Assembly: GCA_964517435.1 (NCBI GenBank)
Contig: CAZFEC010000014.1
Span: 1 to 62,223, forward strand
Reading direction: 5' to 3'
DNA: 62,223 nt
Origin: an uncultured Bacteroidia bacterium
GTDB lineage: Bacteria; CAIWAD01; BS150m-G50
The notes under the pieces were generated by a model. That model searched no databases and had not been told where the DNA came from. It was given only the letters and a program-made list of their open reading frames with translations. Position numbers and translations under genes: made by a program. Position 1 is the first letter of the stretch, and every line of letters starts with the position of its first letter. Shown here in pieces: positions 1 through 62,223 of this stretch.

Positions 1-1
1 C

Positions 2-1366
2 ATAACTCCGGACGAACAGGTGATCGTGTTTTACGACATCATGACTGAATACCAGGATATCACTCCTTGGATGCTCTCATATCAACTCGTTGATGAAGAG
101 CCGCAGATCCTCTTCAACCAGACCTATGCTGATTCTATACAAGCATTTGGAACGCCTGCTATTGTGAAAACCGTCTCCGATCGCTGTTATGTGCTGACTC
201 TGCATGGTCTACCGGAGCGACACTGGCAGATGTACGCAGTTAACTTCAATGGTGAAACGCTCTGGCATCGAATCCTCACTTCCGAATCTGACCCGGATTA
301 TACAGAGGGTATGCAGGATTATGGGATGACCGCAAGCGAAGCTGGCTGTATTCTCATTTGGAACGACTATTCAAGCAGACAAAGCTGGACAGGCCGCTGG
401 TTCGATCCGGATGGGGATGAGGTGCGCCCGATCGGTCCGTATCCCAATCCCAACTACAATGTAGTCTTCGCGCTGGCTGAACAGGGGGATCATTTTCTCC
501 TCTGCCATGAGGGAACCGTGCATATCATCGGGCAGGCGAGTGACAGTTCTGTCAATTGTGATATTGGGCATCAGTTTGTTTCTTCGCACCAGGTTGATAC
601 CAACCTGTTTCTGCTAGAGTATGCGATGCATGATTTCACCCGTGTAAGATGCTTTAATCTGGACGATTTTGAAACAAACTGGGTGGATACACTGGTGACT
701 GACGATGAGGATGAATGGTGCATTTCCGGATACTGGTCGGATCGCTCTCTTGTCTTCAATTCTTGGGAAGAGTGCTACTATCAAAGGTTTAATGATGAGG
801 GGATTACTGGAGATGCCATCCATTTCTACAATTCGCTTAGCAATACCCAAATTGTGGTACCATTTGGCGAAGATGATGCCGACTGGATCTTTCAACGCGA
901 TAGCCTGAACGGCCACAGTTGTGATATTTTCCTCGGTTTTGAGGACTCAGTAGTATTCCTCGATAACGCCGGAATCAATTCAGGTCGTAGATCCCATGTG
1001 CTTTCTGATTCGGAGCGACTGCACCTGATCTGGCAGGACTACGATGGTATTCGTATGAAACTCCTGCCCGATGAGCTGGAATCGATCACCGCCGTGTCGT
1101 TTCATCTTGAGCAGACAATCACCGCCTACCCGAATCCTTTCAACAACAGCTGTCGCCTGCAGTTGTATGTAGCGCAGCCGGCCCAGGTAGAGCTGACGGT
1201 CCACGACCTGCTGGGTCGACAGATTGCCCAGTGGCAGCAGTCGCTACCTCCCGGAACGAGAACGATCGACTGGCAGCCGGAACGATTGAGCGCCGGCCTC
1301 TATTTCATTTCACTGCGACGGTCGCAATCCCCACCTGAGCATGTGAAGGTGCTCTACCTCCCCTAG
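2..1366 (+). CDS. Secreted protein with T9SS type-A-like C-terminal domain (5'-truncated)
   Basis: Frame is open from the window start; C-terminus AYPNPFNNSC...VHDLLGRQI...LSAGLYFI...VKVLYLP is the typical CTD pattern. Confidence 0.8.
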   Translation: MTPDEQVIVFYDIMTEYQDITPWMLSYQLVDEEPQILFNQTYADSIQAFGTPAIVKTVSDRCYVLTLHGLPERHWQMYAVNFNGETLWHRILTSESDPDYTEGMQDYGMTASEAGCILIWNDYSSRQSWTGRWFDPDGDEVRPIGPYPNPNYNVVFALAEQGDHFLLCHEGTVHIIGQASDSSVNCDIGHQFVSSHQVDTNLFLLEYAMHDFTRVRCFNLDDFETNWVDTLVTDDEDEWCISGYWSDRSLVFNSWEECYYQRFNDEGITGDAIHFYNSLSNTQIVVPFGEDDADWIFQRDSLNGHSCDIFLGFEDSVVFLDNAGINSGRRSHVLSDSERLHLIWQDYDGIRMKLLPDELESITAVSFHLEQTITAYPNPFNNSCRLQLYVAQPAQVELTVHDLLGRQIAQWQQSLPPGTRTIDWQPERLSAGLYFISLRRSQSPPEHVKVLYLP

Positions 1367-1477
1367 CTATTGACAACTCTGGCAAAGATTGACAGTACTG
1401 ACAATCGCTCTCGAGATTTTTCTCCACACAGCCCTTGTTATTATTGAATTTACGAATAGAAAAAGGGGGATTTAAAC

Positions 1478-1493
1478 TGGCACGCTGATTGCA
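1478..1493 (+). promoter_or_regulatory. Sigma-54 (-24/-12) promoter
   Basis: TGGCAC-GCTGA-TTGCA matches TGGCAC-N5-TTGCW exactly, about 50 bp upstream of the 1545 ATG, preceded by an AT-rich tract. Confidence 0.8.
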
Positions 1494-1544
1494 TAGTGAA
1501 TCCCATAGTGTCGATTCAGTCGAATTTCAGTCTAGGGAGGAGTT

Positions 1545-4500
1545 ATGAGACAGCGTTGTGTTCTCCTGTTTTTGAGCGCCTTAACGATCGCCGTTACCGT
1601 ATACGGCAGCGATCAGCGCCTGGTCAGCGGTATCAGTTTCACCGATACGGTAACCTGCCACGATACAGCGCTGGGTGATGTTGCGCTGTTACGGGTTGCC
1701 CACGGCAGCGAGGACTGCACTCTCTACGAGCTGGACCAAGGCTATCCAGTGGTATATGCAGTCGCCGAAGAGACGATCTTCTTTGCCGCATACGGTTCGC
1801 GCTCCGGCGACTGGGGAGCACTGGTATCTTCCGGGCTTCCTTTGTACGATGGCATCCCGCCGGAGGGGATCTGGCCCGGCGCTACGATAACAGGAGCATA
1901 TCGGGAATATCTGCAATCGCGACAACTGGACACACGTGATTGGAATTATGATGTCCAGGGGGAATATCGGATAGCCATCGTACCGATCGCACCATCCGAT
2001 GCCCCCGGGTGGTATGACTTCCCGGTTGAGGATGTAGTCCCAATTCTGGATCAGTATATTTTCGAGCAGACAATACCCCAAACCCCTCTTTATGTCGAAG
2101 GCGAAACCAACCAGCTTTCCGTCCGCGACCACTTCCTCTGGGCGGCGCAACACGGCAACGGCGGCATCAATCTCAGGCGGGACGAGTTGCGTGGCGACTA
2201 CCATCCCGACCACCCAGGCTGGATTGCAGAAGGTTGGAATGGCAATGTGCCGCAACCGGTGGTGGTGCCGGTGACGCTTGACTCCCTGATCTACTATCCC
2301 ACGGAAATGATCATGTCGATGGTCGCCGCACGGTTGACAGAACTGGGCTTTTCCACCGAAACCGATCCCTACAATGTCTTCCTGCTGCTCTGGGGAGTCC
2401 CCCCCGATGATGCCGGCGGCTGGGCACTGCCGCTCGCTGTGACGGAGAGCCATATGTCCGCTTCGATCTGGACCGATCATCAGCTGCTGAGTTCGGGCGA
2501 GATCTGCCGGATGATCTTTGGTACCCTCGGTTACGGCGAGCTGGATCCCGCCGAGAACGACATCGGCCGGGCGCACTTGCTCTGCGAAGGGTGGCAGGGG
2601 CCACCCAGAATAAGCGGAGAAAAGACCTATTGGAAACCCGCCTGGGTAGATCCTTTCATCGAGGAGTGCCTCGGCTGGTGGAATCCAATCCACCTCGATC
2701 CGGAAGAGGACTACAGCATCAGCTTCTTCACTGAGGATCGGCGAATCTTCGTGAATCCGCAGGATTCCAGCCACCGCCGTACTCTGACCCTCTTCACCCA
2801 GGCGAATAATTTTTATGCGGGACACCGCTACGGAGCGGGTCTCTACCTCTGTGAAACCGCGCTGATCAGCTGGAATAATCAATACCGCGTTAATTCTATT
2901 CCCGCTGTATGTCCAGGCTATGGCCATGACTATGCCTTCCCTTATCTCGGCGTCGATAGCCTCCTTTTTGAAGAATGGCAGGTGAATCACCCGCATTTCC
3001 AGCGGCTAAGCGACATCACAGCCGGTGCTATCGGCGGCAGCCTGGAAATCGAGTGGCTGCAACCGCCTCCCGTCGCGCTAGTGCTGGAGGAATGCACTAT
3101 CGATCTGGAAGGCAACGGTCTGGTAGCTCTTCGCAATCAGGGTATGCAGGCCGGCCTGGTCACTGTGACTCTGAGCGGCGATGGCTGGACCGGGTATTCA
3201 GTACCTATGGTTTCCGGTTTGAGCGTCACCGGCGTTGAGATCCAGAATCTGCCGTCTGCTCCTGCCTCCGAACTTGGCGAATCCATTCCCTGTCATCTCC
3301 TGGTTGTATCTACTGGCGGTGACACACTGATGGATGAATCGATCACTGCCGGACGCACATTGGCACCCACACACCATACGCCATTGATGATTTCTCCCGC
3401 CGGTCTATACTGTCGTGGTGATACCACGGTCGCCTGGAAGAGGTACGAGATTTATGTAGTTGTCGACGACGAAGTAATCCACTACGAATGGGTTCCCGAC
3501 AGCCCTGTCCTGAATGCGTGGCTATCGGAGTCCGGAACGAAGCTCATCGTCAAACAGGGCGGTGAGTGGCACCAGCAGTACTGGTATATCCGCGACCTGT
3601 CAACAGGAGGCTACCAGACTATCTCCTTCAATGGACTGTTGGAGCCCGGGCTTGAGATAGCCGATGAACTCCATTTCTTCACGGAAGCAGTCGGGGATCC
3701 AGAAACCAGCTGGCTCTGGCGTTACGATCTAACCACCGACGACATGTTTACGGTCGGCGGAATCCTGCCGATAGCCCCCGATCGCGTCTGCGCACTGCAG
3801 AATCATAACCTCCACCTGTTGGCGCTAGTAGAAAGCGATCATCTCGTCATTTGCGACAGAAACTCAACCGTGCTTCATGATTGGACGGACCCTGGCGCCG
3901 GATTCGGGCAACCGCACGCAGCCGATCTCAATTGGAACGGTTGGCTCGATCTGCTACTCCCCTGTGCTGATGGTTGGCATATCTTCTACTGGGATGCAGA
4001 GCAGATGTCTTTTAACCACTACTTCCACTGGGAAGAAGGTGTCTATCCCACTTCAATTATGCCTGTTTTCAATGGAGAACGAGTAGGAGTCGGTTGTGCT
4101 GGTGAGGACTTCATGCTCGTCGGGAGTCAGTCGCTGAATGTGCCGGATCCCCTGTTCACGGCCATTCAGGGCGCCGATCTTGATGAAGACGGCATCTATG
4201 AATACTTCGCCACGTCGCAGGAGCAAGGCACCGCTTTGATTACCGCAACAGGAGACCCTTTCTATGGTGATTACGAACCTTGGCTGCTGCACAACTTGTT
4301 TTCACCGACCCGCGCATGTTTTACACATACTCAGGATGGCGTGCGTCTGGTTACCGCCGGGCAGGGTGAATTACTCCAGTATGCTCTCGGTTGCGATTTC
4401 CCGATCTGGTGGAACGGCGAAGGTAACATATGCAACCGCTACGCCCACCCGGTGACGGCGGAGCTTGTATTGCCGCCACCTCAGCTTGATATCACGGTCA

Positions 4501-4742
4501 CCCCTCTCCAGGCCGGGACGGTGGTCTTGACTCTCAATCCCCTCCCCGGGGGACATATACTAAACGGTTTCTACGTCTACCGTAGTGACGATCCCTATCA
4601 ATTTCCTTCGGAGCCGGTGGAGTTTCTCGACCCCTGTACTGAGAACTGGATCGACACCAATCCACTCCCCGGCGCCTGTTACTACCGGGTAACGATGATG
4701 CTGGACGACCCGGAGGGTCTCATCTGTCCCGAGAGTAACTGA
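1545..4742 (+). CDS. Large secreted protein: degenerate M6-metalloprotease-like domain, FG-GAP-like repeats, Fn3-like C-terminal domain
   Basis: RBS GGGAGGAG; signal peptide; ADLNWNGWLDL and ADLDEDGIYE repeats; M6-like segments but no HExxH. Confidence 0.7.
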   Translation: MRQRCVLLFLSALTIAVTVYGSDQRLVSGISFTDTVTCHDTALGDVALLRVAHGSEDCTLYELDQGYPVVYAVAEETIFFAAYGSRSGDWGALVSSGLPLYDGIPPEGIWPGATITGAYREYLQSRQLDTRDWNYDVQGEYRIAIVPIAPSDAPGWYDFPVEDVVPILDQYIFEQTIPQTPLYVEGETNQLSVRDHFLWAAQHGNGGINLRRDELRGDYHPDHPGWIAEGWNGNVPQPVVVPVTLDSLIYYPTEMIMSMVAARLTELGFSTETDPYNVFLLLWGVPPDDAGGWALPLAVTESHMSASIWTDHQLLSSGEICRMIFGTLGYGELDPAENDIGRAHLLCEGWQGPPRISGEKTYWKPAWVDPFIEECLGWWNPIHLDPEEDYSISFFTEDRRIFVNPQDSSHRRTLTLFTQANNFYAGHRYGAGLYLCETALISWNNQYRVNSIPAVCPGYGHDYAFPYLGVDSLLFEEWQVNHPHFQRLSDITAGAIGGSLEIEWLQPPPVALVLEECTIDLEGNGLVALRNQGMQAGLVTVTLSGDGWTGYSVPMVSGLSVTGVEIQNLPSAPASELGESIPCHLLVVSTGGDTLMDESITAGRTLAPTHHTPLMISPAGLYCRGDTTVAWKRYEIYVVVDDEVIHYEWVPDSPVLNAWLSESGTKLIVKQGGEWHQQYWYIRDLSTGGYQTISFNGLLEPGLEIADELHFFTEAVGDPETSWLWRYDLTTDDMFTVGGILPIAPDRVCALQNHNLHLLALVESDHLVICDRNSTVLHDWTDPGAGFGQPHAADLNWNGWLDLLLPCADGWHIFYWDAEQMSFNHYFHWEEGVYPTSIMPVFNGERVGVGCAGEDFMLVGSQSLNVPDPLFTAIQGADLDEDGIYEYFATSQEQGTALITATGDPFYGDYEPWLLHNLFSPTRACFTHTQDGVRLVTAGQGELLQYALGCDFPIWWNGEGNICNRYAHPVTAELVLPPPQLDITVTPLQAGTVVLTLNPLPGGHILNGFYVYRSDDPYQFPSEPVEFLDPCTENWIDTNPLPGACYYRVTMMLDDPEGLICPESN

Positions 4743-4777
4743 TCTTCCCACCACTATTACACATCTCTTCACACTCG

Positions 4778-4803
4778 AAAGGGGGCGCTTCGCCCCCTTT
4801 TTT
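4778..4803. terminator. Intrinsic terminator, probably bidirectional
   Basis: AAAGGGGGCG-CTT-CGCCCCCTTTTTT between convergent genes. Confidence 0.85.
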
Positions 4804-4813
4804 GCTATCGCGG

Positions 4814-6664
4814 TTATCGCGACAGTAGGCCGTATTGCTTGAGTTTGGTATAGAGCGTCTGGCGACTGATCTGCAGCAGTCGCGAAGCATGCGACTTGTC
4901 AAAACGCACCTCCTGCAATGCGCGTTGCAGATAATCCCGCTCGAAGTCGCTGACAACCTGCCGTAACGGCTCGATTCGAAATCGTTCCGCTTCGCTGCCG
5001 GTTTGAGTCGCCTGGAAACGCTGTCGCGAGATATGCTCCGGCAGAATGTTGCTACGGGCCAGTTCCCACGCTTCCCAGAAGAGATGACGCAATTCACGGA
5101 TATTGCCCGGGTAGGTGTAGCTCTTCAGCAGCGCTATGGTGGCCGGCGCGATGATCTTCCGGTGATGATGACGCTGGTTGAGCTCCCGCAACCAGGTCCC
5201 CAGCAGCAGGGGGATGTCGTCCCGCCGCTCCCGCAAAGGAGGTACCTCAATCACAACGCCTGCAATGCGGTGCAGTAGATCGGCTCTGAACCTTCGCTCG
5301 ACGGCCAGCTCCCGGTAGGTGCGATTCGAAGCAGCCAGCAGACGGATGTCCGCGCGTACTATCCGGTTGCTTCCCACGGCGTGATACTCCCTGGTCTCCA
5401 GAAAACGGAGCAGCTTCGCCTGGATCGGAGGTGCGATCTCGCTGATCTCATCGAGAAAGAGGGTACCCCCGGCAGCCTGCTCCACCAGCCCCTCACGATC
5501 AGTGGTGGCGCCGGTAAAAGATCCGCGCCGGTGCCCGAACAGGGTGGACTCGAAGAGCGACTCCGACAGGGAAGGGCAGTGAATCGTCACCAGCTGCTGT
5601 CGGCGCCGTTCGGATTGCGCATGGATGGCGCGCGCCGTCAATTCTTTGCCTACTCCGGTTTCACCCAGAATCAGCACCGGGATTTCCGAAGCGGCGATCT
5701 GGTGGATGCGCTGGTTAACCCCGCGAATGGCCGGAGTTAGGCCGGGCAACTCCTGCAGATTGGCCAGGTGCTGCAGCTGGGGACCGGTTCCTGAGAAGTC
5801 GCAGTTGAAATCCTCGGCGACTTCCAGGATGGTCTCCACACCCAGATTGAGTTGATAAGCCCGCGCTCGCGTCGATTTCAGCAGCCGCACTGCATTACTC
5901 CTCTCGCCCAGCTGGAAGAGAGTCCGGGCCAGCAGCGCCCTGACTTCGATCAGGCGCTGATACATCTGATAGCGATCGAATATGGTGATGGCGCTTTCCA
6001 GGTTGACGACCGCCGCCCGGTTACGCTCGAGCCGCTGCTGCAGCCATCCCCGCGCGTGAGACAAACGTGCCCGCGTCAGAAGATGCGCCGCATCGCTGTC
6101 CCGACAGGGAGCGAGCAGAGCCAGGGAGGCTTCGAACCGTCCCATTTGACGCAACCGCGTGCTTTCCAGCAGATGGAATTCAAGCTGTTCGGCTGCCAGC
6201 AGCTGAGAGGGCGACGTATCAGTATCAATCACGCCCATGGGTTGCTCGATACGCTCCCCCTGTGCCAGCCGACACCACCCTTCTTCGACGAGCAACTCCC
6301 GCCGTTCGGACTCATCCTCCGGATGGACCGACTCCCGCAGCCGCTGCAGCAGTACCAGCGCTTTTGCCGCTTCACCCGCCAGCCGGTTGGCGCGGATCAG
6401 CCCCAGTAAAGCGCGATACTCCAGGTGCGGTTGACGCCGGTTCCGGCCGCTTTTCTCCAGCAGAACGATGCAATCGAGGAATGTATCACGCGCCGCCAAC
6501 GCTTCTTCGAGATGCAGGTGCGACTCACCGCGCATCAACAGGTGAGCCAGGCGGTCCGCGGAGGACAGTTTGGCAGACGTCGACTCGGTTTGGAGATGAA
6601 TGACTTGCCGGTAATCCTGCGTTCGCCAGGCGGCCTGCAGGAGTTCCGGGAGGTTTTGTGGCAT
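4814..6664 (-). CDS. Sigma-54-dependent enhancer-binding protein with TPR-like N-terminus
   Basis: Walker A GETGVGKE, GSFTGA loop, LFLDEI, YPGNIREL, C-terminal Fis-type HTH; start placed at MPQNLPE. Confidence 0.9.
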   Translation of the reverse strand: MPQNLPELLQAAWRTQDYRQVIHLQTESTSAKLSSADRLAHLLMRGESHLHLEEALAARDTFLDCIVLLEKSGRNRRQPHLEYRALLGLIRANRLAGEAAKALVLLQRLRESVHPEDESERRELLVEEGWCRLAQGERIEQPMGVIDTDTSPSQLLAAEQLEFHLLESTRLRQMGRFEASLALLAPCRDSDAAHLLTRARLSHARGWLQQRLERNRAAVVNLESAITIFDRYQMYQRLIEVRALLARTLFQLGERSNAVRLLKSTRARAYQLNLGVETILEVAEDFNCDFSGTGPQLQHLANLQELPGLTPAIRGVNQRIHQIAASEIPVLILGETGVGKELTARAIHAQSERRRQQLVTIHCPSLSESLFESTLFGHRRGSFTGATTDREGLVEQAAGGTLFLDEISEIAPPIQAKLLRFLETREYHAVGSNRIVRADIRLLAASNRTYRELAVERRFRADLLHRIAGVVIEVPPLRERRDDIPLLLGTWLRELNQRHHHRKIIAPATIALLKSYTYPGNIRELRHLFWEAWELARSNILPEHISRQRFQATQTGSEAERFRIEPLRQVVSDFERDYLQRALQEVRFDKSHASRLLQISRQTLYTKLKQYGLLSR

Positions 6665-6829
6665 GCGGTTCCTTCCAGGTCTGAGGTACCTGGAAGCAGG
6701 CTGAAGTAAGTTAATGAGGCTCCCCCTCCCCCACCAGCAAAACCCGCTTTCCTCCCTCCTCCCCGCCACAAAAACCGCCCCCACCACCCTCCATCTCCAC
6801 CCCCTCCCGCGCCCGCCTCCCGGTTATCC

Positions 6830-6858
6830 TTGCCTGCCAGTAAGAAGTGTAATACCTT
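6830..6858 (+). promoter_or_regulatory. Possible sigma-70 promoter
   Basis: TTGCCT-N17-TACCTT upstream of the acyl-CoA dehydrogenase gene. Confidence 0.4.
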
Positions 6859-6942
6859 CTACGTCAGTATAAATCCACACGCGCTCCGGCGGTCGCAGAC
6901 CGGCTGCCGGGAGGATTACACCCCACCAGGACTGGAGGCAGT

Positions 6943-8088
6943 ATGATCGATTTTGCGCTGTCGGACGAGCAACTCGAGTTCCAGGCTTTGGCGAAAGACT
7001 TCGCTGAGAACGAGATCAAACCGCAGGCCGCCCATTACGACGAAACCGCCGAGTTCCCTGTCGACATACTCAAAAAGGCGCATGAAATCGGCCTGATGAA
7101 CCTCCACATCCCGGAAGAGTACGGTGGCCTGGGTCTGCACAGCGTCGACGGCGCGCTGATTTCAGAGGAGATCGGCGCCGCCTGCACCGGCATCGGCACC
7201 GCCATGGAAGCCAATACTCTGGCCCTGGCACCGCTGATGTACGGCGCCTCCGATGAGTTGAAGCAGCGGGTGTTTCCGCAGTTCGTCGAGGAGTTCACCC
7301 TGGCCTGCTACTGCGTCACCGAGCCGAACGCCGGTTCCGATGTGGCCGCGGTGCGCTCGACAGCGCTGAAGAAAGGTGACAAGTACATCCTCAACGGCAA
7401 TAAGATGTGGATCACCTCCGCCGGCCAGGCGGACTGGATGTTCGTGCTGGCCACCACCAATCCCGCCCGCGGTGCGCGCGGACTGACCGGCTTCTGGGTG
7501 GACGCCAGGTCCCCCGGCATCGAGGTCGGCAAAAAGGAAAACAACATGGGACAGCGCGCCTCCGACACCCGCGCCATCGCTTTCAACGACGTTGAGATCC
7601 CGGCCGAAAACGTGGTCGGACGCGATGGACGCGGCTTCCTGCTGGCCATGGGCGCCTTCGACATCACCCGCCCGATGGTAGCCGCCGCCGCAGTCGGACT
7701 GGGTCGCGCCGCCTTCGAGTACGCCCGCGACTACGCCCGCGAGCGCAAGGCGTTCGGCGTGCCGATCTCAGCGCATCAATCGATCAACTTCATGCTGGCC
7801 GACATGGCCACCGACGTCGAGATGGGCCGGCTGCTCACCTACAAGGCCAGCTGGCTGATGGACAACGGGCAGTCCAATAAGCGCGCCGCCGCCATGGCCA
7901 AACGCTTCGCCGCCGACGCCGCCGTCCGCATCGCCACCGACGCGGTCCAGATCTACGGCGGCTACGGTTTCAACAAGGAGTACCCGGTCGAAAAGCTCTA
8001 CCGCGACGCCAAAATCTTCCAGATCTATGAAGGAACCAGCCAGATCCAGCGTCAGATCATAGGATTCGAGATTCTAAAAGGCAGATGA
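6943..8088 (+). CDS. Acyl-CoA dehydrogenase
   Basis: TEPNAGSD, GNKMWIT, QIYGGYG, IYEGTSQIQR motifs. Confidence 0.95.
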   Translation: MIDFALSDEQLEFQALAKDFAENEIKPQAAHYDETAEFPVDILKKAHEIGLMNLHIPEEYGGLGLHSVDGALISEEIGAACTGIGTAMEANTLALAPLMYGASDELKQRVFPQFVEEFTLACYCVTEPNAGSDVAAVRSTALKKGDKYILNGNKMWITSAGQADWMFVLATTNPARGARGLTGFWVDARSPGIEVGKKENNMGQRASDTRAIAFNDVEIPAENVVGRDGRGFLLAMGAFDITRPMVAAAAVGLGRAAFEYARDYARERKAFGVPISAHQSINFMLADMATDVEMGRLLTYKASWLMDNGQSNKRAAAMAKRFAADAAVRIATDAVQIYGGYGFNKEYPVEKLYRDAKIFQIYEGTSQIQRQIIGFEILKGR

Positions 8089-10034
8089 TTCACGTAATCT
8101 GTTCCCGGACATATTTCCGCCAGACCGAATCGATTCGCAAGTCGTTCGGCAGCCTGCAGTTCAGCGAGCTGGACATCAGCCGGCTGGAGCGGTTTCCCTC
8201 CGAGACGATTCTGCTGTTGGATGAGGAGTACCTGCAGTCCAACGGTCAGGAGCTGGGCGAGGTGATCGCGCGGCCCAGCGACGGCAAATCGCTGCTGCTG
8301 ATCTATGCCGGTGAGCTGGAGACGGTCAGCCGTCTCGATCCCGGCCTGGAGCGGCTCTTCTTCCAGAGCGCCGACCCGCTGCCGCCGCCGCAGCTGGATG
8401 CCCTCCTGCGTCAGGCGCTGCAGCGCATCTCCACCCATCAGAACCAGCCGGAGTTCTTCAAGGCACTCCAGCTCTATCGCCGCGAGCTGCAGACCGTCAA
8501 CGAAGTGGGGCGGGCGCTTTCCGCCGAGTTGGACATCGACCGCCTGCTCAGCCGCATCCTGACTGAAACGCGGCGTATCACATTCGCCGATTCCGGCAGC
8601 ATCTACGTGACCGATCGCAGCGGTACCGAGCAGCAGCTGCGCTTCAAGACCGCCCAGAACGACTCGCTGGAGATGGAGCTGGGGGAGTTCGTGCTGCCGC
8701 TGGACCGCACCTCCATGGCCGGATACGTGGCGGTCACCGGCGAAGTGCTCAATTACCCCGACGTCTACCGCATCCCGGAATCGGCTCCCTTCCGCTTCAA
8801 CTACGAGGTGGCCGACGGCAAGACCGGTTACCGCTCCAAGTCGATGCTGCTGGTGCCGATGCGCAACCATCACCAGGAGATCATCGGCGTCGTGCAGCTG
8901 ATCAACGCCAAGCGCGCGCCGGAAACGCTGCTGAAGACCAAGGCCGATTTCGAACGGGAGGTCTGCCGCTTCACCGAACGGCACGAGGAGTTCGTCTCCT
9001 CGCTGGCCTCGCAGGCGGCGGTCGCCCTGGAGAACAGTCAGCTCTATGAGAACATCGAGGCGCTGTTTGAAGGCTTCGTCGTTGCCGCGGTCAAAGCGAT
9101 TGAACAGCGGGACCCCTGTACTTCCGGTCACTCCCAGCGTGTATCACAATTATCGCTCGCCCTGGCGGACGCGGTCTCGGCAACGGATCGCGAGCCGTTC
9201 GCCGATGTGCACTTCGACGCCGAGCAGATGAAGGAGCTCAAGTACGCCACGCTGCTGCACGACTTCGGCAAGGTCGGCGTACGGGAGAAGGTGCTGGAGA
9301 AGGCGGACAAGCTCTATCCGGATCAGTTCCTCACTCTGCAGATGCGCTTCGGACTGGTCTTCGCCACGCTGGAAGCCGGTTTTCACCGCAAGCAGGCGGA
9401 AATGCTGCGCGCCGACCCCGCCGACGAAGCCGGTCAGGAGCAGCTGCGCGCCGAATACGAACAGGAGATGCAGGAGCTGGAGGAATGCTGGGAGATAGTC
9501 CAGCAGGCCAACCACCCCAGCCCGCTGCCGGAAGAAGCGCCGGAACGGCTGCAGGGGATGCAGGAGAAACAGGTTCGTCTGCCGGACGGTACCGAAGAGC
9601 CACTGTTGACCGGAGAGGAGTGCACCATCCTCTCGATTCCGCGTGGCACCCTGACCAAGGAGGACCGGGTCCAGATCGAATCGCATGTGGATCACACCCG
9701 GGAGTTCCTGGAGCGGATCCCCTGGCTGAAGGGACTGCGCAATCTCACCCGCTTCGCCAGCGCCCATCACGAGTACCTCGACGGCAGCGGCTACCCGGTC
9801 GGTCTGAAGGCGCCTGAAATCCCGCTGGCGAGCCGCATCATCGCCGTCGCCGATCACTATGACGCCCTGACCGCTTCCGACCGTCCCTACAAGCCGGCGG
9901 TCAGCACCGAGCGCGCCCTCAAGATCATCGGTTTCGAAGTGGAAGGGGGACAGATCGATCCCGAACTGTTCCAGCTGTTCGTCGACGAGGAGGTCTACAG
10001 GGTGTTGGACGAACCGCTGGAGGAGGAAGATTAA
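8085..10034 (+). CDS. GAF + HD-GYP cyclic-dinucleotide phosphodiesterase
   Basis: GAF segment (GVVQLIN), HSQRV, LLHDFGK, HHEYLDGSGYP. Confidence 0.9.
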   Translation: MIHVICSRTYFRQTESIRKSFGSLQFSELDISRLERFPSETILLLDEEYLQSNGQELGEVIARPSDGKSLLLIYAGELETVSRLDPGLERLFFQSADPLPPPQLDALLRQALQRISTHQNQPEFFKALQLYRRELQTVNEVGRALSAELDIDRLLSRILTETRRITFADSGSIYVTDRSGTEQQLRFKTAQNDSLEMELGEFVLPLDRTSMAGYVAVTGEVLNYPDVYRIPESAPFRFNYEVADGKTGYRSKSMLLVPMRNHHQEIIGVVQLINAKRAPETLLKTKADFEREVCRFTERHEEFVSSLASQAAVALENSQLYENIEALFEGFVVAAVKAIEQRDPCTSGHSQRVSQLSLALADAVSATDREPFADVHFDAEQMKELKYATLLHDFGKVGVREKVLEKADKLYPDQFLTLQMRFGLVFATLEAGFHRKQAEMLRADPADEAGQEQLRAEYEQEMQELEECWEIVQQANHPSPLPEEAPERLQGMQEKQVRLPDGTEEPLLTGEECTILSIPRGTLTKEDRVQIESHVDHTREFLERIPWLKGLRNLTRFASAHHEYLDGSGYPVGLKAPEIPLASRIIAVADHYDALTASDRPYKPAVSTERALKIIGFEVEGGQIDPELFQLFVDEEVYRVLDEPLEEED

Positions 10035-10307
10035 ACCGCGCCGCGCGACGCCGCGCTGGTAGCGAAGTGTATGCGAAGGTGTTTCCGCCCGCTGATTTTA
10101 TGCAATTCTACCCCGCGAACCTGAATATGTTTGACCCTGACTCCCCCGCCTTTATCTTGAACGACCATGTATGTCCAGAGGCATGACCGGTAGTGAAGCA
10201 AGCCCGGCCACCCCGCACGATTCGACACCTTCAAGCGGCGTCAACGCGTGTCCCCGCGCGTTCCCGTCCTTTTCTTTAACGATTGCTGAACTGTAACAGG
10301 AGATATC

Positions 10308-12569
<2,262 letters not shown>

Positions 12570-12615
12570 GGGCGCAACCTCCCATCGTTCGCTGTGTAAT
12601 CTTTACGATCACAAC

Positions 12616-12643
12616 AAATCCCCGGCATGTCCGGGGGTTTGTT
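12616..12643 (+). terminator. Intrinsic terminator after maeB
   Basis: AAATCCCCGG-CATGT-CCGGGGGTTTGTT. Confidence 0.7.
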
Positions 12644-12701
12644 AACTGTCGCATGGTAGTCTGAGGAACTACGGATTAACACGAATCGTCCCCTTTTCCC
12701 C

Positions 12702-12730
12702 TTGACAACCGTCATAGCTTCAGATATAAT
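12702..12730 (+). promoter_or_regulatory. Consensus sigma-70 promoter
   Basis: TTGACA-N17-TATAAT, exact consensus. Confidence 0.9.
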
Positions 12731-12735
12731 GAGGT

Positions 12736-12842
12736 GTAGTATTTCCCAGTTAAACTGTCCTTGCCGTTAGAATATTCCGGGAAATATTGCAAGGTTATGC
12801 CCGCTATCCCTTCTGAAGATGGACGAATAGAGTGGGCATAAC
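12736..12842 (+). ncRNA. Putative structured leader or small RNA with two hairpins
   Basis: Two 12-bp stems with G-U pairs directly after the consensus promoter; family not recognised. Confidence 0.4.
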
Positions 12843-12887
12843 TCAATCACCACTTTCCCCCTTCTGAAAACAGGAGCCTGATCCCGG

Positions 12888-13529
12888 TTGCAAATAGAAA
12901 CATTTGTGCTCGGTAGTTTCGAGAGCAACTGCTACCTGATACGATCTGACGACAACAATCCGGTCTGGCTGATCGATCCCGGCGGTGATCCGGCGAGCGT
13001 AATCGCGCACCTGGAGAGCAAGGGACTGCAGCCGGCCGCCGTTCTTTTAACCCACTGCCATCTGGATCACATCTTCGGTGTCGGCGCTTTGAAGCGCGCC
13101 TGGCCGCAGTTGCCGGTGATCTGTCCGGAAGGGGATCTGCCGCTGTACCGGAATCTCCCGGAGCAAGCGAACATGTTCGGTCTGAAGGCCGAACAGCTGC
13201 CGGACCCGGAGCGGCTGCTGCAGGATGCGGGCACGGTTTTCGAGCAGCCCTGGCCGCTGCGCGCGTTGCCGACGCCCGGCCATTCGCCCGGCAGCACCAC
13301 TTTTTGTCTCACGGCGGTGGACGGCAGCGAGATGCTCTTTACCGGCGACACCCTCTTCCGCGAATCGGTCGGCCGCACCGATCTCTGGGGCGGCGACTGG
13401 GACGAGCTGGAATCATCCGTGCGGGAGCGATTGTACGCTTTTCCCGCCACCACCCGCGTGCTGCCGGGGCACGGACCGGAGACGACTATCGGCTGGGAGC
13501 GGGAGCACAACCAGTTCTTCCGCGCGTGA
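12888..13529 (+). CDS. MBL-fold metallo-hydrolase (glyoxalase II-like)
   Basis: THCHLDH, PGHSPG, TGDTLF, PGHG; TTG start with RBS AGGAG. Confidence 0.9.
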   Translation: MQIETFVLGSFESNCYLIRSDDNNPVWLIDPGGDPASVIAHLESKGLQPAAVLLTHCHLDHIFGVGALKRAWPQLPVICPEGDLPLYRNLPEQANMFGLKAEQLPDPERLLQDAGTVFEQPWPLRALPTPGHSPGSTTFCLTAVDGSEMLFTGDTLFRESVGRTDLWGGDWDELESSVRERLYAFPATTRVLPGHGPETTIGWEREHNQFFRA

Positions 13530-13536
13530 TACAAAG

Positions 13537-13590
13537 TTGCGGTTCGCCGCAGGGTTGCGGTTCGCCGCAGTATTGCGGTTCGCCGCCGCG
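13537..13590. repeat. Three tandem 18-bp hairpin units
   Basis: TTGCGGTTCGCCGCNNNN at 13537, 13555 and 13573. Confidence 0.9.
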
Positions 13591-13634
13591 GTATGGTTGA
13601 AATCATGTGATACATTTGTAATACAAAGGACGCG

Positions 13635-14009
13635 ATGATGATCGGCGTAAAAGGAATGGAACTGGTCTGGTTCTTCGTCAGCGACTGGAAGAGCGCCGTC
13701 AGCTTCTACCGTGATACACTCGGTTTCAAGCTGGTCTTCGTTGACGACGAGGAGGGCTGGGCCGAGTTCAGACCGGGCGAACTGGAAGTACGGCTGGCGA
13801 TCAAGCACTGGCGTCTCAAGAGCCCCTCCCCGCGCGGCGGCGGCGGTTGTCCCGTGATACAAGTGGAAAACCTCGATGCGACCATCGCCCAACTCCAGGA
13901 ACAGGGAGTCACCATGGCCGGACCGGTGCAGGAGGTGGAAGGCATGAAGAAGCATGTAACTTTCTACGACCCCGACGGCAATCCGATTCAGCTGTCGCAG
14001 GTCTGGTAA
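13635..14009 (+). CDS. VOC/glyoxalase family protein
   Basis: FYRDTLGF and FYDPDGNPIQL motifs. Confidence 0.9.
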   Translation: MMIGVKGMELVWFFVSDWKSAVSFYRDTLGFKLVFVDDEEGWAEFRPGELEVRLAIKHWRLKSPSPRGGGGCPVIQVENLDATIAQLQEQGVTMAGPVQEVEGMKKHVTFYDPDGNPIQLSQVW

Positions 14010-14089
14010 GACTAATCAGATAACTCGGATCGTAAGACGAGCAACAATTCCCTCTGGGGCAGATTAAGCACAAAGCAATAGGCGTTATC

Positions 14090-15355
14090 ATGGAAAACAC
14101 ACTCGAGCTGGCGAAACTGGAACAACTCAAAGTCAGCGAGCTGTTTGAGATCGCGAAGGAAATGGGATTGGAAAACGTCGGCGGACTGGCCAAGCAGGAG
14201 CTCATCTTCAAGCTGCTGGCCCGCCAGACCGAACGGGACGGACTCATCTTCGCCCGCGGCGTCCTGGAAATACTGCCGGACGGCTACGGTTTCCTCCGCT
14301 CCGAGGCGAGCAGCTACCTGCCCGGTCCGGAAGACATCTACGTCTCACCGTCACAGATCCGCCGCTTCGGGCTACGCGACGGGCACATCGTCTCCGGCCA
14401 GATCCGTCCCCCCAAGGACAACGAGCGTTTCTTCGCATTGTTGAAGGTCGAGGCGGTGAACTTCTGCGGTCCTGAAGAGACTCGCGAGCGGATTCTCTTC
14501 GACAACCTGACCCCCCTCTTTCCCGAGGAGAAATTCATGCTGGAGCGGGAGGCGAGCGAAGTCTCCATGCGGATCATGGATCTCTTTACTCCCATCGGTA
14601 AGGGGCAGCGCGGCCTGCTGGTGGCCCCCCCGCGCACCGGCAAGACCATCCTGCTGCAGAAAATCGCCAACAGCATCACTACGAATCACCCGGAAGTGGT
14701 CCTGATCATTTTGCTCATCGACGAGCGCCCGGAAGAGGTGACGGAGATGGAGCGGACGGTGGACGCGGAGGTAGTCAGCTCTACTTTCGACGAGAAGCCG
14801 GAACGGCATGTGCAGGTGGCCAAGATGGTGCTGAACAAGGCCAAGCGGCTAGTGGAATACGGTCACGACGTGGTTATCCTGCTGGACAGCATCACGCGAC
14901 TGGCGCGCGCACATAACGCGGAAGCGCCGCACAGCGGCCGCATCCTCTCCGGCGGTGTCGACGCCATGGCGCTTTACGAACCGAAGAAATTCTTCGGCGC
15001 CGCCCGCAACATCGAGGAGGGGGGCAGCCTCACCATCCTGGCGACGGCACTGGTCGAAACCGGCAGCCGCATGGACGAGGTGATCTTCGAGGAGTTCAAG
15101 GGTACCGGCAACATGGAACTGGTGCTGAACCGGGAGCTGGCCGACATGCGAATCTATCCCTCGATCGACATCAACCGCTCCGGCACCCGTAAGGAGGACC
15201 TGCTCCTGGATCGCAAGATCCTCAACAACATCTGGATTCTGCGTAACCTCAGCGCCGGCAAACGCCCGGAGGAGAACATCAAGTTCCTGATCGAGAAGAT
15301 GCGCGAGACCAAGAACAACATCGATTTCTTCGAGATGATGAAACGGCTGGATTAG
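14090..15355 (+). CDS. rho: Transcription termination factor Rho
   Basis: [39 protein letters not shown]. Confidence 0.98.
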
Positions 15356-15386
15356 GACCATTATTTCCTGCCGACCGACAAAACAC

Positions 15387-15415
15387 TTGCAATCGAGTGG
15401 ACGGTACAGTAAAAT
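15387..15415 (+). promoter_or_regulatory. Sigma-70 promoter for rpmE
   Basis: TTGCAA-N17-TAAAAT. Confidence 0.6.
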
Positions 15416-15450
15416 TTGATTCTCGAAATCCGAATTAAATGGAATTCATC

Positions 15451-15666
15451 ATGAAGGACAAAATTCATCCCAAATACGAGATGGCCACCGTCACCTGTGC
15501 GTGCGGCAACACTTTCCAGGTCCGTACCACCACCGGCGACGTCAAACTGGAGATCTGCTCCGAGTGCCATCCCTATTTCACCGGCAAGCAGAAGCTGGTC
15601 GACACCGCCGGACGCGTTGACAAGTTCCGCAAGAAGTATCAGCATCTGGAAGACGACCGTGCCTGA
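15451..15666 (+). CDS. rpmE: 50S ribosomal protein L31 (Zn-binding type)
   Basis: [34 protein letters not shown]. Confidence 0.97.
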
Positions 15667-15696
15667 GCGCCGGTCGCTCGTTCGTTAGAATTTCAC

Positions 15697-15726
15697 AACG
15701 GGATCTTTCGGGATTCCGTTTTTTTT
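15697..15726 (+). terminator. Intrinsic terminator
   Basis: AACGGGATCT-TTCG-GGATTCCGTT followed by a T tract. Confidence 0.85.
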
Positions 15727-15765
15727 AAGCGCCCCGACCGGGCGCCTGCCGGGAGAAATAGACTC

Positions 15766-16824
15766 GTGAGATCCGATCTGAAGCCCCTGTCCCGTTTCCT
15801 GCTCCTGCCGCTGCACTGGCTGACGGCATGGAGTGTTCGCGCCGAGGAGGACACCGTCGAGGTCACCGTCGGCGGCCAGGCGGTACTGGAAGGGGTGATG
15901 ATGCGCTCCCGCGACGCGGTCGCCACCGCCGTCCGCCGTCAACGCGGCGATATTCTGGTCAAACTGGAGCCCTATCTGGCGCTGGCGAAACGGATCCGTC
16001 TCTGGAAACCGCCGCTACTGCGCGGCATCGCCGCCCTCTGGGAGTCGCTGACCATCGGCATGCGCACCCTTAACTGGAGCGCGGAGATCGCGACCGAGGA
16101 GGAGCGCCGGACCGAGGATGGAGCGGAACGGCCCAAATCCTGGTGGGACAGGCTGCTGGGTGTGCTGATGATGATCCTGGCCTTCGCCTTCGGTATCGGG
16201 CTCTTCATCTATCTGCCTTATCTGATCTCCGGCTTCGTTAAACCCGGCGCCGACCCGATCATCTTCCACATCATCGCCGGTACGCTGCGGGTCGCGTTGT
16301 TGATCGGCTACCTCTGGGCGATTTCACTCGCGCCCGATATCCGGCGTCTGTTTATGTATCACGGCGCCGAACACAAGACGATTGCGACGCATGAAGACAA
16401 GCAGGAGCTGACGGCGGACAACGCCGCCGCCCATTCCCGTTTCCACCCCCGCTGCGGCACCAGTTTCGTGTTGATCGTCGCCCTGTTGACGATGGTGGCC
16501 TTCATGCTGATCGACGCGCTGATCATCTGGCTGGTCGGCGACTACAACTCCGCCCTGCATCGCCTGCTCGTGCACATCCCTTTCATCCCCCTCGTGGCCG
16601 GTTTCTCCTTCGAGATGCTGCGGCTCTCCGCGCGCCACCGTGATACCTGGCTGGGCCGGCAGGTAGTGAAGCCGGGCCTCTGGCTGCAACGTATCACAAC
16701 CCGCGAGCCGGAACCGGCGATGCTGGAGGTAGCGCTCGTCTCACTGCTCGTCTCCCTCGATCACGCCATCGATCCCGAGCGCGCCACCCTGCAGACGGAA
16801 GCGGCGGCCGCGCAGCCCGGTTAG
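15766..16824 (+). CDS. DUF1385 family membrane protein
   Basis: GGQAVLEGVMM, YHGAEHK, HPRCGTSF, QRITTREP; usual position between rpmE and prfA. Confidence 0.9.
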   Translation: MRSDLKPLSRFLLLPLHWLTAWSVRAEEDTVEVTVGGQAVLEGVMMRSRDAVATAVRRQRGDILVKLEPYLALAKRIRLWKPPLLRGIAALWESLTIGMRTLNWSAEIATEEERRTEDGAERPKSWWDRLLGVLMMILAFAFGIGLFIYLPYLISGFVKPGADPIIFHIIAGTLRVALLIGYLWAISLAPDIRRLFMYHGAEHKTIATHEDKQELTADNAAAHSRFHPRCGTSFVLIVALLTMVAFMLIDALIIWLVGDYNSALHRLLVHIPFIPLVAGFSFEMLRLSARHRDTWLGRQVVKPGLWLQRITTREPEPAMLEVALVSLLVSLDHAIDPERATLQTEAAAAQPG

Positions 16825-16893
16825 CTGCCGCACGTTCACCTCGACTCGATATCGACCGACGATTACCCACGGATTGATCAAGGATATTCCGCC

Positions 16894-17967
16894 ATGGAAA
16901 TTCGACAGAAGCTGTCAGCGGTCGCTGAACAGTACCGCGCTCTCACCGAGCAGCTCTCCCAGCCGGGAGTGGCCTCGGATAAGGAACAATACGCTCAGTT
17001 GAGCCGGGACCACAGCCGGCTGGGCCAGATCGTTACCCGGCATGAACAGTGGCTGGAACTGGAAGAGCGGCTGGCTGGCGCACGCCAGCTACTGGCCGAG
17101 GAGCAGGATTCAGAGCTCCAGGAGCTGGCGCGCGAGGAGGTGGAAGCACTCTCCGAGCAGAGCGAGGAGCTGCTGGCGCAACTGAAGGAACTGCTGGTGC
17201 CGCCTGATCCGGATGATTCCAAGAATGTGATCATGGAGATCCGCGCCGGTACCGGCGGCGACGAAGCCGCGCTGTTCGCCGGCGATCTCTTTCGCATGTA
17301 TTCCCGCCTGGCGGAACTGGAACGCTGGCAGGTGGAGACCCTCTCGACCAACGCCCAGGGCATTGGCGGCTTCAAGGAGATCGTGTTCAGCGTACAGGGG
17401 AAGGATGTCTTCGGCAAGCTCAAGTACGAAGCCGGCGTGCACCGGGTCCAGCGAGTACCCCTGACCGAATCCTCCGGCCGGGTGCACACATCCGCCGCCA
17501 CGGTAGCCGTACTGCCGGAGGCGGGTGAAGTCGAAATCAAAATCGATCCCAACGATCTGCGCATTGATGTTTACCGCGCCACCGGTCACGGCGGCCAGTC
17601 GGTGAACACCACCGATTCGGCAGTGCGCATCACCCACCTGCCCACCAACCTGGTCGTCACCTGCCAGGATGAGAAGTCCCAGCACAAGAACAAGGCCAAG
17701 GCGATGAAGGTGCTGCTGTCGCGTCTCTACGACCGCAAGCAGGCTGAGGAGCAGGCGAAGCGCTCCGCCGAGCGCCGTTCGCAGGTGCTGACCGGCGACC
17801 GCAGTGCCAAGATCCGGACCTACAATTTCCCGCAGGGCCGGGTGACCGATCACCGCATCAACTTGACGCTGTATCGTCTGAACGAAGTGCTGGCGGGCGA
17901 CCTGGAGGAGATCATCGCCGCTTTACGGCTGGCGGACAAAATGGAAAAGCTGCAGCATGAAGGATAA
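16894..17967 (+). CDS. prfA: Peptide chain release factor 1
   Basis: [17 protein letters not shown] (PxT), [13 protein letters not shown]. Confidence 0.97.
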
Positions 17968-18841
17968 TGCCGCCCGGCGCCACTGGACCTTGTTGTCAGT
18001 ATTGGAAGCGGCGGAACAATACCTCGCTTCCCGCCAGGTGGAATCGCCGCGACGCGCGGCGGAACTGCTGCTCAGCCAGCTGCTGGGCTTGAAGCGCATC
18101 GATCTCTATGTCGAATATGATCGCCCCGTCAGTGACCAGGAGCGGGATCGACTGCGGGAGCTGGTGCGCCGCGCCGGCAACCAGGAACCGCTGCAGTACA
18201 TCCTCGGCAAAACCGACTGGCGCGACCTGACCCTGGCGGTGGCGTCGGGAGTGCTGATCCCCCGTCCCGAGACGGAGGGGCTGGTCGACCTGGTGCTGGC
18301 GCGTCTGGAGCCGCAGCTTCCGCGCACCTTGCTCGATCTGGGTACCGGCAGCGGCTGCCTGGCGATCGCTCTCGCGCGGGCGTTGCCGGAGACGACGGCC
18401 GTCACCGCGCTCGATTCCTCGCCGGAGGCAATCGCACTGGCGGAGCGCAATATTGCCGCTTACAAACTCACCGAGCGGATCGAACTGGTGACCGGGTCCG
18501 CCTTCGATCTGTCCGTCGAACGTCAGTGGGACGTAATCGTCAGCAATCCTCCCTACATCGATATCGCCGAGCGTGAAACACTGCCCCCTAATGTACGGGA
18601 ATGGGAACCGCATACGGCTCTGTTCGACGGCGGTGACGGTCTTTCCTTCTACCGGCTGCTGAGTGAAGGCGGTCTGCTGGCGCCGGGCGGCAGCATCTTT
18701 TGTGAACTGCCCGCGCCCGCGGCGACGACGGTACAACAGCTTTTCGAGTCGCGTTTCCAGGAGGTAACGGTGGAACCGGACCTGGCCGGGCGGCCCCGCT
18801 ACCTGATCGCCAGCGGCGAACGGGAGCACGGACATGAGTAA
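17957..18841 (+). CDS. prmC: Release factor glutamine methyltransferase
   Basis: [20 protein letters not shown]; overlaps prfA. Confidence 0.95.
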
Positions 18842-21164
18842 GAACATCAGCGCCCGTGAACAGCGTCTGCGCCAGGCGGTTGTCGAGGCGCTCAGCGAAA
18901 GCGGCACCGCCCGGACGCGCGAACTGTTCAACCGCCTGCGCCGGCCGGGCTCCTACGATCGCTTCAAGTCGCTGCTGACCGCTCTGCTGAAAGAGGGAAC
19001 CATCGAACGCGCCGCCAAGCGCACCTGGCGGCTGCCGCGAGGCGCCGGCGTACCGGCGGGAACCATCGGAACCCTCCACTTGAACGGCAACGGCGGCGTG
19101 CTCTTCCTGCCGCTGGACGGTACGGAGCGACTACAGGTTCGCGGCGCCGATCTGAACGGCGCGTTGCCCGGCGATACCGTGCGCGTCAAACCGTTGTCCG
19201 CGCGACAGGGTCTGCCGGCCACCGGCCAGGTAGTGGCGATTGATGCGCGTGCCGCCCGGCAGGTGGTGGGGCGTATCGAGCGCTGGGGTCGTCGTCAGAT
19301 GTTGATTCCCATCGACGGCGTTCTCAAAGGGGCGATCGCGATCCGTCATTCGCAACTGCCTCTGCACGAGGGTATGCAGGTGCTGGCGGGACTAGTCTAC
19401 GAAACCACCCACTACCAGCGTACCGTCGTCGCGGCCGACATCATCCGGAGTTACGGAGAGGCCTCCCGGGCGGAACTGTTGCAGGCGTCCCTGCGCTGCG
19501 CCCTGCTATTGCCGAGCGATTTCCCGCCCCCGGTGCTCCGGGAAGCAGAACAGCTGGACGCCACCATACCCGCTGCCGGGGCCGAGGGTTGGGAACGCCG
19601 CGACCTGCGCGACTGGACCATCTTCACCATCGATCCGCCTGATGCGCGCGATTTCGACGACGCCGTCTCCATCACGCCGCTGCCGGACGGCGGTTTCCGC
19701 CTCGGCGTCCATATCGCGGATGTGTCACATTACGTCGCGCCCGGTTCGCAACTGGACCGGGAGGCACTGCAGCGGTGTACCTCCGTTTACCTGGTCGGCG
19801 AGGTCGTACCCATGCTGCCGCTGCGGTTGAGTTCCGACCTCTGCAGCCTGCGCGAGGGGGAGGATCGCTATGCCCTGAGTTGCTTGATCGATTACGACGA
19901 GCGCGGCCGACCGCGCCGCTCCGAGGTATTCCCCAGCCTGATCCGCAGTTGCCGGCGATTCGATTACAATACCGTGGAGGAAATACTGAGCCGCCTGCCG
20001 CGGGTGCGACGCCGCGATTACGATCCGGAGGAACGACACCCCGATACGGTGGAGCGCAGCCTGTATCACATGAACCTGCTGTTCCGCAAACTGCGGCGCC
20101 GGCGACTACGGGAAGGGAGTCTCGACTTCAGCACCGCCGAACCGCGCTTCGAACTGGATGACACCGGCCTGCCGGTGGCGGTGGATGCGGTGCGGCAGCT
20201 GGACAGCCACCGCCTGGTCGAGGAGTTCATGCTGGCGGCCAACCGGGACGTCGCCCGGCGTATCACGGAGGCCGCGGTGCCCGGCATCTACCGGGTACAC
20301 GAGGTGCCCAGCGGCGAGAAACTGCTGCGTTTCACCGACTTCGTCCGGCACCTGGGTGTCGTCGTCGATCCGGAGGCGCTGCAGACCGGCGAGGCCTGGC
20401 AGAAGATTCTACGGGAGTTCCGCGGCACCGCTACCGAACTGGTGCTGAACGAAGTGGTGTTACGCAGCATGATGAAAGCTGTCTACAGCACGGAAAACCG
20501 CGGACATTTTGGACTCGCCTTCGACAACTACACGCATTTCACCTCGCCGATCCGGCGCTATCCCGACCTCCTGGTGCACCGCATCCTGAAGCAGATGTAT
20601 CACAAACGGACGCTGCCGGCCGCGGAGTTGAAGCGGGCTGCGCAGATCGCAACGCTACGCGAGATCAACGCCATGGAGGCGGAGCGGGAATCGATCCGGA
20701 TCAAGCAGCTGCTTTACCTCGAGAACAGGGTAGGGGAGCGCTGGCGCGGTGTGATCCGCGGTATCGAGCGGTTCGGCATCTTCATAGAATTGGAGGAAAT
20801 CCTGGCGGACGGCATGGTGCCGGTAGCGGCTTTAGATGACGATTACTATGTTTATGATGCCAAAAGCTGGACTATGCAGGGACGCAACCAGGGTATCTGC
20901 TACCAGATCGGCCAACCGGTGCTGGTCGAGGTAACCAGATGTGATGTGGCCGAACGCAAGCTTGACCTGAAAATTGTCGAATCCCTGCGACCGCGGCGCT
21001 ATTATGATAAGAATCGCAAGCGCGGATCTGACACCAGCGCTCCTCAGCGCCGGCCGCGCAAGGCTCGAACAGCGGCGGCAACCGGCACCCCTGCCCGCGG
21101 GACCAAACGCAAACGGCCGGCTGCCAGCGCTAAACCACGGAAAGGACCGGACCGGACAGAATGA
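18834..21164 (+). CDS. rnr: Ribonuclease R
   Basis: TIDPPDARDFDDA, HIADVS, HFTSPIRRYPD, S1 domain, basic tail. Confidence 0.93.
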   Translation: MSKNISAREQRLRQAVVEALSESGTARTRELFNRLRRPGSYDRFKSLLTALLKEGTIERAAKRTWRLPRGAGVPAGTIGTLHLNGNGGVLFLPLDGTERLQVRGADLNGALPGDTVRVKPLSARQGLPATGQVVAIDARAARQVVGRIERWGRRQMLIPIDGVLKGAIAIRHSQLPLHEGMQVLAGLVYETTHYQRTVVAADIIRSYGEASRAELLQASLRCALLLPSDFPPPVLREAEQLDATIPAAGAEGWERRDLRDWTIFTIDPPDARDFDDAVSITPLPDGGFRLGVHIADVSHYVAPGSQLDREALQRCTSVYLVGEVVPMLPLRLSSDLCSLREGEDRYALSCLIDYDERGRPRRSEVFPSLIRSCRRFDYNTVEEILSRLPRVRRRDYDPEERHPDTVERSLYHMNLLFRKLRRRRLREGSLDFSTAEPRFELDDTGLPVAVDAVRQLDSHRLVEEFMLAANRDVARRITEAAVPGIYRVHEVPSGEKLLRFTDFVRHLGVVVDPEALQTGEAWQKILREFRGTATELVLNEVVLRSMMKAVYSTENRGHFGLAFDNYTHFTSPIRRYPDLLVHRILKQMYHKRTLPAAELKRAAQIATLREINAMEAERESIRIKQLLYLENRVGERWRGVIRGIERFGIFIELEEILADGMVPVAALDDDYYVYDAKSWTMQGRNQGICYQIGQPVLVEVTRCDVAERKLDLKIVESLRPRRYYDKNRKRGSDTSAPQRRPRKARTAAATGTPARGTKRKRPAASAKPRKGPDRTE

Positions 21165-21979
21165 CCTTCTACCAACGACTTCAGCAGACGATCCAGGCGC
21201 GCGGGAGCAACCTCTGCGTCGGTCTCGACCCCGATCCCGCCAAGATACCGGCCGCCTTTGCCGGCCGCAGTGACCCGGTCGCAGCCTTCCTGCGCGAGGT
21301 GATCGAAGCGGTAAGCGACGTGGCCTGTGCGTTCAAGCCCAACTTCGCATTTTTCGAAGCGCTGGGCGAGCGGGGCTGGCGGCTGCTGCACGAAGTAGTA
21401 GCGGCGGTACCCGACGATATGATCACCATCGCGGACGCCAAGCGGGGTGATATCGGCAATACCGCCAGGGCTTATGCGCGCGCCATCTATGACGAGCTCG
21501 GCTTCGATTGTGTCACGCTGAATCCCCTGATGGGCCATGACGCCATGGAACCTTTTCTCGCCTACCCGGAGCGCGGCGCCTTTGCACTCGTGTTGACCTC
21601 AAACCCCGGCGCCGCCGATTTCCAGCTCCTGCCGACCGAACAGGGCCCCCTCTACCTGCGCATGCTGCGCAAAGTGCTGGAATGGAACGAAGCGGACAAT
21701 CTCGGCGCCGTCGTCGGCGCAACGCGGCCGGAACTGATCGCCGCCATCCGCCGGGAGGCTCCCCGGTTGCCGCTCCTCCTGCCCGGTATCGGCAGCCAGG
21801 GTGGCGACCTGGCCGCGACTCTGGCGGCCGCCGCCCCCACCGCCGACGCGCTGTTCATGGTCAATGTATCACGTGCAGTTATCTATCCCACCGGCACCGG
21901 CGACTTCCAGACGTTGGTGCGGGAGCAGGCTCTGGATTATCGCGACCGGATCGCAGCAGCCTTGACGGAAACGCCATGA
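21161..21979 (+). CDS. pyrF: Orotidine-5'-phosphate decarboxylase
   Basis: CVGLDP, FKPN, DAKRGDIGNT, TSNPG, GAVVGAT. Confidence 0.95.
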   Translation: MTFYQRLQQTIQARGSNLCVGLDPDPAKIPAAFAGRSDPVAAFLREVIEAVSDVACAFKPNFAFFEALGERGWRLLHEVVAAVPDDMITIADAKRGDIGNTARAYARAIYDELGFDCVTLNPLMGHDAMEPFLAYPERGAFALVLTSNPGAADFQLLPTEQGPLYLRMLRKVLEWNEADNLGAVVGATRPELIAAIRREAPRLPLLLPGIGSQGGDLAATLAAAAPTADALFMVNVSRAVIYPTGTGDFQTLVREQALDYRDRIAAALTETP

Positions 21980-22638
21980 ACGCTACCCATCTGCAACTGC
22001 GTGAACAGCTTTCCCTTTCCATCCGGCACCAGGAGGGACGCATCCGCTTCCGTACTCAGGTAGCGGATGTGGGGGTGGACTTCTTCGCCGTCAACCTGCT
22101 CGATCTGCCGGAAGCCAGGCAGGGAGCTCTCGTAGCCGGCGACGAAGTGCGCGGTACTATCGTACGTCACGATGCCCTTTATCATTTCAGCTCGTATGTG
22201 ATCGGCGTTTTCCCGGTTGAGCGGCTGCAGTTGCTGCGGGTAGCCCAACCCCGAAACTTCTGGCGCGAACAGCGACGGCAGTTTTTCCGGGTTGAGCACC
22301 GGATTCCGGTTGTGATACAATTGGAATACCAGAACTCGGGCGCGGAACGGCAGAGCTGCACCATCAACGGCAGCATCCTCAACATCAGCGCCGGCGGCGT
22401 CAAGATACTGGCCGATCTCCCGGACGGGGTCGAACTGCAGCAGGGCGCGCATGTAATGCTCAGCTTTGATATCGAGGAGTTCAGTTTCACCGATCTGCTG
22501 GGCGAGGTGCTGCGCATCGACAAATCGCCGACACAACGCAGTTTTGCCGTCATTTTCATCGATCCGAAAATCGATACGCAGAATACCATCACCCGTTTGA
22601 ATATTCTCTACGAACGCAGGTTTATCCTGGGAGGTTGA
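21976..22638 (+). CDS. PilZ-domain protein (YcgR/flagellar-brake-like)
   Basis: QRRQFFR (RxxxR) and NISAGG ([DN]xSxxG); ATGA overlap with pyrF. Confidence 0.85.
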   Translation: MNATHLQLREQLSLSIRHQEGRIRFRTQVADVGVDFFAVNLLDLPEARQGALVAGDEVRGTIVRHDALYHFSSYVIGVFPVERLQLLRVAQPRNFWREQRRQFFRVEHRIPVVIQLEYQNSGAERQSCTINGSILNISAGGVKILADLPDGVELQQGAHVMLSFDIEEFSFTDLLGEVLRIDKSPTQRSFAVIFIDPKIDTQNTITRLNILYERRFILGG

Positions 22639-22639
22639 A

Positions 22640-23224
22640 GTGACTACAGCAGCTTATTCCGTCGAGGAGACGTTCGAGCGTTCCGGCGCCTTGCTGGAAG
22701 GGCATTTCGAACTGACTTCCGGTCGCCATTCCGACAAGTACTTCCAATGCGCTCTCGTCCTGCAGTACCCCGAATTCTGCGAAGCGCTCTGCCGGCGGAT
22801 AGCTGAACACTTTCAGCAAACGGGCGAACGGATAAACACCGTTATCGCGCCCGCCATCGGCGGAATCGTCGTCGCGCAGGAAGTAGGGCGGCTGCTGGAT
22901 GTGCGCTCCCTGTTCGCCGAACGGCAGGCGGGTGCCATGACCCTGCGTCGCGGATTCGACATCGCGGCCGGTGAAAGCGTACTGGTGGTGGAGGATGTGG
23001 TGACGACCGGCGGCTCCGTGCAGGAAGTCGTCGAACTCGTGCAATCGCGGGACGCCCGGGTAGTCGGTGTCGGCGCCATCGTCGACCGTTCCGGCGGCCG
23101 GGCTGATTTCGGCGTTCCGTTTTTCGCGGCCCACCGTCAGGAAGTGGTTACCTGGGAAGCGGCGGACTGTCCGCTCTGCCACCGGGAACAACCGATCGAC
23201 AAACCGGGCAGCCGCGATCTGTAA
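22640..23224 (+). CDS. pyrE: Orotate phosphoribosyltransferase
   Basis: GHFELTSGRHS, VVEDVVTTGGS. Confidence 0.95.
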   Translation: MTTAAYSVEETFERSGALLEGHFELTSGRHSDKYFQCALVLQYPEFCEALCRRIAEHFQQTGERINTVIAPAIGGIVVAQEVGRLLDVRSLFAERQAGAMTLRRGFDIAAGESVLVVEDVVTTGGSVQEVVELVQSRDARVVGVGAIVDRSGGRADFGVPFFAAHRQEVVTWEAADCPLCHREQPIDKPGSRDL

Positions 23225-23255
23225 AACACAGATGTCAGCAATGGAATAACACCGG

Positions 23256-24020
23256 ATGGAATTCACTCTGCTCGCTTCCGGCAGCAAAGGCAACGCCACC
23301 CTGATCAGCGGCGCTGAGGGCGCCATCCTGATCGATATGGGTCTCTCCTTTCGGGAGCTGCGACGTCGCCTGGAGCTGCTGGGAATCGATCCGCCGGAAA
23401 TTCAAGCGATATTCGTGACACACGAGCATTCCGATCACATCAAGGGCGTCGGTATCGCCGCCCGCAAACTGGGGATACCGGTGTATATCAGCCGTGATAC
23501 ATTCGCGGCGTCCGGCGCTCTCTTCCGGGGCAGCGAGAAGATTCGCTTCCTGACCGCCGACAACCACATCTGCGGTCTGACGGTATCACCGCTTTCCACC
23601 TCGCACGACGTCGCCGATCCCTGCGCTTTCATCGTACGCGAAGGGGACTGCAAGCTGGGCGTCATCACCGATCTCGGTTTCCCGACAGCGGCCGTAAAAC
23701 GCGGAATCAACGATTTGAACGCGTTGATCATCGAGTCCAATCATTGTCCGCGCCTGCTGCGGGAGGGGCCCTATCCCTGGTTTCTCAAGCAGCGCATCAG
23801 CGGTCAACGCGGTCATCTCTCCAACGATCAGACCGGCGAATTGCTGAGGGACCATCTGAGCCCCAAAACCAGACTGGTCTACCTGGCGCACCTGAGCGAG
23901 GAGAACAACGAACCGGAACTGGCTCTCAGCAATGCCGGCCGCTATCTGGCCGGCCGTCGCGACGTGACCCTGAAGGCCGCCGCGCAACATGAACCCACCG
24001 TCATCGAACAAGTTTTGTAA
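23256..24020 (+). CDS. MBL-fold hydrolase (YycJ/WalJ-like)
   Basis: SGSKGN, THEHSDH, ESNH, GHLSN, HLSEENN. Confidence 0.9.
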   Translation: MEFTLLASGSKGNATLISGAEGAILIDMGLSFRELRRRLELLGIDPPEIQAIFVTHEHSDHIKGVGIAARKLGIPVYISRDTFAASGALFRGSEKIRFLTADNHICGLTVSPLSTSHDVADPCAFIVREGDCKLGVITDLGFPTAAVKRGINDLNALIIESNHCPRLLREGPYPWFLKQRISGQRGHLSNDQTGELLRDHLSPKTRLVYLAHLSEENNEPELALSNAGRYLAGRRDVTLKAAAQHEPTVIEQVL

Positions 24021-24035
24021 TACATGAGGTCTACC

Positions 24036-24662
24036 ATGAACAAGTACTATTTAACTACACTCGTCCTCGCGCTGACCCTGGCTGCTGCCACCATCGCTCC
24101 GGCGCAGGAGGGTGGAAAGGAAACCGCCATGCCGGACACCCGCACCGTAATCATGACCACCAACTATGGTGACATCAAGATTGAACTGGACTATGCCCGG
24201 GCGCCGGTTACCTGCGCGAACTTCGAGCAGTATGTCAACGACGGCTTCTACGCGGGCACCATCTACCATCGCGTGATCAGCAATTTCATGATCCAGGGTG
24301 GCGGTTTCAATCAGGCCGGCGAATACAAGGAAACCCGCGATCCCATCGCCAACGAGGCGGGCAATGGATTGCAGAACGAGCGGGGCACGATCGCCATGGC
24401 CCGTACCAGCGTTATCAACAGCGCCACGGCCCAGTTCTTCATCAACGTCAAGGACAATCCCTTCCTCAATCATCGCGACAACACCGTCCAGGGCTATGGC
24501 TACGCGGTGTTCGGGCGTGTAGTGGAAGGCATGGAGACGGTCGATGCCATCCGCCAGGTTACCACCGGTACGCATGTGACACAAACCCCGTCCGGTCCCA
24601 TGGAAATGCAGGATTGGCCGGTGGAGCCGGTGATCATCGAGAAGGTGGTATTCACCGAGTAA
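24036..24662 (+). CDS. Cyclophilin-type peptidyl-prolyl isomerase with signal peptide
   Basis: [33 protein letters not shown]; RBS GAGGT. Confidence 0.93.
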
Positions 24663-24680
24663 CAGACTCCGGGTGGAAGC

Positions 24681-26339
24681 ATGAGTATGCGTAACTTCTG
24701 GATTGCGGTTGTACTTCTATTCCTGAGCGGGACCGCCGCTCAGGCGGCCAGAACCTGGATCTTCTTCGACGAACTCCCGCGGAGCGGGGCTTTTGCCGGA
24801 ACCGAGCGCGCGGCACTGCGGCTGCAGAAGGCCGGTCTCGATCCCGCCGCGACGGTTAACCAATCCGTCGACCCGGCCTGGCTGGCTGAACTGCGGAGCG
24901 AAGGAGCAGTGATACACAATGTATCACGCTGGTTGCGAGCGGTTTCCATCGCGGATGATCCCGCCGTGACGGCGCGTTTGCAGGCGCGCTGGCCGGTGCG
25001 TGATGTCCGTCCGGTGCTGACCCTGACGCGCCCGCTGCCCCCGGTTGTCGAGAAACAATCTCCGTGGATCGACCGGTCGACCATCTACGGCAACTCCTGG
25101 ACGCAGCTGGCGCAGATGGGCATCCCCACTCTGCACGAGATGGGCTACACCGGGAGCGGCGTGTTCATCGGCATGCTCGATTCCGGCTGGCAGCTCAACG
25201 CGGAACATACCGCGCTGGCCCAGGCTGACATCGTCGCCACCTGGGACTTCTACTACGACGATCCGGTGGTCTGGAACGAAGCGCCCGACTCCTCCAACCA
25301 GGACCACCACGGCACATCCACCCTGGGCTGTATCGCCGCCTGGGCGCCGTACAACCTGATCGGCGCCGCCTATGATGCTTCCTTCGCCCTGGCCAAGACG
25401 GAACACATCGACGAGGAGGTCAACGCGGAGGAGGATGATTTCGTCGCCGGCCTGGAATGGCTCGACAGCCTCGGCGTGGATATCGCTTCCGCGTCTCTGG
25501 GCTACAGCCTCTTTGACGATGGTGAACATGACTATACGATCGAGGATCTCAACGGTGACATTTGTATCACAACCGTCGCCTGTGATCTGGCCGCCGAGCG
25601 CGGCATCTTCATGGTCAACTCCGCCGGCAACAGCGGTTCCACCCATGACATCTGGCACGGCCGGGTCACTTCGCCCGCCGACGGTGACAGCGTCATGGCG
25701 GTGGGTGCTGTCTATCCCGACTCCAGCCTTGTCCCGTTCAGTTCTCGGGGCCCCACCTGGGATGGCCGCATCAAACCGGATTTTGTAGCGATGGGCGCCG
25801 AAACCTGGGTTATCGACACCAATCCGGGTATGCCCATCTACCGCAATGGGTACGGAACCAGCTACTCCGCGCCTTTGTTCGCGGGTGGCGTGGCGTTGCT
25901 GCTGCAGGTGGAACCGCGCCTGCTGCCCCTGCCCCTGGCTGAACTGATGAAGCAATACGCCAGCCACAATGCAGCGCCGGATACCGCTTTCGGTTGGGGG
26001 CTGGTAGATCTGCCCCGGGTGGTCGAACACCTGCGGGCGAATATGCCGCAGCTGGCCGGTAAAGAAATCTGCGTTTTCCCCAATCCTTTTAACAACAGTC
26101 TGAGTTTTCTGATCGATAGCTATGCCGATTACAATCCCGAGCTGCAGATCAAACTTTATGATATTCTGGGAAGGTTGCGCTACACGCATGAGTGCAATGG
26201 CGTTCAGCATGAAGAGGGGTTGCTCGTTACGCTGCCGGTGCCGGCGTGGCTGGCGAATGGCATATATTTTGCAGAATTGATGCGGACGGACACCGGCGTA
26301 CTCGTCGGTCGCCGCAAGTGCCTTAAGCTGGAGTTATAA
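24681..26339 (+). CDS. Secreted S8 serine protease with T9SS-like CTD
   Basis: Catalytic triad LDSG, HGT, GTSYSAP; FPNPFN C-terminal domain. Confidence 0.92.
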   Translation: MSMRNFWIAVVLLFLSGTAAQAARTWIFFDELPRSGAFAGTERAALRLQKAGLDPAATVNQSVDPAWLAELRSEGAVIHNVSRWLRAVSIADDPAVTARLQARWPVRDVRPVLTLTRPLPPVVEKQSPWIDRSTIYGNSWTQLAQMGIPTLHEMGYTGSGVFIGMLDSGWQLNAEHTALAQADIVATWDFYYDDPVVWNEAPDSSNQDHHGTSTLGCIAAWAPYNLIGAAYDASFALAKTEHIDEEVNAEEDDFVAGLEWLDSLGVDIASASLGYSLFDDGEHDYTIEDLNGDICITTVACDLAAERGIFMVNSAGNSGSTHDIWHGRVTSPADGDSVMAVGAVYPDSSLVPFSSRGPTWDGRIKPDFVAMGAETWVIDTNPGMPIYRNGYGTSYSAPLFAGGVALLLQVEPRLLPLPLAELMKQYASHNAAPDTAFGWGLVDLPRVVEHLRANMPQLAGKEICVFPNPFNNSLSFLIDSYADYNPELQIKLYDILGRLRYTHECNGVQHEEGLLVTLPVPAWLANGIYFAELMRTDTGVLVGRRKCLKLEL

Positions 26340-28651
26340 TGAGACTGTACCTGCTGCTGGCCGCACTCCTGATGATGTCAGTGCCGGCCTCCGCCGTTCT
26401 CGACGACTACTACCACAACTACGCGGAATGCTATGCGCTGCTCGATTCGCTGGCGCAGGCTCATCCCGATATCATGCGCGTCGACAGCATCGGCTACTCC
26501 AGCCAGTATGAGCTGCCGATCTGGGCGGCCGTGATCAGCGACAATGTGCAGCAGAACGAGGATGAACCGGGCGTGCTGCTGATCGGCACCTGCCATGCGG
26601 AGGAAATCCTCGGCACCGAGATCGTGCTCCGCTTCGCCGAGGAGTTGATCGCCCATCGCTATCAGATGCCCTGGGTCGCCTGGATCGCCGCCACCCAGAT
26701 CATCATCATACCGTCGAACAACCCGGAGGGGATGGGTGTCATCTTCAGCGAAGAGGATGTCACCTATCGCAAAAACCTGCGCGAGATAGAAGGCAACTGC
26801 GTGATATCCCCCGGCATCGGCAACGATTCCTGCGGCGTCGATCTCAACCGCAACTACGATTTCTTCTGGAATCACGGTGATACATTGTGGCACGCTCAGG
26901 ACGCGGAGGCCTTCGATTACTATCGCGGGGCCTACCCCTTCTCCGAAACCGAAGAGCAGGCCATCCGTGATCTGGGTGAGGAATACAACCTGGCCTACTT
27001 CATCGCCTATCACAGCGCCCGCACCTCCACCAACTTCCAGAAGGTCATCTATCCCTGGGGCTGGAAGCACCCCGAAGACGAACAGATCATCAAACCCTGT
27101 CCCGATGTGGACCTGATGGTATCCCTCGGCACCAGTCTGGCCGGACAGATTCCCACCCTGGACGGCACTTCCACCTATGCGTCGGTGCTGAGCGGCGGCC
27201 GCAAAGGCAGCGCGCACAACTACGCCTACGGCGGCTGGGGTACGATTTCCTTCCTGATCGAGGTCGGCACCAATGAGGAGGAGGGCGCCTTTCAGCCTGA
27301 AGACTGGGACATCATCAACCAGATTATCGATGATAATCTGCAGGGCGTGCACTGGATGATGAATCGCCTGATCGGCTATCAGGTCGCGGCTCCGATGCTG
27401 CAGGGGCGGGTGCTTGACGCCGTCACCGCTGCGCCGCTGATCGCGCGGGTGGAAGTGCTGGAACACACCAGCAACGAGATCAAACCCCGCTGCAGCCGCC
27501 TGCCGTACGGTCGCTTCTACCGCGTGCTGGACGCCGGTTCCTACCTGGTGCGCGTCAGCAAGCCGGGCTACGAGGTGTACGAGCAGACGCTGCTGGTCAA
27601 CCCGCAGCAGCCGACCGATTATGTGATCGAACTGCTGCCCCTGCCGCTCTGGACCGTCAGTGGCAACACCTATCAAACATCGGACGACGAGACACTGGTG
27701 CCCTGCGAATTGCGGTTCTACAATCCGCTGCACGACACCCTCTACACCTTCGACAGCAACGGCAGCTACGCGGTGGAACTGCCCGCCGGAGAGTACCGGG
27801 TCAGCGCGTATCACGAAGAGTACGTCCTGGCGCAGCGCTTTCTGCAGCTGACGCAACCTGTCGAGTGCAACATCGGTCTCCCCGACGGCGTCACGGAAGT
27901 CACACTGCCGGTGGATGACCTTTCGGGCTGGACGCCTGGCGGTGCCAACGAGGACTGGGCCGTCATGCAGGACGATTCCACCTGCGTGCACCTGGTGTCA
28001 AACACGTCCATTTACACCCACAACGACATGGACGCGACCCTGACCCTGGCCGAACCGCTGTCGCTGACGGATTATCACCACGCCTCCCTGCACCTGCGAC
28101 ACCTGATCGATCTGGAGGCTGATTTCGATTACGCCGAAGTGCAGGTGAGCGGAGACGGCAGCCAATGGACGACGCTGGAGCAGTTCAGCGGCCACAGTGG
28201 CGGTTTTATACACAGCGCCTGGGCACTGGATCAGTTTTGCGGCGGTATGCTCCACCTCCGGTTCCACCTGGTTACCGACGAATGGGTGAACGATTACGGC
28301 TGGCATATCAACGCGCCGGAGCTGCGGCTGTCCAATCAGCTGGACGACGTGATACAAATCCCAGCGCTGCCGTCATCACTGAACCTGCTGGGAAACTATC
28401 CCAATCCTTTCAACCCCGCCACTACCGTGGTATTCGACGTGCCGGCCCGGTTGGCGGGATTGCAGCCGCAATTGACCGTCTACAACGTGCGGGGAGCCCG
28501 CGTCGTCGTCGTGGCGGGTGAATCGACGCTTGCCGGACGGCAGCAGCTGCAGTGGCGGCCGGCCGCAACGCTGCCGAGCGGTATCTACTTTTATCAGGTA
28601 CGGCTGGGCGCGGAAACAACCGCGCCGGGCAAAATGCTGTTCGTGAAGTGA
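26339..28651 (+). CDS. Secreted M14 zinc carboxypeptidase with T9SS-like CTD
   Basis: HAEE (HxxE), RKN, DLNRNY, YHS, IEVG; NYPNPFN C-terminal domain. Confidence 0.92.
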   Translation: MRLYLLLAALLMMSVPASAVLDDYYHNYAECYALLDSLAQAHPDIMRVDSIGYSSQYELPIWAAVISDNVQQNEDEPGVLLIGTCHAEEILGTEIVLRFAEELIAHRYQMPWVAWIAATQIIIIPSNNPEGMGVIFSEEDVTYRKNLREIEGNCVISPGIGNDSCGVDLNRNYDFFWNHGDTLWHAQDAEAFDYYRGAYPFSETEEQAIRDLGEEYNLAYFIAYHSARTSTNFQKVIYPWGWKHPEDEQIIKPCPDVDLMVSLGTSLAGQIPTLDGTSTYASVLSGGRKGSAHNYAYGGWGTISFLIEVGTNEEEGAFQPEDWDIINQIIDDNLQGVHWMMNRLIGYQVAAPMLQGRVLDAVTAAPLIARVEVLEHTSNEIKPRCSRLPYGRFYRVLDAGSYLVRVSKPGYEVYEQTLLVNPQQPTDYVIELLPLPLWTVSGNTYQTSDDETLVPCELRFYNPLHDTLYTFDSNGSYAVELPAGEYRVSAYHEEYVLAQRFLQLTQPVECNIGLPDGVTEVTLPVDDLSGWTPGGANEDWAVMQDDSTCVHLVSNTSIYTHNDMDATLTLAEPLSLTDYHHASLHLRHLIDLEADFDYAEVQVSGDGSQWTTLEQFSGHSGGFIHSAWALDQFCGGMLHLRFHLVTDEWVNDYGWHINAPELRLSNQLDDVIQIPALPSSLNLLGNYPNPFNPATTVVFDVPARLAGLQPQLTVYNVRGARVVVVAGESTLAGRQQLQWRPAATLPSGIYFYQVRLGAETTAPGKMLFVK

Positions 28652-28688
28652 GCAGCAGCGAATCTTGAGTTTTGGAGGTTATCCGGAG

Positions 28689-31600
28689 ATGATGAAGAGA
28701 CTGGCGATTATAACCCTGTTGCTCGGCGGCCTGCAGCTGGCCGGTGCGGCCGTAATCGACTGCGGTGGCCTGGAGGTAGTGCGGGAGCCTGATGCCGTCG
28801 TGATACATTACCGATTAACCGGGATGTCAATCAATGAAGAGAATGGCAGCGCCAGCCTCATCATTGACGGGATGCAGCTTTCCAGTTATCTGAACCAACC
28901 GCGGCTGCCGTTTGTCACGCTCTGGCTGGAGGTGCCGCGCGCGGCCGAGCTGAATCTGGAACTGCGTGAGATAGAGACCGAATTTCACGCCGGGCTGGAG
29001 CTGTCGACGTATCACGACGATCAGCTCACCTCTGTTTCACACACCGGCGGCACCAATCTGACCGGCTTCGCCACTGTCGGCGCCGGCGGGATGATGCGCG
29101 ACCTGCGCCTGGTACCGCTGGTGCTGCAACCGGCGGTGGTGGAGCAGGACGGCGTGCGCATCCTGAAGTCGGCATCTATTCGCGTGAACCTCGCTGGCGA
29201 CCGCGATTGTCGTGAGATCAACTGCTCCCGTGAAATGGACCAGCTGTACGAAACGCTGCTGGTCAATCACGGCCAGTTCTACCGCAGCCGCGACGAAAGT
29301 CAGTTCCCCCGGCTGCTGGTGGTATCAGCGCCGCTGTATGCCAATTATATCGGCGACCTGCTGCGCTGGAAGCGACGCGCCGGTTTCGAAGTGGATTACG
29401 TCACCTTCGATCAGATGCCGGGCGGCGGCAACACCATCACCAACAACGACCTCGATTCCTGGTTGACCGATTACTACGCGCAGTATCAGCCGGAGTATCT
29501 TATCCTGATCGGCGACCAGGACGGCACCTACGCCTGCCCCACGTTCCTGATACCGGAGGCGGAGGGCGAGGACTACGATGTGACCGACCTGCAGTACAGT
29601 CTCAAGGTTGGCGACGACTACATGCCCGACCTGCTGCTGGGGCGTCTCTCGGTTCATGATGCGCCGCTGCAGCTGCTGGTGATCGCCGAGAAGATCATGC
29701 GCTACGAGGCGGAGCCTTACGAGGGGAGCATCCCGGACCAGGAGGACTGGCTGGAGAACGGACTGGTCGTCGGCGGCAACTTTGCGGAGGGCGGCATCAT
29801 CCCGGTCACGCCGGTGCTGACCAGCCGCTGGGTGGTCGAAAAGCTGCTGGACAACGGCTACACCCAGGTGGATACGGTCTACTATCCGCCGCACATCTCC
29901 GGTGAGCCGATGATTTCCAACGCCATCAACAGTGGCGTCAGCGTCGTCAACTACCGCGGCTGGGCTGATGCAGAGCACTGGCAGCGGCCCTCCTACTCGA
30001 TCACCGACATGAACCAGAACCTGAACAACGGCTATATGACGCCCATCATGCTGTCGATCGTCTGCAACACCGGCGATTTCGGCAGCGTCAATCATGAGCC
30101 CTGTTTCGCCGAAGCCTTCCTGCGGCTGGGTAATCCCGGCACGCCCCGGGGCGGGGTGGCGGTCTTCGCGCCGAGCGACCTGCACACCCGCTCGATCTAC
30201 AACAACGCGCTCAACGCCGGTTTCTATCGTGGTCTCTTCAACGAGGGCATCGCCACTATGGGAGGAAATACCCTGCGCGCGAAGATCGACCTTTACAACG
30301 CCTTTCCGAACGAGCATGAGATAAACGGTTACGTTTACTTCTATTTCAACGTCTACAATCTGCTGGGTGATCCCAGCCTGCGGATCCGCACCAGCGTGCC
30401 GGTGCCGCTGACGGTAACCGCACTCGACACCCTGGCGGTCGGCGCCGCCAGCCTCAGTATCAGCGTTACGGACGAGCTGGGAACGCCGCTGTCCGACCTG
30501 CTGGTGACGCTGGTAGCCGGCGAGGAGTCCGAGCAGCAGCTGGGCAGGGGGCGGACGGACAGCACCGGCGAGCTGCTGTTGACCTTTCCGCGTCTGACCG
30601 AAACCGGTACCCTTCAGTTGACCGTGCTCGGTAAAGACAGCTATCCGCAACTGACGGACATCCCGGTCGTGATACGGCCGCAGTACGCCACCCTGACCGC
30701 CAGCCAGTGGCTGGAAGACGGCAACAGCGGTTCCAGCGGCGACGGCGACGGCCTGGTCAATCCCGGCGAGACCGTCGCCTGGTTCCCCACGTTGCAGAAC
30801 AGCGGCAGCCAGACCCTGCCGGGTGTCGACCTGGCGGCGACGGCGACCGACACCATGCTGATGCTGCAGAACAGCGAGCTGTCGCTGGGCGAGTTGCTGC
30901 CGGGGGAGGAGGCCACATCGCCCGATCCGCTCCTGATCGATGTATCACAATCGGTCCTGCACGGCTGGCCGCTGCAGCTCGAACTGACGATCAGCGGCGA
31001 CGGCTTCTCGCAGATTACCATCGATGAAACAGCCGCGGTAGCTTCGCGGCCCTACTTTGTGTCACACACATTACCGGGGGACTTCAATCAGATCATCGAC
31101 CCGGAGGAGGAGGCCGTTCTACAGTTGACGCTGGCCAACGACGGCGACCTGTCCAGCGGCGACCTCACCGGTCTACTGACGACGACCTCGCCGCAACTGA
31201 CCGTGGTTACCGCAACCGCCCAGCCGATCGGCGTTATCGACGCAGGCGGCGAGACAACGGTGGAGTTCACCGTCACCGGCGGCCAAGACATTCTGCCCGG
31301 TCTCACGCTGCCACTGCAGCTGGAGTTAACCACGCCGGCGGGGTTCCAGCAGCTGCTCGACATCGAAATCATCAACGGCGAACGGTTGCCGGGCGATCCC
31401 ACCGGCCCGGACGGCTACGGCTACTGGGCCTACGAGAGCCGCGACTATAACTACCTGAACCGCCCCAGCTACGACTGGATCGAAATCGACACGCGGCTGG
31501 GAGGCGACGGCACCCGCCTCTGGCTGGATGACGACCAGAGCGCCACCCTGCCGCTGCCGTTCACCTTCCGCTACTACGGCGAGAGCTTCGACACCGTCAC

Positions 31601-33221
31601 CATCTGTTCCAACGGCTGGTTGTCGATGAACTACACCTGGATGTCCGATTTCACCAACTGGATGATCCCGCCCGGTCTGGGTCCCTCCAACCTGATCATG
31701 CCGTTCTGGGACGACCTGAAGCCGCAATACACGCCGAACGAGGATTCCGTCTGGGTGCCGGTTTTCTACAAGGACATGGACGACGGCCGCTTCGTCGTCG
31801 AATGGAGTCAGACCTACAACCGCTATCTGTGGGATTCGGAACCGATGGAGGAAACCTTCCAGGCGATCCTCTACGATCCGGTCACCTACCCGACGACGAC
31901 CGGGGACAGCCGGATCCTGTTCCAGTATCGTGTGATACACGATGAAGACGCCCGTGCCAATTACGCGACGGTCGGGGTGACCGACCACGACCACTATCAC
32001 GGTCTGGAGGTCACCTTCGCCCAGCGCTACGGACCCGATTCGCAGATGTTGGCGGACGGGACCGCTATCCTGATCACCACCGACGAGCCGCAACGGGTGA
32101 CCGATCCCCAGATCATCCTGGTGGAGGAATCCCCCTGGCTGCATTCGCTGACGCCGCAGTTCAACTGGGACCCGGGGCCGTTGACCGGCAATCCGGATGT
32201 CACCTACACGCTGGAACTGGCCCTGGACGACCAGTTCAGCCAGGCGGTAGCCGTTTACGGCGACATCGACACCACCACTTTCGAGGTGACCGAGCCGCTG
32301 GAGGAGGAGGTCCTCTACTACTGGCGGGTAACGGCTCATCTCGCTGACGAGGACATTCCCTGCGTCCCCGCCTGCCTGAGTTTTCAGATCGACGCCACGC
32401 CGCCGGTGGCTTCGCTGGGACTGGTAGAGAACCCGGTGTTTCCGCACTTTCTCGATCTCGGCATCATCAGCAGTGAAGAACTGGCAGCTGCGCCCTGGCT
32501 GCAACTGACAGCGGCGGACAGCACCCTGGTGGATTCTTCCCAGGCGGAACCGCTGCCGAACACCGACACCGGTTTTCACTGGGCTTTCAACCTCGAACAG
32601 CTGGGGGAATACCTGTTGACGGTGCAGATGGTGGATGCGCACGGTTTGCCCGGTTCCACGCAGCGCGACCTGGGCCAGGCGGGCGGTGGCTACACGACCG
32701 TCCACCTCGGTGACGGCATCCGCTGCGACTGGCTCAGCGGCGATCCGGCTACGCTCCTGGAGGGAGATATCGGCGTACAGCTGATCGGCAACGGTGCCTA
32801 TCGCCTGATGTTTCCCCCCGCACCCGGCGTCATCTGCCGGCTGGACGACGGCCTCTGGCGGCCGATCGCACCGGTCGGAGCGAACACTGTTGTGATACAT
32901 GAAGGGGGGACCTACGCCCGGCGGCTGGAATCGGAAACGGTACCGGCGGAGCTGGCACTGCGGGACAACTACCCCAATCCCTTCAACGGCTCCACCCGCC
33001 TGGAGTTCGCGTTGCCGGCGACGGCCACGGTGCGGCTCTCAGTCTACAACCTGCTGGGACAGCGCGTGGAGGTGCTGCGACAGGGCACACTCAACGCCGG
33101 AATCCACCAGGTCGACTGGCGGCCCCACCAGCACGCCTCCGGCATGTACTGGGCGGTGCTGGAAGTGGAGAGCAGCGGTGACCGCGCCACGCTCATTCAA
33201 AAAATGCTCTATCTGAAGTGA
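28689..33221 (+). CDS. C25 (gingipain-family) protein with propeptide, Ig-like domains and T9SS-like CTD
   Basis: YLILIGD, LGRLS, NYRGWA, IVCNTGDF, YNLLGDPS, GPDGYGY, NYPNPFN. Confidence 0.88.
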   Translation: MMKRLAIITLLLGGLQLAGAAVIDCGGLEVVREPDAVVIHYRLTGMSINEENGSASLIIDGMQLSSYLNQPRLPFVTLWLEVPRAAELNLELREIETEFHAGLELSTYHDDQLTSVSHTGGTNLTGFATVGAGGMMRDLRLVPLVLQPAVVEQDGVRILKSASIRVNLAGDRDCREINCSREMDQLYETLLVNHGQFYRSRDESQFPRLLVVSAPLYANYIGDLLRWKRRAGFEVDYVTFDQMPGGGNTITNNDLDSWLTDYYAQYQPEYLILIGDQDGTYACPTFLIPEAEGEDYDVTDLQYSLKVGDDYMPDLLLGRLSVHDAPLQLLVIAEKIMRYEAEPYEGSIPDQEDWLENGLVVGGNFAEGGIIPVTPVLTSRWVVEKLLDNGYTQVDTVYYPPHISGEPMISNAINSGVSVVNYRGWADAEHWQRPSYSITDMNQNLNNGYMTPIMLSIVCNTGDFGSVNHEPCFAEAFLRLGNPGTPRGGVAVFAPSDLHTRSIYNNALNAGFYRGLFNEGIATMGGNTLRAKIDLYNAFPNEHEINGYVYFYFNVYNLLGDPSLRIRTSVPVPLTVTALDTLAVGAASLSISVTDELGTPLSDLLVTLVAGEESEQQLGRGRTDSTGELLLTFPRLTETGTLQLTVLGKDSYPQLTDIPVVIRPQYATLTASQWLEDGNSGSSGDGDGLVNPGETVAWFPTLQNSGSQTLPGVDLAATATDTMLMLQNSELSLGELLPGEEATSPDPLLIDVSQSVLHGWPLQLELTISGDGFSQITIDETAAVASRPYFVSHTLPGDFNQIIDPEEEAVLQLTLANDGDLSSGDLTGLLTTTSPQLTVVTATAQPIGVIDAGGETTVEFTVTGGQDILPGLTLPLQLELTTPAGFQQLLDIEIINGERLPGDPTGPDGYGYWAYESRDYNYLNRPSYDWIEIDTRLGGDGTRLWLDDDQSATLPLPFTFRYYGESFDTVTICSNGWLSMNYTWMSDFTNWMIPPGLGPSNLIMPFWDDLKPQYTPNEDSVWVPVFYKDMDDGRFVVEWSQTYNRYLWDSEPMEETFQAILYDPVTYPTTTGDSRILFQYRVIHDEDARANYATVGVTDHDHYHGLEVTFAQRYGPDSQMLADGTAILITTDEPQRVTDPQIILVEESPWLHSLTPQFNWDPGPLTGNPDVTYTLELALDDQFSQAVAVYGDIDTTTFEVTEPLEEEVLYYWRVTAHLADEDIPCVPACLSFQIDATPPVASLGLVENPVFPHFLDLGIISSEELAAAPWLQLTAADSTLVDSSQAEPLPNTDTGFHWAFNLEQLGEYLLTVQMVDAHGLPGSTQRDLGQAGGGYTTVHLGDGIRCDWLSGDPATLLEGDIGVQLIGNGAYRLMFPPAPGVICRLDDGLWRPIAPVGANTVVIHEGGTYARRLESETVPAELALRDNYPNPFNGSTRLEFALPATATVRLSVYNLLGQRVEVLRQGTLNAGIHQVDWRPHQHASGMYWAVLEVESSGDRATLIQKMLYLK

Positions 33222-33228
33222 GGAACCG

Positions 33229-33825
33229 ATGATCAAGCTGCTGAAAACGCTACTGCCGGCGCTGGTCCTGGGTCTGCTGCTGAATGCATGCGGCGACGAC
33301 GACGAGCGCTATGACGAGCTGATCTCCGACGGCTGGCAGGCCTACAGCGCCGCCGACTACGACCGGGCGCTCACGACCTTCCTGGATGCGGTCCGGGAAG
33401 ACGGTGACCGGGCGGAGGCCTGGAACGGCATCGCCTGGACCGAGATAGAGCTGTATGCGGATGAAGAGAGCGATGAGGACTATCTCGCGGCCATCGAGGG
33501 CAATTTCCTGGCGGCGATAGACCGTTCGCACGACTGGGCACCTCCGCTGGCCGGACTGGCGCTGACCCGCTCCCGGCTGGAGAAGCGGCTCTCCGCCATC
33601 CATTTCGCAGGGGAGGCTCTGACGCTGGCCGGCGATGACTGGACCTACAGTCGCATCGCCACCGTAACCGCCCGTGCCATGCGCAAGGTGCGCGCCTGGA
33701 ACTTCTTTCTCCTGGAACAGTTTGCCGACGCCCGGATTGAGGTGGAAACGGTGCTCGACGTGACGTTGGATCCGGACGCACCCGACTACCTGGAGCAGCT
33801 GCTGGCCGCGATCGAGCAGCTCTGA
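33229..33825 (+). CDS. TPR-like lipoprotein
   Basis: Lipobox LLNAC; TPR-like helices (AEAWNGIAW). Confidence 0.75.
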   Translation: MIKLLKTLLPALVLGLLLNACGDDDERYDELISDGWQAYSAADYDRALTTFLDAVREDGDRAEAWNGIAWTEIELYADEESDEDYLAAIEGNFLAAIDRSHDWAPPLAGLALTRSRLEKRLSAIHFAGEALTLAGDDWTYSRIATVTARAMRKVRAWNFFLLEQFADARIEVETVLDVTLDPDAPDYLEQLLAAIEQL

Positions 33826-33828
33826 ACC

Positions 33829-34779
33829 GTGGCACTCTCCACCGACGGGAATACCCTGAAAACGGAGCTGTTGGCGCAGGCGGCCCGGCTGGGTGTCGCC
33901 GCGGCGGGGGTGACTGATACCTCGCCGCTGGTCGAACCACATTCCTCCCACCTGCGCGACTGGCTGGCTGCCGGCCGGCAGGGTGGCATGTCCTGGCTGG
34001 CACGGCGACCCGAACAGCGACTCGCGCCACAACTGCTGGTCCCCGGCACCCGCACCGTCATCGTGATCGCGGTCAACTACTTCGCAGCCGTACCGGAGGA
34101 AAACCCGGTCTACGCTGTATCACGTTATGCCTGCGGACGCGACTATCACAAGGTGCTCAAAGGTATTCTGAAACAGCTGGCCGCCACAATCCGGACGGCG
34201 AGTGGCTGCCGCAGCCGCTGGTTTGTCGATTCGGCACCGGTGATGGAGAAGGTGCTGGCCCAGCGGGCCGGTCTGGGCTGGATCGGTAAGAACACGCTCC
34301 TGCTGACGCGGGAATACGGCTCCTGGGTGCTGCTGGGTGAACTGTTTACCGAAGTGGAACTGCCGCCGGACGATCCGCATCCGGATCTCTGCGCCGATTG
34401 CAGCAAGTGCCTTGACGCCTGCCCCACCCGGGCCCTGACCCCGCCGGGCGTCCTGGACTGCCGCCGCTGCATTTCGTATCACACGATCGAACGACCGGAC
34501 GCGGAACCGAGCGACATCGATTACGCCGGCAGCATCTTCGGTTGCGAGATCTGCCAGGAGGTCTGTCCCTGGAACCGGGAGGTGCCGGAGACGACCCTGG
34601 CCGACCTGCAACCCCGTACCATCGCCCGGCAACTCAGACGGGGCGAACTGCCGGAGCAACCCGCCGCCTGGGAGAAAGCCACGCGCGGTTCGTCGTTGCG
34701 GCGCATCAGCTGGGAGCGCCTGCGAGACAACGCCGCCCGGGCGAGCCGCCATCGACATCCGCGGGAGGAAAGCGGTTGA
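33829..34779 (+). CDS. queG: tRNA epoxyqueuosine(34) reductase
   Basis: SRYACGRDYH, VDSAPVMEK, GWIGKN, CxxCxxCxxxCP, FGCEICQEVCPWN. Confidence 0.93.
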   Translation: MALSTDGNTLKTELLAQAARLGVAAAGVTDTSPLVEPHSSHLRDWLAAGRQGGMSWLARRPEQRLAPQLLVPGTRTVIVIAVNYFAAVPEENPVYAVSRYACGRDYHKVLKGILKQLAATIRTASGCRSRWFVDSAPVMEKVLAQRAGLGWIGKNTLLLTREYGSWVLLGELFTEVELPPDDPHPDLCADCSKCLDACPTRALTPPGVLDCRRCISYHTIERPDAEPSDIDYAGSIFGCEICQEVCPWNREVPETTLADLQPRTIARQLRRGELPEQPAAWEKATRGSSLRRISWERLRDNAARASRHRHPREESG

Positions 34780-35672
34780 TGAATGCCATCCTGAGGGGAC
34801 TGGACTATTTCACCTTTTGCCGGCCGGTGTTGATTCTCACCGCGTGGACGGTACTCCTGCTGGGTGCCACCCGCGGGATGAATCCGCAGCTGGCCTGGCT
34901 CCTGGCAGGCTATACCTGCCTGCTGGGCGCCGCCTTCATCGTCAACCAGCTCCGCGATCTCGCCGGCGACCGCATCAACGCCAAGCTGCCGCATCTGGCG
35001 CAGGGAGTGGTTTCCAGCGGTGAGGCGCGCCTGATGACCGGCCTGCTGCTGACCGGAGCCCTGCTGTTCACCCTGCGCGCCGGATTGTATCACGTCCTGG
35101 GATTGCTGGTCTTCCTTATCATCACCGCCTGGGCCTACAACTTCCCGCCGCTGCGGTTGAAGGAGCGGCTGCTGCTGGGACCGCTGGCGCTGGCGCTGGC
35201 AGCCGCTCTGCTGTTCCAGCAGGGGAGCGATTTCGCCGGACACGCCTGGCTGGAAACCCTCGCCATGGCGCTGTCCGTGCTCTCCATCAGCCTGCTGACC
35301 GAGATCCCCGATTGCGCAGGCGACCGCGCTACCGGACGCCGTACCCTGGCTGTGGTCGCGGGCGACCACTTCACCCTGCGCCTGTCGACCGTGCTGATGG
35401 CGGCAGCCGCATTGCTGGCGCTGATGGCGGGATTCCACCTGCTGGCGTTGCCGACGCTCTTCTCGCTGCTCCTGCAACTTCGCCTCGCGCTCAAACGCCG
35501 CGTTGAGGTCAGGGCCGTCAACCTGGCGGTACGGCTCTCCCTATTACTGCTGGGGCTGGCCGTTGCGGTTGCATTTCTCTGGTTCGGCCTGTTAATTCTC
35601 ACTTGCTATCTGCTGCTCCGCTATTATTACCGGCAGCGTTTCCGGAGGCGTTACCCCTCCTTTACAGAATAG
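34779..35672 (+). CDS. UbiA-family prenyltransferase
   Basis: NQLRDLAGDRIN, YNFPPLRLK, EIPDCAGDRATGRRTL; multiple TM segments. Confidence 0.85.
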   Translation: MNAILRGLDYFTFCRPVLILTAWTVLLLGATRGMNPQLAWLLAGYTCLLGAAFIVNQLRDLAGDRINAKLPHLAQGVVSSGEARLMTGLLLTGALLFTLRAGLYHVLGLLVFLIITAWAYNFPPLRLKERLLLGPLALALAAALLFQQGSDFAGHAWLETLAMALSVLSISLLTEIPDCAGDRATGRRTLAVVAGDHFTLRLSTVLMAAAALLALMAGFHLLALPTLFSLLLQLRLALKRRVEVRAVNLAVRLSLLLLGLAVAVAFLWFGLLILTCYLLLRYYYRQRFRRRYPSFTE

Positions 35673-35724
35673 ACTTCGTTCAACTCACCGGTTAATCCGG
35701 TGTTGTTTATTACTGGAACCAGTC

Positions 35725-35910
35725 ATGATCAGGATCGATCCAGCCGTCTGCGACTACTGCGGTGCCTGCGTCGGGGTCTGCCCCGAGAACTGCATCGAGA
35801 TGGGCACGCATTACATAGCCATCGACTACGGCATCTGCACCGAGTGCAAACTGTGTGTCCATGTCTGTCCGCTGTCGGCGGCGGAGGAGGAAGCCGAGGA
35901 GCAGGAATGA
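35725..35910 (+). CDS. 2[4Fe-4S] ferredoxin
   Basis: CDYCGACVGVCP and CTECKLCVHVCP. Confidence 0.93.
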   Translation: MIRIDPAVCDYCGACVGVCPENCIEMGTHYIAIDYGICTECKLCVHVCPLSAAEEEAEEQE

Positions 35911-37100
35911 CGGCGGTGGTCTGGGATGTCATCATCGGCGGTGCCGGGCCGGGCGGCAGCATGGCGGCGGAATACTGCGCCGCGGCGGGATTGAAGACGC
36001 TCCTGCTCGAAAAGGACCGCGACATCGGCGTGCCGGTGCGTTGCGGTGAAGGTGTGCCGCACGACGGGCTGGTGGAGTTCTGCGAGCCGGATCCGCGCTG
36101 GATCGCCGGCAGCATTGATCAGGTGCGCATCTATTCGCCGGATGACAACTACTTCAACCTGGCGATGCCTGGTGCCGGTTACATTCTCGACCGGCGCAGC
36201 TTCGACTACTACCTCGCCACCCGCGCCGCCAAAGCGGGAGCCCGGGTGGAAACCGGCGTCACCGTCAGCGGTGTCACGCTGGAGGAAGGGCGCGTCACCG
36301 GTGTGGAGCTGGAAGGCGGACGCGGCAGCGAACGGCTGGCGTGCCGGCTCCTGATCGCCGCAGACGGGATCGAATCCCGCATCGCTCGCTGGGCGGGAGT
36401 GCCTTCCGCTACGCCGCTCAAGGATATCGACACCTGCCAGCAGGTGACGCTGCAGGGGGTCGACTTCGATCCGGGCCAGGTGGATTTCTTCTTCGGCAAC
36501 GATATCGCTCCCGGCGGTTACGCCTGGATCTTTCCCAAGGGCGCTGACAGCGCCAACATCGGTCTCGGCGTATCGGGACAGGCTTCGATCAGACGCAAAG
36601 CGCAGGCCTACCTGGCGGACTTCATCGCGCAGCGTTTTCCGGGCGCATCCGTGCTCAGCACCACCTGCGGCGGCATTCCGCTGGATGGCGGTTTGAAGCA
36701 GCCCTACGGCAACGGGATCATGGTGGTGGGAGATGCCGCGCACCAACCCAACCCGGTCACCGGTGCCGGCATCGTCAACGCCATGATCGCCGGTAAACTG
36801 GCCGCCGCGACCGCCGCGGCCGCCCTGGAGCGGGGAGATGTCAGCACCGCCGGCCTGGCCGATTACGGCAGGGTGTGGCAGAAGCGGGTCGGCTGGGAGC
36901 ACGCGCTTTACTACAAGGTGCGCCGCCTGATGGAGGGGCTGAGCGACGAAACCTACAACAGCGTCACCGCCAAACTGAGCGCGGTGCCGGAAGTGAAGCG
37001 CAACCTGCGCCAGGTGCTGCTGACGATCTTCCGCAACCAGCCCGGTTTCGTCATCGATGTCGTCATGGGGCTCTTCGGTAAACGGTCAAAGGAGGCATGA
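35907..37100 (+). CDS. Geranylgeranyl reductase family flavoprotein (DGGGPL-reductase-like)
   Basis: GAGPGG, PVRCGEG, PGGYAWIFPKG (YxWxFP), VGDAA; ATGA overlap with the ferredoxin gene. Confidence 0.88.
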   Translation: MTAVVWDVIIGGAGPGGSMAAEYCAAAGLKTLLLEKDRDIGVPVRCGEGVPHDGLVEFCEPDPRWIAGSIDQVRIYSPDDNYFNLAMPGAGYILDRRSFDYYLATRAAKAGARVETGVTVSGVTLEEGRVTGVELEGGRGSERLACRLLIAADGIESRIARWAGVPSATPLKDIDTCQQVTLQGVDFDPGQVDFFFGNDIAPGGYAWIFPKGADSANIGLGVSGQASIRRKAQAYLADFIAQRFPGASVLSTTCGGIPLDGGLKQPYGNGIMVVGDAAHQPNPVTGAGIVNAMIAGKLAAATAAAALERGDVSTAGLADYGRVWQKRVGWEHALYYKVRRLMEGLSDETYNSVTAKLSAVPEVKRNLRQVLLTIFRNQPGFVIDVVMGLFGKRSKEA

Positions 37101-38518
37101 CAATGGCCTTGAGATTCTACAACAGCATGAGCAGACGCAAAGAAGAATTCGTCCCCCTGCGGGAGGGAAAGGCCGGCCTCTACACCTGTGGTCCCACCGT
37201 CTACAACTACCCCCATATCGGCAATTTTCGCACCTGGATGTTCGAGGACCTGTTGCGCCGCTATCTGCAATTCAGCGGCTTCGAAGTCACCCAGGTGTTG
37301 AACCTGACTGATGTCGACGACAAGACGATCCGGCGCTCACGGGAAGAGGGCCTGCCGCTGCAGGAGTTCACCCTGCGCTACAAGGACGCCTTCTTCAGGG
37401 ATCTGAATACGCTCAATATCGAGCCGGCGGAGCACTACCCGGCCGCCACCGACCACATTCCCGAGATGGTGGAGCTAGTGCGGAAACTGCAGGCCAAAGG
37501 GCACACCTACGAGAGCGACGGTTCGATCTATTTCAGCATCGCCAGCTTCCCGGAGTACGGCCGGCTGGCGAACCTTGATCCCGCCTCGATGCGCTCCAGC
37601 GGCCGCGTCGACAACGATGAGTATGAGAAGGACGACGCCCGTGACTTCGCGCTCTGGAAAGCCTGGACACCGGAGGACGGCGATGTGTTCTGGGAAACCG
37701 AGCTGGGGAAGGGGCGTCCCGGCTGGCACATCGAGTGCAGCGCCATGTCGACCCGCTACCTGGGCACCCACTTCGACCTGCACACCGGCGGCGTCGACAA
37801 TCGCTTTCCTCATCACGAGAACGAAATCGCCCAGAGCGTCTGCGGGTATGAGGATAAATTCGTCAACTACTGGATGCACAGCGAGTTCCTGCTGGTGGAA
37901 GGGCGCAAGATGAGCAAGTCGCTCTCGAACTTCTACACCATTCCGGAGCTGCTGGAGATGGGGCTGGACCCGCTGGCCATCCGTTACGCGCTGCTGACCG
38001 TGCACTATCGCCAGAAGCTCAGCTTCTCGATCGACGGCGTCAAGGCGGCGGGAGCCAGCGTACAGCGGCTGCAGACCTTCTACAAGTCGCTCTGCCGTAC
38101 TGTTGATCAAGCCTCCGAAGCAGGTGCCGCAAGCGACGCGAAGGTGACTGAGCTGTTGACGCAGGCGGAAACAACCTTCCGGGAGGCGCTGGACGACGAC
38201 CTCAACATCGCCCCGGCTCTGGCGGCGGTCTTCTCGCTGCTGCCGGAAATCAACCGGCTGCAGGATGAGGGAAGTCTGAACAGCCGCAGCGCCGCCGCCG
38301 TGCGCGATTTCCTCGACCGCATCGACGGCGTGCTCGGGGTGATCGTGCAGGAGGAGGAATGCAACACCGAGATCGAGCAGCTGATGGACGATCGCCAGGC
38401 CGCCCGGGATCGGAAGGACTGGGCGGAAGCGGACCGCATCCGCGATCGCATTCAGGAGCTGGGTTACGTCATCGAGGATTCGCCGGAGGGGCCGCGGTAC
38501 TACCGGCGGAAGTGTTGA
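37097..38518 (+). CDS. cysS: Cysteine--tRNA ligase
   Basis: CGPTVY, HIGN, PGWHIECSAM, FPHHENE, KMSKS. Confidence 0.98.
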   Translation: MTMALRFYNSMSRRKEEFVPLREGKAGLYTCGPTVYNYPHIGNFRTWMFEDLLRRYLQFSGFEVTQVLNLTDVDDKTIRRSREEGLPLQEFTLRYKDAFFRDLNTLNIEPAEHYPAATDHIPEMVELVRKLQAKGHTYESDGSIYFSIASFPEYGRLANLDPASMRSSGRVDNDEYEKDDARDFALWKAWTPEDGDVFWETELGKGRPGWHIECSAMSTRYLGTHFDLHTGGVDNRFPHHENEIAQSVCGYEDKFVNYWMHSEFLLVEGRKMSKSLSNFYTIPELLEMGLDPLAIRYALLTVHYRQKLSFSIDGVKAAGASVQRLQTFYKSLCRTVDQASEAGAASDAKVTELLTQAETTFREALDDDLNIAPALAAVFSLLPEINRLQDEGSLNSRSAAAVRDFLDRIDGVLGVIVQEEECNTEIEQLMDDRQAARDRKDWAEADRIRDRIQELGYVIEDSPEGPRYYRRKC

Positions 38519-38596
38519 GGTGCGGGTTTTGTCTCCAAACCCGGGGCCAGTAGCAAACCACTCCGCCGGAGCGGGATTTGAAGAAAGGAGGTCCCT

Positions 38597-39202
38597 GTGT
38601 CGTTCCAGGTAAACTGGGTGGAAATCGTCTCCATGGCCGTAACGCTGTTCCTGATCATGGATCCGTTCGGGAACATTCCGGTTTTCCTGCCGATCCTGGA
38701 GCGCGTGCCGGAGCATCGCCGCCAGCGCATCGTAGTGCGCGAACTGCTGCTGGCGCTGGTGGTGATCCTGATCTTCCTTTTCGGCGGCAGCTACCTGATG
38801 AATTTCCTCGGGCTGCAGCAGTCGTCGGTCAGCATCGCCGGTGGTATCATCCTCTTTTTGATCGCCGTGCGGATGGTGTTTCCCGTCACGCAGTTGAAGA
38901 TCACCGATGAAATGGACGGCGAGCCGTTGCTGGTGCCCCTGGCGATACCGCTGGTCGCCGGACCTTCTCTCCTGGCGGTGCTGATCCTCTTCTCCAGCAC
39001 CTCCCTGGCTCATATGATCAACCTTCTGATCGCCGCGCTGCTCGCCTGGGCCGGCACCTTTATCGTCCTGTTCAGTTCCACCTTCCTGATCCGGATCCTC
39101 GCCCGGCGCGGTCTGGTCGCCGTCGAGCGGCTGATGGGGATGATCCTGGTGGCGCTGGCGGTGCAGCTGTTCCTCAACGGTCTCAGCGACTATATGGGGT
39201 AG
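38597..39202 (+). CDS. MarC family membrane protein
   Basis: MDPFGNIP, IAGGIILF, VPLAIPLVAGP, ERLMG. Confidence 0.93.
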   Translation: MSFQVNWVEIVSMAVTLFLIMDPFGNIPVFLPILERVPEHRRQRIVVRELLLALVVILIFLFGGSYLMNFLGLQQSSVSIAGGIILFLIAVRMVFPVTQLKITDEMDGEPLLVPLAIPLVAGPSLLAVLILFSSTSLAHMINLLIAALLAWAGTFIVLFSSTFLIRILARRGLVAVERLMGMILVALAVQLFLNGLSDYMG

Positions 39203-39280
39203 GGCAGCGCTTTTATCCAGCCGTACCGAGTTGCGTCTATCTGGATTGAGACGCACGACATCTGTTTCTGGATCTTCATC

Positions 39281-39772
39281 ATGAACCTCCGCCACGCCCA
39301 AACCACCGACTTCCCCGCGATCCTGGCGATCCTCAACCAGGCGATCGCCGCTGAAACCATCGCCATCATCGATCCGGTTACCCTGGAAGATCGGGAGCAG
39401 TGGTTCGCGGAGCACACGGCAGATCGCTACCCGATCCTGGTCGCGGAGGAGGGCGAAGAGCTGCTCGGCTGGTGCAGTCTCAGCGCCTACCGTCCCGGCC
39501 GACGCGCCCTGAGCCATGTCGCGGAGATCAGCTACTTCGTGCATGTGAGCCACAGACGACAAGGTGTTGCTACCTGTCTGATCAGGGAGATGATCGCCCT
39601 CGCTCCGGAACTGGGCTACGACACCCTGGTAGCGCTGCTAACTGCGGAGAATCATGCCAATATCCGGCTGCTGAAAGGGTTCGGTTTTGCCGAGTGGGGC
39701 CATCTGCCGGAGCTCATCAACTTCAACGGCCGCCGGGTGGGGCATCTGTATTATGGGTTGCGGGTGGGGTGA
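39281..39772 (+). CDS. GNAT N-acetyltransferase (phosphinothricin-AT-like)
   Basis: HRRQGVA motif A, NHANIRL...GF. Confidence 0.88.
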   Translation: MNLRHAQTTDFPAILAILNQAIAAETIAIIDPVTLEDREQWFAEHTADRYPILVAEEGEELLGWCSLSAYRPGRRALSHVAEISYFVHVSHRRQGVATCLIREMIALAPELGYDTLVALLTAENHANIRLLKGFGFAEWGHLPELINFNGRRVGHLYYGLRVG

Positions 39773-39781
39773 TCCTTGATT

Positions 39782-39943
39782 GCTACGATCATCGGAGTTC
39801 GGAATCGGTATTCGAACCTGCAGCTGATGAATCTGAGTAAACGTCAGTTCGCTTGTCGCCTGACGACGAGTCGGAAGGCGTCAAGTTATCGGAATCGCAG
39901 TCTCTACCGAATCCCGATACCGATCCCGAGTACCGATCATAGC
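39782..39943. repeat. Imperfect inverted-repeat element built from TCGGRA/CCGATN hexamers
   Basis: GCTACGATC...TCGGAATCGGTATTCG on the left; CGAATCCCGATACCGATCCCGA...GATCATAGC on the right. Confidence 0.6.
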
Positions 39944-39974
39944 TGAATGACGATATCAACAAACCGGAGCCCCC

Positions 39975-40760
39975 ATGCAACTACTAGACCTTACCCCCGA
40001 GACCGAAGCGACCTTTCTGCGCTGCCTGCACGACGAAGAACCGGACGATCCCCGCGTTATCGCCCTGCGAAAGGAATGGATCGCCACCCGCCGGGATAAG
40101 GGCTTCCGCGCCAAGGTGTTGCAACTAGACACCGGCGAGATCGCCGGCCTCTGCCAGTACCTGCCGATCGAGGAGAGCCACATCCAGGGGGAACGGTTGA
40201 TGACGATCCTCTGTATCTGGGTGCACGGCTACGATCATCACATCGGCAACCGGCAGGGCAACGGCTGCGGACGCTTCATGCTGGAGCAGATCGAGACGGA
40301 GATCCGCGAGACTGCCGTGGACGGGATCGTCGCCTGGGGGATGGACTTTCCCTATTGGAACCCGGTATCCTTTTGGGAGCACATGGGCTACGAACGGGTC
40401 GACCAGACGGGGCAGGCGGTACTGGTCTGGAAGCCGTTCACAGCGGATGCTCAACCTCCGCGCTGGTATCGCGAACAGAAGCGACCGCAGTCGGAAGCGG
40501 GCCTGGTGACGGTGGACGCCTTCTACAACGGCTGGTGCACCGGCAGTTGCGGTCAATGTATCACGGTACGCGACGCGGTGGACGGCCTGGAAGACCGCAT
40601 CCGCTTCCGCGAGGTGAACACGGGCGAGGGGGACAATCTGAAGGAGTGGGGCATTTCCGATACCCTCTTCCTGGACGGGGAGCCATACAACCCCTGGGGA
40701 CCACCGGTCACAACGGAGGATCTGCGCAAGGAGATCGAGGAGCGGATGAGCACATTGTAG
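39975..40760 (+). CDS. GNAT acetyltransferase with YoaP/thioredoxin-like C-terminus
   Basis: QYLPIE, ILCIWV, NRQGNGCG, GWC motif. Confidence 0.75.
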   Translation: MQLLDLTPETEATFLRCLHDEEPDDPRVIALRKEWIATRRDKGFRAKVLQLDTGEIAGLCQYLPIEESHIQGERLMTILCIWVHGYDHHIGNRQGNGCGRFMLEQIETEIRETAVDGIVAWGMDFPYWNPVSFWEHMGYERVDQTGQAVLVWKPFTADAQPPRWYREQKRPQSEAGLVTVDAFYNGWCTGSCGQCITVRDAVDGLEDRIRFREVNTGEGDNLKEWGISDTLFLDGEPYNPWGPPVTTEDLRKEIEERMSTL

Positions 40761-41024
40761 GGGCAGGTCTTTGACCTGCCCATTACATAAGAGATCGAGG
40801 AACGTTTGAAGACGTTGTAGGGGCGGATTTCCACGACCTGCGGTCGTGGGCGTAGTAACATTTGGGGCGGGTTACTACATTCGGGATACGAATAATAACC
40901 CTCCCTTCGTTTGCCCACCAATGCCGATCGAACACGTGATACGAAAAGGCACCCCGAATTATCGGGGCGCCTTCATGTTGTTTCCGTTTGACAAGAAAAG
41001 GGCGGGTTACAAACCCGCCCCTAC
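40757..41024. repeat. GTAG-type REP-like palindromes
   Basis: GTAGGGGCAGGTCTTTGACCTGCCC (40757), GTAGGGGCGG (40817), inverse GGGCGGGTTACAAACCCGCCCCTAC (41000). Confidence 0.75.
40944..40973 (-). terminator. Intrinsic terminator downstream of rpmB
   Basis: Minus strand AAGGCGCCCCGA-TAAT-TCGGGGTGCCTTTT. Confidence 0.65.
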
Positions 41025-41048
41025 AATGATTTCCGATTTAGGCGGTCG

Positions 41049-41237
41049 TTACCGCTGAATGGTCTTGCCGGCCTGGATACAGGAGGTGCAGACGCGCATC
41101 TTGACCCGGGCGCCGTCCTTCATGACACGCACCGTCTGCAGGTTGGGATACTGAACCCGCTTGGTGACGTTGTGCGCATGGCTGATGGAATTACCGAACA
41201 TCGGCCCCTTACCGCATATTTCGCAAACTCGTGACAT
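41049..41237 (-). CDS. rpmB: 50S ribosomal protein L28
   Basis: [35 protein letters not shown]; RBS AAGGAG. Confidence 0.97.
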
Positions 41238-41343
41238 CCTGTACTCCTTGCGTTCCGGCTGTGAGTCACGCTCGTGTGACTCATCCTCTTTGCACCCCTT
41301 TTCGATCAGGTTCGCCAGGTGGGATGCGTTTTCGCGAACACTA

Positions 41344-41372
41344 ATTCTAGTCGTGGACTCTCGAAAAGGCAA
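41344..41372 (-). promoter_or_regulatory. Sigma-70 promoter for rpmB
   Basis: Minus strand TTGCCT-N17-TAGAAT. Confidence 0.6.
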
Positions 41373-41510
41373 GCGAAAAACCGGGGCGGGAGAAAACCTC
41401 GCCACAGCGCGAATCCGCCGGCTGTCAATCGGATCCGAATGACGGGTGAGTGCCGGGAGTTCGCGCATCACCGGTTTAGGTTTGGAATTGCTACGACGGT
41501 TACTTAATGT

Positions 41511-41760
41511 AAACGGTTATGCCGATGCGCGCAGATAATACCCCTGGCAAACGCTATCAGATGCATCGGTCTGGCTTCGTTGCCGCTTGCGGCAACGCTT
41601 CAGGGTAATGCTATAGAAGCGTATAGCGGATATGTCGCTGATTCCCAGCAATACTATCCCGTGCCCGCGGTTCACTCACATATGCCCCTGCCCTAGCCGG
41701 GATGCATCACTGCGGCATCAGCAGGGTGGTGCGGATTTCAATGTGAGCGTACCGCTTTTC
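41511..41760 (+). ncRNA. Putative structured RNA, family not recognised
   Basis: Nested long-range stems plus a G-CUUG-C hairpin in a long intergenic region. Confidence 0.35.
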
Positions 41761-41783
41761 ACTCTTGATGATGAGGAGACAGC

Positions 41784-44441
41784 ATGGCCGGCAAAACGGA
41801 CCAGGAAAAAGCGAGACAATGGATACAGGAAACTCACCGGATACACACAGCTCCTAATCCCGATCTGAAAAAAGTAATCGCGGGTTACCGCAAGGGACTC
41901 TCCTACAACCAGGCGGACGCGGAAGGGCACTATTTCCTCGGCGTCGCCTACCTCGGCACCGGGCAGTTCGCCCAGGCGCTTGAGGAGTTCGACCTGGCCC
42001 TCAACCACCGCCCGGAATTCCCCGATGTCTTCTTCCATCGCGGCCAGGCGCTGATCAACCTGCGCCGGTTCCCGGAAGCGGTCAAGAGCTTCGAGCAGGC
42101 GCTGAAGTTCAACCCGGAGGCGACACCGCTGCTCTACAGCCTCGGTTTTACTTACCAGGCGATGGGGGAGCGGGAGCAGGCTGAGAAGTACTTCCAGCAG
42201 GGCTACGCCAAGAACCCGCAGGACAAGCCGGGCATCATGCAATACCTGATGTTCCTGAGCAACACCCAGCAGAACGATAAAGCGCTGGAGGTGGTCGAGG
42301 CCTTTCTGGCGGATTCACCGCAGGACCGGGATGTGCGAAATTTCAAGGCGCTGGTGCTGATCAACCTGAAGCAGGCGGCGGAGGCGCGCGAGCTGCTGCT
42401 GGAGCTGACGGAACAGCATCCAACTGACGGCGGTATCAAGTTCAACCTGGCGCAGGCGCACGAAATGCTGCAGGACGAGGCGGCGGCGGAGCCGCTGTAC
42501 CGCGAGGCGCTGGAACTCAATCCCCACTACCTGCCGGTCTATACCAAACTGGGCACCCTGCTTTCGCGCCGGCGGGACTTCGATGAAGCGCTCGCGATCA
42601 TCGAGCAGGGGCTGGCGATCGAGGAGAACGATCCCAACCTGCGTTACAGCCGTGCTCTGGTCCTGGCCGACCTGGGACGCCAGGAGGAGGCGGAGACGAT
42701 CCTGAACCAGCTCCTGAACGACTTCCCCGATTTCACCGCGGCGCGGAATGTGCTGGAACGCCTGAACCAGACTTCCGGCAAAGTGCCGCGCGGTCTGGAG
42801 GCCATCGAGCAGGAGCTGAAGGAGAAACCGGACGATCCGGAGCTGGAACTGGAGCTGGGGCGGGCGCACCTGCATTCGCGCGGTTTCGAGCAGGCGATCG
42901 AGCTGATGGAGAAACACCGGGAGCAGTATGAAGGCGATCCCGCCTTCCTGGCCGATCTCGGTTTTGCCTACGCCGGTCGGGCGCAACAGGAGCCGGAACT
43001 GCTGACACAGGCGGAACAGGCCCTGAATGCCAGTCTGGACCTGAAGGGGGAGCAGCCGGCGGTGCTGCTGCAGCTGGCCCGCCTTGCGTTGAACCAGGCG
43101 GAACCGCAGAACGCCTTCGACTACGCCGTCAAGTGTGAGGAAGCCGGCGGCGAGATCGCTCAGACCGCTAATGTCAAAGGTTATGCCACGCTGCAGAAGG
43201 GCTTCGCCGAGACGGCGCTGAGCCACTTCGCGCATTCGCTGGAGCTGCAGCCGCAGAACAACCTGGAGGCGATCAGCAACCTGGCTCAGCTCAGCGACTT
43301 CACTGAGCAGCGGGAGCAGGCGGAAAGCTACTACCGGCAGTGGTGCGAGCTGGCTCCGCAGGATATCACACCCCTGATGAAGCTGGCCATGATGCAGGTG
43401 CGCTTCCAGACGCCGGACGCTGCTGTCGCCACTTACGACCGGGTGGTCGAGCTGAAACCGGAGGAAGCCGCTGCCTATTTCATGCAGGCTATGGCCCTCA
43501 AGGAACTCGGCCGGATCGAAGAGGCGATCGAGAAGCTGCAGAAAGCGGTGGAGGTCAAACCGGACTACAGCGAAGCGGCTTTCTACCTGAAGCAGTTCGA
43601 GCAGAGCCGTCCCCTCGGTATCTCCTCGGTGGAGGAGTTGGAAGAGGGCGTGACCGAAGACCCGGAGAACTACGACGACCGCTATCTGCTCGGCTACCTC
43701 TATCTGCACATGCGCCGGTTCGCCGAAGCGGCCGAGCAGCTGGAGGCAGTCTCGCAGCACGATCCCGACAACTTCCGCGCCCGGTTCGAGCTGGCGGACG
43801 CCCTTTTCCAGGCGGGCGAGCGCGATCGTGCCATCGACATCATGATCAGCCTGGAGGAGAAGGTTCCCCGCGACGCCGGCCTCCGCTTCCGCCTGGCCGA
43901 TATGCTGGAGAGCAACCAGGAATACGACCTGGCGCTGAAGGAATTCGAGAACGCGGTCGAAATGATGCCGCAGAACCTGAACTTCCAGTATCGCCTCGGG
44001 ATGGCGCTCATCAACGCCGACAAGGAGGCCAAGGGGGAAGAGAAGCTGCGCAAGGTGCTGGAGCAGCAGGAGCAGTTCGCACCCGCCTGGCTGGAGCTGG
44101 GTAAACTGGAAATGACCAGCGATCGGCCCGACAGTGCCCTGCAGAGTTTCGACAACGCCCTGCGTCACAACCGCAACCTGATCGATGCGCTCTACTACAA
44201 GGGCTTGGTCTACCGCAACCAGCTGCAGGACGAACGGGAGGCGCTGCGCCATTTCCGCGCCGTGCTCGGCTTCCGCTGGGAATCCCCCGACGCGCACTTC
44301 CAGCTGGGCGAGATGTTGAAGGCGGCGGAACCGGAGGCTGCCTGTCAGCACTTCGAGCTGGCCCTGCGTTTCTGGAGCGAGGCGGATTTCAATTATGAGC
44401 GAGCTGCCGCCCAGCTGCAGGAGCTGAAAGGAGCGGAATGA
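41784..44441 (+). CDS. Large multi-TPR protein
   Basis: TPR repeats over the whole length; no signal peptide; RBS GAGGAG. Confidence 0.9.
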   Translation: MAGKTDQEKARQWIQETHRIHTAPNPDLKKVIAGYRKGLSYNQADAEGHYFLGVAYLGTGQFAQALEEFDLALNHRPEFPDVFFHRGQALINLRRFPEAVKSFEQALKFNPEATPLLYSLGFTYQAMGEREQAEKYFQQGYAKNPQDKPGIMQYLMFLSNTQQNDKALEVVEAFLADSPQDRDVRNFKALVLINLKQAAEARELLLELTEQHPTDGGIKFNLAQAHEMLQDEAAAEPLYREALELNPHYLPVYTKLGTLLSRRRDFDEALAIIEQGLAIEENDPNLRYSRALVLADLGRQEEAETILNQLLNDFPDFTAARNVLERLNQTSGKVPRGLEAIEQELKEKPDDPELELELGRAHLHSRGFEQAIELMEKHREQYEGDPAFLADLGFAYAGRAQQEPELLTQAEQALNASLDLKGEQPAVLLQLARLALNQAEPQNAFDYAVKCEEAGGEIAQTANVKGYATLQKGFAETALSHFAHSLELQPQNNLEAISNLAQLSDFTEQREQAESYYRQWCELAPQDITPLMKLAMMQVRFQTPDAAVATYDRVVELKPEEAAAYFMQAMALKELGRIEEAIEKLQKAVEVKPDYSEAAFYLKQFEQSRPLGISSVEELEEGVTEDPENYDDRYLLGYLYLHMRRFAEAAEQLEAVSQHDPDNFRARFELADALFQAGERDRAIDIMISLEEKVPRDAGLRFRLADMLESNQEYDLALKEFENAVEMMPQNLNFQYRLGMALINADKEAKGEEKLRKVLEQQEQFAPAWLELGKLEMTSDRPDSALQSFDNALRHNRNLIDALYYKGLVYRNQLQDEREALRHFRAVLGFRWESPDAHFQLGEMLKAAEPEAACQHFELALRFWSEADFNYERAAAQLQELKGAE

Positions 44442-45418
44442 TGGGGACTCCGCATCTGCAACCGGACCTCCGCCCGCTGGGACGCAGCGGCATACTGACT
44501 CCGCAGATCGTGATGGGACTGTGGGCCGCCGGCGGCAGCTGGTGGGGCCCGCCGGATGACGACGCCGCCCGCCTGGCGATCGACCGGTCCCTCGAACTGG
44601 GCTATAACGCCTTCGACACCGCTCCCATCTACGGATACGGCCACAGCGAGGAGCTGCTGGGCGAGACGGTGCGGGAGCGGCGGCAGGAGGTGCTGATCTT
44701 CACCAAGGGCGGGCCGGTCTGGGACGAGCGCCGGCGCGTCAAGCTGGATCTCACGCCGGCAGGCCTCCGCGGTCAGCTGGATAAAAGCCTGCAGCGGCTG
44801 CAGACCGATTATGTCGACCTCTACCAGATCCACTGGCCCGGCCAGGATCTGATTGCGGCGGAGGTGATGGATACGCTGGTGGCGATGCAGAGCTCCGGCA
44901 AGGTGCGCGCCATCGGTTGCTCCAACTACAGCCTGGCGCAGCTGCAGGAATCCCATCGCTTCGGGCATTTCGACAGCCTGCAGCCTCCCTTCAACCTGGT
45001 GAGCGACCGGGTCGCTGACGAGATCCTGCCGTTCTGCGCGCGGGAAGAGGTCGGCGTCATCACCTACGGCCCCCTGCTGCGCGGGATTCTGACCGGCAAG
45101 TACCTGGAGGAACCTCAGTTTCCCACAACCGACATTCGCAGCAGTGACGCCGATTTCCAGGGGGAGCGTTTCGCGCGCATCAACCGTTTCGTACATGAGA
45201 TGCTGGTGCCGCTGGCTGAGGAAGCCGGCACCAATGCCGCCTCGCTGGCGCTGGCCTGGAACTACCGTCAGCCGGGCGTCACCGCGGCCATCGCCGGTAT
45301 CCGCAGCCCCCAACAGGTGGAGGATAACCTGCGGGCAGTGACGCTGACGGAAGAGCAGTGGGAGCGGCTGGAAGCGGAACGCGGCCGGTTAAGGGAAGAT
45401 CTGAGTACAATCGAATAG
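44438..45418 (+). CDS. Aldo/keto reductase
   Basis: FDTAPIYGYGHSE, SLQRLQTDYVDLYQIHWP, IGCSN. Confidence 0.95.
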   Translation: MMGTPHLQPDLRPLGRSGILTPQIVMGLWAAGGSWWGPPDDDAARLAIDRSLELGYNAFDTAPIYGYGHSEELLGETVRERRQEVLIFTKGGPVWDERRRVKLDLTPAGLRGQLDKSLQRLQTDYVDLYQIHWPGQDLIAAEVMDTLVAMQSSGKVRAIGCSNYSLAQLQESHRFGHFDSLQPPFNLVSDRVADEILPFCAREEVGVITYGPLLRGILTGKYLEEPQFPTTDIRSSDADFQGERFARINRFVHEMLVPLAEEAGTNAASLALAWNYRQPGVTAAIAGIRSPQQVEDNLRAVTLTEEQWERLEAERGRLREDLSTIE

Positions 45419-45430
45419 AAAGGAGCCGTC

Positions 45431-45754
45431 ATGGCTGAACTGGTAAACCTGAACGAGGCCGATTTCGAGGCGCAGGTGCTCAAGAAGTCGAACCTGGTCA
45501 TCGTCGATTTCGGCGCCACCTGGTGCGCGCCCTGCAAGAAGCTGCACCCGCTGCTGGAGGAGTTGCTGGATGAATTCCCGGGAGAGGTGGAGGGCTTCTA
45601 CGTCGATGTCGGAGTCAACACGCAGATCGCCCGCGACTACGGCGTGATTTCGGTGCCGCAGACTCACTTCTTCAAGGGAGGCGAGCATGTGGACCAGGTG
45701 GTGGGCCTGAGCAAGAAGAGCAAGTACCAGGAACTGATTGAGCAGTACAAGTAG
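45431..45754 (+). CDS. Thioredoxin
   Basis: DFGATWCAPCK, SVP. Confidence 0.9.
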   Translation: MAELVNLNEADFEAQVLKKSNLVIVDFGATWCAPCKKLHPLLEELLDEFPGEVEGFYVDVGVNTQIARDYGVISVPQTHFFKGGEHVDQVVGLSKKSKYQELIEQYK

Positions 45755-45763
45755 GAGCGCAGC

Positions 45764-46273
45764 ATGAGACAAGGCAATTTTATCCTGACGTTGTGGCTGG
45801 GCGCAGCCATGGTGATCCTGACCGCTTGTGGCGGCAAGGATACCGCGCAGGCGGACAACGCCGCGCCCCAGGTCAAGGAACAGATCATCGACCTCAAGAA
45901 TTTCGACCTGGCCAGCCTGGCCGGCAAGGTTCGCATGTACGAACTCTGGGGCGTCTGGTGCATGCCCTGCATCCTCTCCATGCCGAAGGTGCAGGAGCTG
46001 CACGAGCAGTACAGCCCGCATCCCGATTTCGAGCTGCTGGTCGTCAACACCGCCTGGCGCGGCGACAATCCCGACCGGGTCAAACAGTGGCTCGACAAGA
46101 ACCCGCACTACACCTTCCAGGTCTACTATGACGGCGAGCACAAGCTGTCGCAGCAGTACCAGGTTAAAAGCATTCCGCGCACGATCATCATCGGTAAGGA
46201 TAACCAGGTCCGCTTCAACGATCACCCGATGAAGCTGACGCACGAGTTCCTGGATCAGCTGCTGGCGGAATAA
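45764..46273 (+). CDS. TlpA-like thiol-disulfide oxidoreductase lipoprotein
   Basis: Lipobox LTAC; WGVWCMPC; SIPRT. Confidence 0.85.
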   Translation: MRQGNFILTLWLGAAMVILTACGGKDTAQADNAAPQVKEQIIDLKNFDLASLAGKVRMYELWGVWCMPCILSMPKVQELHEQYSPHPDFELLVVNTAWRGDNPDRVKQWLDKNPHYTFQVYYDGEHKLSQQYQVKSIPRTIIIGKDNQVRFNDHPMKLTHEFLDQLLAE

Positions 46274-46277
46274 AACC

Positions 46278-46473
46278 AAGAATCTCTCGCAAAGCACGCG
46301 AAGGACGCAAAGGAAGAAAAGACATTAATATTGTTAGGTAGAAGATGGCTTAAGCAACTGGCGCAATGAGTTAGCGACAAAAAGCGTTTCTACTCCGGTA
46401 ACACCCGGAGCCAGCTACCATCTAACCATAATTCTCTTCTTTGCGTTTCTTTGCGATCTTTGCGAGAAATCTT
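46278..46473. repeat. Inverted-repeat (MITE/REP-like) element of CGCAAAG units
   Basis: TCTCGCAAAGCACGCGAAGGACGCAAAG on the left; CTTTGCGTTTCTTTGCGATCTTTGCGAGA on the right. Confidence 0.7.
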
Positions 46474-46497
46474 ATTTTTTCCTCCCCCCTCCTTCTA

Positions 46498-46526
46498 TTG
46501 TCATTGCACCCCGAGAATAGTATTTT
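46498..46526 (+). promoter_or_regulatory. Possible sigma-70 promoter
   Basis: TTGTCA-N17-TATTTT upstream of the PLD gene. Confidence 0.4.
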
Positions 46527-46598
46527 ACCAGTATAGCCCGACCTTTTACTTGTCGATTTAACACTTATACAGCTTTCATCCACTCAGGGGAGCTCATA

Positions 46599-49025
46599 AT
46601 GCGCAAATTGCTGATCTATATCGGAGCGGCGTTCTTTCTCTCGCTGTCCAGCCTGCCCGCCGCGGTTCTGATCCATGAAGTCCACTATGACGTCATCGGC
46701 AGCGACAACGGGGAATTCGTCGAACTGTACAATAACGGCCCGGTCGATGTCGATCTCTCCGGCTGGTACTTCGGCGACGAGGAAACCGAAGGGGGCGGCG
46801 AATCGATGAACGCCTTCCCGGGCGGTACGATCATCTGCACCGAAGACTACCTCCTGATCGCCCGCGATGCGGTTGAATTCGAAGCCCACTTCGGTCTGGC
46901 GGCGGATGTCATCATGCCCTTCGCGCTGGGCAACAGCGGCGACGAGGTTATCCTGTCCCACAGCTGGTACGCCGACTACGAAGATGTGGTGGCTTTCGAA
47001 AGCGGCGTTTTCGCCGGCGTGACGCCGCATCCGGGCGTCGCCAGCGGCCATTCGCTGGAACGGCTGACGCCGACCACCGACACCGACGACTGCTCCGCAG
47101 ATTTCGCCGATATCGATCCCCCGACACCGATCGCCGCCGACTGCGAGCCGGGTCCGCCGACCCAGGGGACGATTTCCGCCTATTTCAACAGTTCAGTCGA
47201 CGCCACCTATGCCGTCTACGCACCCGCCAATGGTTACGATGACCTCGCGGCGCGTCTGGTCCAGATGATCGACGCCACCCAGGTTTCCCTCGATGTCTGC
47301 ATCTACAACCTCACGCTCAGCGAGATCTCCGATGCCATCATCGCGGCTCACAACCGCGGCGTCAGCGTGCGGGTGATCATCGAAGACGGCAACCACAATT
47401 CCTACACGCAGGCGATCGAAAATGCCGGCATCAATCTTATCGACGATGCCTACGGAAGCAATCCCGGCTCCGACCTGATGCACAACAAGTTCGTTCTGTT
47501 CGACTACCGTCTGGACGAAGGCGATGAGGATGATCAGCTCTGGACCGGTTCCTTCAATTTCACCTACTCGTCGGATGTTTATGACGACAACAACGTGCTG
47601 GTGGTTCAATCCGGTTATCTCTGCGATGTCTATCTGGACGAATTCAACGAGATGTGGGGATCCACTGGCGAAACGCCCTCCAGCGCCAACAGCCGTTTCG
47701 GAAACAACAAGCTCGACAACACCCTGCACAATGTCGTGATCGACACCACCGACGTCGAAATCTACTTCTCCCCCTCCGACGGCGCCACCTCCCACCTGAC
47801 CCAGCTGATCGCTACGGCGAACTACAACATCTACTTCTGCATCTTCTCTTTTACCCGCACCGATGTGGAGGATGCGCTGCACGCCCGTTTCAACGCCGGG
47901 GTGCCGGTGCGCGGCGTCTTCGATTACGCTCAGGGCAGTTCTCCCTATTCGGTCTACCCGGATATGGCCGGCACCGGCGCTGATCCCTGGAATCCCCCCG
48001 CCGATGTCTATATGGACGGCAACGGCTCCGGCCTGCTGCACCACAAGTATATCATCATCGATCCCCATCATCCCGCCTCGGATCCGGTGGTGGTCACCGG
48101 TTCGATGAACTGGTCCACTTCGGGCGGCTTCTACAACGATGAGAACATGATTGTGATACATGACGCGCGTATAGCCGACCAGTATTTCCAGGAGTTCGCG
48201 GCCCGCTTCACCGCCGCCGGCGGTACACTGCCGGGCGGTGACAACGATGTCACCATCACCGAGATCCAGTACACGGAGGATCCCTTAGGCGTGTCTCCCT
48301 ACGCCGGCGCGATCGTCAACACCGGCGGTATCGTCACCGGTGTTTTCAGCTTCGGCTTTTTCCTGAGTGAGGATAACGGCGCGCCCTGGAGTGGCGTTTA
48401 TGTCTACAACAACACAATCCTACCCGCCGTCGGTGACTCGCTCAGCCTGACCGCCACGGTGTTGGAGTATTACGACATGACGGAATTGAGCGACGTCACC
48501 GATTACACTATCCACAGCAGCGGCGCTACGCCGACTCCCCTCAGCCTGACCTGCGCTGAAATTTCCGCCGAACAGTACGAAGGCTGTTTCCTGCAGGTGA
48601 GCGGACTGACCGTGGTCAATCCCGATCTCGGCTACGGGGAGTGGAGCGTTACCGACGGCACCGGCACGCTGGTGGTGGACGATATGGGCAGTTACACCTA
48701 TGTCCCCGTGGTGGACGATACGATCGCGCAGCTGACCGGGCTGCTGTACTATTCGTTCGACGCCTTCAAACTGGAACCGCGGGACGATGGCGACTTCCTC
48801 TTTGAAGTGCCGGGGGTAACCGATCTGGCTGTCACCTATGACAGCGGCGTCGTCACCCTGACCTGGAGCGCGGTACCCGGCGCCGTCAGCTACAGCATTT
48901 ACGCGGCCGCGACGCCCTATTTCGATCCCGCGCCGGAGTACCATCTGGTCGACACCACCGAACTCACCTACCAGGAAGCGACGGGAGGTCTCGACCGCTT
49001 CTACCGGGTGGTGGCGGTGCACTAG
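46599..49025 (+). CDS. Secreted lamin-tail + phospholipase D/nuclease (two HKD) + OB-fold protein
   Basis: Signal peptide; EFVELYN lamin-tail motif; HNKFVLFD and HHKYIIID; Fn3-like C-terminus. Confidence 0.9.
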   Translation: MRKLLIYIGAAFFLSLSSLPAAVLIHEVHYDVIGSDNGEFVELYNNGPVDVDLSGWYFGDEETEGGGESMNAFPGGTIICTEDYLLIARDAVEFEAHFGLAADVIMPFALGNSGDEVILSHSWYADYEDVVAFESGVFAGVTPHPGVASGHSLERLTPTTDTDDCSADFADIDPPTPIAADCEPGPPTQGTISAYFNSSVDATYAVYAPANGYDDLAARLVQMIDATQVSLDVCIYNLTLSEISDAIIAAHNRGVSVRVIIEDGNHNSYTQAIENAGINLIDDAYGSNPGSDLMHNKFVLFDYRLDEGDEDDQLWTGSFNFTYSSDVYDDNNVLVVQSGYLCDVYLDEFNEMWGSTGETPSSANSRFGNNKLDNTLHNVVIDTTDVEIYFSPSDGATSHLTQLIATANYNIYFCIFSFTRTDVEDALHARFNAGVPVRGVFDYAQGSSPYSVYPDMAGTGADPWNPPADVYMDGNGSGLLHHKYIIIDPHHPASDPVVVTGSMNWSTSGGFYNDENMIVIHDARIADQYFQEFAARFTAAGGTLPGGDNDVTITEIQYTEDPLGVSPYAGAIVNTGGIVTGVFSFGFFLSEDNGAPWSGVYVYNNTILPAVGDSLSLTATVLEYYDMTELSDVTDYTIHSSGATPTPLSLTCAEISAEQYEGCFLQVSGLTVVNPDLGYGEWSVTDGTGTLVVDDMGSYTYVPVVDDTIAQLTGLLYYSFDAFKLEPRDDGDFLFEVPGVTDLAVTYDSGVVTLTWSAVPGAVSYSIYAAATPYFDPAPEYHLVDTTELTYQEATGGLDRFYRVVAVH

Positions 49026-49050
49026 AACTGACCTGTTCTTGTAACCCAGT

Positions 49051-49078
49051 GAGCCCTCCCAACCGGGAGGGCTTTTTT
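49051..49078 (+). terminator. Intrinsic terminator
   Basis: AGCCCTCCC-AACC-GGGAGGGCT followed by a T tract. Confidence 0.9.
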
Positions 49079-49242
49079 ATCGCCAGGAGACGCCTAGGCA
49101 TAATGCGAGTTACTTGCGTTTGTGCCGTCTGGACCACTTATTACGTCTCGCGCCAACTATATTGATCCGCCGCCGCAGCCAACCACTGCCGGCGGCCTCG
49201 TTAATCAATAGGCAATAGAAACAACCAGCTCAGAGGTTCCAC

Positions 49243-51000
49243 TTGCAGATCCGAGGGTGGAAGGGCCTGCTGCCACTGCCTTTGCTCCTGGCGCTGTTCG
49301 CCCTCCTCACCGTTTCGATTTATCGGGTGGAGCAGCAACGCAACCTCGCCGATCACCAGACGCGTCAGCTGTTGCTCGCCCGCCAGGCCAGTCTCGGCAT
49401 CCATTCCTTCTTCGACCACTGCCTGAACGATCTCGTCTACCTCGCGGGTACCGCTCCGATCATCAACTTCGATTCGGACGGCAAACAGATCATGCAGGAT
49501 TGGCTCGTCAGCAGCCAGGAACGGGTGCGGGCGATCACCCGCCTGGATGCGGAAGGGCGCATTCTCTTCACGGTTCCCTTCAATCCCGACGCGATCGGCG
49601 TGGATGTCTCACAACAGAAACATGTGCTGCAGCTGCAGTCGGCGCAGACCCCGCTGATCAGTGATGTCTTCCACGCCGTGCAGGGTTATGACGCCGTCGC
49701 CATCCAGGTGCCGGTTTTCGACGAAGACCGGTTTGCAGGCGGTCTCGAGCTGCTGATTCCCTTTGAACACATTGCGGCCCGGTATCTGGACAACATCGCA
49801 ACCGCTTCCGGCAGCGAGATGCTGGTCATCAGTCGCACCGGCCAGGTTCTCTATTCGCAACTGCCGGAGCCGGCCTCTTCCGCCTTTTCGGACCCCGACA
49901 GTGTAACCGTCAGTGACAGCTATGGGGAACTGCTGGCAGCGATGCGGTCCAGCCGCGAGGGAGTGACCACCTTTACCCTGCCGCCGGAGGTGACACACGC
50001 GGAAGCGGACCTCGCCTACTACGCCGCCTACTGTCCCGTTCAACTGCTCAACACCTTCTGGTCGATCTGCATCTCCGATCGCGAAGATGAAGTGCTGCGT
50101 GCCTCCGCGGTTTTCCGGCAGCGCCTGCTCTGGCTGGGTGGCGTCATACTGTTGATCGTGCTGGTTTACTTCTACTACTTCCTGAACGCGCGGATGGTCC
50201 TGCGGGCCGAGCGGGAGCTGCACGAGATGGAGATCACGCTCCAGCAGGCCCGCAAAATGGAAGCGTTGGGTACCCTGGCCGGCGGCGTCGCTCATGATTT
50301 GAATAACATCCTCTCCGGACTGGTCAGTTATCCCGACTACCTGTTGACCCAGGTGAGTCCCGAGAGCAAACTGCGCAAACCATTGGAAATAATTCGGGAA
50401 TCGGGCCACAAAGCGGCGACCACCGTACAGGACCTGTTGACCATGGCCCGCCGCGGTCTGGAGTCGACTGAGCTCATCAACCTGAACGACGTCGTCCGAA
50501 GCTACCTGGCCGGTCCGGAATGCGCGATACTGCGTACGGAATTTCCCGGTCTGAAACTGGAGGCCGATCTGGCCGACGACCTGCAGAGTGTTTCCGGTTC
50601 CACCGTACATGTCGCCAAGACGATCATGAACCTCGTCACCAACGCAACGGAAGCGATGACGGACGGCGGTGGCAGGATCAGGATCACAACCACCAACTGT
50701 ACGCTGAACGACGAACAGATGCGGGAGGAGGGCGTCGAGACCGACGACTATGTGCAGCTCTCCATCCAGGATGACGGAGCCGGTATCCCACCGCTGGACC
50801 AGGAGCGCATCTTCGAGCCGTTCTACACCAAGAAGAAGATGGGGCGCAGCAACAGCGGTCTGGGTATGGCGGTCGTCTGGGGAATCGTGAAGGATCACGG
50901 CGGGTTCATCGAGCTGCAGAGCGACCCGGGGCAGGGCGCCACCTTCGATGTCTATCTGCCCGGGGCGGACGGCTCCCGCCCGCAAGGACAGGACACCTAG
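49243..51000 (+). CDS. Membrane sensor histidine kinase (Cache-like sensor, HisKA, HATPase)
   Basis: Two TM segments; AHDLNN, NLVTNA, DDGAGI, FEPFYTKK, GLGM; start codon uncertain. Confidence 0.9.
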   Translation: MQIRGWKGLLPLPLLLALFALLTVSIYRVEQQRNLADHQTRQLLLARQASLGIHSFFDHCLNDLVYLAGTAPIINFDSDGKQIMQDWLVSSQERVRAITRLDAEGRILFTVPFNPDAIGVDVSQQKHVLQLQSAQTPLISDVFHAVQGYDAVAIQVPVFDEDRFAGGLELLIPFEHIAARYLDNIATASGSEMLVISRTGQVLYSQLPEPASSAFSDPDSVTVSDSYGELLAAMRSSREGVTTFTLPPEVTHAEADLAYYAAYCPVQLLNTFWSICISDREDEVLRASAVFRQRLLWLGGVILLIVLVYFYYFLNARMVLRAERELHEMEITLQQARKMEALGTLAGGVAHDLNNILSGLVSYPDYLLTQVSPESKLRKPLEIIRESGHKAATTVQDLLTMARRGLESTELINLNDVVRSYLAGPECAILRTEFPGLKLEADLADDLQSVSGSTVHVAKTIMNLVTNATEAMTDGGGRIRITTTNCTLNDEQMREEGVETDDYVQLSIQDDGAGIPPLDQERIFEPFYTKKKMGRSNSGLGMAVVWGIVKDHGGFIELQSDPGQGATFDVYLPGADGSRPQGQDT

Positions 51001-51854
51001 CCCTCCACCAGGATCTCCGCTTCGGCTACCGGCGTCGCCGACGCCGCCAGGTCGAACATCTCACTGTCATCGAGATAAGGCTGGACGACGGGACGCTGCA
51101 TATTGACCAGCTGCTGCAGGATGCGTCCCAGCTTGTGCGCTTCGTCCAGGATCGTCTGCAGTTTGCCGCAGGCGTTCTCATTTCCTTCCAGCTGCGCGGC
51201 AAGCAATTCGGCGTTGCCGGCGATGGCGGTCAGGGGATTGTTGATTTCATGGTTGAGCGTGGTCACCAGCCGGCTGATAGTGGCCAGCTGTTCCTGCTCG
51301 AGGAGTTGCGCCTGCATCCGGCGCAGCTGCGCGTAGCTGCGCTGCAGTTCTGCGTGCGACCGGCGCAGCCGCTTCACCAGTTCCAGGTTGCGGATGATGA
51401 GGGCGGCCTGGCTCCCCAGCACCGCCAGCATGTCCAGATCGATGCCGTCGAAGGCGTGCGGTTCCGGATGTCCGAAGTTGAGCACGCCGACCAGCTCCTC
51501 CTCGACCACCAGCGGTACCGAAATGAAGGAGCGCAGCGGATCGTCACGCCGCTCGCGCAGTCGTTGAATGTCGGTCAACAGCAGCGGGCGCCGCCGCCGC
51601 GCCACCCAGGCCGCCAGCCCTTTCCCCAGTTCGAAATCCACCGGCAGGATCAGATTGACTTCGCGGCCGCTCTGGGCGCTGCGCTTCAGGCAGTCGTCCC
51701 CGGAATCGTAGAGATAGAGGGTGGCGTCCCGCCAGGGAATTACCTCCCGGGTCAGCTTGAGCAGGAGCGAGGGCGTGGTATCCGGATCGCGGGTGGACTG
51801 GATCAGGGCGCCCAGTTTGGCCAGCATATCCAGCGCTTTCTTCCCGGTCATCAT
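50997..51854 (-). CDS. GAF + HisKA (DHp) protein lacking HATPase
   Basis: GAF (SVPL...GVLNF), LNHEINNPL, ends about 65 aa after the His. Confidence 0.85.
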   Translation of the reverse strand: MMTGKKALDMLAKLGALIQSTRDPDTTPSLLLKLTREVIPWRDATLYLYDSGDDCLKRSAQSGREVNLILPVDFELGKGLAAWVARRRRPLLLTDIQRLRERRDDPLRSFISVPLVVEEELVGVLNFGHPEPHAFDGIDLDMLAVLGSQAALIIRNLELVKRLRRSHAELQRSYAQLRRMQAQLLEQEQLATISRLVTTLNHEINNPLTAIAGNAELLAAQLEGNENACGKLQTILDEAHKLGRILQQLVNMQRPVVQPYLDDSEMFDLAASATPVAEAEILVEG

Positions 51855-51870
51855 TTCCCCGTGTTTACGT

Positions 51871-52134
51871 TTAGAGACAGCTGTCGACGCTGCCGTCCCG
51901 CAAATGGCCCACCCGTTTGAGTACGATGCGCGGCTGCAACCGTTGCACCAGCAGCAGGATGCGCTCACCGATGACGAACCGGTCGCGGCTGTCGAAGGGC
52001 AGGGTCACACCTCCCAGCGAGAGGTACCAGCGGCTGCCGCTGCCCTGGCCCTTGACCAGGGCGGTCAGGATTTGACCCCGGCGCAGATTACGCCGCAGTT
52101 GCGCTATCTCGGCATCTTGTGCGGACCGCCTCAC
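51871..52134 (-). CDS. Small hypothetical protein
   Basis: Fills the gap in a tightly packed minus-strand operon; GTG start immediately after the upstream stop. Confidence 0.55.
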   Translation of the reverse strand: MRRSAQDAEIAQLRRNLRRGQILTALVKGQGSGSRWYLSLGGVTLPFDSRDRFVIGERILLLVQRLQPRIVLKRVGHLRDGSVDSCL

Positions 52135-52136
52135 CT

Positions 52137-53489
52137 TCAGGCTTCCTCATTGTCCCCGGCCGCGGCTTCAGCCACCGGCTGCTCGCTTTCTTCCTGGCGC
52201 AACTGCAGGATAAGACGTACTTCATCCTGGCTGAGGCCCAGGGTTTCGGCGATTTCGGCCGTACCCTTTTTCTTGTCCGCCAGCCGGTAGACCTCCTGGT
52301 CGCGCGCATAGCCGGTACTCTCCTCCGCGGGTGGAGCGGGGGGAGGCGGTTCCGGGGTATCCACCGCCGCCGGTGGCACCTCCGCTTCCGTTTCCGGCGC
52401 GGTCTCCGGCTGCTCAGCTGCGGAGGGGGCATCAGCTTCGGTTGCGGGGGAGGCTTTCGCTCCGGTTGCGGGAGTGGCTTCCGTCTCCTCCTCCGCATGC
52501 GCCTGCGCGAATCCGGCCAGGTGCGCGTGCTCCGACCAGCGGCGCCAGATCAGCCAGCCCACGCCGAACAGGACCGCTCCCGCCAGTAGTGAGAGCAGGA
52601 TGATCAGGCTCAAGTGTGTGGCGCGGCTGGGTCCGTCGGCAGTCCCGGCGGCGTCATCCCCCCGCGCTGCGAGGTCGGCTCGCTTCCCGCGCGTCCGTTG
52701 CCGGTCGCCTTCCTGTCCGGCGAGCAGACGGGTAACGGGGACCGTATAGCGGGACTGCATCAGCAACGGCTCCAGGTGCGACATTGCCAGCGACTCGATT
52801 CCGGCCGCCAGGTAGAGCGCGCCGAGCCGGTAATGCAGGGTGTCGTTGTCCGCATGCAGCGTCAACTCCTCCTCCAGGATACGGCAGGCGGTCAGTGGGT
52901 TGCCGGACGCTTCCAGGGTGGCCGCGATGGCCAGCAGTTGCTGCAGATCCTGCAGCGCGGCGGGTTCGGGTTCCGGCTTTTTACCCGCCACCGGTTGTGA
53001 TACATCCACCGGCTCGACCGTCTTGACCGGTTTCCGTACCGGTGGTGTCACGGCCTGTTCGGTACGGCTGACGGGCGGAGACACCGCGACTGTTTCCGCG
53101 CTGCGGTGAAGGAAATCGACGATGAAGCGGAAACCATTTCCCCCTCCCTGACGGAAGGCGTGTACTTCAAATACCTCGTTGACCGCGATCCGGTAGGTCA
53201 ACCGGTTCGGATAGATCTCCAGCAGGTTGATGCTGGTGACGAAGGGACTGGTCGGTTGCTGAAAGTGCTTGGCCAGCAGCTCCACCTCGCTGGTGAACCG
53301 CAGGTCGACATAACCCTCGTCCAGATGACGTTCGGTCGCTACCGGTGCCCTTTCGCTGAGATCGAAAACAATCCGGTAGTAGGTTTCATGCGGAGCGTGG
53401 CGGATGTCGACCAGACTGGGCACCGCCGCCGCGGATTGCAGCGCCAGCAGCAGGGCGATGGCCGGCGCTGTTACTCGCAGCCCGGACAT
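52137..53489 (-). CDS. Membrane protein: AMIN-like N-terminus, TPR-like helices, TM, acidic linker, C-terminal HTH-like segment
   Basis: Signal peptide, RIVFDL, TM segment, EIAETLGLSQDEVRLILQL; RBS AGAGGTG. Confidence 0.7.
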   Translation of the reverse strand: MSGLRVTAPAIALLLALQSAAAVPSLVDIRHAPHETYYRIVFDLSERAPVATERHLDEGYVDLRFTSEVELLAKHFQQPTSPFVTSINLLEIYPNRLTYRIAVNEVFEVHAFRQGGGNGFRFIVDFLHRSAETVAVSPPVSRTEQAVTPPVRKPVKTVEPVDVSQPVAGKKPEPEPAALQDLQQLLAIAATLEASGNPLTACRILEEELTLHADNDTLHYRLGALYLAAGIESLAMSHLEPLLMQSRYTVPVTRLLAGQEGDRQRTRGKRADLAARGDDAAGTADGPSRATHLSLIILLSLLAGAVLFGVGWLIWRRWSEHAHLAGFAQAHAEEETEATPATGAKASPATEADAPSAAEQPETAPETEAEVPPAAVDTPEPPPPAPPAEESTGYARDQEVYRLADKKKGTAEIAETLGLSQDEVRLILQLRQEESEQPVAEAAAGDNEEA

Positions 53490-53518
53490 GTAACACCTCT
53501 TCTGTTTTGATACCGGTC

Positions 53519-54745
53519 TCATTCCCCCTCCTTCTCCTGCGGCGGATCGGAGCGCAGATTGAGCATCCGCAGGTCGCCCAGGTACTGGACCGATTCTATT
53601 TCTTCAACCTTCTCGAATCTTTGTATCACGTCCTGAATCCGCTTGCTGTTGTCCATGATTGTCTGTACACGGTGGCGGTCCTTGTCGCTCAGCGGCGGTT
53701 CCGCTTCGTTGAGCAGCAGGTACAGCTGCCCCTGGATGGTGGTGAGCGGATTATTGACCTCGTGATTGACGGCGACGGCGGCTTCACTCAGGGCGCGGAA
53801 CTTCTCCTCGAAAATCGCCTTCTGCTGCAGGCGCCGGGTTTCGGTCATGTCGCGTGCCAGCAGCAGGGTTTGCCGGTGATGATGCGTCTCCGGCAGCGGC
53901 GCCACCGAAAGGTCGACCGGCAGCTCCTGCTCCACATCGTTCAGGAGCGTGACGCTCAGGCGTCCCGGCTCCCGGCTGGCCAGCAGTTCCTGCAACTGTT
54001 GCTGCTGCCCGGTGTCGGTCAGCAGCTCCAGGAATTCACGGCGCAGAAACGCATCCGGCCTGAATCCGAGCTGCTCCACGGCGGGATTGGCGAAGTCGAT
54101 CCTGAATTCGGAGTCGAGCACGATAATCGCATCCTGCGCATTGCTGATCAGGCTGTCCTGAAAATCGCGGGTGCGGCCGATTTCCTGGTAGAGCAGCGAA
54201 TTCTGCAGGGCGACGGCGGCCTGGTTGACCGTATAGAACAGGGTATCCAGCCTGGCCTGCGTGATTGTATCACGCGCCGCCGCCGTTGTGCAGATGAAAA
54301 AACCGATCCCGCGTCCTCCCACCGCGAGCGGCACCACCAGGTAGGAAGCGGTATCCTCGACTTCCGAACGCTGTTCCGGCGGCAGATCGATATCGGGCAC
54401 CAGCACCGCCCGTCGTTCGCTCTGCACCCAGTCGATGATGCCGTCGCTGATGAGGCCGGGAACCGCGGTGGCGAGCTTCCGTTCGGGGCTGCCGAAACAG
54501 ACCGGCTCCTCCCCCTCCGTCAGCAGGTAGACTGCGCAGGACTGGTATTCGACCAGACGGGCGACCACTGCGAAGAGAGCGGTGACCACGTTGTCCGGGT
54601 CCACCGCCGCCCGGATCGTCTCCGAGAGCTGCTGAATCTCCTTGAACTCGTTCAGCGACTCCCGCAACGCGTCACGGGTGCGGCAGGCGGCCTCCAGCTC
54701 TGCGCGCAGCTGCTCAGTCTCGGTGTTGTTTTCTGACTTGCTCAT
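53519..54745 (-). CDS. GAF + PAS + HisKA (DHp) protein lacking HATPase
   Basis: GAF, PAS (DAIIVLD...FANPA), VNHEVNNPL; start placed at MSKSENN. Confidence 0.85.
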   Translation of the reverse strand: MSKSENNTETEQLRAELEAACRTRDALRESLNEFKEIQQLSETIRAAVDPDNVVTALFAVVARLVEYQSCAVYLLTEGEEPVCFGSPERKLATAVPGLISDGIIDWVQSERRAVLVPDIDLPPEQRSEVEDTASYLVVPLAVGGRGIGFFICTTAAARDTITQARLDTLFYTVNQAAVALQNSLLYQEIGRTRDFQDSLISNAQDAIIVLDSEFRIDFANPAVEQLGFRPDAFLRREFLELLTDTGQQQQLQELLASREPGRLSVTLLNDVEQELPVDLSVAPLPETHHHRQTLLLARDMTETRRLQQKAIFEEKFRALSEAAVAVNHEVNNPLTTIQGQLYLLLNEAEPPLSDKDRHRVQTIMDNSKRIQDVIQRFEKVEEIESVQYLGDLRMLNLRSDPPQEKEGE

Positions 54746-54842
54746 AGTGCAAGATTCCGGTGCAGCGCAAACGGCCGCTGCCGGAGCAGAGGCCCGCGTG
54801 TTGTGTGTGATACAAACGGGATGTATCACGCTGCCATCTCGG

Positions 54843-55787
54843 CTAGATGCTTTCTCCCCAGGCCTGGTAATCGCCCACCGGCGTATCGCGGCCCTGGATG
54901 ATATTGCGGAAAGTCTCGGCACGATCGAATTCGGTTTTGAAGAGCTGGAGATAATGCTCGATATCGACATCGCCGTTGGCGGTGCGGCGCAGCTGCAGCA
55001 GGTTGGCCACCGGTTCGGCCACACCCCATGCCTTGCCTTCCTGCGCGTACTGCGGATGCAGGCGGCGCGTCAGGAAATCGGCGAAATAGGTGGTGGCGGT
55101 CAACAGCGAGATTTCCGTTTCCTCCAGCGGCTGGTGGTGATTCCGGATCGCCTCCACGATCTGCTCCGGCAGGTTCCAGCGCTGTGTAAGCAGACCGCCG
55201 ATCTCGGCGTGGCTGAGTCCCAGCACCTCTTTTTCCGCTTCCCAGAGCAGGAAGTTCCGTTCCCGCTGGAGGCGCTGGATCTCCTGGAACTCCTGCGGCA
55301 GGTAGCGGACGATGATCAGGCGGCCGATGTCATGCAGCAGGCCGGTGACGAAAGCCTCGCCCACCACGCGGTAGCTGCCGCTGCGACTGATCATGCGCGC
55401 GGCGATGGCGGTGCCGATCGAATGCTCCCAGAAACCGGTCATATCGAAATCGTTGATGCCGTGCGTGAAGCTGAAACGGTCCACCAGCGAAGAGCTGACA
55501 CCGAGATCCTTGACCGTGTTGAAACCCAGCACGACAATCGCCAGGTTGATGGTGCCGATCCGCCGCGGGAAGCCGTAGAAAGCGGAGTTAGCCAGCTTCA
55601 GCATGCGGGCTGTCAAACCGGGATCGGTGGAGATCAGGCGGGAGAGGGTGGCGGCGTTGGTCTTGGGGTTGTCCACCAGTTCGACGATTTTCGCCACTAC
55701 CAGCGGCAGCGAGGGGAGGTCGAGAATCCCATCGGCGATGGACTTGACTTTCTCCGCTTTGCTGGGCTGGCGTGGGGGGATCGGCAT
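54843..55787 (-). CDS. HDOD-domain protein
   Basis: LPSLP, DPGLTARMLKLANS, FWEHS, GLLHDIG, HAEIG, WNLP, HH. Confidence 0.93.
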   Translation of the reverse strand: MPIPPRQPSKAEKVKSIADGILDLPSLPLVVAKIVELVDNPKTNAATLSRLISTDPGLTARMLKLANSAFYGFPRRIGTINLAIVVLGFNTVKDLGVSSSLVDRFSFTHGINDFDMTGFWEHSIGTAIAARMISRSGSYRVVGEAFVTGLLHDIGRLIIVRYLPQEFQEIQRLQRERNFLLWEAEKEVLGLSHAEIGGLLTQRWNLPEQIVEAIRNHHQPLEETEISLLTATTYFADFLTRRLHPQYAQEGKAWGVAEPVANLLQLRRTANGDVDIEHYLQLFKTEFDRAETFRNIIQGRDTPVGDYQAWGESI

Positions 55788-55789
55788 AC

Positions 55790-56119
55790 TCAGGCTTTCA
55801 AATCAATAGTGTGATCCGCGTCGGCATCCTCTGATGGCGGCTTGACGGGCGTTTCCTCCGCGGCTTCCGCATCCGCTTCCGCCTCCGTCTCCGCTTCCGG
55901 GCGTTTCTTGATGAATTTCTTTTTCTTTTCCCCGTCCGGTTTGACCCGGTAGTCCTCCTGCGGCTCCTGTGCGGTCTGCGCCTGCCGCGCGGCCTTCTCC
56001 TGGTCGCCCTTCGCGCTGACCGCCTGCTGCTGCAGCGCCTGCTGACGCTGCGCTTCCGCCAACCGCTCGATCAGTTTGGTCTTGGAGAAGTTATCCTGCA
56101 GGTCGATGGAGCGTGTCAT
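55790..56119 (-). CDS. Hypothetical protein in the flagellar cluster
   Basis: Q/E/K-rich, ends HTIDLKA; RBS GGTGG. Confidence 0.65.
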   Translation of the reverse strand: MTRSIDLQDNFSKTKLIERLAEAQRQQALQQQAVSAKGDQEKAARQAQTAQEPQEDYRVKPDGEKKKKFIKKRPEAETEAEADAEAAEETPVKPPSEDADADHTIDLKA

Positions 56120-56177
56120 CTGTTCACCACCGGTTTGCCATCTTGACCCGGGCGGCAACTCCTGTCACGCGCTGGGG

Positions 56178-56939
56178 TCAGACTTTTATCAAGTGACGGA
56201 TCTTGTTCTTCAGGTTGATGATGATCTTGGTGTGTATCTGGGAAACGCGGGATTCACTGATATCCAGAACCTGACCGATCTCTTTCAGAGTGAGCTCCTC
56301 GTAGTAGTAGAGCGCCATCACCAGCTTCTCCTGCTCCGGCAGCGAGTTGATGAGCTTGACCATCAGCGTCTTGATTTCCTTGCGCTCCATGATATCGAGC
56401 GGGCTGTCGTTATACTGGTTTTCGACGACGTCATACAGGTTGGATGCCTGCCCTTCATCGGTGGTGAAGGGGCGGTCGAAGGAGAGCAGCGATGTGGCGG
56501 AAACCTCGTCCAGCAACTTGTGATACTCGGTGAGCGACAGATTCAGCCTTTCGGAAAGCTCATCGTCGGTGGGTACCCGCTTCAACTCCGCTTCCAGCGT
56601 CAACATCGCCTTGCTCAGCATCCGCTCCTTGGCCCGGATGGAGCGGGGGACCCAGTCGAAGTCGCGCAATCCGTCCAGGATCGCGCCGCGGATGCGTGGC
56701 ACCGCGTAGGTTTCGAATTTGAATCCCAGATCGGGATTGTAATGCTCCACCGAATTGATCAGCCCCATGGTGCCGGCGCCGATCAGGTCGTCCAACGTCA
56801 CGGAGTTGGGCAGGGATATCTTCATGCGGCTGGCGATCAGTCTCACCAGCGGCAGGTATTCGACCAGCAGTTTCTCCTTCAGGGCCGGATCATGAGTAGT
56901 CTGATACTCGGCCCAGACCTCTTTCATGTCGGTAGGCAT
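56178..56939 (-). CDS. fliA: Flagellar sigma factor FliA/WhiG (sigma-28)
   Basis: KFETYAVPRIRGAILDGLR, DWVPRS, LYYYEELTLKEIG, SESRVSQIH. Confidence 0.95.
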   Translation of the reverse strand: MPTDMKEVWAEYQTTHDPALKEKLLVEYLPLVRLIASRMKISLPNSVTLDDLIGAGTMGLINSVEHYNPDLGFKFETYAVPRIRGAILDGLRDFDWVPRSIRAKERMLSKAMLTLEAELKRVPTDDELSERLNLSLTEYHKLLDEVSATSLLSFDRPFTTDEGQASNLYDVVENQYNDSPLDIMERKEIKTLMVKLINSLPEQEKLVMALYYYEELTLKEIGQVLDISESRVSQIHTKIIINLKNKIRHLIKV

Positions 56940-56942
56940 GGT

Positions 56943-57227
56943 CTATTCCTTTTCTGCTTCGACGAGAGGGAGAGCACTAGGGGCGGCTTCCGGGGCAGGC
57001 GTAGACACCTGCTGCGCGCGTGCCGCTTTCCGGACGGCTTCCTGTCTCTTCTCCAACTGCCAGTAATTATAAACAACACTCAAAATAGAAACCACTAAAG
57101 TGTAGGCGGCCCAGACTACCAGCGCCCGGACGAAGATGGTCAGGAGCGAAAAATCGGCCAGCACCCCCATCAGGATCACTACCAGCACCAGGAACTTGCC
57201 TATCTGCTTGACCAAGGGTCCGTTCAT
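56943..57227 (-). CDS. Small two-TM hypothetical protein
   Basis: Two hydrophobic segments; lies between flhF and fliA. Confidence 0.7.
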   Translation of the reverse strand: MNGPLVKQIGKFLVLVVILMGVLADFSLLTIFVRALVVWAAYTLVVSILSVVYNYWQLEKRQEAVRKAARAQQVSTPAPEAAPSALPLVEAEKE

Positions 57228-57267
57228 CTTTGCCTTCTCACTGTTTTATAGCTGTCCGGCCTGCCCG

Positions 57268-58401
57268 TCAGCGCTCCACCTTGAAGCCCCGCTTGTCCAG
57301 GAGCCATTCCGCAATCCGCAGCGGGTGGACGCTGTCGATGTTCTCCGGAATGGACTGGCCGTTGCCGAGGAAGCTGAATACCGGTTTCACCTCGCAGGCC
57401 AGGTTGAGCAGATTCCCCAGGGTGGCCGTCTCATCCAGCTTGGTCAGGAGGATGCGGTTGAAATTAACCTGCCGGTACTCCTGCACCATCCGGCGCAGGT
57501 CGGAATACTTGGTGGAAAGCGGCAGCACCAGATGGGTTTCCATCGGCGCCGACAGCTCCAGCATTCCCTCCAGCTGCCGCATCCTGCTCGTCGACCGCCA
57601 GGATACACCCGGCGTGTCGATCAGGATCACTTCGCAGTTCTGCAGCTGGCGCAGGGCCGGTTTGATCTCCCGTTCCCGGTAGACCAGCTTTAACTCCGCC
57701 TTGACGATGCCGGCGAACGTCCGCAGCTGCTCGGTGGCGGCTATCTTGGTAGTGTCCAGACTGAGGATGCCGAGACGGCGACCGCCGAAGAAATCGCGAT
57801 TGGCGGCCAGCTTGATCAGACTCACCGTTTTGCCGGCGCCGGTAGGTCCGATGAAAGCCAGCTTGACCGGCGTGCCCTGCGGTGCGGAAGGCGTGCCGGC
57901 CGCCTTGAAACGCCGGGCGATCCAGCCGGCGCCGCGGTCCCGCATCAGGCGTCGCGATCGTAGTTCGCGCGGGGCGGCGTTCAGTTGCAGATCCGCGAGC
58001 AGATCCTGTATCACATCACCGCTCACTTCCTCCTGCCGCAGTTGCCGGGCGATATCGTTCAGCGCCGGCCAGGCAGTGCCCGGACCGGAACCGCTCATCT
58101 GCTGGTTCAAGCCCTGGATGGAGCGCGACAGCTTCTGCATTTCGTCCTGCAGCTGCGCGCCGCCCGATCCGGCGATCGCCGCGCCTCCCGGCGCTCCGGC
58201 GGTGAACACCCCCTCCGGCAGGTTGAGCCCGCCGCCGCTCTCCGCTTCGCCGACGATCACTTCGTAGCTCCAGCCGTACTCCGGTCCGGCGGGATGGCTC
58301 TGGCGTCCCGATTTGATGATGACTGCCTCATCGCCGTAGTCCCGCTTGATGCGTTTCATGATGTCGCGGTAATCGGTGCCGGTGTAGGATTTCATCTCCA
58401 T
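57268..58401 (-). CDS. flhF: Flagellar SRP-type GTPase FlhF
   Basis: GPTGAGKT, AATEQL, IDTPG, TKLDE, GQSIPE; follows flhA. Confidence 0.88.
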   Translation of the reverse strand: MEMKSYTGTDYRDIMKRIKRDYGDEAVIIKSGRQSHPAGPEYGWSYEVIVGEAESGGGLNLPEGVFTAGAPGGAAIAGSGGAQLQDEMQKLSRSIQGLNQQMSGSGPGTAWPALNDIARQLRQEEVSGDVIQDLLADLQLNAAPRELRSRRLMRDRGAGWIARRFKAAGTPSAPQGTPVKLAFIGPTGAGKTVSLIKLAANRDFFGGRRLGILSLDTTKIAATEQLRTFAGIVKAELKLVYREREIKPALRQLQNCEVILIDTPGVSWRSTSRMRQLEGMLELSAPMETHLVLPLSTKYSDLRRMVQEYRQVNFNRILLTKLDETATLGNLLNLACEVKPVFSFLGNGQSIPENIDSVHPLRIAEWLLDKRGFKVER

Positions 58402-58461
58402 CTCTTACTCCAGGTCGCGGGCCGGAACGTCGCCCGCCCACGCCGCGTTGTGTGCTTCCTC

Positions 58462-60606
58462 TTACGGGTTGAGCACGGTTGTGTCCTGGCCGCTCTCGCC
58501 GCCGGCCAGGCTCTCGACGGTTTCCTCGCCGCCGGTGATACTCCTGTGCGTCACCACGCCGATCGACTCAACCTCGACGGTCGGTACCAGCTCGCTGTAG
58601 GAGACCAGGCTGATGTCCGGCATGGTGCTTTCCAGCAGCTTCCGCAGGTAAGGTCGCACGGTCGGCGCGGTCAGCAGTACACTCCGTTTCCCCTGCGTCG
58701 AGAGCTGCTCGGCGAAGTCCCGGACCTGTTTGACGATAGCGGCGAACATCTCCGGCGTCAGGCTGAGTTCACGTCCCTGGGCGGTCTGTTCCAGCTCGCG
58801 GCTGAACATCTCCTCCAGGACCGGATCCAGCGTCATGCAGTAGATCCGGCCGTCCTCGTGCTGGTAGAGCCGGGTGATCGTCTGGTTCAGTGAGAAGCGG
58901 GCGTATTCGGTCAGGATCTCCACATCTTTGGTGGAGGGCGCGTAGTCGGTAAGCGTCTCCAGGATCGTCGTCAGATCGCGGATGGGCACACTTTCCTTCA
59001 ACAGCCGCTGCAGCACTTTATGTATCACGGCCAGGCTGAGCAGGTTGGGGTAGAGCTCCTCGATCAGGGCCGGGTTATCCTTCTTGATGTTCTCGATCAG
59101 GTTCATGGCGTCCTGCCGGCCGACGATGCGCCAGGAATTCTTTTGTATCACGTCGACCAGGTGCGTCGCCAGTACCGCCGGCGATTCGATGACGGCGTAA
59201 CCCAGCAGCTCGGCCCGCTCCCGGCTCTCTTCCCGGATCCAGGTGGCCGGCATGCCGAAGGTCGGTTCCGTCGTTTTGAATCCCTCGATCTCCTCGCCCG
59301 CTTCCCCCGCGTTGAGCGCCAGGTAGTACCCGACCTTGATTTCGCCCCGCGCCACTTCGATGCCGCGGATCTTGATCGTGTACTCCTCCGGTTTCAGCTG
59401 AATGTTGTCGCGGATGCGGATCGGCGGGATGATGATGCCGAGATCCAGCGCCTGTTGTTTACGGATCAGCGTGATACGGTTTAGCAGATCGCCGTTCTGT
59501 TCCACATCCACCAGGGGGATGAGACCGTAGCCGATCTCGATCTCCATCGGATCGACATAGAGAAAGTCTTCGATCTTGCCTTCACTCACTTCTTCCTCCT
59601 GCGGCTGTTCCGGCGCTTCCTCCGGCACCTCGCGGCCGCGGCGCAGGCTGAACGCCACGACGCCGACCGTGAGCGAAAGGATCAGGAAGGGAATCGTCGG
59701 CAGTCCCGGCACCAAGGCGAAGAACAGCAGCACCGCCGCCACAATGAAGAGCGGGCGGACGCGGCTGAGCAGCTGCGAGGTGATGTCGAAACCGAAATTG
59801 TTCTGCGCCCCGGCCCGGGTCACGATGATACCGGCCGAGGTGGAGACGATCAAGGCCGGGATCTGGTTGACCAGACCGTCGCCTACGGTCAGCAGGGTAT
59901 AGTTGGAGATCGCTTCGTTGAAGGTCATCTTCAGCTGCAGCATGCCGATAGCGAAACCGCCCAGGATGTTGATCGCCGTAATGATCAGGCTGGCGATGGC
60001 GTCACCCCGTACGAACTTGGAAGCGCCGTCCATCGCACCGTAGAAATCCGCTTCCCGACTGATCTTCTCACGCCGCTGTCGCGCCTCCTGTTCGTCGATG
60101 ATGCCGTTGTTGAGGTCGGCATCGATCGCCATCTGCTTACCCGGCATCGCATCGAGTGTGAAGCGCGCCGCCACTTCCGCCACCCGGCCGGCACCCTTGG
60201 TGATCACGATGAAGTTGATCAGCACCAGGATCAGGAAGACGATGAAACCAACGATGTAGTTGCCCTTGACCACGAAACCGCCGAACGCCGAAATCACCTG
60301 CCCCGCGTAGCCGTCGCCCAGGATCAGACGCGTGGAGGCTACGTTCAGAGCCAGCCGGAACAGCGTGATCATCAGCAGCATACCGGGGAAGATGGAGAAC
60401 TCCAGCGGCTCGGTGTTGTAGATCGCCACCAGCAGTACGGTCAGACCGATGGCGATGTTAAAGGCCAGCAGTACATCCAGCAGCGCCGGGGCCAGCGGGA
60501 TGACCATCATCACCAGAATCCCGACCACTCCGATCGAGATCAGCACATCGCTGCGGCGGGCCAGGGTGGAAAAGGTGCTGTTGCGGAGGGTGATGCGATC
60601 GTCCAT
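58462..60606 (-). CDS. flhA: Flagellar export protein FlhA
   Basis: RLALNVASTRLIL, RVAEVAARFTLDAMPGKQM, GAMDGASKFVRGD. Confidence 0.97.
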   Translation of the reverse strand: MDDRITLRNSTFSTLARRSDVLISIGVVGILVMMVIPLAPALLDVLLAFNIAIGLTVLLVAIYNTEPLEFSIFPGMLLMITLFRLALNVASTRLILGDGYAGQVISAFGGFVVKGNYIVGFIVFLILVLINFIVITKGAGRVAEVAARFTLDAMPGKQMAIDADLNNGIIDEQEARQRREKISREADFYGAMDGASKFVRGDAIASLIITAINILGGFAIGMLQLKMTFNEAISNYTLLTVGDGLVNQIPALIVSTSAGIIVTRAGAQNNFGFDITSQLLSRVRPLFIVAAVLLFFALVPGLPTIPFLILSLTVGVVAFSLRRGREVPEEAPEQPQEEEVSEGKIEDFLYVDPMEIEIGYGLIPLVDVEQNGDLLNRITLIRKQQALDLGIIIPPIRIRDNIQLKPEEYTIKIRGIEVARGEIKVGYYLALNAGEAGEEIEGFKTTEPTFGMPATWIREESRERAELLGYAVIESPAVLATHLVDVIQKNSWRIVGRQDAMNLIENIKKDNPALIEELYPNLLSLAVIHKVLQRLLKESVPIRDLTTILETLTDYAPSTKDVEILTEYARFSLNQTITRLYQHEDGRIYCMTLDPVLEEMFSRELEQTAQGRELSLTPEMFAAIVKQVRDFAEQLSTQGKRSVLLTAPTVRPYLRKLLESTMPDISLVSYSELVPTVEVESIGVVTHRSITGGEETVESLAGGESGQDTTVLNP

Positions 60607-60608
60607 GT

Positions 60609-61682
60609 TCAGATAGTTACGCCTTTGTTTTGGTAAACGAGGGCCAGCACTTCGGCGATGGCCTGGTAGAATTCAATCGGCACTTCCATCCCGACCTCCA
60701 CGACCGGGTACATCGAACGGGTCAGCGGCGGATTCTCGATCACCGGCACCTCGTGCTGCCGGGCAATCTCCCGGATCCGTTCCGCCACTTTGCGCGCGCC
60801 CTTGGCCAGCACCAGCGGCGCCCGCATCTCCTGGTGGTCATAGCGCATGGCGATGGCGTAGCTGGTGGGATTGGTGATGACCACATCGGCCTCCGGTACG
60901 TCGTTCAGCATGCGGCGGAAGGCCAGCTCGAACTGGAGCGAGCGGATACGCGATTTGAGCAGCGGATCCCCCTCCGTCTGTTTGCGTTCGTCCTTCACCT
61001 CCTGTTTAGTCATCCGCAGCTTGCGGGCGTGGTCCCATTTCTGAAACCACCAGTCGAAAGCGGCGATGACGGTCAGGAACAACGCCGTCCAGATGATCAG
61101 GTTGCGGGTGCTGGCCGCCACCGCGGCCAGTATGCCGGCGATCGACTGATCACCCAGCCTGAAAAAACCATCCAGCTCCGCCTTCACCACCAGCCAGGCG
61201 ACGAAACCGACCACCAGGATCTTGATGAAGTTCTTGATCAGTTCGTTCAGCGAGCGGGGGGAGAAAATGTTCTTCAACCCCTTGACCGGATTGATCTTGT
61301 CGAAATCGGGCCGAATCGATTCGGCCGAAGCCAGGAAACCGACCTGCGCCAGATTCGCCGCCAGACCGATCACCAGCACCAGCAGCATGAAGGGGAGCAC
61401 CGCCCTGCCGGTTATGGAGGCGCTGAAACCGCCGATCTCCGACAGCCGGTCCACCTCCACTCCCCAGCTGGAAGCGTGGGTGTAGATGTAGCGGGTGCCG
61501 TCCAGCACGGTCTGCAGGGTGTAGTTACCCAGCATCAGCAGCGCCAGCAATCCGCCCAGGATGACGGCGGCGGAGTTGATCTCCATGCTGCGCGCCACGT
61601 TACCCTTCTTGCGGGCGTCTTCACGCCGCTTCGGGGTTGCCGGTTCGGTTCGATCCTGGAAAGAGGTTTGCTCGTCAGCCAT
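60609..61682 (-). CDS. flhB: Flagellar export protein FlhB
   Basis: RTEPATPKR, KQEVKDERKQTEGDP, NPTS cleavage site, APLVLAKG. Confidence 0.95.
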   Translation of the reverse strand: MADEQTSFQDRTEPATPKRREDARKKGNVARSMEINSAAVILGGLLALLMLGNYTLQTVLDGTRYIYTHASSWGVEVDRLSEIGGFSASITGRAVLPFMLLVLVIGLAANLAQVGFLASAESIRPDFDKINPVKGLKNIFSPRSLNELIKNFIKILVVGFVAWLVVKAELDGFFRLGDQSIAGILAAVAASTRNLIIWTALFLTVIAAFDWWFQKWDHARKLRMTKQEVKDERKQTEGDPLLKSRIRSLQFELAFRRMLNDVPEADVVITNPTSYAIAMRYDHQEMRAPLVLAKGARKVAERIREIARQHEVPVIENPPLTRSMYPVVEVGMEVPIEFYQAIAEVLALVYQNKGVTI

Positions 61683-62085
61683 CCGGAAAAAGCTGCCCTT
61701 CTGCTAGTGTTCATCAGCAGACAGGCAAAATTCATTCCATTTGAGGCCAACCGGCTGGACATACTGCCGGCGTGGGAGCCGTCCGTCCGGCGTAGCCCAT
61801 AAAGTGATGATATATCAAGAAGTTGAAGGAGATCGGAACCGGTAGAAAAACCGCGCCGTTCAGGTACCGGGGGCGAAGAACTCCGGAAGTTCGCGACTCA
61901 AAGGGTTGGGGAGCTGATAAGAATTGCCGGGCGGGGAAGGAGGGGTGATAGATGCGAACGATGGAAGATAGACAGAATTACCATGAAGAACATTCGGAAA
62001 AGCTCTACATTGCTGACAGCAGGCTACACATAGAAATTGATCCGACAGGTTTCAAAGACGTACAGTAAACCACGCTTCTCTAGAA

Positions 62086-62223
62086 ATGAGATACTTCTAC
62101 TTCTCAATCATAGCTTCAGCACTCTTAATGGTGATCATTGCGAAGTGTACATCTATATCATTGGTGGATGCTGGAACGACCGAAGAAGAGAGATTCTGGG
62201 CATTCTACAAACTCAGCGACAGT
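62086..62223 (+). CDS. Possible 3'-truncated exported protein
   Basis: ATG opens a frame with a hydrophobic N-terminus (MRYFYFSIIASALLMVIIAKC) that runs off the window; lower GC. Confidence 0.3.
   Translation, partial: MRYFYFSIIASALLMVIIAKCTSISLVDAGTTEEERFWAFYKLSDS

Follow-up and report, generated by a model that had tools for sequence, protein, structure and literature searches.

The window, by which we mean the whole 62,223-nucleotide stretch of DNA analysed here, carries 35 copies of the octamer TGTATCAC/GTGATACA, the first at 6482 and the last ending at 59151, so that the earlier manual tally of 35 (19 on the plus strand and 16 on the minus) was reproduced by exact count. The flanks are likewise as first described, with A/G after the core in 33/35 copies and A/T before it in 28/35; information content ends within ~2 nt of the core, and the favoured 3′ flank is G, then T. 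The seven one-mismatch variants listed in the original prediction are all present, within a window total of 39. Gene context was taken from our own crude CDS calls, which place 30/35 copies within CDS.

From left to right, the word occurs at 6482..6489 (+, AATGTATCACGC) in CDS 4814-6787(-), at 9140..9147 (+, CGTGTATCACAA) in CDS 8085-10034(+), and twice in CDS 10308-12569(+), at 10957..10964 (-, TTTGTATCACAG) and 11384..11391 (+, TATGTATCACGC). The minus-strand copy at 13526..13533 overlaps the TGA stop of ORF 12888-13529 and is the single stop-crossing copy previously reported; that at 13607..13614 (-) is intergenic, ~20 bp upstream of ORF 13635-14009, and those at 13711..13718 (-) and 13854..13861 (-) lie within the corresponding CDS, 13635-14009(+). 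Several of the copies that follow can be compared with the congeners G001 and G002, which share genus g1 with the source genome, G000. The exact 8-mer at 16355..16362 (+, CDS 15766-16824(+)) is also found in both, as is that at 21865..21872 (+, CDS 21161-21979(+)); of the two copies in the RNase R-like CDS 18834-21164(+), the one at 20062..20069 (+) is missing at the aligned place in G001 and G002, and the one at 20596..20603 (+) is lineage-specific. A copy at 22312..22319 (-) lies in CDS 21937-22536(-), one of our own calls, and at 23494..23501 (-, CDS 23256-24020(+)) G001 has one mismatch. The subtilase CDS 24681-26339(+) contains an inverted pair with starts 11 bp apart, 24909..24916 (-) and 24920..24927 (+), the second arm reading TGTCTCAC in G001 and G002, and a further copy at 25563..25570 (+) retained only in G002. 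In the adjoining M14 peptidase CDS 26339-28651(+) there are copies at 26877..26884 (-, retained in G001) and 28349..28356 (-), and four more fall in CDS 28665-33221(+), at 28800..28807 (-), 30941..30948 (+, retained in G001), 31932..31939 (-, retained in G001 and G002) and 32892..32899 (-, retained in G001).

Further on, the copy at 34116..34123 (+) is outside the CDS calls, ORF 33829-34779 being uncalled, and single copies are found at 35086..35093 (+, CDS 34542-35672(+)), 40557..40564 (+, CDS 39975-40760(+)), 48153..48160 (-, PLD-like CDS 46599-49025(+)) and 52997..53004 (-, CDS 52137-53522(-)). Those at 53622..53629 (+) and 54266..54273 (+) belong either to ORF 53507-54736+ or to ORF 53519-55024-. 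A second inverted pair, with starts 15 bp apart, is made by 54807..54814 (-), intergenic according to our gene calls, and 54822..54829 (+). The last three copies are at 58007..58014 (+, CDS 57268-58401(-)) and, in the flhA (FHIPEP) CDS 58462-60606(-), at 59021..59028 (+) and 59144..59151 (+). At ~70% nucleotide identity, the exact 8-mer is kept at 15/33 aligned sites in G001 and 12/35 in G002, and arbitrary 8-mers are kept at 7.1-9.2%, which means that TGTATCAC sites are retained 4-6x more often.

Over-representation of TGTATCAC, the central observation of the original prediction, is confirmed and is stronger than could be seen from the window. Dinucleotide-preserving shuffles of the window (n=100; GC 0.54-0.64 per 5 kb) gave a mean of 0.78 copies and a maximum of 4. 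The 3.19-Mb genome of this uncultured marine bacterium (GC 59.6%) holds 1030 copies (486/544 by strand), against a zero-order expectation of ~57, obtained by arithmetic from base frequencies, and an order-3 Markov expectation of 85.5. The enrichment thus persists under the high-order Markov models proposed as a check, also when motif copies are masked (68.4 expected at order 3 and 51.0 at order 5), and amounts to 12-20x over Markov expectation and ~8x over a protein-preserving codon shuffle; by z-score, TGTATCAC is the top 8-mer of the genome. The limits of the word are sharp: its exact form stands at 15-20x expectation, most one-mismatch neighbours at 0.35-1.3x. As a class these neighbours show no genome-wide enrichment (1798 observed vs 1772 expected), and only CGTATCAC (3.2x), TGTCTCAC (2.4x) and TGTGTCAC (2.0x) are enriched individually. 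Our literature searches found no published report of TGTATCAC.

The pressure behind this excess acts on DNA. It had been proposed that protein sequence does not explain the word, and indeed, of the 841 copies within CDS, 106 are expected after synonymous shuffling and 32 after shuffling of codon order. The word occupies 209/380 V-I-[HQ], 200/297 [LMV]-Y-H and 68/80 C-I-T peptide sites (477/757 permissive sites overall), despite ATA making up 7% of Ile codons. Occupancy reaches 90-100% in motif-rich contigs (19/21 in the window, 12/12 in C46, 28/30 in C5) vs 11-38% in motif-poor ones, and occupied and empty sites run in blocks, with 268 runs vs 343 +/- 12 in shuffles. The encoded peptides are themselves in 1.9-2.4x excess, as against 0.9-1.3x for their residues in reverse order. 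Nor is there any sign of direction: CDS copies fall 426 on the gene's strand vs 415 on the opposite one, all five stop-free frames are used genome-wide as they had been in the window, and contigs are homogeneous for strand (chi2 34.7, df 40, p 0.71), in keeping with the reported lack of strand bias. In the complete chromosome of a relative, G005, with dnaA at 1.94 Mb, the strand counts are 76/74 in one half and 91/125 in the other (sums over a strand table with GC-skew signs), and TGTATCAC was present in 20/20 sampled 20-kb segments around the circle, without confinement to one zone. What we describe is therefore a DNA-level, strand-symmetric, frame-independent and lineage-specific word, closer to DUS and USS than to Chi, KOPS or HIP1.

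Copies were counted throughout the phylum, a small one of 12 species genomes in two families, f1 (3 genomes) and f2 (9), and TGTATCAC is the top 8-mer in both families. Genus g1 has 1030/1004/524 copies; G005 has 3149, G004 2460, G008 809 and G007 408, followed by G009 (137), G003 (131) and G011 (99), and then by G006 (45) and G010 (29). One genus has lost the word. Reversed-word controls gave ~5-40 copies on both strands together, and 29 unrelated genomes 10-109 copies of the word. Tolerated variants differ by lineage: f1 is strict, in G005 TGTGTCAC, TGTAACAC and TGTGACAC also stand at 6-9x, and G007 is broad, with variants at 4-10x, differences in breadth that resemble dialects. The DnaA proteins of the two families are 40-45% identical, and an identical core across families so diverged is deeper than the known dialect stability of DUS and USS and more like HIP1.

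Copies are unevenly placed along the chromosome. They are clustered (gap CV 1.83, short gaps at 2x the Poisson number, 10-bp tandem arrays included), and 189/1030 lie outside our CDS calls, a mild intergenic excess (0.33-0.47 per kb between genes vs 0.31 in CDS). Contig C10, with 4 copies in 78 kb, encodes a type I restriction enzyme, a STAND NTPase and glycosidases, and the congeners match almost none of it; the motif-poor parts of C21 and C18 are also non-syntenic with them. Synteny with both congeners is seen for the rich contig C46 (28 copies in 23 kb), where polA and mnmE lie, and low-GC3 genes hold 0.13-0.19 copies per kb vs 0.38 in typical genes. Some blocks of conserved core genes are copy-free, among them dnaA-dnaN-recF-gyrA and beyond in the source genome (C11, 23.6-67 kb). 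The syntenic 33 kb of G001 are likewise without copies, but the other family does not share this gap at dnaA. In G000, G005 and G004, the type IV pilus cluster is itself poor in the word.

The best reading of WTGTATCACR, to which we would give a probability of roughly 40%, is that of a DNA-uptake or self-recognition signal analogous to DUS and USS. The motif would be a lineage-wide “self” word, kept near saturation wherever the chromosomal DNA has long been resident, and the process maintaining it would read double-stranded DNA, blind to strand, frame, and the direction of transcription and replication. The type IV pilus/ComEA/ComEC transformation machinery may include a surface DNA receptor with a preference for word-bearing fragments, whose homologous recombination would spread and keep the word through molecular drive, selection for conspecific DNA, or both, and recently acquired DNA would lack it. 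The enrichment and its independence of coding, the symmetry by strand, gene and replichore, the filled permissive sites in a mosaic of blocks, the retention of sites between species, the range within the phylum with its differing breadth and one loss, and the uptake genes themselves are all observed. DNA uptake itself, a preference of uptake for the word and the identity of the reader protein are all things that we infer. The host organisms are uncultured.

A search for competence genes, which had been suggested as a check, gave a divided answer. ComEC is present in 11/12 genomes of the phylum, ComEA, secretin and pilin are found among them, DprA was found in 5/5 genomes searched, and in the source genome the pilB-pilC-pilM-pilO-pilQ-pilT cluster is complete and accompanied by two small pilin-like ORFs; however, these competence and pilus genes are matched gene for gene in the motif-free relative G006. 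A search for a ComP_DUS-type receptor gave no match in the lineage and none in the controls either. According to a recent preprint, about half of all DUS/USS, and >90% of the inverted ones, lie in terminators, and DUS are biased towards genome-maintenance genes (bioRxiv 10.1101/2025.10.24.684340). Against uptake count the small share of copies outside CDS calls, the few copies in terminators or close pairs, the clustering and tandem arrays, the copy-free core blocks, the motif-poor pilus cluster, the conservation of the word across deeply diverged families and the presence of the competence genes in G006. Inverted pairs, part of the original argument for uptake, do exist but are minor: among the 1030 copies, starts no more than 30 bp apart were seen in 24 adjacent pairs, of which 15 are inverted and 9 direct.

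Several of these same observations suit the main rival, possible though rather unlikely in our judgement, where the word would be a HIP1-like binding site of an abundant chromosomal protein, selected site by site and unrelated to uptake; such a protein might shape the nucleoid, mark domains or read the word in connection with repair. Like HIP1, for which PMC5861425 describes cross-genome conservation and a phylum-wide range with lineage variants and absences, the word is an octamer, 12-21x over-represented, conserved between genomes above background, and phylum-wide, although some lineages have variants of it and others lack it. Over tens of kb, blocks are filled to saturation or hold no copies, and since the empty ones include core DNA (dnaA-gyrA in g1, the type IV pilus cluster of three genomes), domain-specific binding is a more natural explanation for them than DNA age. 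A 10-bp tandem array adjoining dnaA in the source genome and the likeness of uptake genes in rich and poor genomes point the same way. On the other hand, HIP1 and its variants are palindromic and TGTATCAC is not, palindromic forms being unenriched (GTGATATCAC, 3 copies; TGTATCACGTGATACA, 0 perfect copies); no candidate binding protein is known for the word, and the intergenic excess is only mild. Accessory DNA makes up most of the poor regions tested, and a process based on history accounts for these equally well; nor does the other family keep the gap at dnaA.

An improbable alternative is that biased repair yields the word as a side effect, through a sequence-context-specific ratchet of the very-short-patch type, based on mismatch correction or linked to methylation, that converts near-matches to the word; such a ratchet has been suggested for the origin of HIP1 (PMC5861425). 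Its sharp definition would fit, but one-mismatch neighbours are not depleted as a class, Vsr is absent in the rich genomes G000, G001, G002, G005 and G008 and present in the poor G006 and G003, and a repair bias acting on the whole genome would also have filled the conserved core blocks that stand empty. Among known cytosine methylases, an asymmetric target of 8 bp would be uncommon.

Very improbable is the ParB/Noc-type segregation or nucleoid-occlusion site suggested earlier, on the grounds that the core is one mismatch from the parS half-site TGTTTCAC, a likeness extended by the favoured 3′ flank. The true half-site is unenriched in any genome (0.4-1.4x; 0.4x in G005), the source genome has one ParB_N gene without a paralogue and one canonical parS-like palindrome, TGTTCCACGTGGAACA, on C20, the head-to-head 16-mer of the word has 0 perfect copies and 3 with two mismatches, and the 1000-3000 sites lie around the chromosome instead of being few and near the origin. 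The interpretation first offered stands in its general class, but its parS link is not supported and uptake is unproven.

We regard as more improbable still a polar signal for recombination (Chi, of RecBCD/AddAB) or translocation (KOPS/SRS, of FtsK). A word of 8 nt with one copy per 3 kb, a density similar to that of Chi in E. coli, would suit it, but polarity is lacking along contigs, in the halves of G005 and relative to genes, and RecC is absent in 3/3 f1 genomes and present in 9/9 f2 genomes, rich and poor alike. Just as improbable, and refuted as a general reading, is a variant DnaA box titrating the initiator through chromosome-wide copies: the spacer upstream of dnaA in the source genome does hold five exact copies and a one-mismatch variant, in three 10-bp doublets on an otherwise poor contig, but this cluster is exclusive to that genome (2 copies in G002 and 0 in G001 within 1 kb upstream of dnaA), and canonical TTATCCACA or TTTTCCACA boxes (<=1 mismatch) lie within ~1.5 kb of dnaA in 12/12 genomes, motif-free ones included.

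Among known systems, Chi, KOPS, parS/NBS, matS and DnaA boxes share with the word the character of short sequence-specific sites scattered on chromosomes, but their hallmarks of polarity, palindromy, low copy number, zone confinement and origin clustering were tested here and not found. HIP1 (GCGATCGC) and the HIP1-like octamers of cyanobacteria come nearer, as octamers conserved across genomes and phylum-wide with lineage variants, but HIP1 is palindromic and the word asymmetric; HIP1 is 15-300-fold over-represented, vs 12-21-fold here, and is not known to have a function (PMC5861425), and it has reportedly been linked to orphan methyltransferases (Elhai 2015, PMC4390886). USS of Pasteurellaceae, for which ComN/PpdA is reportedly the predicted receptor (PMC12616744), show the same general pattern, but surround a 9-nt core with AT-rich flanks over ~30 bp, and the information of our word ends within ~2 nt of the core. 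Our word shapes codon and peptide usage, as its site occupancy and the excess of its encoded peptides indicate, and USS reportedly do the same, a result attributed to Findlay and Redfield in 2009. DUS of Neisseriaceae, for which the minor pilin ComP is the reader, differ in their unrelated sequence, in a core of 10-12 nt vs 8, in their many copies in terminators and inverted pairs, and in a bias towards genome-maintenance genes, which near the origin lack the word in genus g1. Yet they resemble it in being short and non-palindromic, on both strands, within genes and in all frames, with hundreds to thousands of copies per genome, rich in core and poor in acquired DNA, kept between species with lineage variants (“dialects”), and accompanied by type IV pilus machinery (Frye 2013, PMC3630211). 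The pattern of the word is thus most like the self-recognition tags by which two proteobacterial families take up their own DNA, and its lineage is an uncultured phylum of FCB type, no proteobacterium.

Within the window, the 8-nt word TGTATCAC (reverse complement GTGATACA) occurs in 35 exact copies between positions 6482 and 59151, 19 on the + strand and 16 on the - strand, against a mean of 0.78 and a maximum of 4 in dinucleotide-preserving shuffles of the same sequence. This exact count agrees with the original prediction, which had reported at least 35 copies with the same 19/16 orientation. Its flanking preferences are also reproduced (A or T precedes the core in 28 of the 35 copies, A or G follows it in 33), as are the copy read across a TGA stop, which falls at the end of the ORF at 12888-13529, and the seven one-mismatch copies it had listed, all present among the 39 in the window. 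The window is contig C14 of the source genome (G000), a metagenome-derived assembly of 98 contigs, 3.19 Mb, 59.6% GC and 94% completeness, which contains 1030 copies in all (486/544 by strand). Arithmetic from base frequencies gives a zero-order expectation of about 57 copies and an order-3 Markov model one of 85.5, with the word topping the z-scores among all 8-mers; when the copies are masked before training, the expectation is 68.4 (order 3) or 51.0 (order 5). Coding sequences, called with a crude ORF scorer of our own (2252 genes, 86% coding, some of them in error), hold 841 of the 1030 copies (82%), and the other 18% lie between genes. A within-gene shuffle of synonymous codons, which keeps the proteins and the codon usage of each gene, leaves 106 of those 841 copies, and a codon-order shuffle leaves 32; the enrichment therefore survives the codon-preserving shuffling under which the original prediction had expected a spurious signal to vanish. 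A non-palindromic word so far above expectation (1030 copies vs 51-106 under four null models) is what would be seen with the uptake words of Neisseriaceae (DUS) and Pasteurellaceae (USS).

The word is sharply defined. Besides the 8-nt core, information resides only in the immediate flanks: W at position -1, weakly also at -2, then R at +8 and, weakly again, Y at +9/+10. As a class, the one-mismatch neighbours stand at expectation in the source genome (1798 vs 1772), the only ones above it being CGTATCAC (3.2x), TGTCTCAC (2.4x) and TGTGTCAC (2.0x). A longer element or a hidden dyad is ruled out, as the information stops about 2 nt to either side and palindromic forms are absent.

The pressure exerted on coding sequence is considerable. 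In the source genome the word is carried by 209 of 380 V-I-[HQ] sites, though ATA represents 7% of Ile codons, by 200 of 297 [LMV]-Y-H sites and by 68 of 80 C-I-T sites, as well as by 189 of 863 [CGRS]-D-T and 148 of 898 x-V-S-[HQPLR] sites. Taken together, the first three of these classes, which are the best occupied, carry the word at 477 of 757 sites, reaching 90-100% in rich contigs (19/21 in the window, 12/12 in contig C46, 28/30 in contig C5) and 11-38% in poor ones. Peptides that encode the word are 1.9-2.4 times commoner than amino-acid frequencies predict, against 0.9-1.3 times for the same residues in reversed order, and the pressure therefore alters the proteins too.

No orientation is favoured. 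Relative to genes, 426 copies lie on the coding strand and 415 on the opposite one, all five stop-free frames are in use, and strand counts are homogeneous across contigs (chi2 34.7, 40 df, p 0.71). A second view of chromosomal spread comes from G005, a genome of another family (f2) of the same phylum, which is assembled into one contig of 3.72 Mb and has 3149 copies. Twenty evenly spaced 20-kb windows of this chromosome carry 5-31 copies each, none being empty, and with dnaA at 1.94 Mb and the replichores marked by GC-skew signs, the strand counts of the two halves are 76/74 and 91/125 (sums over the sampled windows). Thus there is neither a polarity of the Chi/KOPS type nor confinement to a zone, the two outcomes that the original prediction had regarded as incompatible with an uptake signal, and the word is found, like DUS and USS, on both strands equally, with no replichore or transcription polarity.

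How far the word reaches beyond the source genome was followed in 12 species genomes of the phylum, belonging to one class and two families. The two congeners, G001 and G002, share only about 70% DNA identity with the source genome. At the aligned sites of the window and C46 they keep the exact 8-mer in 15 of 33 (G001) and 12 of 35 cases (G002), where arbitrary 8-mers are kept at 7.1-9.2% (binomial p 2e-9 and 4e-5); the remaining aligned sites differ by one or several bases, and at 24920 both congeners have TGTCTCAC. Copy numbers in their family (f1) are 1030, 1004 and 524, the last in a genome that is 67% complete. Family f2 ranges from 3149 (G005), 2460 (G004), 809 (G008) and 408 (G007) down to 137 (G009), 131 (G003), 99 (G011), 45 (G006) and 29 (G010). 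As controls, the reversed word has some 5-40 copies, and the word itself 10-109 in 29 unrelated genomes. Order-3 enrichment, which for the relatives was computed on the fetched portions of their genomes, reaches 12x in G000 and 8x in G001, and in family f2 21x in G004, 17.5x in G005, 15x in G008, 7x in G007 and 1.8x in G009, with none in G006. The breadth of the word varies by lineage: family f1 is strict, G005 adds TGTGTCAC (8.7x), TGTAACAC (8.2x) and TGTGACAC (6.0x), G004 is also enriched for TGTAACAC, and G007 for a broad set at 4-10x, the frame common to the enriched variants being TGT-NN-CAC. A complete "dialect switch" to TGGATCAC in G007 and G009, suggested by raw counts of 1380 and 984, was dropped because this is a preferred-codon word with an order-3 excess of only 4.3x and 2.2x, respectively, in 200-kb samples. 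Nor does the motif-free G006 offer a replacement, its top words being (ATCGNN)n microsatellites with nothing dispersed among them.

These genomes have several other features. Long hexamer microsatellites (ATCGNN)n, such as runs of GGTATC, GGGATC or GCTATC, are present at several loci of G006 (L141-L152; GC 67.6%), and a distinct dispersed repeat with GGACGGTGCCAAGGAC occurs about 20-35 times in 200 kb of G007 (L227-L236). The congeners G001 and G002 contain dispersed short repeats of 27-55 bp, 80-100% identical at dozens of loci and some in both orientations (for instance, at 6183-6400 of locus L137, and at 7536-7805 and 11179-11437 of L191), which look like genus-wide small mobile or REP-type elements. 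A 78.7-kb sample of G001 has about 51% GC, against 59.6% in G000, and the word remains its top 8-mer.

With respect to the host, the lineage is uncultured and known from marine metagenome assemblies alone, and five sequencing-run records were all Logan contigs from marine or seawater metagenomes. The two families diverged deeply, with DnaA proteins that are 40-45% identical. Judged by FlhA and DnaA, the closest named relatives are KSB1-, Calditrichota- and Zhuqueibacterota-type bacteria, and in the loci fetched from such bacteria the word does not occur at high density. The window encodes the flagellar export protein FlhA (58462-60606) and a peptidase (26339-28651) whose match to the type IX secretion sorting domain is weak and falls short of the Pfam cut-off; contig C11 has a clear match to this domain. 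Flagellar FlhA and the sorting domain together suggest that the organism is motile and belongs to a lineage of FCB type.

The copies are not evenly laid out. Gaps between them are over-dispersed in the source genome (CV 1.83), and occupied and empty sites alternate in blocks, with 268 runs vs 343 +/- 12 in a global shuffle and 306 +/- 10 in within-contig shuffles. Rich contig C46, with 28 copies in 23 kb, encodes polA, mnmE, transporters and peptidases and is syntenic with both congeners. The poor contig C10 has 4 copies in 78 kb, encodes a type I restriction enzyme, a STAND NTPase, a Fic-like protein and glycosidases, and is almost without counterpart in G001 and G002 at 40-60 kb; in C21 and C18, poor stretches align with the congeners only in scattered segments. 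Three of the four poor stretches checked are thus non-syntenic accessory DNA, and density falls from 0.38 copies per kb in typical genes to 0.13-0.19 in low-GC3 genes. The dnaA-gyrA block and the type IV pilus cluster, however, are poor as well. Positions 23.6-67 kb of C11, which start just upstream of dnaA and include dnaN, recF and gyrA, are 43 kb of typical GC3 with zero copies, as are the syntenic 33 kb of G001 (C1:32-65 kb), whereas the dnaA regions of G005, G004 and G008 in family f2 show normal word density. The pilus cluster has 1 copy in 14 kb in G000 (C34, L139), 2 in 15 kb in G005 (L170), where the adjoining 4.8 kb has 7, and 4 in 13.7 kb in G004 (L171). Because these conserved blocks lack the word or are poor in it, the age of the DNA accounts for the mosaic only in part. 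Some motif-poor contigs of G000 could in principle be mis-binned; the complete G005 is equally heterogeneous, sixfold. In the window itself, no copy lies at 1-6481 or 40565-48152, and the first 5 kb (GC 0.54) hold a 1065-aa ORF (1545-4742) without Pfam match; this first stretch may be acquired DNA.

What we say about the function of the word we infer from sequence. Ranked first, at a probability of about 0.4, is that it would be a DNA uptake or self-recognition signal, maintained by biased uptake and recombination, a ranking that follows from the DUS/USS-like pattern and the encoded uptake machinery. The pattern shared with DUS and USS (PMC2397512; bioRxiv 10.1101/2025.10.24.684340) is that of an asymmetric word within genes, on both strands and in every frame, whose sites are kept across species and whose variants differ among lineages; a preference for core over acquired DNA may be shared as well. 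For DUS, PMC2397512 also showed a spacing that agrees with the length of recombination tracts. As for the machinery, ComEC is found in 11 of the 12 genomes, and ComEA, secretin, pilin and DprA are encoded; the pilus cluster of G000 (pilB-pilC-pilM-pilO-pilQ-pilT) is complete and is accompanied by two pilin-like ORFs and one of 586 aa, none of them of a known family, so that type IV pilus, ComEA, ComEC and DprA are all at hand, as in the DUS and USS systems. These genes do not discriminate, because the motif-free G006 carries the same ones. Comparison of the pilus cluster of G000 with those of G005 and G006 found no difference between rich and poor genomes, 13 of its 14 ORFs having counterparts in each and the short overlapping u121 in neither; the two pilin-like ORFs also occur in G006. 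Cross-family sharing of sites in pilus genes has little to draw on, with only 1 site in the cluster of G000 and 2 in that of G005. The ComP_DUS profile PF16732 had no match in 5 genomes nor in any of 14 controls, and this search therefore says nothing.

Several observations weigh against the uptake reading. About half of DUS and USS lie in terminators, according to bioRxiv 10.1101/2025.10.24.684340, whereas 82% of the present copies are in CDS, with 18% intergenic and 15 inverted pairs (starts <=30 bp apart). Origin-proximal maintenance genes are devoid of the word in genus g1, that of the source genome, the same core persists over the very deep divergence between the two families, and the motif-free G006 does not differ in its pilus and competence genes, ORF by ORF.

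The closest contender, possible but on the unlikely side, is that the word would be the site of a chromosomal protein that marks domains, in the manner of the cyanobacterial octamer HIP1. A block mosaic with empty conserved blocks is no less compatible with such a protein than with uptake, and abundance and conservation (12-21x; 15/33 and 12/35 sites kept vs 7-9%) are of the kind seen with HIP1. PMC5861425 presents HIP1 as 15-300-fold over-represented, conserved between genomes and phylum-wide, with variant words taking its place in certain lineages and with no known function, its authors favouring a role in chromosome architecture. HIP1-like words are palindromic, however, and this one is asymmetric, with no enrichment of palindromic derivatives. 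Other traits of the HIP1 class are a long-range periodic spacing and linked methyltransferases.

Other explanations fare much worse. A reading as DnaA box, or as a means of titrating the initiator, was prompted by a tandem cluster upstream of dnaA in G000, within the 790 bp that separate this gene from one for an M1 peptidase. There, at C11:23535-23651, three tandem doublets of GTGATACA comprise five exact copies and the variant GTGATACG as the last one, spaced by 10 bp inside a doublet and by about 49-50 bp from doublet to doublet; the inverted repeat GGCGCGA/TCGCGCC holds the first doublet in its loop. The cluster is missing in G001 and has two copies in G002, so the word is not clustered at oriC/dnaA in each genome, and canonical TTATCCACA or TTTTCCACA boxes (<=1 mismatch) lie about 1.5 kb or less from dnaA in 12 of 12 genomes, the motif-free ones included; we reject this reading on both grounds. 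Searching viral contigs for such doublets with 10-bp spacing gave 27 hits, about chance level on a rough guess made without the collection size, two of them iteron-like arrays in phage replication regions. At 4832-5058 of one IMG/VR contig (L255), seven copies of the TGTATCAC/GTGATACA 8-mer stand in 230 bp, origin-iteron-like, within a phage replication module (ssDNA-binding protein, family A polymerase, VapE-like primase-helicase, SNF2 helicase). This array is probably a coincidence of the search design, and the viral arrays are uninformative on the lineage of G000.

The original prediction had also related the core to a parS half-site, a link that does not hold: G000 has one ParB_N gene and one parS-like palindrome (TGTTCCACGTGGAACA, C20:40437, with parB on a different contig, C3), the half-site TGTTTCAC is never enriched in the genomes sampled (0.4-1.4x), and the word, abundant and without palindromic form, is unlike the few 16-bp palindromes of a parS, ParB or Noc site. 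For Chi or KOPS, there is no co-orientation with replication, and RecC is absent from all genomes of family f1 and present in all of f2. Even taken jointly, ParB, Chi/KOPS and DnaA boxes are hardly credible. A repair-linked ratchet that would generate the word is likewise highly improbable, very-short-patch repair being dismissed because five rich genomes lack Vsr and two poor ones have it; the word is tied to neither Vsr nor RecBCD.

If biased uptake is the correct reading, an 8-nt word would have spread phylum-wide and come to saturate nearly all permissive codon contexts of native DNA, with lineage "dialects" and total decay in one genus, and would therefore be a natural marker of native versus acquired DNA. 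Its practical use would be precisely to tell one from the other, and it could aid the binning and checking of metagenome-assembled genomes of the lineage. Rich (G000, G001, G002, G004, G005, G008), intermediate (G007) and weak or empty genomes (G009, G003, G011, G006, G010) occur among the 12, so the protein that reads the word could be sought by phyletic profiling and tested in vitro without culture. A phylum-spanning word with lineage-varying variants and a one-genus loss also makes a comparative system for the origin of such words. No report of the word was found in the literature searched, the text matches listed for the 8-mer and its complement being of primer type only, which does not prove that it is unreported. 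Topical searches returned uptake sequences described for Neisseriaceae and Pasteurellaceae only, and HIP1 for cyanobacteria.

Tentatively, and with the odds somewhat against it, this could be the third independent word system for uptake or self-recognition in bacteria and the first outside Proteobacteria, in an uncultured marine phylum of FCB type. To our knowledge, sequence-biased DNA uptake is known from two proteobacterial families only, and HIP1, the single comparable hyper-abundant octamer that we know of, has gone decades without a known function. Beside these systems would stand a third, unrelated and asymmetric word with a very large effect, which uses over half of its synonymous opportunities, and 90-100% of them in native blocks.
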